A stretch of DNA of 46,025 bases, from assembly GCA_008632985.1 (NCBI GenBank), contig QPGO01000353.1, positions 1 to 46,025 on the forward strand, given 5' to 3'. Made by a program: the position numbers and the translations under genes. Below the pieces are notes generated by a model. The model worked only from the letters and a program-made list of their open reading frames with translations. It searched no databases and had not been told where the DNA came from. The DNA comes from Psammoneis japonica. Its lineage: Eukaryota. Shown piece by piece: positions 1 through 46,025 of this stretch; the stretch's first letter is position 1, and the number at the start of each line of letters is the position of its first letter.

Positions 1-274
1 TGAAGGTCACTCCAAGCGAAGCCACCAAGAAACCACGTGTCGTCTGCTCTGATGGTCACTTGTTCCATGACTGCCTGGTCTTGAATGACAATCCATGCAT
101 CAAGGGTTTTCACACACGTTTTTGTCAATTCTTGAAGAGGGAACAAGCGGCCATGCGTGCTTCTGAATTCCAAGGACCCCAAGGTTCATTGCCACCTCAT
201 CAGGGAAATCCTGATGCTCCACCTGTTTCTGGTGATCAGTCTCTGGATTTTCAATCAGGCCATCGCAGCCAGTT

Positions 275-3200
275 TTGGATCTCCAACGCAGCCCATTTTC
301 TACCCACCAAGACAAGACCAATGTCAGCAGGATGACTGTGAAAGAGGGACTAACCGTCTCATCATTCACCACTGCACTGCCTCTTTCTTCGACCACTGAT
401 GTGGATTGCACTCATGCCCCTGACCCAAATGTATCTCCTGATGTCACCAAGCTGCCCAACCATGATCCTGCTCTCCCAAAGGTTACAGCAGATGCTGATC
501 CTGCTCTGGACTCTTTGGAACAGGGGAGGGATGATTCAGAAGAACAGGATTTTGCTGAATTCATTGATCTTGCCTGTGACAACATGGCCATTGAGGACGG
601 TTTTGCCACAGTGAACTCTGTCCAAGTCACTCCGATTGATCCACCCCACGATGTTGAATCGGATGCACCAGAATCACTCCGTGCTGCTTGTTCTGTCAAT
701 GCTGTCAAGTTTGCACCGAATGAATGCTGTGCTCAGCTGGACACCGGAGCCGATGTTGCCTGCACTGGAGACCGTGACCTGCTACATTGACACCAAGAAT
801 TTACTCCATTGAATCCATGCCCGCTTGCTGTCAACCCAGCTCTTGGACATGAGGCTGTCCCAGTTGGCTTTGGACACCTCCGTGTGCCTGCGGAGAACTC
901 AGACGGATGTGTTGAGGTTCGTGCTCATCACCACCAGCAGATCCAATCTGCCTCACTTGATGAGCAATTGCCACTCTGTCAGAACGGTGCCCTTCGGACA
1001 GATTGCAACATTGATTGCACTCTCAAGTTCCATGATCTTGGCACCTGCAAGTTTGTTGCACGGCATCACTTGCGCAAGAGTCAGGATGTCATCATTCATG
1101 GAAAATTGATCAACGGCAAGTGCTGTGCTCACCCACTCATCCTCCTGGAATCTCATTGCGAGTTAGATGCCTCAATTGAATGCCTCAAGACCAGCAACCC
1201 TTCTTTTGCTGATGAATGTGAAGGGGTCTCGGCATGCGTGATTGACACATGTTGTGATGCCAACATGATGCTCTTCATGTGGAAAGGAATTTGATCCCCC
1301 GAGCATGTCAAGATGTCCCCTTTGAAAAGTGTGCTGAGAAGAATGTCCCTGTGCAATCTCACAAGGCCGACACGGAACGCCTTTCATGGCATGAACGGCT
1401 TGGACATCCCAGTGATCACTGCCTCTGTCATGCTCATGAACATGTTGACAGTGTCCCGAAGTTTGCCCATGGTGCATCTCCCCTTGACACTTGTCCCACG
1501 TGTGTCCATGCTAAACAGACCAAGGAACTCGCTGGCCCCAATGCCACCTTAACTGCCACCCAACCACACCAAGGCCTCACAGTGGACTTTTCTTTCTCTG
1601 GCTTGTGCTCCAAGAATGCCGAGCACGCCAAAGATCATGTTGGGTTGAATGGTGAAACATGTTGGATCACTGTCTATGATCATGCAACAAAGTGTCTCCA
1701 TGGTGCAACTCGTGTTTCCAAAGCCACCCCTTTGAATTGGTTTTGCCACTTTCTGGAAGAGCATTTGCCAAAATGTCCTGACAAATGTGTTTTTGTGGAT
1801 CAAGGAGGTGAAGTGTATGACAACCCAGTGGTTCGGCAACTCTTCAAGGATGACTTTCATCATGTGGTTCGTCCTGCTGGAAAAGATGCTTCAAACCAGA
1901 GTGGTCCAGTTGAACAGAGTCATTTGACCATGCAAATGCCATTCGGGCAATGCTGACAGGTGCTGATCTACCCATCAAGTTTTGGCCACATCCTTTTCAT
2001 CATTTCATTCACATCAAGAATGCTGTGCCATCCCAAGGGCAAACTGCTGCCCCAACCACACTTGCTGCTGGTCGGAAGGATGATTTTTGTAACTTCCGCA
2101 CATTTGGTTGTCGTGTTTGGGTGCGCACTGTGAATCATCATCTGGCAAATTCCAGACCATTTCATGCAAGGGCACATTCTTGGGTTGTCTCCCAGACACC
2201 ACCAAGAACATCTGGTGGCATGACACTGAGACGTCACATGTCAAGCTTGCGAAGCACATCCGTTGTGATGAGGGGATGAATGATTTACCCCATGATTCTG
2301 TTCCCCTGAATGTGGTTCACTTGGAATGCACTCAGGCTGGTGCAGCTTTTCCTGCTGAAACTGAGGAAACCACCGTGGATGAGCTTCATTTCCATGGTGA
2401 CCCTTTTGGCAAGACTGTCACGCACACAATGAAAGGTCCATTTTCAGACTCTACTTTTGGAACATCATTGGCTGCAGATGACCTGTGCCAATGTGTCTCA
2501 TTCTTGGACATCAAACATGGTTCCCCTGCTGCCTGCCTCTTCTCATCTTTGAAGGCAATGCACAACAAGATCAAGGGTGCCTGTGTTGTTTTGATCAATG
2601 ACCAACCTGTCTTTGCTCCTGATGATGCTGTCAAGCATTTCCAGCAGTTGCGTGATTCTGGCAAGACTCATTTTGAAATTGAATTCATGCCAGAACGCTG
2701 CCTGGACTCTCATGGTCTACAACGTGCTCTCATGGAACATGACATTTTCTCCCCTGCCCCAGATCCTGAAGATGAGCATGTCCCGGAGCTGACACACGCT
2801 GACACACATGCAATTGCTGCAACGCGCTATCCCGACACTGATTTTGAAGCCATCGATGATGACGATGTTCCCCCACCTGTCTCTGTTGACTGTGACAATG
2901 GTGTCATCAACATCCATGCGATTTCCTCCCATGCCATTGCCCTGGAAGAACAAGCATTGGGTGCTTTCACTTGTCATCATCTCAAGCAGTTGGATGCATG
3001 GCCTGAATGGCATGCAGGTGAACTCAAACAACTTGAACAATTCCATGAGTTGGGAATGTTTGGTGCACCAATCAAATGTCCTGAGGATGCTGTTGCACTT
3101 CAACCACACTGGCAACTTGACCTCAAGCATGATGGCACACAACACTCCCGTCAGTGTTGCAATGGTTCTCCTCATGCAGCGTTTGTTCTCCATTGTCTTT

Positions 3201-4686
3201 GTTCAACATGCTCTTCCTGTGTTGAACAACCCATCCAGCAGATGTTCTTTGCTCTGGCAGCTACAATGAGCTGTCTGGTGTTTGGCGGTGATGCCCATGA
3301 TGCCTGTGCTCATTCCCCCCGACCGTTGCACCCAGTCTATGTCGCTGTTGATGATGGGTGTGCGACTTGGCACAAGTCTTGCTTTGGCAATGAGCTGGAC
3401 AGGAGCATGGTGCTCACGATGCAACATGCTCTCCAGGGACACCCAGAAGCCGGCGTGCTCTGGGAGAATCACATCAATGGCATCTTTTCTGATGTGACTC
3501 CATTGTTTTGGAACACTGCTCATGACAAATGCATCTGTTCTGCTGCATTTAGAGGACACAAGATTTTGCTCCTTTGACAGGTTGATGACTTTGCCATCGC
3601 ATGTCCCAAAGAATCCATTGCAAAGAAGATCTGCAATGAGATTGGCAAGGCACTTCAATTGGATTTGGAGCCTGCCCCCCCTTAAAGCACCTTGGCCTGC
3701 TTGAGGAATTCAATGGCATGGATGTTCATCAGCATGATGACTTGATTGGTGTTGCTGTTCACAGCCATGTTGAATGAGTTTGCCTCTCACACGGTTGGTC
3801 TGCACCAAGTGATGAGGAACCACTTGGTGACTTCAAGGTGACCCCCATTCCAGTGGATTCCATTTGTGAGCTTTGCACTGCCATTGGGCCTGCTGAAGGT
3901 ACGCTGGAGCATGCAGAGCTGCAACAAGCTGCTGGTTTTGGCTGCCATGCTCTCCTTGGTGAGCCATTGTGCGCCTGTGTCATCTGTCAACTCGACATTG
4001 GCTATGCTGTCACCACCCTCTCCAAGTTCTCCACATGCCCTGCAGCAGTGCATTGTGATGCACTCAAGGGTGTCTGCAAGCATCTTCGTCACACCAAGCA
4101 TTGGGAATTGAGCTGCAAGAAGACCCATTGTGACTCGAGTCTCCCTGCCTGCCTGCATGAATGCCTGACTCCTGATCCGACACTTCCGTCATTCCCTGCT
4201 CCCAAACATGATCACCAGCTTGTTGCCTTCCTTCATGCCACACATGGCAATGATCTTTGTAACCATCGTTCCATGATGGGATGTGCTTGCATGTTGGCTG
4301 GTGCTGCCATCTGCTTGAGTTGCAAGACACAGTCGGTGACTGCTGCAAGCTCCACAGAAGCGGAGTTCTGTGCTGCTGGCACTGCTGCCAAGCATGTTCT
4401 TTGCCTTTGTCATGTCTTGCATGACCTGGGCTTCTCTCAAATGAAGCCCACTCCCTTGCATGTTGACAACAAATTGGCAATCAAGATCATCAACCACTCC
4501 ATCCCAACCAAGTGCTCGCGCCACATTGAAGCTCAGTTCTTTGCGATCCAAGAATGGAAGGAGGCAGGCAAGATTGTCACCAGACATGTCCCTGGCATTG
4601 TCAGCCCCAGCAATGACCTCACCAAGGCTCTTGGTTGGGCACTCCATGCTTGCCACGCTCGACGTATGATGGGACACTGCTGTTGA
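275..4686 (+). pseudogene. pol: copia pol pseudogene (protease, integrase, RT, RNase H) with frameshifts and stops
   Basis: Protease AQLDTGAD (~730-755); integrase WHERLGHPS...CPTC, VDFSF, VFVDQGGE, ASNQSGPVE; RT ALQGHPEAG and *QVDDFAIAC (~3575-3605); RNase H SSTEAEF...VDN...RHIEAQFFAIQEW...DLTKALG, ending 4686. Confidence 0.9.
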
Positions 4687-4823
4687 TGTTTTTTTTTTCG
4701 TGGTGGCCTCCCCACTGTGCATTGCCCCCCCTCGTTTGTTGCGTGCTGGGCTTGGACACTTGTGGTGTCCTTTGGTCTCTCTGTTTGCATCATCCCTGTT
4801 CTTTGGTTTGATCTGCTGCAGCA

Positions 4824-5265
4824 TGCATGCAGACAAAAGGTTGTTTTTGTCATGCCCTTTGTGACATTTAAAGGCTGTAACACGTCGCCGTGATGCATTG
4901 ACTCTCATCAGCAGCTGTGTGTTGCACTCCTCCCCATGTGTCACGCGTCCATGCGGCTCTTTACTAACGTGCACTGACACTGCACGGTTTTGGCGGAACA
5001 GTGTGGGCACGCACGAAGGAACGAGCAGAACTGCACAGAGTTTTACGCGTTCGACAGTGATCAACGTTGCTGCAGACAACTCCCACTCAGGGTTTCGAAC
5101 CCCTGGCCTCCTGCCCAATGGTTGCGATGAACCACTCTGCTGTGAATTCACAACGCAGTGTGCATGCAGACAAAAGGTTGTTTTTGTCACGCCCTTTGTG
5201 ACATTTAAAGGCTGTAACACGTCGCTGTGATACATTGGCTCTTGTCAGCAGCTGTGTGTTGCACT
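4824..5265. repeat. ~105-bp direct repeat pair (4824-4928 and 5161-5265) in the copia 3' UTR
   Basis: TGCATGCAGACAAAAGGTTGTTTTTGTCA...GCTGTGTGTTGCACT occurs twice; most differences are at CA/TG/CG/TA positions. Confidence 0.9.
5082..5150 (-). ncRNA. degenerate tRNA-like / Pol III A-box + B-box sequence
   Basis: Minus strand reads CAGCAGAGTGGTT (A-box-like)...GGCCAGGGGTTCGAAACCCTG (B-box within a CAGGG/CCCTG stem). Acceptor and anticodon arms are poor. Confidence 0.4.
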
Positions 5266-5519
5266 GCACCATCTTCTGTTTTGAGATGTCACAGATCAGG
5301 GGAGGGTGTCAGCCCATCTGTCATGCAATGGACAGACTGCACATGGATGATGACCGGACTGTTTAGACAGACGAGCAGATCTCTGCCTCTCACTTTCTCA
5401 TCTGCTGGCCAGTGCTTGTGTTGTCACAGTCCTGGTGCTTGGGGAGTCTTTCATGCCTCTGTCATCATTGACCTTTGGCACTCTGTCATTGGAGTTGGCG
5501 AGTGACCTCATTTGCAATT

Positions 5520-6100
5520 CCCTCATTCCGCACTCCTGGAACAACACGGGAAAAGTGCTGCACATGGACAACTGTGGTGCTTTACAAGCATCTTGCTGTT
5601 TGAGGCACTTTGGGAAAGGGGAATGTTTGCAGTCAGCCCAACTTGCACTGCGACCTGAGAAACCAAGCAATTGTGCAGACACGAGCATTCCCTTCCAGAA
5701 GTGTGGCAAGAGTGCATTGCATCTTGTTGGAGGGAAGGGCTGGATGTGCCGTGTGGTTCGAAAGATCAAAGTTGGAGCAATTCAAGTTTCCATTTGGTTG
5801 GACAACAAATTTGTGACTGTTCTTTCTACAGCTTGCATCAAAGCTGCTGATGAGGGCACAACTGTCTTGCGTTGGGTGAGAACCGAAAGAGCACGAGTTT
5901 GGATTCCGGCGCTGATGCCAATTTTGCAATGCGCGCCAAACATGGGTGGCATGGATTGCCTTGACAAGGCAAATGCCCTCGCAAACATTCAGATTCGGTG
6001 CTGCCAAAAGTGGTGTCACAGGCAAGTGTTTTTCTTTTGTGTCTCTTTGGTTGGCAAGCGGAAAATGCAGTGGAGTGGCATTCGTTCATCATGACACACA
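5520..6100 (+). pseudogene. piggyBac-like DDD transposase, C-terminal fragment
   Basis: GKVLHMDN, WLDNKFVTVLST and QCAPNMGGMDCLDK match the piggyBac motifs W.DnK.V..LST and Yn..MGGVD..D. Confidence 0.75.
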
Positions 6101-6289
6101 TCACTCACCTGTGCCACCATTTGACTCTCTGAGATAAACACTCAAACAAAAAACTGATGAGCAGCTGTTGCAGTGACATGAAAAGACGTGACAGTCGACC
6201 ATGGTTGAGATGCCGTGCTTGGTGTCTTTACGAAAATCAGTTGTGCACCACAACATTCAGCACAAGCAAGGGCACAGCGTCACACAGCA

Positions 6290-6560
6290 TTCAAAAGGTG
6301 AACAACGGACAGCAGGTTTCTCAGAGGGTAAAGCGCGAACAGCACAAACAAATGATTCTCGTTGACTTCAAGAGGAACAACAACAGATTTTTGAGTCGGT
6401 TTTTGCCAAATCTCTTTTTTGGGACGCACCAGTGTCACATTTTTGCACCGTGTGTCAACAGAGGGTACAAAGACATTTCTAAAATGTCACTGGATGGCTC
6501 TGGGCATTCAGCGGTTGTTGAGTTACAACACCAAGAGATGATCGGTGTGGTGTTGTGCCT
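6290..6560 (+). repeat. fragment homologous to 36900-37170 (3' part of the putative hAT-like family)
   Basis: QHKQMILVDFKRNNNRFLSRFLPNLFFG...QEMIGV aligns with QHKQTTLIDFRRNNSRFSSCLLPNVFLG...PEMVGV. Confidence 0.65.
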
Positions 6561-7197
6561 TTGTGTGCAGAAGAAAAAGAAAACAAAGCCAAAGTGGGAA
6601 ACACTTTTTTCGTCTGGGCATGCCTTGAACAAGGGCACAAGTCTACGACAAATTTATGTGCAAATGTGCCAAAGAGAAACCCCCAGATCTTGGGACATGT
6701 TTGAGACACGGCTGGGCACAAGGAGTGGTCTGTCTTGGTCAGTGCATGGTGCATGCCTGACGTCACAGAGCCAAAAATTAGCCTCTTCGAAAAAATTGAT
6801 GGTTGTTGGCCCTGTGCATGACACAATTTTAGGCCATGCATGCTTTGGCCTCAAAAACAACATGCCCCAGACACCACACCCCCGAGTCGACACACGAGAC
6901 AAACCAGAAGTGGCGTTTTTGATGCAACAAAAGTGTGTGTGGCTGCACCTTTTCCAAGAACAACCCACAACCTTGTCATGCATGAGGCATTTGCTGTGTT
7001 TGGGTCACTTTGCATGCGGTTCTTGTGTCTCATCACGACACAGCATTTTTCCTGAACATGCTCTCAATCAATCCACTGCAGACACTCATGCAGTGAAGTT
7101 GATTGTGCACAAGTCATGCACAAGTTTAATGTCATGATCAACACAGGTGCAAGTGTCGTGCCGCAGCAAGCAGCAGCAGCACACTGGGAATGAATGG

Positions 7198-7243
7198 ATG
7201 CATGCATGCGCGCGCGCGCATGCGTGTGTGTGTGCGTGCATGC
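7198..7243. repeat. 46-bp strictly alternating purine/pyrimidine tract
   Basis: ATGCATGCATGCGCGCGCGCGCATGCGTGTGTGTGTGCGTGCATGC, built only of TG/CA/CG steps at the YR positions. Confidence 0.85.
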
Positions 7244-7399
7244 CAGAGGTGCACAAATTGTCTGTTGTCATTTGTGTGTGCTCATTTGCGCATTTGTGCA
7301 CCTCTGGGGTGGGCCGCAGGGATGGAATGCTGCAACCCTACATTCAGTGCAGGAGGATGCACCACAGTGTCCGGCAGTGAGGTGGAAAAATCCATCAAC

Positions 7400-8480
7400 A
7401 AACAGACACAATGTGCGAAAAATGTGCACACTTCGGCACACAAAAAAATGCCCTCACCATGATGATGACACAACTGCCACTCTGCAGAGTGGCAAAGGCA
7501 GTCAAGCATGCACAACCCAGTGCTAAAAAAGACTTCACTGAGATGTGTGTGAACACTGTGTTTGTCAGTGGCATGAATGGCAAAGCAGTTTTCCCCCTTC
7601 CCAGTTGTGTGCAAAAATGGCTCTCGTGCATCTGGATCAGTGCCTGCTTGCACAGAGAACACATGTGGATTGTCTTTGCAAAAACAAGCAATTGGCAACC
7701 ACTCCATGCTTGGTTTTCCTGCACTTCTTGGTTGGGGTCAAATGAGCATTGATGCCACCTGCGGGCAATCCATCCACACCAAGGACAGATGCAAAAGTGT
7801 TTGGATGAGCAGCATCTGGTGGTGAAGGCATGCAAGCCACACTGCAGTCATTGGCAATTGGCCACTCCACAAAAAACTCACAAAAGCTCTTTTCACACTC
7901 TTTGTGACTGCCATTGCAACCATTGCACACTCTCCATGATGTGCTCCAGCCCCAGGTGGGAGCTCGCAGCACTGATGCATGACACAATTGTTTTTCATCA
8001 TCCATCACATGTTTGGCACCTGCATTTCTGTGTGTGATCTTCCAAAAATTTGTTCCAGACTTGCTGTTTTGCAAAACCCCAGATGTCTCATTTGATGAAT
8101 TCATTGGAACAACAATGTGCCAGGTGCATTCTTCAATGTCTGAAGAGCGCACCTGGCTGAGCAAAAAATGATGTGCTTCAATCATGGATGAGTTTGTGTG
8201 TTTGCAAAATTGCCTCATTTTTTGTTGGCGATCATTGTCATTTTTGTCATTTGACAATTTCACCACAGAGCCTGCATGCAGAACTCTGCAGGCCCACTGT
8301 CACACAGATTCCCACCTGCATGTCTGGAATGCATCCCATGTGTCGATGACAACCATGCCAAAGACTGAGAAAGTCACACCGTTGGACAAGTCCAGGGTGC
8401 CCAACTTCCATTTGATCTGCAGGTTGTCTTGCCTGTTCCCATTGTGCTGGTCAATCTTTCCACAAGTGTCACATTGTTTC
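7400..8480 (-). pseudogene. putative hAT-like transposase fragment
   Basis: TCRWESV*QWACRVL resembles the hAT TRWNS...RLL block. It continues NDNDRQQKMRQF...SSDIEECT, homologous to 28141-28450 (+) and ~36110-36200 (+). Confidence 0.5.
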
Positions 8481-8499
8481 TTTGCTGCTTTGGGTTGGG

Positions 8500-8776
8500 G
8501 TGTCAAGCTCCTGTTGCTCAGAGTCAGCATTTGTGCTGACTTCCTCAACCTGGTGCCAAGGAAGGTGGATCATAAGACACAACGGACAAGCCATGCGTTG
8601 GCAACTTACAATGGAAAACTTCAGTCCCGAAACAACACACATCAAGGGCAAGGCGAACGTCATCACGAGAGATGCGATCAGCTGACTCACTGTGAAGAAA
8701 ATTGAATCCTGCAACAATGTCCCACCGTTAAAATGGGATAAAGACATTTGCCTCCAAATTGTTGGACGCAACACAT
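8500..8776 (+). mobile_element. Ty3/gypsy host copy, RNase H C-terminal fragment (left part of the interrupted element)
   Basis: AMRWQLTMENFSPETTHIKGKANVITRDAIS (gypsy RW.L...F...I.YIKGK.N..ADAISR). The sequence resumes at 14169 exactly as in the uninterrupted sister copy. Confidence 0.8.
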
Positions 8777-9144
8777 TGCACTGTGCTCAAAGAATGAGTG
8801 CAAACGAAAGTAGAGTCAAGCACGAAAAGTGAAAATTATGAGATTAAATTTTACTTTGTGATTGTTTGGTTTCTCTGAATGAGTTCTCAATGGCCTGAAG
8901 CTTCTGCACTGCTTCCACAGACAAAAGGCCTTTCGGAGAATGCATTCATGACAACAGATTGTCCGAGTGCTGTTGCCATTGACACGTAAGATGTCAACAT
9001 CGTCAATCAATCGCACTTGCAATTTTCAACTTCCGATCAACTCTGTGTGATCGTTCTGTCCTTTGTGCGCATCCACGACTGTGGTGCGATTGACACACAA
9101 ATGACACATGCTTGTGAACATGTTTGTGACAGTCACATGCTGCA
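8777..9144 (-). repeat. gypsy 3' LTR (368 bp)
   Basis: Direct repeat of 13807-14168 and inverted repeat of 15087-15454; TG...CA termini; preceded by the PPT. Confidence 0.9.
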
Positions 9145-9922
9145 CTTGCCTCCCTAATTGCACATTGGGGTTGTTCATCAAGTTGAGCCATTCAACGGAC
9201 ATTGACATTGTCAATGATGTCTCCACATTGACTGCATTGTGCCATCAGCAGTGACTGTTGTTGTTTTACACAGGCCAGCACAGGGCTGTTTCAATTTCCA
9301 AATGTCTTTCAAGAGTTTCATGATTTGTCTCACACTCCATGCATGTGCACATGTGCAACATTGTGTCCAGCATTCTCTCTGACATCGTTTTGTTCATGTG
9401 GACACAAGGACCAATTGTCCTGCTGCTCTTTCATGGTGTGGATTGCACACAGCATTTTGCCCAGCGCTCGATGTACGCTCTTGTTTGTGGTGTTCACTTG
9501 CTTGTGGATTTTGTGCAGTTTGGCAGGCTTGCTTCATGTGCCATGTTGCTCTGCTGCACTGCCGCGTTTCACAAGCAATTAACGACGGTCAAGGATGTTT
9601 TCTGACCATTTCGTCTTGACAATCCTGTGATGGTTGTGAGCTCCTTTATGGATTTTTTGTCACTTCGACCATCTTTTGTTGTTTGGACCATCTTTTGTTG
9701 GATTTTAAATCATTGTTTGGACGTTTCTTTTTTGACATGCCGGCGTTATTTTGTCATTCCGAAGGCACTGCTTTCATGCACTGAGTGGACAAATGTCCAT
9801 TTTTCTTTTATTTTTCTGAATCTTTGGCACATCTCGTGTGTCAACATGATGTGTGTTTTTATGTCTTGCCTTGTACATTGAACATTACAATCTGCAGGTG
9901 TTGAGATTGTCTTTCATGCCAG

Positions 9923-10638
9923 GAGAGCACGGGAAAATTGAACGGCTGTTGTTCTTCAGACATTTGTGAAAAGAAGTTGTCAAACACATTTCAAAGGGCT
10001 CATGTAGAATTTGTGTGTGGGCAATGATCACGATCACTAAAAAAGTTTGCGTTGGTGATTTTGCCAAATGACATTGGTGAGAACGGCTTGACGTTGAGTC
10101 GTGTGGTAAAAAAAACAGCTTGAACAGCTCAACTTTGCGTGGTCCGGTAAAAATGCTGTTCGCACAGCATCAGCGATTGCTCTCTGATGCTACAAAAAAA
10201 CCACCATGGCCTGTTGAGTCCTTCTTTCTTCCCTTGCCGGCAGGGCTTTGCATGATTGGATGCTTGGTGGAGGATGTCGAAAGCTCAAAGACAAATGTCA
10301 GCATGGAAAACGTCCGTCGGTTCTCATGCTGAAACCGGAGAGGGTTTTGAATTGCCTCAACGGCAAAAGTTTAATGTCTCCGTTACCGCACGGTAAAAAA
10401 GAATGCCATTTTTTTACTGTCCGGTAAAAAAAAACTGCTCGAACGGCACTCGTTTTGGTGATCCGGCAAAAAAGAATGGTGCTGGCACGTCCGACGTCCG
10501 AGCAAAAGCTCACGCAAATTTTTGCAATGGCCGACCGTTGAACATGTGTGTCCTTCCCTTCTATGTTGCATGCTGTTCAACGGAAAACAAGGTGCATTGC
10601 GCACCATCTGGGCGGACACCCTGTTTTCCCGTGGTCTC
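9923..10638. mobile_element. 716-bp non-autonomous TIR element (MITE) in the gypsy 3' UTR
   Basis: 15-bp TIR GAGAGCACGGGAAAA / rc GAGACCACGGGAAAA (1 mismatch); 3-bp TSD CAG (9920-9922, 10639-10641). The sister copy shows the empty site GCCAGTGTGAAG (rc near 14305-14320). Confidence 0.85.
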
Positions 10639-10779
10639 CAGTGTGAAGTGGACACGTGCAATGCATGCCAATCTGTCACTGTTTTTTCCTAACCGTCCTT
10701 TAACAAGGCGATTTTATCCTCATGACATGAGCATTTTTCGATCTCGCTCGCCTCCACGAAAAGTGTTAGTGTGACATGT

Positions 10780-13760
10780 TGCGTGGGACAATTTGGAGGG
10801 AATGTCTTTATCCCTTTATAAAGGCAGGACATTGTCACAGGATTCAATTCTACAGCAAGTCGGCTGATCGCATCTGTCCCAACGACGTTCGCCTTGCCCT
10901 CGATGCATGTCATTTCGGGACTGCAGTTTTCTATTGTAAGTTGCCAACGCATGACTTTGTCCGTTGTGTCTTAATCCACACATGTTGATCTGTTGGCCAA
11001 ACAGCATTTTTTTCCATTGGAACGTATGACATTGAAATTCGTGTGTGATGACAACACAGTTTTTGATTTGACATGCTCCACATTTTTGGAGACTTTTCAT
11101 TCCGCACTTGTGCTTTTGCCGTTTGACCTTCATTGAGGTGAATTTGGCCAGTGTCGCACAGGAGATTGTTGAGACTACATGTCTCGATAGCAGCAACGTA
11201 TGATGACGAGATGTCGCAGTGTTCTTCATGTTTTTCTCAGTGTTGTGATTGCCTGAATCGTCTCCATTTTCTTTGCAATCGAATGCATGTCATCACGCAT
11301 GGAAGTCTTGACAGTTCATTTCAAGTTGACTTTTTGTTGTTAACCTTCTAAGTGACTGTTCTAGTCGTGTGAAGCCGTTTCAAGCTTTTCTTGTGCAGGT
11401 GACATTTTTGAAGTCACTTTTTGTCAGGCACAGATGATCATGTGTGGTCGTTCTGACAACTTCAAACCTGTCATGAGTTCACTCATGTTTTGTGTGAAAA
11501 TGTTTGGGGCTCTGTGGCTTCTCACAGGAAGTCCACAGCACTTGTTTTCTCCCCACAGCATGATTTTCGAGTTGGCATGACATGTGCTTTTTTAATTTGA
11601 TGTGACAGTGTCCCACACTCAAATCAAATGAGGCTGTCCACACGAACCTTTTAGTTTCTGAAGCATGTTCTGAACACTTGGCAGAGGATGCGGTGCACAC
11701 ACTGGCCTCTTGTTCAGTTCACGAAAGTCGGACAGAAACTGAGATTCAACCATCTTTCTATTTTTTTAAGGTTGGAGCTGTCTGTTCAGAATGGTTTGTT
11801 TTTCTTTGGGACTTTTAGCTTACAGAGCCTTTCAATCTCCTTACAATTCACCTCCAAGGCTTGTGGAACATGAAACCTTTCATGTGACACGGTTTCAAGC
11901 CAGGTTTCACTGCGAGGTTTTCCGGTCCACTCACCCAGAGAACCACTGAAAAGGGATTTAGATCTTTTAAAAGGGAAGATCAATGGCTTCTGCTCCTCTG
12001 GAGTCAGATGAGTTGCCACAGCTGTCACATCATTGGGTTTGGCAGCGTGACAATGTGAGTCGAGGACCACTGGTTCTGTCACCAACTCTGTTCACAGCAT
12101 CATGTTTTTCAATGTGATCGGCACTCAGCTGGAAAACATTGGCTTCGAAGAGTGGATCAACATTCTTCATAGATGCAGTTGCTTCTTCCTCTTTAATTTC
12201 TTCAGTTGTGTGGTCCAATGTGATTTCAAGACTGGACATTAAGTCGCGTCTCATGATCATGTCATGTGAACTTGAAGAAGATTTTGTGTCATCAACATGT
12301 GCTGTTTGAATGTCAGCATGTCTTAAATTTGCATGGTGAGAACTGAATTCGGTGTTTGCTGTTAGTCATAAAGAGCTCACCCTTGGTTTCCCAAGTTTTT
12401 GGTGGCAGGTTCTTGTGTGCTCACTTTCGTACGAATTTGCGCAAAATTGTGGTTGATGATGTTCTGTTGTCGACAGGAACACGTGGATGCTCATTTCTCT
12501 CCTTCCCCAAGGAAGCATTCACACAAATGATGACTCCTGGACCAGTGTGAATTATTTCTGCCTGTTTTCTAGGCTTCCCAACATCCAGCAGAGCACATAA
12601 TTTGTGAATGGACCCAAATTGTTCTTCGGATTCACTCTGGATCATCTGATCAAATTGGCAATTTTCTTCACTGAGGGTGTCAGAATCCAATTCCTTGCCC
12701 TTGTGCTCTTTTTCTTTGTTTGAGGAACTCACTTTGAGCATTTTCTGAACTGCCTGATCAATCATGACATTCAACTCTTTTTTTGCAAGCGGCATTTTCG
12801 TTGTCGCGATGAGACCACAATTGCCATTTGAATGGCGCATTTTTGGGTCTCTTTCAGAGTCACCCTTGCACTCTTTTGCTGGTTCATTTTCAGAACAGCT
12901 TCAATCCGTGGTGTGGGTGTTCTTTTTTTCAATGATTGCACCTTTCGTTCACTTTGGATCATTCAGGCACCATGTGGGAGACCATTTTTGGAACCAAATT
13001 TAGAGCCATTTTGGTTTTGGAATCAACTCCGCTGTCAGAGCCTGATTTGATGTGGTTTGTTGTCACACACATCATGAACGACTTCCAGACAACTCAAAAC
13101 TCAATCAGCTCATCAAGAGCATGTTCCAACAGTTCAGTGTTTTGCACAGTCGACTGATGCCGCCATCCCTGTGGTGCGAGTGATGGCCAACAGCTCACAG
13201 CTCGGTTTCCCACTAGATTCAACTTAGAATCGATTGAAGGGTCACACAGACGCTCTTCATTGACCTCTTGGGTCCAATGGGCACTCTCTTGCTGCTGAGA
13301 GCCTTTGGTTTCTTCAGATCATCTCAAAAACAACAACTCTGATTCTGAAGTGCAGTTGCTCCAAAGACATGAGATGAGAGACACTTGAGGCACTTTTCAA
13401 TTCTTTCTTCTTGGTCTTCAGACTCGAGGCTCGTTGATTCGGTCTCCCAATTCTCTCCAACAGTCTCTCCTTGCACAGCAGATGCATTTCTTGGACCTGA
13501 TTGACTCATGACCTGAAATTCTGTCCAGTCATGACTTGGTGTAGATGTTTTGACAATGCTGTGCACTTGCAGAGTCCTTGGTCCTGAGGCACTTGAAATG
13601 GATGGCATTAGAACGAATCCTTTTGTCTTGAAGATGAAAAATGGGGTTCCATCTTGAGGCACTGCTCGGATTGAGCTGCTTCTGCTCAGAAATCGATTCC
13701 AGCAGAACCAACGCATTTCACACCTGCTCATGGAAGAATTCACAAAGGCACATCAGTTGA
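10780..13760 (-). pseudogene. pol: gypsy gag-pol pseudogene (gag, protease, RT, RNase H)
   Basis: Protease-like RVPVDNRTSSTT and HDMIMRRDLM; LFSGSLGEWTGKP; KEIERLCKL; RT FDLSVGHCHIKL (LDL.MGYYHI.L); RNase H end MRWQLTIENCSPEMTCIEGKANVVGTDAISRL. Confidence 0.8.
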
Positions 13761-13806
13761 AATTTTCATTTTCCATGTTTTTACCTTCTGTGGTGTGTGT
13801 GCACAA

Positions 13807-14168
13807 TGCACCATGCTCGAAGAACGAGCACAAACGAAAGTAGAATCAAGTGTGAAAAGTGAAAATTGTGAGATTAAATTTTGCTCTGTGATTTTTTGGT
13901 TTCTCCGAACGAGTTCTCAATGGCCTGAAGCTTCTGCACTGCTTCTGCAGACAAAAGGCCTTTTGGAGAATTTGTTCGTGACAACAGATTGTCCGAGTGC
14001 AATTGCTGTTGACACGCAAGATGTCAACACCCGATCGCACTTGCAATTTTCGACTTCCCATCAACTCTGTGTGATCGTTCTGTCCTTTGCACGCATCCAT
14101 GACTGTGGTGTGATTGACATGCAAACAACACATGCTTGTAAACATGCACACAACAGTCGCATGCTGCA
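13807..14168 (-). repeat. gypsy 5' LTR (362 bp)
   Basis: Direct repeat of 8777-9144, directly upstream of gag on minus. Confidence 0.9.
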
Positions 14169-15454
14169 ATGTCATGCCAACACTTTTGGTGGAGGCGAGC
14201 GAGATCGATCGACAAATGCTCATGTCACAAGGACAAAATCGTCTTACACAATGGCGGTTAGAAAAAAAACTCTGTGACAGATTGGCACATGATCACACAG
14301 TGTCCACTTCACACTGGCAAAAAACAATCTCACAACACCCACACGGTTGTGTCATACAATGTACGAGGCAAGACACAAACAACTTGTCATGTCAACACAC
14401 GAGATGTGCCAAAGATTCAGAAAAAGAAAAGAAAAATGGACATCATTTATCCACTTCTTAGTGCACGGAAGCAGTGCCTTCGGAAAGACAAAATGACACC
14501 GGTGTGTCAAAAAGAAACGTCCAAACAATGATTAAAATCCAACTGACAGATGTTTGAAGTACAAAAAATCCACAATGGAGTTCACAACCATCACAGGATT
14601 GATTGTCAAGACAAAATGGTTGTGTCCTTGACCATGGTTAATTGCCACTTATGAAATGTGGCAGTGCAGCAGAGCAATGTGGCATGTAAAGCAAGCCGGC
14701 CAAACTGCACGAAACCCACAAACAAGCAAGTGAACACCAATTGAGAGCACGCATCGAGCACTGGGCAAAATGCTGTGTGCAATTGATGCCATGAAAGAAC
14801 AGCAGGACAATTGGTCCTTGTGTCCACATGAACAAAATAACATCAGAGAGAATGCTCGATGCAACACCGCACACATGCACACATGCATGCACAGAGGGTG
14901 AGACAAACCATGACACTCTCGAAAGACATTTGGAAATTGAAACGGCCCCATGCTGGCCTGTGTAAAACAACAACAGCAATTGCCAATGGCACAATGCAGT
15001 TAACGTGGAGACATCATTGATGGTGTCAATGTCCGTTGAATTGTTCCACTTAACGAACAACTCCAATGTGCAATTAGGGAGGCAAATGCAGCATGTGATT
15101 GTCACATTCACACTTAAAATTGCATGTTATTTGTGTGTCAATCGCACCACAGTCGTGGATGCGTACAAAGGACAGAATGATCACACAGAGTTGATCGGAA
15201 GTCGAAAATTGCAAATACGATCAATTGACCATGTTGACATCTTACGTGTCAACAGCAATCATGTCCGGACAATCTGTTGTCATGAACATGTCATCCAAAA
15301 GGCCTTTTAGTCTGTGGGACTGGTGCAAAAGCTTCAGGCCACTGAGAACTCATTCGGAGAAACCAAAAATCACAGAGCAAAATTTAATCTCAATTTTTCC
15401 AATTTTTGTGCTTTACTCCACTTTAGTTTACACTCGTTCTTCGAGCACATTGCA
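14169..15454 (+). mobile_element. gypsy host copy, 3' UTR + PPT + 3' LTR (15087-15454)
   Basis: Reverse complement of 8777-10780 without the MITE; PPT AGGGAGGCAAA then TGCAGC at 15087; LTR ends ...TGCA at 15454. Confidence 0.88.
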
Positions 15455-15559
15455 CTGCATGCATCCTGTGTAGACCCTTCACACAAGGTGAGTCACTTGC
15501 TTGATGGCCAGTTGTGATGGTCTCAGTTGCGTGGATCTCCTGCAGCACATCATGGGTCT

Positions 15560-18500
15560 TGTGCTTGAGGAGTCATGCACACTGGAAAGCCTCTGTGCTT
15601 CATTTCCTCAAGCAGCTCCATGAGAGGCGTTGCACTTCCCAATGGAACCAAAACTGACAAGGAATTTGTCAACATGCTCGAAGACAACATCCGCAATCAT
15701 GGTGCCCCATCCAAGCTCATCCGCCACAGTGCTCAGGTTGAGATCAGCAACAAAGTTCTTGGCATCCTGTGTGCCCACTTCATCTCTGGTTGGCAAAGCA
15801 AGCCCCACCAACAGCACCAGAATTTTGCTGAACACCACCACCAAACTGTGAAGACCATGGCCAACACCATCATGGATTGCTTTGGATCTCCGGCCTGCAC
15901 CTGGCTGCTGGCCCTGATGTGCATGTGTTTGTGCTCAACCACAAGGCATCTGCCAAGCTTTGCTGGTTTAACCCCACCGAGGTGCTGTCCGGCTCTGCCC
16001 ACAACATCAGCCCGCTCCTGCACTTTCAATGGTGGGAACCCATGTGCTGCCACCTCAATGACTCTGACTGGCCGTCTGAATCACGCGAGTTGCGCGGCGG
16101 CTTCTTTGGCATTGCCAAACATGCTGGTCATCACATGACATTCAAGATTCTTTCTGACAACACTCAGAAGATTCTCTGCCACTTGAACGTGCATTCCGCC
16201 CATGAAACATCTGCTCCCAACCTGCATCTTGATCCTCCTGACAAGGAATCTGCTGAACCCGTCATCAAATCCTGACATGACTCCAAGGATTCACCGGATT
16301 CATCAGATGGGGAGGCAATCAGGATGCCTAAAATGCCGGTCTTTGACCCAAGGACATCATTGGACACACCTTCCTCATGAAGCCACAAGAGGACAGACAA
16401 TGCCACAGAGCTGGCATTGTCAAAGCTGTTGAAGACCATGACTGGAAAATCAGAGAAAACCCCAAACTGGTCAAGTTCATTTGCTCCATCAACAATGATG
16501 AACATGAGGAAGTCCTGGCCTGCAATGACATCATGCACCACATCAAGCAAGAAGACAAGGACACTGCCTTCTGGAAGTTCCGATGCATTGCATTGCATGA
16601 AGGACCATTGTGACCCCATGATCCCTCTTGGAAAGGCTCAAGCTACAATGTCATGCTTGAATGGGAGAATGGGGAGATCACATCTGAACCCCTTGTTGTC
16701 ATTGCCAAGGACGACCCCGTCACATGTGGTCACATGTGCCATTTGCACATGCAAACATGGTTTGCTCAAGACCGATGGCTGGAAACGCTTTTGCAAGACA
16801 GCTCTGCATCAGAAGAATCTGTTCCGCATGGCCAATCAAGCCAAGTTGCACTCCTTTTGCACTGCACCACACTGCAAGTGCCTGTGTGAAGTGCCTTGGG
16901 ACTGCAAGCACGCCTTGGCCCTCGATGAGCACAATGGCAACCGCAAGTGGGGAGATGCAACAGACCTCGAGATGACTCAGCTTGATGAGCACAAGGTCTT
17001 CCATGACTGCAGAAATCACAAGGATTCCAGTGCTCCACCAGGACACAAGAAGATTTTGGAGCATCTTGTCTACGATGTCAAACATGAAGGACAGCACAAA
17101 GCAAGGCTTGTTGCCAACCGACACCTCACAGACGTGCCCGTTGACAGTGTCCATTCTGAAGCAGTGTCTCTCCACGGCCTGCGAATGATGATCTTCCTGG
17201 CCAAACTCAACAAACTGGAGACTTGGGCTGCCAACATTGGGAATGCCTGTCTCAAAGCTGCGATCAAGGAGAAGCTGTGCATTGCAGCAGGCCCTGAATT
17301 TGGTGAGCTGGATGGACACATCCTTGTCATCCACAAGGCCTCACATGGACTCTGCAGCTCTGGCCTCAGATGGCATGAATGCTTTGCCAATTGCTTGCAT
17401 GCTGAAGTTTTCTTCTGATGCAAAGCCAAACCCAACATCTGGCTGTGTGGGAATGGTGACCATTGCGAGTGCGTGGCAGTGCATGTGGACTGCCTGGCCT
17501 TTGCCATGAAGGAACCCCAGGCTTTTGCAGACACTCTCATGGAGAAGCACAAGTTCATGCTCAAGGGCACTGGACCATTGGAGTCCCATCTTGGTTGTGA
17601 CTTCACCCGTGATCCAGACTGCACCCTGTGCCTTGCTCCTCACAAGCATGTTGAGCGCATGGTTGACAGCTGTGCATGCCTCTTTGGGGAGAAGCCCCAC
17701 ACTGATGTGCTTTCACCCCTTGACAAGGGAGACCACCCTGAGTTCGACACCTCCAAATTGCTCGAACCGGAGGGCATCCACCAATTCCAACCCTTGATTG
17801 GTTCCCTGAAATGGGCCACATCTCTTGGTTGCATTGACATTGCTTTGGCTGTCATGTCTCTGTCTGGCTTCCATGCAGCGCCCCATCAAGGCCACCTGCT
17901 AGACTGTGCCAAATGCATCTGCGGATTCCTCTCCAAGATGCATCATGGTGCCCTCCAAGTGCACACCGAGGAGCCCGACTGTTTGGACCTTCCCAAGCCC
18001 ATGCATGACTGGGCCCAATCAGTGCATGGGGAGGCAGAAGAGCTGCTTGGCAAGTTTGTCACCACAACACACTGCATTGATGCAAACTTGTTCCATTGCA
18101 TGCTCACTGGATGCTCTGTCACTGGCATTCTCAATTTCCTCAACAAGTTCCCGGCTGATTGGTTCTCCAAGAAACAAGCAACAGTCAAGACTGCTGCGCA
18201 TGGATCTGAGTTTGTTGCCGCAAGGACGTGCATTGAGCAGATCATTGATCTCCACACATTGCTTTGCATTGCCTTGGCATCCCCATTCGTGAAACATGTT
18301 GCATGTTTGGGGACAACAAGTCGGTTGTGGACAGTGCTGCCATCCCAAAATCCAAGTTGTGCCGCCCTCTCATTCCATCGTGTGTGTGAGGCGATTGCTT
18401 CCAGTTTCCTTGAGTTTCATTCATTTCATTGAAGGTTCCCGCAACCCTTCTGACATCCTCAGCAAGCATTGGGGTCACTCCCAAGTCTGGAACCTCCTTT

Positions 18501-18700
18501 GTCCTCTGATGTTTTGGAACTTCAATCCCGAGGCTGTCAACCAATCTGACCTTGAATCTGTTGCTGTTGACCCCTCAAGCAAACTGGGGAGTGACAGGAT
18601 TTGAACAAGACTTCAGTTCATCACACACAATTGTGTGTGCTCTTAGTTTCGCGCTGGTCACGTGATGTGGTTTGCTTTCAAGCCACATGGCTCACAAGAA
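15560..18700 (+). mobile_element. Ty1/copia (CoDi-like) element, 5'-truncated: integrase-RT-RNase H pseudogene plus start of 3' LTR
   Basis: Integrase FVNMLEDNIR...GAPSKLI...QSKPHQQHQNFAE; RT YDVKHEGQHKARLVA, IGNACL; RNase H CIDANL...SVTG...TAAHGSEFVAAR...NPSDILSKHW; PPT-like GGGGAG then TG at ~18592. Outer limits approximate. Confidence 0.85.
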
Positions 18701-18869
18701 CAATGACAGCAGTGCCGACATCAATGACACCAGTCTTTCGGCTCCTGCAACGGTCTCTGCATGGAGACTCATCTGCCATTTAGACAGCAGCAAGGAGTTG
18801 TTGTTTTCTTCCACCCAGTCATCTTCAATTTCTGTCACTGTGCACAAAAGAAGTGTTGCAACTTGCTCA

Positions 18870-20222
18870 AACTGACCTGATTTGGAAGAAATTGTCTGAC
18901 TGCAGTTGCATGGTGCAGGATGGACAACTTTGCTCAGCCTCTTTTAAGGACAAGATTGTCATTCCTGCAGCTCTGCAAGCACCTCTGTCAAGTTGGTGTC
19001 ATGTCAATTTGTACCATCCAGGCATCCAATGGATGGAAAAGACCTTCAGACAGCACTGCCAATCTTGGCAGGGTTTGACCCGAGTTGTCAAGACCAAGAT
19101 GGGTCAATGCCAGACCTGTTTGAGGTCAAAAGAGAACCACAGAGTGTGTGGAAAGACACCTCTCAAGGACATGCAAGCCATTCAGATTGACCCCAGGTCA
19201 CAGGCAGCAGTCCACACCATCAAAACAATTGCCTTTGCTGCTGGCACCAGTGCCAACCACCAAAGTTTGGCACTGACTGCCCTTGCGATGGTGGACATGG
19301 CTGCTTGCTGTTTTGGAGCAGAACAAATTTCCACAGTCTCAGCTCTGGAAACAGCCAGAGAATTCAACCAAGCATGGTCGTGCAATTTTCCACACCTGGT
19401 CTGTTGCACACATGGCAACAGTGCAGAATTTGCAGGCATTGAATTTCAAGAACCACTGGTTTCTCATGAGAACAAGTCCAAGCCTGTGACAGCACAGAAC
19501 CCACAAGCAAATTCACTGCTTGAATGGACCCACAATGTTTTATGGAGCCACACACAGGCCCAACAAGTTGATGATCCTGATGCACTCAATCAACTGAATC
19601 CGTGGAATGCCACAACAGCCTTGGCAACTTGGGCAACAAATTTGATGGTGCGCACTGTCATGCAAGCTTCTGCTGGCCAACTTGCTTTTGGACGTGACAT
19701 GATCCTTCCTCACAATGCAACATCCACTGGCCAACCATCTGTGCTTGCCACCAACAACAAGCTCAAGCAGATGATGCATGTGAGAACTCTTGGCAACTCA
19801 ACCATGACTCCAAAGTGGGAGACCTTGTTTCTCTCCATGATGACAACCCTCGTTGATCCAAACTCACCTTGCACCAACTTGGCCCACGTGAAATGCATGA
19901 AACAAAGTCCAGCGGCACTGTCATCATCCAAAAAGGAAGCTGCCTTGAGACCACAAATGCTCGGCATCTCATTCCTTTCTCTCCCTGATGTGATTCTTTG
20001 GAGGAGGTGCATGTCACATTGTGCTCATGACCAGAGAACAGCAGATGTCAAAAGAACAACAGAGAATGACAGACAGAGTCACACGTGCATCTTCTTGAAC
20101 GTGCGTCAAGAGATGTGCACATGCTGCATGAACAATTGTCTTGACATCTTCCTCCCAAGCAAACTGAGAAAATTTCTGAGGGCTCATTTCAGCTGCGAGA
20201 GGGAGGGACAGATGCTCTCCAT
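18870..20222 (+). mobile_element. Ty3/gypsy integrase remnant with PPT and probable LTR stub
   Basis: KIVIPAALQ...WCHVNLYHPG...CQTC (HHCC), AMVD, HGNSAEF, VTAQNPQANSLLE, ASAGQLAFGRDMI; purine tract GGAGGAGG near 20000. Confidence 0.8.
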
Positions 20223-21365
20223 GTCACCCACACCCTTGAACAGATTGGAGTGCCAATGGCATTCTTTGATGCAACTCATTGCTGCCTGCCAAGGCTGCAG
20301 CAGCAGCTGCAATTTGATGCCAAGAGAGCAACATGTGCCATGTTGTTGTGGCTGGTGTCCCCCCAGTTGCTGCCAGAGGTGCGCGGCTGGCACCACCCAA
20401 GACCCGCCACGAGAAATGGATGGCCAAAGGTGCCATTTGGAAGGCAAGTGCGCAGACCTCCTCAACCACCACTTCGCCAATGGAGCCACTCCAGTGCCCT
20501 CTGCCACACTGCCCAAGCACATTGTCGACCTTGGCAACGTGGCACCCAGGGTTTTCTTGGCCTTGGTGAACCATGAGACGGGATGCAGGGTTGCTTGCAT
20601 GCCATCAGCACACATTTGTGACCCCGTTGCCATCTTGCCATGGGATGGATGTGTGCTTCATTCCCAGGGGTGTGTGTTGCCAGGCAACTTCATCAACGTT
20701 TTGGAATTGCCCAGCGCCCCATTCAACCTGGCTGGGCCCCAAGCAGCACCCGCTGCAACCAACACCCAGCTGATGAGAATGACCTCATTCCACCGCAGAC
20801 AGATGGCACAAACATTCAGCACCTGATCCAGGTGCCAAACGCATGTGTTCACCTGGTGTCCTCTGGAGATCTCACGCCATTGCAGGCATGGCGGGAACCA
20901 GGAGGCATGATCCAGAATGATGGGCATGCTCTGGCAACCTGGGCCCCCCAGTTGATTGGCTTTGAGCTGGGAGTCACCTCAAACCTGTTGAAAGTCAAAG
21001 CTGTCCCATCATGCTCGTGCGTGCAGGCATGGCACATCTGATTCCCACTGCCGACTCTGGTGAAATGGACCTTTTCATCCCCCACAACACATGTTGGTTG
21101 AGCACATTGCAGTTGCCTTTTCATCAGATTAAATTGTTCAGAAACGGATGTTTGTCGGGGTTGTCGAATGTAGGTGGGGCGACTTCGTCAAGCAAGTGAC
21201 CTCAACCCGTTTCCGGGTTGCCGGTTCAAGCACGTGTGTACGGAAAAAGGGAGGGACTCGAACCCCCGGCCTCGTCCTACGATCGGCGAAGCTCTGCCAC
21301 TGAGCTTGCCTTTTCACTGACACGTTGGGGACCAATCAGAGCATCTAATTTGTTCTGAGTGCTGG
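20223..21365 (+). repeat. split-repeat element, left part: block Y (20223-21151) + block B (21148-21365)
   Basis: Y is near-identical to 27211-28138 and B to 26694-26911. Y carries a frameshifted ORF (HLEGKCADLLNHHF...VFLALV...PWDG...GNFINVLELPSAPF) that I recall resembling ORF1 of diatom DIRS/Ngaro-type elements; that assignment is tentative. Confidence 0.75.
21243..21315 (-). ncRNA. tRNA-like cloverleaf (73 nt), copy 1; pseudo-tRNA or SINE-like head
   Basis: GAAAAGG CAA GCTC AGTGGCA GAGC T TCGCC GATCGTA GGACGA GGCC GGGGG TTCGAGT CCCTC CCTTTTT C: 7-bp acceptor, perfect D arm, canonical T arm, bulged anticodon stem. Confidence 0.75.
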
Positions 21366-22359
21366 CCACCGGCGAGAAAATGTGGACACTGACGGGACTC
21401 GCGTACATCCACGTGGAAGCAACACCAGGAAAGTGTTCGCAGATGGACACTGAAACACCACAAAACACGATGATCGTTGATGACACTGCTGTTGTGCCAG
21501 TCTTACGATAATTTCCACTCATTTTTTGCGTTGACATGATCACTCGTCTCATGAAGGACTTGCTTGCATCTTGGTTTGGTTGAAACAGAGGGTGAAATGT
21601 TGTTTGCGAGGTGAGTGCATTTGCTGCTCGAACTCGTGACTCGATCATGTTTCTGCCAGATGATTTGATGTGGTGGACTCGATGCCTCTCTTCAACATTC
21701 GTTCACACGTTTGGCACTTCTAATCTGTTGTTGGCACTGTCATGTTGCTTTTGCCGTGATGTTGTTTCAGCAGGTTTGATTTTCGGATTTTGGTGTGCCG
21801 TTTTGGGTTGCACATGTCAGGGTCAAATCTGGAGTTGGGGGGGGTGGTCAAAAACGCATTGAGCATGCATCCAACACAATTGTTTTGGCCACAGATGCAA
21901 CTCACAACGATCGTGTGCATGTTGAATGAGGAATTGACGATTTTGTTGCATTGACAACCGTCATCTTGGAGCCGCTCTACTGACACATGAGCTTGTCACG
22001 TCATTGCGGCGCAAAAAGTGAGACTGAGTCGGATGAGTTGATGGTGTGAACGATGATTTGCTTGAATGGCCATTGAAATGGCTTCACACGTTTGTTCAGA
22101 CTCGTGGGTGAGTGTTGTAAATCACTCTGTTGATGTTCAACCGGAACAACATTTTTGCACGCCTTTTTCACATTGCTCAATTTCTGTTCTGCCTTGGTTG
22201 CCACACAGCAGGCACTGAAGAAGCGCCTCGGCGATTCAAGAACAATGTTCAAATGCGCAAGAGCCTGCGTTTTCAATGTGACAGTATGTTGGTGAACGGC
22301 CTGGCTAAACACACAGCGTGAATTACTGCCACATTCCCGCAAATGGCAAGTTTTGGGAT

Positions 22360-25300
22360 TCACGCATTGAGAAGTCCAAACGACTCGAAACCTGCACTTT
22401 CTGACACATTGTCGCTCTCCGCTGTTGCGAGATCATTGGCAGCTTCTGCAAGACAGCAAACCATTGAAATCTTTTTTTCAGTTAGTGACTCCGAAGCATT
22501 GGAATTCTGAAGATGTGTCAAGATTTCTGGAGACCAGATGAAAATGCCATCGTCGCCTTCTTTGGCAAGTGCTTCAACCGTTCCTGGTTTTTCCCTGTCA
22601 AAACCAAATGCAACAACTTGCTCTAGATTCTCAAAACACCCTTTGCGCCCTGCTGTCAACTCTTTTGGGGCTTGCTTGCTGGGGTATGACGAGTAGAACT
22701 TGTTCCCCTGGTGCGACACAGTGCGCAGCAACGCACCCTTCTCGTGATCGTTGTTCCGAACTCCGAAGTTTCGCGTCACACCGGAAACTTTCCCAGCATG
22801 AACGGCACATTTTCCTCGATTCTTGTCTCTATGAACATGCACACCCTCCTGATGTTTGTTACTTTCATCTACAACAGGCATGGTGTCCAGGTTGAGGAGG
22901 GTGGTGTCGTCATCAGCACAGTCTAGATCATCGATGACGTGCTTGGATGGGATCATGATGGAAGCCATCCGGACTAAGTCATTGTGAAACCATTGCCAGA
23001 CCACGTGGTGACGATGTCCATTGTAATCGTTCAAACGATTGCGCTTGTAACGTTCAAGACGCGACGACAATAAACCGACCAGTTGGTCGCTCCGTTGTGT
23101 CATGTTGTCATCAGCAATGACGATGTCTTCAGCTGCTGTAACATGATTTGCAACCAGTTCATGCCATTTCACATTCTTCAAAACATGTGTAGCTTCAGGT
23201 AAGTTTTCGACTGGAGCACTTGGTGCATCTTCGCTTTCGAGCGGAACCTCCTGTCTTTTGTGTGTCACGTCGTGGTCACGCAACGACCAAGCGACTCTTG
23301 TCAGGTTTTCTTCCCCTGTTTTCGCATCTTCGAGCTTCCCCTTGTTAGGGAACTTGAAGGAGCAGGTCTTTTTAGCCATCTCCCATTTTCGCACATGGAC
23401 AAATGCCTGTAGCCTTGGAGCCGTCATGGCATTGAAGTCATCAAGACTCGCATTCGCAAGCCCTTTGCCGTTTCGCCCTCGGACGCGTGACATAATTTGT
23501 TGCTCACACTCCATCGCAGTGTCTAACCGCTTGTTATGCTCTCTTGCCATGCGAAGTTTTTTCCCATGTTCTNNNNNNNNNNNNNNNNNNNNNNNNNNNN
23601 NNNNNNNNNNNNNNNNNNNNNNNNNNNNNNNNNNNNNNNNNNNNNNNNNNNNNNNNNNNNNNNNNNNNNNNNNNNNNNNNNNNNNNNNNNNNNNNNNNNN
23701 NNNNNNNNNNNNNNNNNNNNNNNNNNNNNNNNNNNNNNNNNNNNNNNNNNNNNNNNNNNNNNNNNNNNNNNNNNNNNNNNNNNNNNNNNNNNNNNNNNNN
23801 NNNNNNNNNNNNNNNNNNNNNNNNNNNNNNNNNNNNNNNNNNNNNNNNNNNNNNNNNNNNNNNNNNNNNNNNNNNNNNNNNNNNNNNNNNNNNNNNNNNN
23901 NNNNNNNNNNNNNNNNNNNNTTGCCAGTTGCAGCCTTTCCCAGCATTTGCGGCAAGCAAGCAATGTGGTCTGTCAAGGCATCGCCCTTGTCACGCCCGAG
24001 AGTGACTGGGCTTTCTTCGAGACACCGTAAGATTTCCGCCTTGATGGGGTGGACAGTTGGGTTGAATGCCTCTGCCGTCAGCAAAGGTTGCAGTGACTCA
24101 ACTGCAGGAAAAACCTTGCTGAGATCACAACCCGCTTCAGATCCAGTGCAAGAAGGGTTGCTTTTGTTCTTGGTGAGTTTCTGTTGCAAATCGAGATTCT
24201 CAATTTCAGGATTGTTCGTGTGCGCCTTCATTTGACCCGTGTCGCCGTCGAACCACAGAAGAGATCGTAGAGTTTCAGGAACGGCTTGTCCCTGTGCCCA
24301 TTCATTGCTGATTTCTCTTTGAGCCTCAAGAAATGGTTGGAAAATGTGCCTTCGGCAGACAACCATTCATTCGGACTCTCGGTCGGCAACATTGTCACGC
24401 ATGAACAGGACGCAGCCACATCCCGCATTGAGGTTTGTGTCTCCACCAGCACACAGACCTCGGACCCGAATCAGATGTGTGCCATCCGCACTGTTGCATT
24501 CATCTGATGAGTGACCTTTGGGAAGCTCTCGATCTGTGAGTTTCAAGAAGCTGACCATCATGGGTGCCATCTGCCCACACGCAGAAAAGCAGTGCGTGTC
24601 TTTTGCTCGCGTGCCTCGCATTGACTTGTCTTCCCCACTCTTGCATTTTGCGTGAGTGCCAGCATCACAGTTCAAAGATGCAGAGACCAAACGCCACTCA
24701 CGTTTGTTGTTTTTTGTTCCCGCAAACACGTGCGTCATTGTGTCATCCAATCCCACAATGTACATGGGTTTAACAGGGTGCACCTCAACTCCCCATGCCT
24801 TCTCAACAAGTTGAAGAAAGAGCTTTGAACCCTCTCCAAGCTTTGGGAATGTGGCGTTTCGAAAATGTCTGTCGTGTCCGACAGCAAAGTGAGTTTGTCC
24901 GATGATGAGAGCCAGTGACATGGCTCCAATCAATGATTGCTCAGCTGTGCGTCGGGCTTCGGTCTTCTGTGTGACACTGTCGGTGATGGACGTTTTGGGA
25001 TTTGTCGCCGCGGCAAGAGTCCTGTGTCGACTGACCGTTGTTCGGTGAACTGTGTGCTCATTGTCTGCTGCAAGGCCTTGATGGTTCATGTCATCCTGCT
25101 TCTTCCTGTTTGACATTTTCTTGATGTCCTCTAACCCGACTGTTTGTCCTTTGCTCTCAACCACGTTTCCAGTTGCCTCAACGAGTTCGTTCTCAGTCAT
25201 GATTGGAACGCGACCCCTTGCTCCCCACGCCTTGTTGATTGGTTTCCCTTCTCGAATTTTTCACAGCACCTTGCACACACTCTTGTCACTGACATGTGGC

Positions 25301-26124
25301 ACACGTTTCTTCTGTGTCATGTCATTGACAATTCCCGCTCGCTCTTTCACGTTCCTTCCTTGAGTTGTGTCACAAACTTCTTGTTTGGTGCACTCAAGCC
25401 GATCTTTTGGTTCGGGGCACGTGAATGCTGCAGCATTTGACTTCTTCTTTTGAGTTGACTCATTTGAATTTTTTGTGTCCCCTTTTTGTTTTTTCGAGAG
25501 TTTGCGATCACCAGCAGGTGGCGTCTTGATGCGCAAGGCAAGTCGCTCCAGCTCAATGAGTTCATTGGCCTTTCTGGAAGCTGCTGGTGGTGGGATGTTT
25601 TCTTCATCTTCCATGTTGTTGGGACTTGGCAGAGACGTTGGTTCAAGATTGGCGGTGCGCAAAGCACGTGATTGGGCGACTTTCTCCGAAGCCGCAAGCC
25701 TTCGATGCGCACACGGAACGCCCGGCATCTTGGATTCTTTTGCAACCATTGCATTTGATTCAACAGTGGCTTGTTGAACAACAGAGAGTGTTTCACCAAC
25801 AACTTTCAGACAGTTGCTGGCCTTTTTCAAGTCACGTGCAGTGCTGTTTCTGTCGTCGAGAATTTGCCTGGCATCTCTCAAAATGACTTGCTGTTGACGG
25901 GTGGCTTGTGCGATGTCGGCATTACGAAGCTGAGTTTCAAGTGATTTGTCTTTGGCAGACCGTCCAATGGCAGCATCACCATCTGTCCCAGTCATGTTGT
26001 TTGTTGCAGCAATGAGAGCAGCTTTTGCATCGATCCGAGATCGTTCTTTTTTTTTTTTCACGTGGTTTTGTAAGTTGTTTTCGGCGCGTGCTCTCGGATG
26101 ACTCGCACGGAGGTCAAATGCCAA
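22360..26124 (-). pseudogene. ~1200-aa pogo-like DD40D transposase with C-terminal GIY-YIG-like domain; two in-frame TGA stops and an assembly gap
   Basis: ORFs 25261-26124, 24367-25200 and 22360-24366 are in one frame (first ATG 25995). Motifs GRVPIMTENE, IVGLDDT, FSACGQMAPMMVSF, LLWFDGD, CTGSEAGCDLSKVF, then EGVHVHRDKNRGKCAVHAGKVSG..RNFGVRNNDH. Confidence 0.75.
23573..23920. other. assembly gap (348 N)
   Basis: Run of N. Confidence 1.
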
Positions 26125-26476
26125 AAATGACCTTTTTCAGTGTCCAGTCATGCTCGGTGTCCATTCCCGCACGCCGGCAGCTGGTGGTTTGCCAGCGCCC
26201 AGAGGTCCTGTCCTGCTGGCACGTGGGCTCGAGCAGGTGTGCTTGCAGACGCGGGACCATGAACATCACCTTGTCTTCTACATTGGGTTCGCGGCTTCAA
26301 GGTGTGATCAGCACCTCTGCTCCCTTGGGGATTGCCATGGCTTTGCACGTGTTCCGAGTGTTCCGCTTGGAGCTTTCCAGTGTTTGCTTGGTCGAAGGCG
26401 TCACTGCCGCGCCCTTCCCTAAGTGGGACAGGGCCACCCGTTCCTAACTGCTGGGGTTCCAGTTAGGGTGCACTGC

Positions 26477-26601
26477 CCAGGGTTAGGGTTCGCACGGTGT
26501 AGGGCAGGGTTCGGTTAGGGAACGCCCCCCTTCCTTGCTGTGCCCAGGGTTGGGGTTCGCACGGTGTAGGGTGGGGTTCGGTTGGGGAACACCCCCCTTC
26601 C
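26477..26601 (+). repeat. 2 x ~65-bp G-rich tandem repeat with TTAGGG/TTGGGG motifs
   Basis: CCCAGGGTT(A/G)GGGTTCGCACGGTGTAGGG(CA/TG)GGGTTCGGTT(A/G)GGGAAC(G/A)CCCCCCTTCC occurs twice. Confidence 0.85.
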
Positions 26602-26788
26602 TGTCATGGGTTGTCATGCAAGAGGACGCTTGCCGAGTTGGGGTCGACTGTGAAGCAGCCCCCCGTCGCACCTCATTATTGAAGTATTCATACATGTTTA
26701 TCGGGGTTATCGAATGCAGGTGGGGCGACTTCGTCAAGCAAGTGACCTCAACCCGTTTCCGGGTTGCCGGTTCAAGCACGTGTGTGCG

Positions 26789-26861
26789 GAAAAAGGGAGG
26801 GACTCGAACCCCCGGCCTCGTCCTACGATCGGCGAAGCTCTGCCACTGAGCTTGCCTTTTC
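26789..26861 (-). ncRNA. tRNA-like cloverleaf, copy 2
   Basis: Identical to 21243-21315. Confidence 0.75.
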
Positions 26862-28138
26862 ACTGACACGTTGGGGACCAATCAGAGCATCTAATTTATT
26901 CTGAGTGCTGGTGGTTTGCCAGCGCCCAGAGGTCCTGTCCTGCTGGCACGTGGGCTCGAGCAGGTGTGCTTGCAGACGCGGGACCATGAACGTCGCCTTG
27001 TCTTCTACATTGGGTTCGCGGCTTCAAGGTGTGATCAGCACCTCTGCTCCCTTGGGGGTTGCCATGGCTTTGCACGTGTTCCAAGTGTTTTGCTCAGAGC
27101 TTTCCAATGTTTGCTCAATCGAAGGCGTCACTGCCACGCCCTTCCCTGAGTGGGACAGGGCCACCCGTTCCCAACTGCTGGGGTTCCAGTTAGGGTGCAC
27201 TGCCCAGGGTTCACCCACACCCTTGAACAGATTGGAGTGCCAATGGCATTCTTTGATGCAACTCATTGCTGCCTGCCAAGGCTGCAGCAGCAGCTGCAAT
27301 TTGATGCCAAGAGAGCAACATGTGCCATGTTGTTGTGGCTGGTGTCCCCCCAGTTGCTGCCAGAGGTGCGCGGCTGGCACCACCCAAGACCCGCCATGAG
27401 AAATGGATGGCCAAAGGTGCCATTTGGAAGGCAAGTGCGCAGACCTCCTCAACCACCACTTCGCCAATGGAGCCACTCCAGTGCCCTCTGCCACACTGCC
27501 CAAGCACATTGTCGACCTTGGCAACGTGGCACCCAGGGTTTTCTTGGCCTTGGTGAACCATGAGATGGGATGCAGGGTTGCTTGCATGCCATCAGCGCAC
27601 ATTTGTGACCCCGTTGCCATCTCGCCATGGGATGGATGTGTGTTTCATTCCCAGGGGTGTGTGTTGCCAGGCAACTTCATCAACATTTTGGAATTGCCCA
27701 GTGCCCCATTCAACCTGGCTGGGCCCCAAGCAGCACCCGCTGCAGCCAACACCCAGCTGATGAGAATGACCTCATTCCACCGCAGACAGATGGCACAAAC
27801 ATTCAGCACCTGATCCAGGTGCCCCACGCATGTGTTCACCTGGTGTCCTCTGGAGATCTCACGCCATTGCAGGCATGGCGGGAACCAGGAGGCATGATCC
27901 AGAATGATGGGCATGCTCTGGCAACCTGGGCCCCCCAGTTGATTGGCTTTGAGCTGGGAGTCACCTCAAATCTGTTGAAAGTCAAAGCTGTCCCATCATG
28001 CTCGTGCATGCAGGCATGGCACATCTGATTCCCACTGCCAACTCTGGTGAAATGGATCTTTTCATCCCCCACAACACATGTTGGTTGAGCACATTGCAGT
28101 TGCCTTTTCATCAGATTAAATTGTTCAGAAACGGATGT

Positions 28139-28500
28139 CACATTTCCAGCTTTGGACGGGTTCCAGTCCCAGCAGGTGGGACTCCGTGTGACATTGGGCC
28201 CGTAGAATTCTACGTGCGAGCTCTGCAGTAAATTTGTGCTGCAATGAAAACACAAATGATCGCCAACAGAAAAAGAGGCAATTTTACGAACGCATCTCCT
28301 CCTTCATGCTTGACGCACATCGTTGACAGTTTGCCCGGGTACATTCTACAGACATTAAAGAATGTACCCAGCGTATTTTCACTCTCACAAATGTTGAAAA
28401 TAGAAAGCCTTTGGCTTCGCAAAACAGGGAGTAGAAACAATTTCGTAGAATGTCACACGTAGAAATGCTGGTGCGCGACATGCGACGCGATCCGAAAAAC
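28139..28500 (+). pseudogene. putative hAT-like transposase fragment
   Basis: Frame from 28141: SPSRWDSV*HWARRILRASSAVNL...NDRQQKKRQFYERISSF, homologous to 7640-8330 (minus). Confidence 0.55.
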
Positions 28501-31500
28501 TGAATAAATGCCACCATGATGGCTAAGAATTGGGTGTAAGACAAGACAGACTGTTGAACAGCATCAACAGGTTCTAGAATTGTGAGATGTTTCGCCACTG
28601 GGACCACTGAACAAGCAACAGTGGACTAACAGCCAATGGCACATAAACTGCCCATGTTCGTGACAGCACATCAGCATTTGTTCAGTCCCCCTCGAACTGA
28701 CACTAGCTCCGCTCGGGCCAGATTGACAGACAAATGCCACCTGATGCTGCCCCATTCCAGGGTGGCATTTTCATGTTGGGGATGGGAAAAGCCACACCTG
28801 CACGGCAAACCTGTTTGGTTTGTCCCCCTTTTGGGACTCACCACAGGATGTGACTTGTGATTTCCCGGAGCTTCGGTCCAGGCAACAACTTAGTTAGTAC
28901 GTCCGCTAAATTCGTGCGTGCGTCTTCCCAAGCAATGCACACTGTTCCAGCGCCTTGTGCCTCACGAGTCCTGTGATGGGCAATCGCATTGTGCTTCTTC
29001 TTCAATGTAGACTCCAGCTTGGTTGAGTTGATGAAGACAGCCTCATTGTCGCAGAAGACATTGGTGGCCCCATCCATGGGGATTCCGAGCATTCGAAGCT
29101 TGCAACGCAAGGCTTCAATTTGCTCCACTGCGGTCTTCATCACCACGAACTCCGACCCAAAAGTGGACAACTCTGCAGTGTTCTGCCATTTAGAGCAGCA
29201 CAAGATGGGCGCTCGTTGAATGAATGTCAGGATCCCAGTGTGGGACCTGCACGTCACATGGCATCCGGCGTGATCAGCATCGACAAAGCAAGTGGTGGTC
29301 ATGCTGTTCCCACATGCTTCTGGCACATTCAGCAGCATTGGTTCAGCTGCACCAGGGCAATGTTCTTCCCAATGGCACTTGGTAAAACAACTCTCGTCAA
29401 AGACAGGCTCAGTGTCGTTGAACACTGGCGCAGACTTAGAGCGAGCCTTCAAGTGCACGAAGATGTGGAGCACCTCGTCCAGGTGTCCAACTTGTGGTGC
29501 CGCCAAGCAGGAGGACATGAGCAAGACAGTGAGAAAAATGTCCACTCGCCCTAGTTCAACCACCCATCGTAGCACACCAATGAGGCCTTGGCAGCAGTTG
29601 GCCGTTTTGGCATGTCAATTCAGGTGAGCCATCCAGTTCAGGCCTGTGTCCCGAGCTCAAGGGCGTCAATGCCTTCTTCGGAAGGCACCCATCAGTTTTC
29701 TTAAGCTCCAATTCAACATCAGCTAATGTTCTTTTGACACAAAGGTCAGAGGACATGGCCCAGTGTGTCCCACCGTCCGAGTCAGACAACTGGCACTTTC
29801 TGATCTGGGCACCCAAGTGCTCTTCCGGCTTGCAGACACTTCCGTCCTTGAGCGTGCACCCAGAGCTCACACAATCCATGACCTTCTGAGGTTCATGGGA
29901 GATGCACAACAAGTCATCCACATAAACAAGTGCACATGTTCCCAGTGCTTGAAGCCATCCGGCTTAACCGCAGCTTGCATCCAGACATCCGGGTCAGCCT
30001 TGCAAGACTCAAACCCAGCATCAAGCAAAGTGGCTGCCATGTGTTCCCTAAATCTTGCACCTGAAGACTTGAGACCATGCAAGGCTAGGGCAACAATTGC
30101 CGGCCTTCCTTCATCATGCTTCCCAAATTCCAGGCCAGCAGTGGTGTGACACTTCTCCTTAGTGTGTGCATTCAAACAGGCATTCTGAACGTCGGCACTC
30201 AGGACCTCCAGGTCATTCAGAGCTGCTGTGGTGAATGCCATCCTAACGCTGTCACGCGATGCCATGCTGGAATAAGTCGATTCCTTGGGTGGATCGGTTT
30301 GATGGCCTCCGGCCATTAACCTCGCTTTACGTTGGACGGTGCTCTTGATGTCAAAGATCACATGACAATCAACGTGTTTGCACCCGACTGGCACAGCATC
30401 GTCATCGTGGAATTCGAATGCAGGCATGACGTTACGCATTTCCTTCTCGACAGCCTTGAACCAGAAGTCAGTCCCCACTCTGTCATCTGTCTCCACAGCT
30501 TCCTCAACAGATTTTGGGAGTTCAATTGGGAACTTGTGCATGCGTTTCCAGCAACGCGACTTGACTTTCTTCAGGATCCTTGACCTGCAACGCAAGACGT
30601 CTCGGACCCACCAGTTAAAAGCTGGTTCACCAGCTGCCTTGTTCGCTGCAGCATGCTCAGCAACCTCGACAGGGTTAGATTCCTTCAAATCCTTGAGGGG
30701 AACCCAGGATGTAGTCCCATCCTTCCATTTGACTTGCAGGTCCCAGCCTGTGGTTGTCCTCCTGGGAGCACACCTGCCAGTCTTAGTCGTCATGCACCTG
30801 TCATCAGCCACAATGTCGGTGATCGACTGTCTCCACAATCTGGCAGGCACGGTCGTCCTCCCAGGAGCGCGCCTGCCAGTCTCAGTCGTTGTGTGCCCAT
30901 CATCAGCGGTCACGGCACGGGCATCACATCGGTGATTGACTGTCTCCACAATCTGGCAGGCATTCCCTTCAGAGTCTATCTGAGCGAATGGGTTCTCTGA
31001 AATTACGTTGGCAGCACAGGAATCAGTGGATCCATCAGGAAACTCCACATCATGTGTCCTCAAGTCTGGGACAGGGTTGTCATTCCCAGTGCCAACAGGA
31101 ACCCCGTTGCTGTCTCGTTTGCGTGCAACAACCCTGGCATGAGTCAGCTTGCCTCCACGTGGTAACATGACTTGAGCTGTGAGGCATTCATCTGGCTGCT
31201 CTGGGGTGTGCTCATCAGCTTCTGGTTTGAAAGCGTTGGGTTCCATGGGTTTGACAGCATCGTCCCATTCGTCCATGAAGTCATCAGGGAGTTCAGGGAA
31301 GTCAGCATTGGCACCCCGTTCTGGGATGTTAAGTCGTTCGATCAAAGCCTGATCGACTGATGCAAGATCCGTTTGGATTGCCAGAGTTTTAAGGTCATCC
31401 TCCGGCATGGCCCACACATCTTTCCAAATGATGGGTCTGCCTGATTCGGGCAGAATGACAAATGCCATGTCATCAGTGCAGTTGTCGGCTGCTCCGAGCC

Positions 31501-34500
31501 AACGGCCAATGCACTTCTTCTCGTGTGGGAACTCCACCACAGGCATGCAATGGCAGACAGGTTGACACCAATCAAAGAGAGAGAGGGAGGAAATGTCAGG
31601 TGTTGAACCTGTCACCTCTTCTTCTGGGACTCGTCCTCCCACATCCGACATGCCAGTCGCAATCATGCATCGGACATCACACATCCATTTGGCACCATGG
31701 GACCAAAGTTGCCTGTGAGCTCCAGTCCGGCGCAGAGTCACGCGGACTCTTTTCTTCAACTCACGAATGGATGCCTCAGCCAGGTTCTGCCAGGGGCTGT
31801 GTGGGGTGGACACCTCCTGGTGTGTTCTGCATTCCTTGCAAATCTCCTTGGTCTTGCCTTCTGCCATTTCCAGCGTGCCATCCGACACAAGGACTTGCGG
31901 TGTGCCAACGTCATGCACAAATGACATGACGGGATTCGGGTGGTCCTGTTTCCTCTTCCAAGGACAGAACCCATCATGCCCTCTTTCGTTGGTGAATGCA
32001 CTTCCTCCTGTCTCGCCATGTGTCAATTTAACCTTCGAAAACATCTGGTCAGAGTAGAAGCGTCCCTTGACAGCAGGGAACTTAAGCCATGGGGCTTTCT
32101 TCTGGATTTTCTGTTCAGATGGTGTGCAGACATTGCAAACCCCTGCCTGGGTCGTCACTCCAAGGGTGTTCTTAGCAGCCGTCAGACCAATGTTCCACCT
32201 CTTAGAGAGCATCTCGGGTGTGATGGTCGATGCATGACTCGAGGTCGACAGTGCATGGTGCATGCACCCGTTTCCGCTTGGCACAATCCGGGTGGACATC
32301 TGGGTCGTACCGGTCGTGCATCCCATCTCCCTCAATGTCGTTGTGGGAGACATTCACCTGAGCAACTAGGCTGTGATACAGAGAATCGTCATCATTGGTG
32401 TCCATGATGACATTCTCGTCGTGACAAGACGTTTGACACGAATGAATTGAAGCGACACACCTGGTCGCATTCATCATCGTCGCCTGTCCGTCAGACTTTA
32501 CTGATCCTTGGCGTACACTGGCACATGCATGCGCTTCCTCCTTTTGCGCCATGGCATCAGCAGAAGGCTCCCATCTCAGGGGTGATGTGAGTTCCAGCCG
32601 GGGAAGGTTCTCCAGATCCTCCTTGGTCAGCTTGTGTGAGTCAAAAACTGAAGCAACACCTCACATGCGCAATGGCATCCTCATCTTCGAGTCAGGGAAA
32701 GCAACAGAGTGTGTGCTGTTGGGATCAAACTGGCAGGGAGTGTCGTGGACAGTCAGTCCATTTGCTCGCAGTTGGTTGGGGCACAGCAGGGTGTTGGTCA
32801 TCCTGTCCCCAAAAAACACAGCCTCATGGACTGACAGCAGGCATGGTTGTCCATCAGTTGGATCAACCCACATGGCAGCAGCCATGCAAATGGGAATGTT
32901 TTTCATTGGTGCATGCTCTTCGGAGTGAGGATGTGCCACAGCAGTGCGGTCGACATCAGAGTGCTTTACAAAATTGGACCCAACAGCACACGCATCAGCA
33001 TGTGAGTCCAAGTCATTGGTTGCCTCACCATCTGAATGTCCAGCAGATGACAAAGAGACATGCACATCCTTTAAGAATTGCCTGGATAAATGCACAGTGC
33101 CAGCAGGTTTAGTGACAGTCAGTTCTGTGCCTTTTAGTGCTGGCGCAACTGTTCATTCCTCTTTCTGAGGTTTCTTGTGTGCGCTGCATCCAAACTGCTT
33201 GCCTGCATTGGCAGCAGGTTCACCCGACTCTTCGGAGTCCTTTTGTTCATCAGTGGGTTTAGGTTCAGGCTCAGCAACAGCCACCTTTTTAACAGCACGA
33301 GTTTCGGCATCGACCGACTCAGCCTCCAAGGATGCAGCTGCTGCTTTGCATTTCTTCTCGGCTTTCTTGGCCTTGTGAAGCTTCTTAACTTGCTCTTGCT
33401 CAGGACCGTCAAGAGCACTCCACTCTTCAATGGGACAATGGCCTGCCCTGATCCTGGGCTTGTCCTTTTTAGGTTGGTGCTTGCCGCCAGGGTTTCCGTG
33501 CCGGTTGTTGGATGGATGCGATGCCGTGAATGTCAGTGTTGTGGTTCTTGGCATTCTCCACCAGAGTTTTCACATGCTGCTGGCATGCTTCAAAATCCCC
33601 TGGTTTTGTTGGGTCTCCATCCACTGCACTCTTGCCAGTCTCCAACCTGGTGTCGGAGATGCCCTTGAGAAAGTCAGAGACCTTCTTGGTCTCGGCTGCC
33701 GGTTCATCAAGCTCCGACAAGTCGTTGTGAGCTTTCTGATGGAGTTGAGTGCACTGGTCAAAAGTGAATCGACACCATCCAGTGTGCTTTGCCGTGGCAA
33801 TCTGTGCACAGGCACGGTTCTTGCGGGCAGTGGCGGCAGCCGATCCTTCTGCCTGCCTCTTAAGTGCAAAGAAGGCAGTGCAACCATCGTGATCAGCCGA
33901 TCCTTCGGCCTGCCTCTCAATTGCAAAGAAGGCAGTGCGACCATCGCGATTGCGATTGGAAGGTTTGACAAAAGCCCATCCGGGCCCCCCTGTCACCAGC
34001 TTCTTCAAGAGAACATGCAGGTGTTGTCTGTCCTGTGCATGCTGAGCTCCTGCAAGTCGGGTGGCAGCAACAAGGTCTTTGTCAATGGCAGTGCAGGCAG
34101 CAGCCAACATTTCGGCGATGACATCTTCATGCTCCCCAGTTGGGTAGATGAGGGGTGTGCTGGCAACGGCACTGCGGTGGTGGCACAGTTTCAGTCTCCA
34201 GCAACTCTTGGAAGGTGGGCCAGTCACATGGATTCTTGAGTTCCACGGCTGTCTTGGCAGCCAATTCATCGTCCGAGTCCGCTGACTTGAATTGCTCCAG
34301 TTCCATGAGACGTGCCATCCATGTCCCAACAATGTCACCAGTGAAGAGAGCAGCAGTCGGCTGTTGGTTCCGGGCCCTGTGGCAGTCAATCCATGCACGC
34401 AGTGCCTTGAACTTGCAATTTGCCAGGTGTGGGAAGCGGACTTGGGGGTTGGCGGCAGTGTCCACGCTCTTCACAATGCCCTCAGTCACAGCAGCAAGTT

Positions 34501-35354
34501 CTGCCACAGGGACTTGTTCCAAGTCCTGAACAGCAGTGAAGTCTTGACCGGCCATGCAGGCACGCGTCTGCGCATTGCATCCACAATGCGCAAGACAAGC
34601 GGTGAAGGCTGTGGCAGCGGCCATGGTGTGTCAGCAGTTATTTGCATGTCGACGCGTGAGCATCCACTTGTGTGAGTGGAGAAAAGTGAGAAAAATGTGT
34701 GGTTCTTGTGCCGATTTGGTGGTTTCTACTTGGCGAACCTGCGAGCAGGCGGTGTTGCTCCTGAGCAACAATTTCCATCAGACATGTGTCCACATGCACA
34801 GTGTCTGAGCAGTTTGACAATGTATTTTGATTGGTCAAATGCACATGATCAAATGACAGACCTCAACACACAAATCATTGTGTTGTCTTCATCATGAATG
34901 TTTGTGTGTCTTAGCCAACATGTTCTGTCCACATGACCAAACATTCGGTCCACTGACGTCATGTTCAATGGATCACAGCTCTGGTCTCCAAGTGCATGTC
35001 GTTCATGTCCATGAACATTGATGCACACAAAGGACTCAGCGATTGTGCAAGCAACCATGGGACCAACATGGCGCTTGCGGCAAAAATCGATCAATCGCAA
35101 CAATGTCATCATGCCATTCGTGATGCCCATTCCAGGCGATGAACATCACAGTGCATTGGCTCTGACAAAGTGAGTGAACACTGCCACAATGGCCAAGAAT
35201 TGGGTGCAAGACAAGACAGAGTGTTGAACAGCATCAACAGGTTCTAGAATTGTGAGATGTTGCGCCACTGGGACCACTGAACAAGCGACAGTGGACCAAC
35301 AGCCAACAGTGCATAAACTGCCTACATTCATGACAGCATGTCAGCATTCATTCA
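28501..35354 (-). mobile_element. near-complete Ty1/copia (CoDi-like) LTR retrotransposon
   Basis: 5' LTR begins TGAA at 35354; 3' LTR begins TGAA at 28684 after PPT GAGGGGGAC and is cut off at ~28501; gag-pol lies between. Confidence 0.92.
28838..34624 (-). pseudogene. pol: copia gag-pol pseudogene
   Basis: gag from MAAATAF (34624); protease DLDSHADACAVG; integrase FYSDQMF, LVSDG, STPHSPWQNLAEASIRELK; RT FDIK...RKARLMAGGH, ADVQNACL, ALHGLKSSGA; RNase H FVDADHAG...RSHTG...STFGSEF...FCDNEAV...NLADVLTK. Confidence 0.92.
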
Positions 35355-35369
35355 AAACCATTGATGTCA

Positions 35370-37319
35370 CAGTGCAGTGGTGCGAGGTCCCACCTGGCAG
35401 AGCTCGAACACGTCTTTGGGTCAAAACTCAACGGACACCCCGCTTTCAACAAAAAGTTGTTGAAAGTTAGATTTTTCAACAACAATCTGTTGAAAGTTGT
35501 TCTTTCAACAAAAAACATGTTAAAACTTGTGCTTTCAACAAAAAATCTGTTTGTGTTGTCACCGATGCCGTTCAACATCGAATTGTTTGATGCTCTGATG
35601 ATGCAGCAAAAGACAGCTCCTGAGGGCTTTCATTCTGTAGACTGCAGCACATCCAACACCTTTTGTCAACACCTTCACACCTGCCACAAGACATGTTCAA
35701 AGCCACAAGTGTCAACAAGTGCACCGCAGATGGAACCAGTTCGACCTTGTTTTTTTGGGTTGCCGAGTGGGTTGCTCTCATGAGTGACAAGGCAAAATGA
35801 AATGAAGATAAAATTCACAATTGAATTGTTGCTTTGCCTCTCATTCCATTTTCCAACATGCTCCATGTGTCTGCAGATGGGCGGCAGTGATTTGCGATTT
35901 GGAAAATGCGCGCACAGAAGGCTGCCAACATGGTTTTGACTCATGTCGCATTCAAGTGGGCCTCGGAAGAAATTGCCAAAAATGCCAACACCTTGTCACT
36001 TTAATGTGACATGCATTTTTATGGAGTCCTCGCAGATGCCACAAGGTGATGGACCATTGCTGTGCTGACGTTAGAAGAAAATGTGAGTCCGATGCTGACA
36101 AGAAGCGCTCCAGCCCTCTAGCTGGGTGGGACTCCATGTGACATTGGGCCCACAGAATTCCACGTGTTAGCTCCGTAGCACAAGATTTTAATTGATGGGT
36201 GTGTTTGTCTTCCACATCAAATAAACGGCCAAGTTTGTGGTGCAATTGAGCCTCTTGCCACTCGACGTTTTTGCAAATGCGCCTGCCCTGCACGATTCCC
36301 AAGACATTGTAGAATGGTGCTGCAACAAAAAATGTCAAAAGTTGTTGGACAGATTGCTCAAAGGTCCTTCCAGGCAGTGATCTGCTGGTGCCATCCATCT
36401 CACCCAGCGATTCCCCCAGTGGCATGTTGTCAGCGCCATCTGCAGTTCTGAGTGAGAATCCTGGTGGCAAACTGTCAGCGGCTTGATTCTCTCAGCCTGG
36501 CAATCCACCTGCAGCTCCAAGTCTGAGTCCCAGCGTGCTGCGTCTTTGACAGTTTCATCCTTGGAGCCAAGCACCAAGCCATGAGCAACTCCATTAGCCA
36601 CACTGAGCAAATCCCTTTCTTGACACCTTCACAATGGAACTTCTCTGCAATGCCATCTGAAGTGCCAAGTGTGGCCAACGGCAATTGCCCATCAAAAACC
36701 TCTGTCACATGAGCCACATGATGGCCCATCTCACACACCTTCACACTTTTGCCATTTGTTGATTGTGCTTGTGTGGCCGATTGACCATGGTGAAAAGGAA
36801 ATTTTCCCTGCTTGCAGCTTTTCCAGACATCAGTTGCAACCCAAAGTTTCAGCCACACCAAGGGCATCATGCATCACGTCATGCAAAATGCAAGTGGTGA
36901 ATGTCAGAAGCAGGTGTCATGGGGGGGGCAAAGCACACAACAACACAAACAGACAACTCTCATTGATTTCAGGAGAAACAACAGCAGATTTTCAAGTTGT
37001 CTCTTGCCAAATGTCTTTCTTGGAATGCACTTGCACCACTTTTTCACACTGCAGATCAACACAGAGCATGCAAAGTCATTCACAAAATGCTGCTGGACAG
37101 CTCTGGGTGAGCAGTGGCTGTTGAGATGCAAGCATCCAGAGATGGTTGGTGTGTGGTTCTGCCATTCCTTGTGATGTCTAGAGTGGATGGGTTGAAAATT
37201 GTTGAAAGTTACGTCTTTCAATGCAAAATTTGTTGAAAGTTGCAACTTTTGACAAAAAGGTGTTGAAAGTTGTGACTTTCAACAAAAAGTTGTTGAAAGT
37301 TGTTTGGTGACAAACACTG
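35370..37319 (+). mobile_element. putative hAT-like DNA transposon derivative with subterminal repeat arrays
   Basis: Arrays of ~29-30-bp palindromic units TTTCAAC(A)n..GTTGAAAGTT at 35443-35550 and 37190-37300; right end ...CAAACACTG; internal GWDSM*HWAHRI (~36125) and TMVKRKFS (~36785, like hAT S..VER.FS). No clean TSD found. Confidence 0.55.
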
Positions 37320-37494
37320 CAATGACTTTCTTGTTGTCAAAAGCTTCAAAACTGGACATGCTTGAACACACTCATTTGTCTGGAACAATTTGTTGCCAAC
37401 AAGTGCAAAGGGCAACAGACTGAATTTTTTACTGTCCAAGGTGTGATTGGCGTCACAATGCAGACATTGCAATTTCCTGTGATTTCATCCAAGA

Positions 37495-38200
37495 ATGAAG
37501 CATTTCAATTTGAGTCACAGTTTCAACAACTCTGAGGCAACTCCCTGCCCTTGCTGTGCATGCCGCCACCAATCTGGACCCAGTGCACTGTTTGGGGGGG
37601 CATGCCACTGTCTTGCCACCCCTGGCTGTCAATGCAGGGCTCCAAGACCATTGCTCCAAGACCTGCCTGCACTGGATGCTGCAGTGGTCAACAACATGGC
37701 CCAAGTTCCAGCCTTTGCCAACATTGTTCAAGCCAATGCAGCCAGAGCCAAAGCCACTTGCACTGCAGCAGCTTCCACAGCAGTGGCCCCAAAAACTCTG
37801 GTGGAGGCTTTCCCGCAAACTGCACCTGTCGGGCTGCTGCCATCTAGTGTGCCGGACAATGGGGCATTGTGTGCGCTGGAGGCCCATGCACAAGAGCTGG
37901 ACACTGTGTTTTGAGTGGCACCTGTCATCTCCAAAGAGCTCCACAAGTTGGTGTTCCAAGGCAAGGTTGGATCACACGTGCACCAGGTCAATGACTTGAC
38001 AGTGGGCATCTCCCCACTCACCTGTGGATTTTTCTTGAGCAACCAAGGTTTGAATGTCCAGGTGTGCACTGAACAATGTGACCTTGCTCTCTTGGGAAAC
38101 CTCACACCCACGGTGGCAGAGCAGGAACAATTCTGCACCAAGAAATTGCTGCTGCCAACCACCACACACCACTGTGGGAGCATGCTTCAGGGAACCAAAA
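37495..38200 (+). pseudogene. degenerate ORF fragment, possibly ORF1/gag of a DIRS/Ngaro-type element
   Basis: In-frame ALEAHAQELDTVF*VAPVISKELHKLVFQG...NDLTVGISPLTC reads as real protein. The family call is from recollection only. Confidence 0.35.
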
Positions 38201-38309
38201 ACAAAACCCAAAATCTGTTTTTAAGGTGCTGCTGTGATTCTGCCCCACAACTCCAGCAACAAACTAACCCACATCCCCAGCACACTTAACATGCAACACA
38301 GGTGAACAG

Positions 38310-38740
38310 TGATCAGCCTGAAACAGCATTGCCAAAACCATTCTGCCTCACAGATGCTGGACTTAAACATGGGTCTGATGATTGCCAACCAGGTTTGGAG
38401 CCTGTGGGTGGAGTGAGCAAGGTGCTCATCAGCTGAATCAAAAAGTTCTGCTCAGTTCTCAACCAAATAAAATGGCAGTGCTGTGCCATGTTTTGTGGAT
38501 TGGTGTGCTGCACCAGCCATTGCCAGTCATCGGTCATTGGTGATGTGTCATTTGGAGGGAAACTTTTCTGTGGTTCTCCATGAGCTGGTTGCGGTCACTT
38601 GTTGCATGATTGAGTTGCAACAAGCCCAATGAAGCATTCTGTTGATTGTTGCATTGCATCCCACTGGCACTGTGAGCAGCTGAGCCATTTGGCAGCTGGG
38701 CTCATTCGCTTTGTCAGAGCCACAGTCCTCACTCACGTGT
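38310..38740 (-). pseudogene. possible non-LTR (LINE) post-RT fragment
   Basis: RMLHWACCN...QVT and QHCHFIWLRTEQNFLIQL loosely resemble the L.W.Q...PHL...WL...R.FL block downstream of LINE RT. Weak. Confidence 0.25.
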
Positions 38741-38983
38741 GGTGAGTCAGAAAGTGATGTTCAACAACTTTGTCAAATGGTTTGATCAATTGGCATGGAT
38801 GGCAACACATGCCAATCAAACTGAAGGGTGCACGATGATGTTTCATCACCTGGCATCAGTGCATGCAGAGACAGTGGGGGACAAGGCCCCTTCCCATGCT
38901 CACAAGGCCTTGTGTTGCCGCCAACACGGCCTTTCTAACACAACATTCTTGACTCCTTGTGCTCACATGACACAGGTGTCACC

Positions 38984-41900
38984 ATGGCAGCTGCTCCTCT
39001 GAACCCCATCAAAACTGCACTTGAGTGGATTGGTTTTGTGGTGCCTGCTCAGCAGGCATCAATCATGACCAATTTGTCATCTTTTGATGATGTTGTTGAT
39101 CTCAAGGAGAGCAACACTGATTCCATTGCATCCTTGTGTGCAAGAAGGATGGCAGCCAAAAGGCACCTCTGTTTTGGATTAGCCCGCATCCGTCATCTCA
39201 AGGCACTGATCCATTGGGTCCAAGACTTCTGGTGTGTTGGCGAGCATCCAACCCTTGTGGATTTGGATCAAGCATCTTTTCATGATGCACTGCAAGTGGC
39301 TCTCAGTCGGGCCAAGATTTGTGCCCAGCAGAAAGAGCAGACCAATTCTCTGGCTTGGGAGGCATCTCCTGGACTCTTGGAAAACAAGAAACAGTGGCCT
39401 GAGTGGAGCACTGCCCTCAAGAACTTGCAGGGTGCCATGCCAGGCATGAACAATGTGCCACTGATTCATGTGATTCGAGACAACAACAACCCAGACCCTG
39501 AGGGACATGCAACTTTTGCACAGAAGTGCATTGCTTGTGCTCCTCTGCAGGGTCCAGTTTTCAAAGCTGATGTTCATGCTGTTAATCAGTTGATTGTCTC
39601 CTTCAAGAAAGGAATGGCCAGCAAGCAGTGGATCAAGGAGGATTGTCTCCTCCAAAATGGTGGTGTCGACTGTCGCAATCTGGAGGACCATTGCCAGGGC
39701 AAGGGCAACACCACCCATTGCATCTCAGAAGCCAAGCGTTTGGAAGCTGCTTTCTTCCATCACAACAAACATTCCATGACTTTCAAGGTGTTCATCAACA
39801 AACTCCAAGAAATGTTCAACACTTTTGAGCAGAATGATGAACCCAAGACTGATGCTCAGAAGTTGCGCATCTTGTTGGAGAAGACACAGCACCAACAACT
39901 TCAGGCAACCGTTGAGACCCTCAAGGCACAAAACGAGTTTGGAGGAGGCATCACGTTCATGACCGTGGCTGACCATCTTGCTGCTGAGGTTGCAACCCTG
40001 CCAGAGATGACAGTGCACCATCATGCGATTTCATCAGTTGCCTCTGGTGAAGGCGGTGATCCCAGCATCCACAACCCTGATGGCTCCATTGACACTGGGT
40101 TCCACATGAGTTCTAACAACTTGAGTGCAGAGGACAAGAAAAATGTGACAGACAAGCGCATGCACCTGGGTCTCAAGAAGAAACCTGGGTGGCTTGAGAA
40201 GAAGAACCAGAAGCTGTGGTCACAGCTGACTCAAGCAAACCGTAAAATTGCAGCTCTCAGTGCCAATCCAACCGGCTCTGGTTCTGGTGAGGACAACGAT
40301 GGGGCTGACAGTCAGGACCAAGGTGATGGTGGAGGAAACAATGCTTGGAATGTGTTTGGGGGATGCAGTGAACAACAGGACAGGCACGGTGGTGGTCGCA
40401 ACTGACTGGCATGCTGGGCCCTGCTCTCTAGTCTCATTCAGCATGTCTCATGGACAGTGCAATGGGGCGGGGGGCCAGCATTGCCAACGTGCTTGCCGAT
40501 GCATTGGGGAGATCACCACTTCACCCATGCATGTCTCAGTGCATGCACAAGACAACGAGACACCCACACACATGGGAACGACCAGGCAAAGCATGGACGA
40601 TTAGAATTGGATTCGCATGCTGACACCACTGTTTTTGGTTGGAATTTTTCCCTCTTGGGTTGTTCTGGACGCAACTGCAATGCATTGCCCCATGCCGACA
40701 AGTGCGAAGCGATTGAGAGTGTGCCTGTTGTTTCTGTGGCTACGGTGTGGACATCACCAACGATGGGTGCAATGTGCATCTTGGTCTTTCACGTGGGACT
40801 GTGGATGGCTGATTCCATGAATCACTCCCTTGTGAACCCCAACCAAGTGTGGCATTTCGGTGTCATGGTTCAAGATGACCCTTGCCCCACATCACCACTT
40901 TACATCCTCACAGAGGATGATGGGTTCATGCCACCACTTGAAGTCATGGGAACCAGTGTCATTGCGCGGACTCGGACTCCTGCAGAATGGGAACTCCAGG
41001 AGTGCCCACACATCCAGAAGACCTCCCAATTGCCATGGGATCCACATGACATCCAGTTCAAACAAGCAGGAACTTGACGCTCTGTGGAGGAGGAAATGGA
41101 ATTGATGTGGTCAGTTGCAAATGTCCAGACCAGCCCTGGGCCATGCATTTGGCAATGATCCTACACACAGAAACTCTCAAGACGGGGACTGTGGTGGAAG
41201 AAGATTCATTTGTGGTGCAGACCAAGTTCAATCAAGGTTGACAGTGGTGGTTCAAGTCAAAGTGGATTTCAAAAGCATTCTGCCATCAAGACCATCAGGG
41301 ACAAGCCCGAAGATTGCACCTTAGCCAAAGACTTTCATGTCAAAGGAGAGGGCACAGCTTGGTTGCTGCTGCAGACTTGAGTAAATGCTGGGGCATTGGT
41401 TTGAAGCAAGTGGCAACCACACTCAAGCAGACCACTCAGAAATTAGTCAGGTTCATGCCAATGCATTTGGCCAGGCATTGCAAGGTGGATCGGATGCTCA
41501 CCAAGAGCCAAGACTGTGAGGCGAGTGGGTGACCAATGTGATGGACGGCAAGGTGGTGTCATTGGAGGGCAACAAGTGTGCATGGAACCAGAGAGGCACA
41601 ATCAGAATCCAGTGGAAGGTGTGATCTGTGAGATTTGGCGCAAGTGGTTCCACTGCATGGTCAAGAAGCAGGTTCCACCATGTCTTTGGGATTGTGGGGC
41701 AGTTTGGTGTTGCAAGACAATTTCACGTACATTCGTTCATGCTCACCATCTAGATGCCAAAGCACCTCTAGAAGAAATGCTTGGCGAGATGATTGACATC
41801 TCTGAGCACCTAGATTTTGGTTTCTACAACTGGGCATGGTGTCAGGAGAATGCAGGTCTCAGAGACCAGAAACTTGGTGGGTGGCTCGGTGTGTCCCATC

Positions 41901-44613
41901 GCACTGGAAGCCTCATGTCACATTGCATCTTGACACAGACAGGTCATGTCATGTCAAGAACGTCTGTGCAACAAGTCACCAACCTTGAGTCTACAACGCA
42001 AGCTGATCAAGACAGGTTCAACACATTTGATGGGGAGGTCCAATGCCGGCCAAGGGAACAAGACTTCCCAAAAGATGAAGAATGGCGGATCAGTCCCGAA
42101 GACTGGAAGGACTGCCTTGGACATGATGATGAATTCCTCGACAAGTGCAATCATGTCATTAGCACAGAAGAGGTGTTGAATGATGATGATGATAAAAAAG
42201 ATGAGGAAGCCTCACTGGAGGCTGCAGATTGGGGCCATTTGAACATGGAGGTCACTTTCCCATGAGACGACAATGGCCCCGCATTTGCACGCGTTACAAA
42301 GAGGCTGCAGGATGCCAATGGCATTCCAATTGGGACTGCCAATGACAACCCCATTCTAGATGCACAAATGCATGAGGTAGAGCACCCTGATGGGCATGCT
42401 GCCGCATTGTCCCCTGACTCCATTGCCATGAACATGTTTGCACAGATCGACAAGGATGGGAATTGGCACGTCTCATTCGATGATGCAGTTGACTTTTGGA
42501 CAAATGGGGATGTGCCTGAGACCACCTTCTTTGAGACTGAGCAAGGCAATGACAGAAAACGCAAAACAACCAAGGGATGGGAGCTTTTTTTCAGTGGAAG
42601 GATGGCAGCACAACTTGGGTGGATTTGAAGGACTTGAAGGAAAGCTTCCCTGTCCAAGTTGCTGAGTTTGCCATCCAACACAAGATCTCCAAAGAAGCAG
42701 CATTTGGTTCCACATGTGTTGCAAACTCGCAAGCAATCCATGGCAAAAGTGAAGTCAAAGCATTGGTTGAGGACCTGTGAATTTGGAATCAGGAAGCCAA
42801 GGAGTGTCAAGGAGGCTTTAGAACTTGACTGCATGAATGGGGACACCTTGTGGTGGGATTCCATCTGCAAGGAGATGAAGAACATTCAAGTTGTGTTTGA
42901 AAAGTTTGACAGAGAAGAAAGGGATGTCACCCCAGGCTGCCAAGAGATCAAGTGTCACTTTATCTTTGATGTCAAACTTGGGGAGAACTTTCGTTGCATG
43001 GCAAGGATGGTGGCAGGTGGTCACATGACTGAGACCCCAGCCACCATTGCTTGTTCTTCCGTTGTCTCCAGAGATTTGGCAAGGATTGCTCTGACTCCTG
43101 CTGTGCTCAATGACTTGCAAGTGTTCACCTGTGACATCCAGAATGCCTGCCTCACTGCTCCATGCAGAGAAAGGATCTAGACCCAAAAGCTGGTCGAGAA
43201 TTTGGCAAGGAACAAGGTTGCATCATGCTTGCAGTCAGAGCTCTCTACAGATTAAAGAGTTCAGGAGTGGCATTCAGGGCTTTCCCAGCAGAGACACTTT
43301 ACAATCTAGGGTGCAAACTGAGTGAGGCTGATCCAGATGCATGGATGAGACCTGCGGTCAATCTGATGGGCTTGAATGCTGCGAGTGTGTGTTGGTTTAC
43401 ATCGATGATTTACTGTTGATTAGCCACGAACCGATGAAGACCATGGATGGAATCAAGCTCATGTTCAAGCTCAAGGATGACAAAGCAGCCAAACCAGACT
43501 CCTGCCTTGGTGCTGCATTGTCTGAGATGGATGCAGCTGACAGTGCCACGTGTTGGACTGTGTTTGCCAAGAAGTGCTGCAAGGCTGCTGTCCAGAATGT
43601 CGAAGACAAACTGGCCAAGGAGGGAAAGCGGTTGCCCGGAAAGGCTTGCATGCCTTTGAGCAGCGGCTGCAAACCAGAGTTGGACACTTCCAGAGAATTG
43701 GATGCAGCAGGGCTCAATCACTGCCAAGAGCTGGTTGGCACACTCATTTGGGCTGTGAAACTTGGCAGGGTTGATGTTCATCTGGAAGCATTCTTGACAT
43801 CTGCTCTCCTTGCATTGCCATGGATTGGCCATCTGGAACAGGTGCTGCACATGTTCACATGTCTCAAACAGGTTCCAAAATGGCAAATGGCCTTTGATCC
43901 AACCCATCTGGTGATTGATGACCATCAATTCGTTAAGTGCAACTGGTGTGATTTCCATTGGGATGCAAAGGAGGCTGTCCCACCAAATGCGCCGCCACCT
44001 TGATGCAAATGTGTGTCCATGCATTGTTTTGCCGATGCCAACCATGCCACAAATGTTGCAGACCGTCACAGCCATGCAGGCATTTTGATCATCCAACCCA
44101 TCCAGTGATTGATGGCCGTTGATTCATCAAGTGTGACTGGTGTGATTTCCATCGGGATGCAAAGGAGGCTGGAGAATTGGGGCGCAGCAGGGCTCAATCA
44201 CTGCCAAGAGCTGGTTGGCAACACTCATTTGGGCTGTGGAACTTGGCAGGGTTGATGTTCATCTGGAAGCATTTTTGATGTCTGCTCACCTCACGTTGCC
44301 ATGGATTGGCCATCTGGAACAGGTGCTGCACATGTTCGTGTGTCTCAAACAGGTTCCAAAATGGCAAATGGCCTTTGATCCAACCCATCTGGTGATTGAC
44401 GACCGTCAATTTGTCATGTGCAACTGGTGTGATTTCCATTGGGATGCAAAGGAGGGTGTCCCACCAAATGCGCCACCTCCTTGAGGTAAATGTGTGTCCA
44501 TGCATTGTTTTGCCAATGCCAACCATGCCAGAAATGTTGCGGACTGTCGCAGCCATGCAGGCACTTTGATCTTCTTGTGTTGGGCTCCAATTGTCTGGTG
44601 TTCGAAGCGTCAG
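38984..44613 (+). mobile_element. Ty1/copia (CoDi-like) gag-pol pseudogene, internally deleted and duplicated, interrupted in RNase H
   Basis: gag ORF MAAAPLNP... to 40405; protease RLELDSHADT; integrase EPERHNQNPVEGVI; RT FDVKLGENFRCMARMVAGGH, CDIQNACL, ALYRLKSSG, LVYIDDLL; RNase H CFADANHA...APIVWCSKRQ, broken at 44613. Confidence 0.92.
43693..44571 (+). repeat. local duplications: 43693-44090 repeated at 44172-44571; 43897-43977 repeated at 44091-44170
   Basis: GAGAATTGG...TTTGATC twice; ATCCAACCCATC...AAAGGAGG three times. Confidence 0.9.
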
Positions 44614-46025
44614 TGAACAAATGCTGATGTGCTGTCACGAACACAGGCAGTTTATGTGCTGTTGGCAATTGGTCCACTGTCGCTTGTTCAGTGGTCCCAG
44701 TGGCACAACATCTCACAATTCTAGAAACTGTTGATGCTGTTCAACACTCTGTCTTGTCTTGTGCCCAATTCTCAGCTGTCATGGCAGCATTTGTTCACTT
44801 TGTCAGAGCCAATGTGCTGTGATGTTTATGCCTGGATTTTTGTGGCAAGCGCCATGTTGGTCCCATGGTTGCTCACGTAATTGCTGAGTCCTTCGCATGT
44901 GTCAATGTTCATGGATGTGAACAATGTGCTCTTGGAGACCAGAGCTGTGATCCGTTGGACATGACGTTAGTGGACAGAATGTTTGATCATGTGGATGGAA
45001 TGTGTTGGCTAAGAAACACACACATTCGTGATGAAGACAACACAACGATTTATGTGTTGAGGTCTGTTGCTTGATCACATGCATTTGATTAATCAAAACA
45101 CAAAACATGTTGTCAAACTGCTTAGACACTGCACATGTGGATGCATGTCTGTTGGAAATTATTGCTCAAGTGTAACCTCGCCTGCTCGCAAGTTGGCCAA
45201 GTAGAAACCACCAAATCAACATGAGAACCACACGTTTTTCTCATTTTTCTCCACTCACACAAGTGGATGCTCACGCGTCGAAACGCAATTGACTGCTGAC
45301 ACACCATGACCGCTGCGACAGCCTTTGCTGCTTGTCTTGCACATTGTGGATGCAATGCACAGACGCGTGCCTGCACAGCCGGTCAAGGCTTTGCCACCAT
45401 TCAGGACTTGGGACAGGTCCCTTTGGCAGAAATTGCTGCCATGGCCAAGTCCGCTTCCCAAACCTGGCGAATCGAAAGTTCAAGGTGCTGCGCGCATGGA
45501 TTGACTGCCGCAGGGCCCGGAACCAACAGCCGACTGCTGCTCTCCTTGCTGGTGATGTCATTGGGACATGGATGGCACATCTCACAGAATTGGAACAATT
45601 CAAGTCAGTGGACTCGGATGACGAATCGGCTGCCAAGACGGCCGTGGAACTCAAGAATCTGCATGACTGGCCCACCTTCCAAGAGTCACTGGCAACTGAA
45701 CTGCACCACCACCACAGTGCCGTTGCTGGTCACCCTATCTGCCCAGTTGGGGAGCATGAAGACGTCACCGCCAAAAATGTGGCTGCTGCTTGCTCCACCA
45801 TTGACGAAGACCTCATTGCTCGCCACCGACTTGCAGGAGCTCAGCACACCAGGACAGGCAAACACCTGCATGATCCTCTTGAAGAAGTTGGTGAAGGGGG
45901 GCGGATGGGCTTTTGTCAAACGCTTCCATTGCAATCGCGATGGTCGTGCTGCTTCTTTGCACTAAGAGGCAGGCAGAAGGATCGGCTGCTGCACACCCAA
46001 AAGAACCGTGCCCATGCACAGATTG
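44614..46025 (+). mobile_element. copia element of the same family as 28501-35354: 5' LTR, leader and start of gag; runs off the window
   Basis: TGAACAAATGCTG... at 44614 is the reverse complement of the LTRs ending at 28684 and 35354; gag MTAATAFAACLAHCGCNAQTRAC (45306) matches MAAATAFTACLAHCGCNAQTRAC. Confidence 0.92.

Follow-up and report, generated by a model that had tools for sequence, protein, structure and literature searches.

The closest described system is that of the marine alga Bigelowiella natans, for which a 2026 preprint by Mettrop et al. gives the first report of TA-specific DNA hypermutation (bioRxiv 10.64898/2026.01.13.699255). According to the accessible part of that preprint, changes in mutation-accumulation lines were nearly all A>G and T>C, all fell at TpA, and arose at ~1000x the background rate, while de novo TpA>TpG/CpA events appeared in just two regions of integrated viral DNA and nowhere else (bioRxiv 10.64898/2026.01.13.699255). 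TpA-poor, CpA+TpG-rich clusters were reported there to be enriched in RT and DDE domains, and an ADAT2-like deaminase was proposed for the process (bioRxiv 10.64898/2026.01.13.699255). No further literature on TpA>TpG/CpA hypermutation was found, most subscription journals lying outside the search.

The window, which is the whole stretch of 46,025 nt analyzed here, has in common with the B. natans regions, as far as the preprint describes them, the strand-dependent conversion of TpA to TpG or CpA, the foreign or mobile nature of the DNA, and the occurrence of TpA-poor clusters. The sequence-only reading had known of no named system with such a signature, a statement overtaken by the preprint, which shows exactly that signature in the part available (bioRxiv 10.64898/2026.01.13.699255). 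While new mutations were measured in B. natans, the window holds the end state only. Its depletion is far deeper, with a TpA observed/expected ratio (O/E) of 0.13 over at least 46 kb compared to 0.45 for the giant-virus region of B. natans, and the sequences hit in it are copia, piggyBac, and probably gypsy elements instead of giant-virus or virophage inserts. CpG decay occurs alongside the loss of TpA in the window, unlike in the B. natans report as far as it is accessible.

RIP of ascomycete fungi resembles the window in that dinucleotide-specific transitions on both strands ruin repeated or mobile DNA in place. However, it runs in the opposite direction, converting CpA/TpG to TpA and enriching TpA, whereas the window loses TpA and gains CpA/TpG; RIP also generates stop codons, which a TA>TG/CA process cannot. 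The decay of 5mCpG shares the TpG/CpA products, the strand symmetry, and a palindromic target dinucleotide, but it cannot make TGY or CAY from TAY, and TpA sites in the window change faster and do so beside intact CpGs. ADAR, acting on RNA, and APOBEC3, acting on single-stranded cDNA, are like the candidate process in being deaminase-driven hypermutation of mobile elements. Their marks fall on one strand only and are made before integration, while those in the window fall on both strands, are made after integration, and include a DNA transposon. In somatic hypermutation, the WA>WG signature of Pol eta includes A>G at an A preceded by T. This change is seen in the window as well, but ApA is unaffected there (4/116).

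The TpA depletion of the window is confirmed as real and far beyond chance, and the scarcity of TA and abundance of TG/CA described from the sequence alone were borne out. TpA, CpA, and TpG had O/E values of 0.13, 1.74, and 1.69, respectively, the reverse of the TpA excess that is the signature of RIP. CpG stood at 0.45 and the remaining 12 dinucleotides ranged from 0.90 to 1.17 (ApA 1.16, TC 1.02). TpG and CpA occurred 4,920 and 4,800 times, which corresponds to a near-equal use of the two strands, and not a single ATAT was left. In all 46 one-kb bins TpA O/E lay between 0.00 and 0.40, which is within the cut-off of ≤0.43 given in the accessible part of the B. natans preprint; 41 of the 46 bins also reached its second cut-off (CpA+TpG ≥1.52), applied according to our own reading of the preprint formula. 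Stretches between recognized elements were as depleted in TpA as the elements themselves. TpA and CpG O/E rose and fell together over the bins (r = 0.65). One gap of 348 Ns lies inside the window. The compositional features are as follows:

1..46025, no strand: TpA-depleted, CpA/TpG-enriched domain, TpA O/E 0.13, with the depletion reaching both ends of the window
26301..26900, no strand: least depleted patch, TpA O/E 0.52-0.97 in 300-bp windows
28201..28700, no strand: patch of milder depletion over a short repeat of very high abundance, TpA O/E 0.49-0.56, CpG 0.75-1.33

The bin at 27805-28438 had a summed word depth of 58,765. As a baseline, an intact copia-element relative on a metagenome contig (L001; TpA 0.79, CpG 0.94) was used for composition only, being a single locus from a metagenome scan with an altered copia protein at 44% identity. 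Relative to it, 1,933 TpA and 1,365 CpG were missing and 3,575 TpG+CpA were in surplus. Decay of 5mCpG as the sole cause was rejected on two grounds, the occurrence of TAY to TGY/CAY changes and the larger deficit of TpA than of CpG.

The domain is rich in repeats, and remnants of copia, piggyBac, and probably gypsy elements lie nested in it. Four altered protein strings quoted in the sequence-only reading were all located in it by string search. The elements and strings are:

800..5244, + strand: copia#1, a copia-type element of another lineage with approximate bounds, TpA O/E 0.10, CpG 0.36
5354..6091, + strand: piggyBac transposase remnant, C-terminal part, TpA O/E 0.06
11593..11613, - strand: GHCHIKL in a decayed reverse-transcriptase-like frame, by string match; the gypsy label is that of the sequence-only reading
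15650..18417, + strand: copia copy C, CoDi-like family, truncated, placed by tblastn with relatives, TpA O/E 0.03
17239-17253, + strand: GNACL
18784..20823, + strand: open frame of 680 codons, possibly gypsy, TpA O/E 0.02
28491..35354, - strand: copia copy A, near full length, tblastn spanning residues 1-1428 of the relatives, TpA O/E 0.17
30059-30085, - strand: ALHGLKSSG
40598..44619, + strand: copia copy B, placed by tblastn, TpA O/E 0.12
44596-44613, + strand: WCSKRQ

Copy A is bounded by 194-bp LTRs (28491-28684 and 35161-35354) and contains an open frame of 828 codons at 29870-32353. The relatives of the copia copies belong to the diatom-type CoDi elements. One protein relative, at 49% identity, came from Fragilaria crotonensis. 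A GAG-pre-integrase domain was found in copia#1 at 1258-1953 (E = 2e-7), and the piggyBac frame had 57 relatives at E ≤ 0.001, with PF13843 present in all 7 that were scanned. The 680-codon frame matched the integrase zinc-binding domain PF17921 weakly (E = 0.0021, under the curated cut-off), and no relatives of it were found among longer proteins. A Pfam scan of 143 stop-to-stop frames returned just 6 matches, all weak, because the proteins are too altered. Scans of the window for tRNA and Rfam families found nothing.

The direction of change was read from columns at least 70% conserved across 60 database relatives of copia copies A, B, and C. Of 30 conserved Tyr columns in copy A, 3 were kept while 14 had become Cys and 13 His. 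Copy B kept 3 of 24 (12 Cys, 5 His, 4 other) and copy C none of 19 (4 Cys, 8 His, 7 other). Altogether Tyr was retained at 6/73 columns, compared to 925/1,379 for residues except Tyr and Arg (Fisher P = 1e-24), and a single transition to Cys (30) or His (26) explains 56 of the 67 losses. The replacement of Tyr by Cys or His claimed earlier for copia therefore holds at 56/73 conserved columns. It extends to piggyBac, where columns 117, 193, and 221, which carry Tyr in 24/42, 52/53, and 29/49 relatives, all show Cys, and one further Phe/Tyr column shows His. No Tyr-poor protein was found among the relatives in the protein sets (lowest 1.1%, median 3.6%). Arg, a target of the 5mCpG decay that is also present (CpG O/E 0.45), was kept at 54/131 conserved columns of the copia copies.

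The ancestral TA is the state that was lost, and the process is specific for TpA, acts on both strands, and consists of A:T>G:C transitions. At codon position 2, A>G occurred in 30/73 cases after T, compared to 4/116 after A, 0/56 after C, and 1/220 after G (P = 4e-22; 5/392 when A, C, and G are pooled). At codon position 1, T>C occurred in 26/73 cases before A and in 1/65 before T and 0/67 before G (P = 1e-12; 1/132 pooled). Since the signature is symmetric, A>G after T is indistinguishable from T>C before A. The 5'-T preference for A>G proposed in the sequence-only reading was thus found (30/73 versus 5/392), and the change is not one-stranded, with 30 Cys and 26 His. Its central claim of a second process on DNA, distinct from 5mCpG decay, both-stranded, specific for TpA, and yielding TpG/CpA, likewise stands.

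The process acts on integrated DNA and separately in each copy. The LTR pair of copy A is 85% identical with 29 mismatches, of which 24 lie in doublets (TG<->CA 8, TA<->TG/CA 5, CG<->TG/CA 3); the remaining mismatches amount to ~3%. At Tyr columns shared between copies, the outcome was the same 12 times and different 21 times. As LTR differences fall mainly at these sites and copies have different outcomes, the action must have been on integrated DNA and on both strands. Across 20 repeat pairs within the window, TG<->CA doublets occurred 124 times, whereas the seven remaining classes of double transition had counts of 1-18 each. A homogeneous decay model predicts ~41 TG<->CA doublets, so rates differ among sites. 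Transitions made up 573 of the 738 mismatches in the repeat pairs, with the G:C>A:T share coming from CpG decay. Same-strand runs of events were not found (neighbour test z = -2.6, slight alternation), and an exploratory look at flanks gave a weak effect on strand choice (P = 0.002, uncorrected).

The change at TpA is faster than CpG decay and independent of it. In pairs at least 90% identical, 13/21 TA sites differed compared to 28/79 CpG sites. One young duplicate is a block in two copies with permuted order of its parts:

20224..21365, + strand: duplicated block, copy 1 (928-bp part and 218-bp part), from the pair comparison
26694..28138, + strand: duplicated block, copy 2, part order permuted, from the pair comparison

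The 928-bp part is 98.5% identical to 27211-28138, and none of its 14 differences are of the TpA type while 8 are at CpG. The 218-bp part is 97.7% identical to 26694-26911, and all 5 of its differences are at TpA, spread over both copies, while none of its ~16 CpGs (counted by eye in the alignment) differ. By eye, this 218-bp duplicate is tRNA-like in appearance. Contigs of a public sequencing run (X1), which give no copy numbers and may be the window's own assembly data and hence not independent, differed from the window at 41 of 6,226 bases in eight contig pieces among the matches listed, and the bases of the window are supported to that extent. Of 428 variant places, 40 were listed; 13 of these had CA or TG in the window and TA in other copies, and the reverse occurred in none.

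Taken together, we put at roughly 60% the reading that a post-integration process restricted to TpA, producing A:T>G:C transitions, has mutated this domain to near saturation and is of the same kind as the B. natans hypermutation. After integration of an element, the transition at TpA would strike either strand with equal chance, each TA becoming TG or CA according to the strand struck, until the domain approaches saturation. By analogy, the process would be of one kind with that described in the accessible part of the B. natans preprint, in which silenced foreign DNA is hypermutated regionally, probably by an enzyme. The most likely candidate chemistry would be the deamination of DNA adenine, at 5'-TpA, to hypoxanthine, and in its putative role the process would defend the genome by scrambling the coding sequence. 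As TA>TG/CA makes no in-frame stop and removes TAA and TAG, long open frames persist in dead elements. The window holds 186 open frames of at least 90 codons in 46 kb, with TAA and TAG ~5-7x rarer than expected.

An unlikely but serious alternative is a genome-wide, untargeted bias against TpA. Any neutral TpA of the organism would then decay rapidly, with selection preserving TA in functional genes alone, and the window would be neutral DNA old enough to have come close to equilibrium. Depletion in 46 of 46 bins and in stretches without a recognized element fits such neutral ageing as well, and so does the TpA-CpG correlation (r = 0.65), which is expected if both follow age; the abundant and presumably young repeat at 28201-28700 is also less depleted (0.49-0.56). 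However, in B. natans, the only organism measured, the process is limited to two regions according to the accessible part of the preprint. The pair at 97.7% identity with 5/5 differences at TpA and the ~3% of other mismatches in the LTRs would, as a rough estimate, place the TpA rate 1-2 orders of magnitude over background, a heavy load if genome-wide. The retention of TA at 13/40 listed places by copies in the public run also speaks against it, though these copies are possibly just younger.

Improbable, but closer to the preferred reading, is a targeted process of other chemistry, in which thymine at TpA is turned into 5-hydroxymethyluracil (hmU) or a similar base through oxidation or hypermodification by a TET/JBP-type dioxygenase, and mispairing or faulty repair gives T>C, seen as A>G on the opposite strand. 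The symmetric signature is equally compatible with T>C before A (26/73) and with A>G after T (30/73). In dinoflagellates hmU favours TpA and TpC, but TpC is not lost in the window (TC O/E 1.02). A precedent exists in T-oxidizing TET2 mutants, for which the accessible text reports more substitutions at T and A and takes up the case of TpA carrying hmU on both strands (PMC11804724). Against it, hmU pairs mainly with A, and near-saturation would need an additional step.

One of the mechanisms suggested from the sequence alone, in which a Pol-eta-like enzyme (WA>WG) carries out error-prone patch synthesis while T:G mismatches of methylated DNA are being repaired, is very hard to sustain. CpG and TpA decay are indeed both present and correlated over bins, but A>G after A (4/116) is far from A>G after T (30/73) and ApA O/E is 1.16, while TpA changes lie in a CpG-rich stretch where 0 CpGs differ. 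With ApA untouched and CpGs intact beside TpA changes, the tie to methylated DNA finds no support. ADAR-like A-to-I editing of transposon RNA, fixed through reverse transcription, has barely any claim: according to the accessible part of the B. natans preprint, the A edited by ADAR is usually one that follows U (bioRxiv 10.64898/2026.01.13.699255), but both strands are equally affected (30 Cys versus 26 His), the DNA transposon piggyBac is hit, the copy A LTRs diverged from each other after integration, and the DNA between elements is depleted to the same degree. A sequencing, base-calling, or assembly artefact is scarcely credible in spite of the extreme skew and the 348-N gap, as public-run contigs agree with the window at all but 41 of 6,226 bases (8 pieces) and the changes are codon-consistent, copy-specific, and found alongside ordinary CpG decay.

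For the TpA-restricted process, the mechanism is narrowed to one that acts on integrated DNA and both strands, with no WA motif and no dependence on CpG decay. The window represents its long-term outcome, with TA nearly gone over nested transposons, wholesale replacement of Tyr by Cys and His, and persistent open frames. Such regions inflate gene counts, and a natural DNA adenine deaminase preferring TpA, should the enzyme prove to be one, would be relevant to base-editing research. More tentatively, the window may come from a lineage other than that of B. natans; in that case a TpA-specific DNA-editing defence ("reverse RIP") would be widespread in microbial eukaryotes, saturating islands of transposons 46 kb or more in length, faster than and independent of cytosine-methylation decay, acting best at A/T-flanked sites, and leaving dead elements whose long open frames mislead gene finders. 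As far as the accessible literature goes, TpA hypermutation is so far known from one preprint and one alga. If true, the chemistry of the present case, A:T>G:C at TpA in duplex DNA, would be novel for a defence of eukaryotic genomes or, at the least, for a mutator acting regionally.

Across the window (46,025 bases including a single 348-N gap, 23573-23920), the observed/expected ratio (O/E) was 0.13 for TpA and 0.45 for CpG, while CpA and TpG reached 1.74 and 1.69 and all remaining dinucleotides lay at 0.90-1.17. TpA O/E ranged from 0.00 to 0.40 over the one-kb bins, of which 46/46 passed the TpA cut-off (<=0.43) of Mettrop et al. and 41/46 also passed their CpA+TpG cut-off (>=1.52, the formula as we understand it). 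CpG and TpA O/E were correlated across bins (r = 0.65). An intact copia relative on a metagenome contig, with 44% protein identity and similar G+C, served as the baseline (O/E of TpA 0.79, CpG 0.94, TpG 1.16, and CpA 0.99). Relative to it, the window is short of 1,933 TpA and 1,365 CpG and holds a TpG+CpA surplus of 3,575; losses and gain roughly balance. TpA came close to normal in two small patches alone, at 26301-26900 (up to 0.97) and 28201-28700 (0.49-0.56, approaching it).

The sequence-only reading knew of no named system with this signature, a statement that is outdated, as the same signature is described in a preprint on Bigelowiella natans (Mettrop et al., bioRxiv 10.64898/2026.01.13.699255, accessible in part). 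This was the one report found in full-text literature, a coverage that leaves out most subscription journals, so that an older report is possible. Mutation accumulation in 15 B. natans lines yielded 302 new single-nucleotide mutations in the nuclear genome, of which 231 lay within two integrated viral regions. Among those 231, 230 were A>G or T>C, all at TpA, with rates about 1000x background and mutations in some lines only. The genome held 124 TpA-poor, CpA+TpG-rich clusters enriched in RT and DDE domains. The authors proposed an ADAT2-like DNA adenine deaminase, and the accessible part of the preprint names no other species. The feature in the window is real and striking, and is best filed as a new, far more extreme case of this kind, recently described in one species. 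With a probability of about 0.6, it would be a process of the B. natans kind, in which silenced mobile DNA undergoes TpA hypermutation that is regional and probably enzymatic, and the window would show it at saturation. Adenine deamination would be the leading candidate chemistry, as a proposal only; mechanism and repeat restriction are both putative. It is rather unlikely that the TpA bias is genome-wide and the window old neutral DNA. Oxidation of thymine at TpA is improbable: T-oxidising TET2 mutants increased substitutions at T and A (PMC11804724, accessible in part), but TpC is without depletion in the window. Neither a recognisable single-copy gene nor an edge of the depleted domain was found within the window.

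The direction of the TpA changes was read from the mobile elements.

Elements in the window
28491-35354, minus strand: copia copy A, near full length, with 194-bp LTRs
40598-44619, plus strand: copia copy B, same family as copies A and C
15650-18417, plus strand: copia copy C, same family as copies A and B
about 800-5244, plus strand: copia of a different lineage
5354-6091, plus strand: piggyBac transposase remnant, PF13843 in 7/7 relatives scanned
18784-20823: 680-codon frame, weak integrase match

Relatives of the copia A/B/C family include a protein of the diatom Fragilaria crotonensis (49% identity), while the best relative, unnamed, reached 58%. The four motifs in which conserved Tyr had been seen replaced by Cys or His (GNACL, ALHGLKSSG, GHCHIKL, and WCSKRQ) are all present. 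In the polyprotein alignment with 60 database relatives, using columns with at least 70% agreement, the three copies together kept Tyr at 6 of 73 conserved columns, with Cys at 30, His at 26, and other residues at 11, compared with 925 of 1,379 non-Tyr, non-Arg columns kept (P = 1e-24). Conserved Arg was kept at 54 of 131 columns, which is the share of CpG decay. A>G at codon position 2 occurred at 30/73 sites after T, 4/116 after A, 0/56 after C, and 1/220 after G, and T>C at codon position 1 at 26/73 before A, 1/65 before T, and 0/67 before G. These counts therefore show an A:T>G:C change that is strictly confined to TpA and can hit either strand. Repair synthesis of the Pol-eta type with its WA preference, also put forward from sequence, is contradicted by the ApA count and very unlikely. 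The piggyBac frame carries Cys at 3/3 Tyr-dominant columns and His at one Phe/Tyr column.

With 376 TA remaining in the window, ATAT is absent (0 against 623 ATGT+ACAT); by the same ratio, which also counts background TG/CA and is indicative only, 1.1% of ATAC/GTAT and ATAG/CTAT and about 7% of TTAA and CTAA/TTAG are left. TA with a 5' A or 3' T flank is the most completely removed. Flanks influence the strand hit weakly (P = 0.002, exploratory), and neighbouring TG and CA in the window show no same-strand runs (z = -2.6).

LTRs of one element are identical at integration, and those of copia A are now 85% identical, with 24 of 29 mismatches within TG<->CA (8 doublets), TA<->TG/CA (5), and CG<->TG/CA (3). 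Sites such as TGTA / CATG / CACA in the three-way LTR alignment point to TATA as the ancestor. The 20 repeat pairs of the window hold 124 TG<->CA doublets against 1-18 per class in seven other double-transition classes, and Tyr columns common to two copia copies had the same outcome 12 times and a different one 21 times. Together with the piggyBac frame, these results show that the process acts on integrated double-stranded DNA, on each copy independently. They exclude pre-integration RNA/cDNA editing as the main source, and RNA editing as such is hardly credible.

A 928-bp duplicate (98.5% identical) has 0 TpA-type differences and 8 of 14 at CpG, while in the adjacent 218-bp duplicate (97.7% identical) 5/5 differences are TA against TG or CA; the process was thus active both before and after the duplication. 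TA is retained sometimes in one 218-bp copy and sometimes in the other, and the CpGs, by visual count some 16, are identical in both. In pairs at least 90% identical, 13 of 21 TA sites and 28 of 79 CpG sites differ. The TpA process outpaces CpG decay and does not require it nearby. The 218-bp stretches (21148-21365, 26694-26911) are CpG-rich and by eye resemble a tRNA reverse complement, with strings like those of a D-arm and a T-arm; neither ARAGORN nor Rfam gave a match, and a tRNA-derived SINE head or primer-binding relic may be present. Blocks 20224-21365 and 26694-28138 share the two duplicated parts. In the second block their order is permuted, the 218-bp part being followed by a 305-bp stretch related to 26180-26484 and then by the 928-bp part, which suggests a tandem or circular-junction origin.

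A public sequencing run kept as contigs (X1) contains 54% of words sampled from 24001-34000, and at least 8 of its pieces placed on the window showed 41 differences in 6,226 bases at a word depth of 50-67. Summed depth over copia A was about 4,000-14,000, reflecting many related copies and not equal to copy number. The 40 variant places listed of 428 comprise 13 with CA or TG in the window against TA in other copies, 11 with CA or TG against CG, 3 with CG against TG, and 13 of other kinds; in 0 of the 40 did the window have TA against TG/CA elsewhere. X1 supports the window bases, though not independently, as it may be the assembly source data; an artefact is most improbable. Short repeats of very high abundance lie at 27805-28438 and 36047-36680, with summed word depths of 58,765 and 36,017, respectively, where pieces with a single placement have about 50-67, and X1 contigs link 36159/36174 to 28255/28242. 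The patch at 28201-28700, over a very abundant short repeat, could represent a small element that is young and possibly active, since its TpA depletion is much weaker and it is not CpG-poor. X1 contigs also connect 28459/28467 straight to 35354 with ~30 other letters in between, so other copies of the surrounding repeat lack copia A or carry a different short filler. This fits an insertion of copia A into an older repeat.

TA>TG/CA changes cannot create an in-frame stop, and they remove TAA and TAG. In six frames, TAA occurred 306 and TAG 198 times against about 1,450-1,490 expected each, leaving TGA (2,255) as the sole common stop. Consequently, 186 stop-to-stop frames of at least 90 codons persist on both strands of the window, and copia A retains an 828-codon frame despite the loss of nearly all Tyr. 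In regions of this kind, gene finders would over-call genes. We infer that such frame persistence may account for the lack of annotation in the majority of 'genes' (78/96) of the B. natans TpA-poor clusters (bioRxiv 10.64898/2026.01.13.699255, accessible part).

Follow-up and report, generated by a model that had tools for sequence, protein, structure and literature searches.

RIP (Pezizomycotina, RID/DIM-2) is a dinucleotide-specific, strand-symmetric and transition-only process that mutates repeats, spares genes and inflates the divergence of LTRs. In diatoms, RIP has been linked with DNMT4, and transposable elements (TEs) undergo CG methylation by DNMT5, according to the accessible part of PMC9998398. 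Diatom LTR elements have been dated with one constant rate, which gave older peaks in araphid pennates; TpA, dinucleotides and hypermutation are unmentioned in the accessible part of that study (10.1101/2025.10.24.684338). The closest described system is that of the rhizarian Bigelowiella natans, in which mutation-accumulation lines revealed that hypermutation restricted to TpA affects NCLDV and virophage DNA integrated in the genome (10.64898/2026.01.13.699255). The accessible part of this report concerns two viral inserts, one of them shown to be single-copy, gives a regional TpA rho of 0.45 and a per-generation rate raised ~1000-fold in vegetative lines, notes an enrichment of TE-type Pfams among coding sequences poor in TpA, and proposes ADAT2 as the candidate enzyme; diatoms, stramenopiles and LTRs are not mentioned in that part. 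Here we describe the B. natans signature in a stramenopile, on transposons and near saturation, which is new relative to what could be consulted of this single earlier description. In a full-text literature search, with most subscription journals outside its coverage, no account of TpA erasure in diatoms came up.

The window, i.e. the whole stretch of DNA that we analysed, is a contig of 46,025 nt from Psammoneis japonica, in a 91.4-Mb eukaryotic assembly, and its content is decayed repeats. The variation in these repeats is not due to chance, because transitions make up 437 of the 476 minority bases in 32 LTR copies and because the window as a whole has a TpA o/e of 0.13, a CpG o/e of 0.45 and a TG/CA o/e of 1.72. 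The initial annotation had aligned three LTR copies (A, B and C in Table 1) and taken two of them for the ends of one element. They are indeed the two LTRs of one insertion: AAAC flanks both, and an empty-site form joining ~28460 to 35354 is found in read-set contigs, which are confounded by paralogues, may be the source data, and were used for this joint only. The genome contains at least 40 matches to this LTR, and target duplications of 4 bp are exact in 8 of the 10 assessable members of the family, with one mismatch in the other 2. Paired TG...CA LTRs, the target-site duplication and an RVT_2 domain downstream of the integrase place the element in Ty1/copia. RVT_2 lies at the C-terminal end of the longest pol fragment (29867-32350, minus strand), and the integrase-like stretch upstream of it was read by eye in a TA-rich copy of the family; the homologues of pol have RVT_2, one additionally with PF00665, and the closest named ones come from Fragilaria crotonensis and Fistulifera solaris. 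RVT_2, the integrase before the reverse transcriptase and the TG...CA LTRs are shared with the diatom Ty1/copia elements, which we take to be of CoDi type. The usual target duplication of copia is 5 bp, unlike the 4 bp observed here, and every family member that we inspected is broken. The element is nested in a very high-copy repeat (28101-28500 and 35355-36500), with a summed contig depth of 58,000-106,000 at the ends, which also matches 8005-8319 and 36125-36178; its part at 28139-28500 has a TpA o/e of 0.51 and a CpG o/e of 1.08.

Table 1. Features of the window discussed in the text (positions in the 46,025-nt window).
Feature	Position	Strand	Remarks
Young direct repeat of another element	21148..21365	+	Partner 26694..26911 (+)
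Target-site duplication AAAC, left, 4 bp	28497..28500		Flank of copy A
Copy A, 3' LTR of Ty1/copia element	28501..28684	-	6 TA left; purine tract adjoins on minus strand; pol on minus strand
Resistant TA within TCTAGA	28575..28576	+	Retained in 30/32 LTR copies
Private TA	28627..28628	+	CA in 41/43 LTRs, TA only in copy A, TG only in the allelic copy of A on contig C133
Polypurine-tract-like run adjoining 3' LTR	28685..28694	-	Same flank at other 3' LTRs; putative function, from sequence
Internal region, broken gag-pol	28685..35170	-	TpA o/e 0.16; of 153 reference TA sites, 112 now CA or TG, 0 CG
Longest pol fragment, integrase to reverse transcriptase	29867..32353	-	RVT_2 E 5.9e-7; conserved Tyr changed to Cys/His
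Copy B, 5' LTR of the same Ty1/copia element as A	35171..35354	-	3 TA left; differs from A at 26 sites, 16 of them in TA-class columns
Target-site duplication AAAC, right, 4 bp	35355..35358		Flank of copy B
Copy C, 5' LTR of a second family member, opposite orientation	44614..44797	+	Element leaves window at right end; allelic copy with both LTRs on contig C133

The variable dinucleotide columns of the LTR (32, then 43 copies) fall into two classes, 20 with TA, CA or TG (TA class) and 5 with CG, CA or TG (CG class), 3 being assigned to neither. The same separation appears in the internal region, where a reference-free comparison of 19 copies found both CA and TG in 171 of 193 TA columns, CG in only 19 of 2970 cells of these columns, and TA in only 10 of 6868 cells of the CG columns, which number 417 there in addition to the 5 of the LTR. 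Two natural TA-rich copies served as reference wherever they have the same state. At their 153 TA sites the window copy shows 41 TA, 57 CA, 55 TG and 0 CG; at their 196 CG sites it shows 102 CG, 42 CA, 42 TG, 0 TA and 10 other states; and at their 753 CA/TG sites TA appears once. The proteins tell the same story. At 24 columns where Tyr is conserved in 120 homologous proteins from other sources, the window copy encodes 11 Cys, 10 His, 2 Tyr and 1 Phe, and over 16 copies of the family Cys or His occupy 312 of 371 cells; in the same comparison conserved His is intact in 159/160 cases and conserved Cys in 45/47. Since the outgroup proteins carry Tyr at those codons, TA is the older state, and this ancestral TA was changed to TG or CA. 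With nearly all Tyr codons of pol lost, the element is disabled. Related elements at 80 metagenome loci have TpA o/e values of 0.44-0.87 (median 0.67), against 0.16 here, these loci having been selected for Tyr-bearing motifs. None of the 80 has a TpA o/e below 0.3 and none of the 120 homologues has 25% or more His/Cys at the Tyr columns, two negatives that are uninformative on absence elsewhere because both sets were selected for intact Tyr-bearing motifs.

These counts bear directly on what had been noticed in the three-copy alignment. All four motif triplets reported there are in place, and columns 28505, 28524 and 28653 do each combine TA, CA and TG; in examples 3 and 4 the three copies show no more than TA/CA/CA. 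In a set of 43 LTRs, which includes both LTRs of single elements and some allelic pairs, column 28524 has 13 TA, 10 CA and 20 TG, column 28537 has 13 TA, 25 CA and 5 TG, column 28653 has 18 TA, 6 CA, 18 TG and 1 gap, and column 28655 has 6 TA, 17 CA and 20 TG, always with 0 CG. The reading of TA as an ancestral state resolved to CA or TG on either strand thus stands for examples 1-3, where CG is found in no LTR copy, and falls for example 4 (28627), where TA is derived; judging from its distribution among the copies, it is a new private mutation, probably erased again in the other haplotype. Aligning the genomic LTR copies and counting TA against CG ancestors, as the annotation had proposed, separated the TA and CG classes, with non-target sites differing at 16 of 1395. 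Its expectation that the youngest copies would reveal the direction is weak for this copia family, in which TA survival and CG survival are uncorrelated (Spearman 0.03, 19 copies), and it is the outgroup proteins, not young copies, that settle the direction; the equation of TA-rich with young was likewise dropped, as copy distances do not support it. The annotation had also overlooked that CpG decays to TG/CA in parallel.

The changes came after insertion and distort the dating of the elements, as had been predicted. Across 2005 sites, eleven LTR pairs (excluding copy L048, whose LTR is cut by a contig end, and, from the pooled totals, the C133 allele of the window element) differ 184 times. 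TA columns account for 138 of these differences, CG columns for 17, columns of unassigned class for 12, a target transversion for 1, and the 1395 non-target sites for the other 16. The TA-class columns are partly defined from the copies that were scored and the counts are thus partly circular; with stricter columns, drawn from six TA-rich LTRs only, 126 of 193 differences fall at TA, a set that still included 8 misaligned sites of a truncated LTR. Copies A and B differ at 26 of 184 sites overall and at 3 of 128 non-target sites. Jukes-Cantor distances are inflated 8.5-fold in the pooled pairs and 6.6-fold between A and B, on small counts and with the same partly circular column classes, so that LTR dating is inflated about 6-8-fold.

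The process starts early. On contig C133, the LTRs of a young copia whose 4-bp duplication is perfect differ at 6 positions over 276 bp, namely 3 of TA vs TG/CA, 1 of CG vs TG, 2 from one TG/CA column and none elsewhere, and the young direct repeats at 21148-21365 and 26694-26911 differ at 5 sites, all TA vs CA/TG (5/7 TA, 0/16 CG and 0/172 other sites). Erasure also continued after the split of the haplotypes. Much of the window has a 96-98% identical counterpart on contig C133, either an allele or a segmental duplicate, in a comparison of 28101-46025 with this contig. Over 21,158 aligned positions, in which one 0.9-kb duplicated stretch is counted twice, 51 of 194 TA sites are TA vs CA/TG, 177 of 617 CG sites are CG vs CA/TG, and 128 of 19,489 other sites differ; since that split, TA and CG targets have both changed ~20-fold over background per base, at surviving sites. 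Of 283 TA-class states, 261 are common to both haplotypes, including 217 that are CA or TG. Some CA/TG states are common to copies above chance, which implies that part of the change was inherited from donors already mutated. A young TA-rich copia is inserted on C133 near the position matching 28101 and is absent from the window.

The spectrum of the process is narrow. Among 4395 cells of TA columns there are 1680 CA, 1586 TG, 1067 TA and 62 other states; the two strands are affected alike (CA:TG 1680:1586, p 0.10), the changes are almost exclusively transitions (3266 against the 62 others), and transversions stay at background level. The preceding base matters greatly, since A after A, C or G is changed in only 2.1, 1.5 and 1.1% of cells. 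The following base matters less: the strand with a 3' C or T after TA is changed more (0.54 and 0.49) than that with A or G (0.30 and 0.35). TTAA (61/91 cells), CTAA/TTAG (156/361) and CTAG (35/94) survive best, and GTAC (15/128) and ATAC/GTAT (17/152) worst. Processive single-strand tracts were considered and rejected: neighbouring changes fall on the same strand in 644 of 1329 cases at 3-15 bp (shuffle null 669 +/- 15), 497 of 1000 at 16-40 bp (489 +/- 13) and 320 of 646 at 41-150 bp (325 +/- 10), and such tracts are absent from four lightly changed copies as well. A clustering of surviving TA at 2-250 bp mostly disappears in a comparison that excludes the 5' end and keeps the totals of rows and columns fixed (ratios 0.94-1.17), and the spacing of surviving TA shows no nucleosome-scale pattern.

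The extent of erasure varies sharply along the genome and between copies. We sampled 18 stretches, each of 10 kb and placed at round coordinates, in bins of 1 kb: TpA o/e is below 0.2 in 96 of 179 bins, at least 0.35 in 76, and in between in only 7; over the sampled bins, it correlates with CG o/e (0.76). Sampled host-gene loci are spared and mobile DNA is erased, in a comparison that covers few gene controls rather than a genome-wide annotation: deaminase or DNA-methylase profiles picked out 21 loci, some of them overlapping, and 17 of these have a TpA o/e of 0.36-0.67, with CpG mostly near 1. Matches to C5-methylase domains number 27 in the genome, and four loci with such domains, on contigs C301 and C297, lie within TA-erased DNA and have almost no Tyr; these methylase genes are probably carried by mobile elements and struck by the same process. 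Among copies of the copia family, TA survives at 1 of 129 to 98 of 120 sites (1% to 82%), and since CG survival does not follow it (rho 0.03), extent is set by locus and history, not by age or copy number alone. Nor does TA loss correlate locally with CG loss when the 5' end is excluded (obs/exp 1.02). The 5' LTR is spared in 3 of 11 elements (contigs C157, C12 and C65), retaining 12-14 TA where the 3' LTR has 2-3, and for two of these three elements the spared zone reaches ~600 bp into the element, a pattern that would be expected for a protected active promoter.

A second, separate process removes CpG from the same DNA, yielding TG/CA as from 5-methylcytosine. It accounts for 17 of the 184 LTR-pair differences, and its pace equals that of the TA process since the haplotype split; as a source of the columns singled out by the initial annotation it would call for an ancestral CG, which is found in 0 of 43 LTRs. 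Between the window and C133, transversions are also in excess at CpG sites, with 40 in 617 (of which 27 are C/G) compared with 54 in the 19,489 other sites, suggesting that methylated CpG undergoes damage or mis-repair in addition to deamination.

Other repeats of the window were struck too. In the insert at 21148-27211, a broken minus-strand frame lies between split direct repeats (21148-21365/26694-26911 and 26180-26484/26907-27211), a layout presumably of Ngaro/DIRS-like type; Pfam and Atlas searches gave no identity for the element at 21353-26179, and 348 N occupy 23573-23920. The insert has a TpA o/e of 0.14 and a CpG o/e of 0.91, so that TA loss runs far ahead of CpG decay there, and it is flanked by a 928-bp duplication (20224-21151/27211-28138, 98.5%). 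Inverted repeats of ~1.15 kb (8774-9922 and 14314-15457) surround a 4.4-kb interior, in which the four frames searched gave no Pfam match; a further partial copy lies at 13802-14168, and the whole, which is TA-erased, probably represents a decayed DNA transposon. A 30-bp unit forms two arrays that face each other, at 35443-35544 and 37195-37303, and that resemble the subterminal repeats of a DNA transposon.

That a host process changes TpA to TpG/CpA in repeats is, taken by itself, nearly certain. The explanation that we prefer for the whole, with fair confidence, is host-driven TpA mutation of silenced repeats in which the adenine is deaminated; for adenine deamination as the chemistry, our confidence is about the same. 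The change acts on chromosomal DNA, because it is strand-symmetric and because both LTR pairs and haplotypes differ. The process, as we picture it, involves 1) mutation of TpA to TpG, or CpA on the opposite strand, in the chromosomal DNA of silenced repeats; 2) a choice of targets that may rely on chromatin state, i.e. on repeat domains with CpG decay, and not on homology pairing; 3) a lesion that is most likely adenine to hypoxanthine, made by an enzyme of TadA/ADAT2 or ADAR type; 4) an apparent preference of this enzyme for a 5'-T and, less strictly, for a 3' pyrimidine; and 5) the presumed fixation of hypoxanthine as G at replication. The lack of correlation between TA and CG loss, across copies (rho 0.03) and locally, is a counterpoint, in that it lends no support to a direct dependence on CpG methylation. 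The genome encodes a probable organellar TadA, an ADAT2 and an ADAT1-like gene, where the ADAT1 and organellar labels are what we assume from motifs. A second gene with an editase domain, on contig C79, has ADARs as its best solved matches, shows no RNA-binding domain, and has homologues in many diatoms, centric and pennate. The presence of these genes proves nothing, because ADAT2 is universal and the ADAR-like gene occurs across diatoms; they are candidates, and our best guess is a TpA-specific DNA adenine deaminase. The ADAT2 found here carries the Asn named in the motif region given in the accessible part of 10.64898/2026.01.13.699255. Contig C79 also has a locus (319-1791, minus strand) where a zinc deaminase domain is fused to a DIOX_N/2OG-Fe(II) dioxygenase, probably for nucleobase salvage.

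If the T of TpA were modified instead (e.g. to a base of the formyl- or hydroxymethyl-uracil type), paired with G and were read as C, with the same targeting, the outcome would be identical, because T-to-C and the A-to-G of the opposite strand are the same base-pair change, and modified thymines on repeats are known in dinoflagellates. We nonetheless consider such a thymine lesion rather unlikely: a profile search of the genome, run without a positive control, gave no match to Tet_JBP, and transversions at TA columns are at background, whereas base oxidation frequently produces some. The filling of repair gaps in methylated repeats by a Y-family polymerase (Pol eta-like, A-to-G at WA) would explain why TA and CG depletion co-locate at the kb scale, and both the C/G transversion excess at CpG (40/617 between haplotypes), a hint of repair there, and the slight rise of AA to AG (2.1% vs 1.1-1.5%) go in its direction. 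However, Pol eta uses TA and AA at roughly comparable levels, and here ~75% of TA sites are changed against 2% for AA, with neither strand-coordinated tracts nor coupling to nearby CpG loss, so that base deamination fits better than error-prone gap filling and we regard the latter as very unlikely.

Less probable still is the editing of element transcripts by an ADAR-like enzyme with U-A preference, fixed through reverse transcription. The genome does have an ADAR-like editase gene, and some states are common to several copies, but CA and TG are balanced with no bias towards the sense strand, the inverted repeats at 8774-9922/14314-15457, in which no RT domain was found, are TA-erased as well, and as a main route editing is refuted by differences that lie mainly at TA between the LTRs of single insertions and that recur at TA between haplotypes of one insertion. 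A derived TA, reached from CG through CA/TG by double hits or RIP-like C-to-T changes, would make the TA-rich copies the most mutated; CpG decay is real here and the fourth example is a derived TA, yet we find this scarcely credible for the class, in which CG is nearly absent, as TA is from the CG columns. CA/TG sites turned to TA only once in 753, the 80 metagenome loci keep a TpA o/e of 0.44-0.87, and the outgroup comparison, with Tyr and not Arg, His or Cys at the codons, rules out a CG ancestry with double hits. We give almost no weight to an assembly or sequencing artefact. The stretch is present in one read set, possibly the source data, and in no listed RNA set, but the separately assembled C133 haplotype agrees at 261/283 TA-class states, 217 of which are CA or TG, and we know of no error mode that makes codon-level, context-dependent, strand-symmetric and repeat-limited changes.

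Our study thus places TpA hypermutation in a second, distant lineage, on ordinary transposons and at genome scale, so that it is no longer the oddity of one species. It becomes a candidate for a general defence system whose chemistry is opposite to that of RIP and APOBEC, a question open to test in culturable diatoms, and a pointer to a possible natural editor of DNA adenine. Wherever TpA erasure acts, dating of TEs from LTRs or consensus sequences is inflated several-fold, and the older peaks reported for araphid pennates in the accessible part of 10.1101/2025.10.24.684338 may be inflated in this way. Open frames devoid of Tyr and rich in Cys and His will, moreover, mislead annotation. One may go further and imagine a dedicated defence pathway, possibly old within SAR, in which a natural TpA-specific adenine deaminase acts on chromosomal dsDNA, guided by silent chromatin and sparing active promoters, with about half of the diatom genome rewritten and the 'ancient' LTR bursts of some diatoms being dating artefacts; this larger picture is tentative and, to us, doubtful.

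Compared with the described systems, CpG decay of methylated TEs, with CG methylation of DNMT5 type in diatoms (PMC9998398), accounts for the CG-class columns and the CpG o/e of 0.45 in the same repeat domains, but fails for the TA class, which has other columns, another ancestor and an extent that is uncorrelated across copies. RIP resembles the process described here in being dinucleotide-specific, strand-symmetric and transition-only, in mutating repeats and sparing genes, and in inflating LTR divergence. It differs in direction, since RIP makes TpA from CpA/TpG by C:G to T:A changes, whereas TpA is removed here (CA/TG to TA in 1/753, TpA o/e 0.13). RIP is also premeiotic and set off by homology between repeats; here, 1% to 82% of TA survives in equally repeated copies, so that the extent is not set by copy number alone. 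The similarity with B. natans, as far as it can be drawn from the accessible part of 10.64898/2026.01.13.699255, is much closer: TpA becomes TpG/CpA on either strand, by transitions only, on foreign or mobile DNA only, and unevenly in time or place. In the window's repeats too, A:T turns to G:C only at TpA and on both strands, and host genes are spared in a limited sample. Unlike in B. natans, the host is a stramenopile, the targets are LTR retrotransposons and other repeats, and o/e falls to ~0.1 over roughly half of the sampled kb. The rate was measured in B. natans and is relative here, at ~20-fold per base since the haplotype split; the diatom, in turn, adds the time points given by LTR pairs and haplotypes, a preference for flanking bases, spared 5' ends and a parallel decay of CpG.
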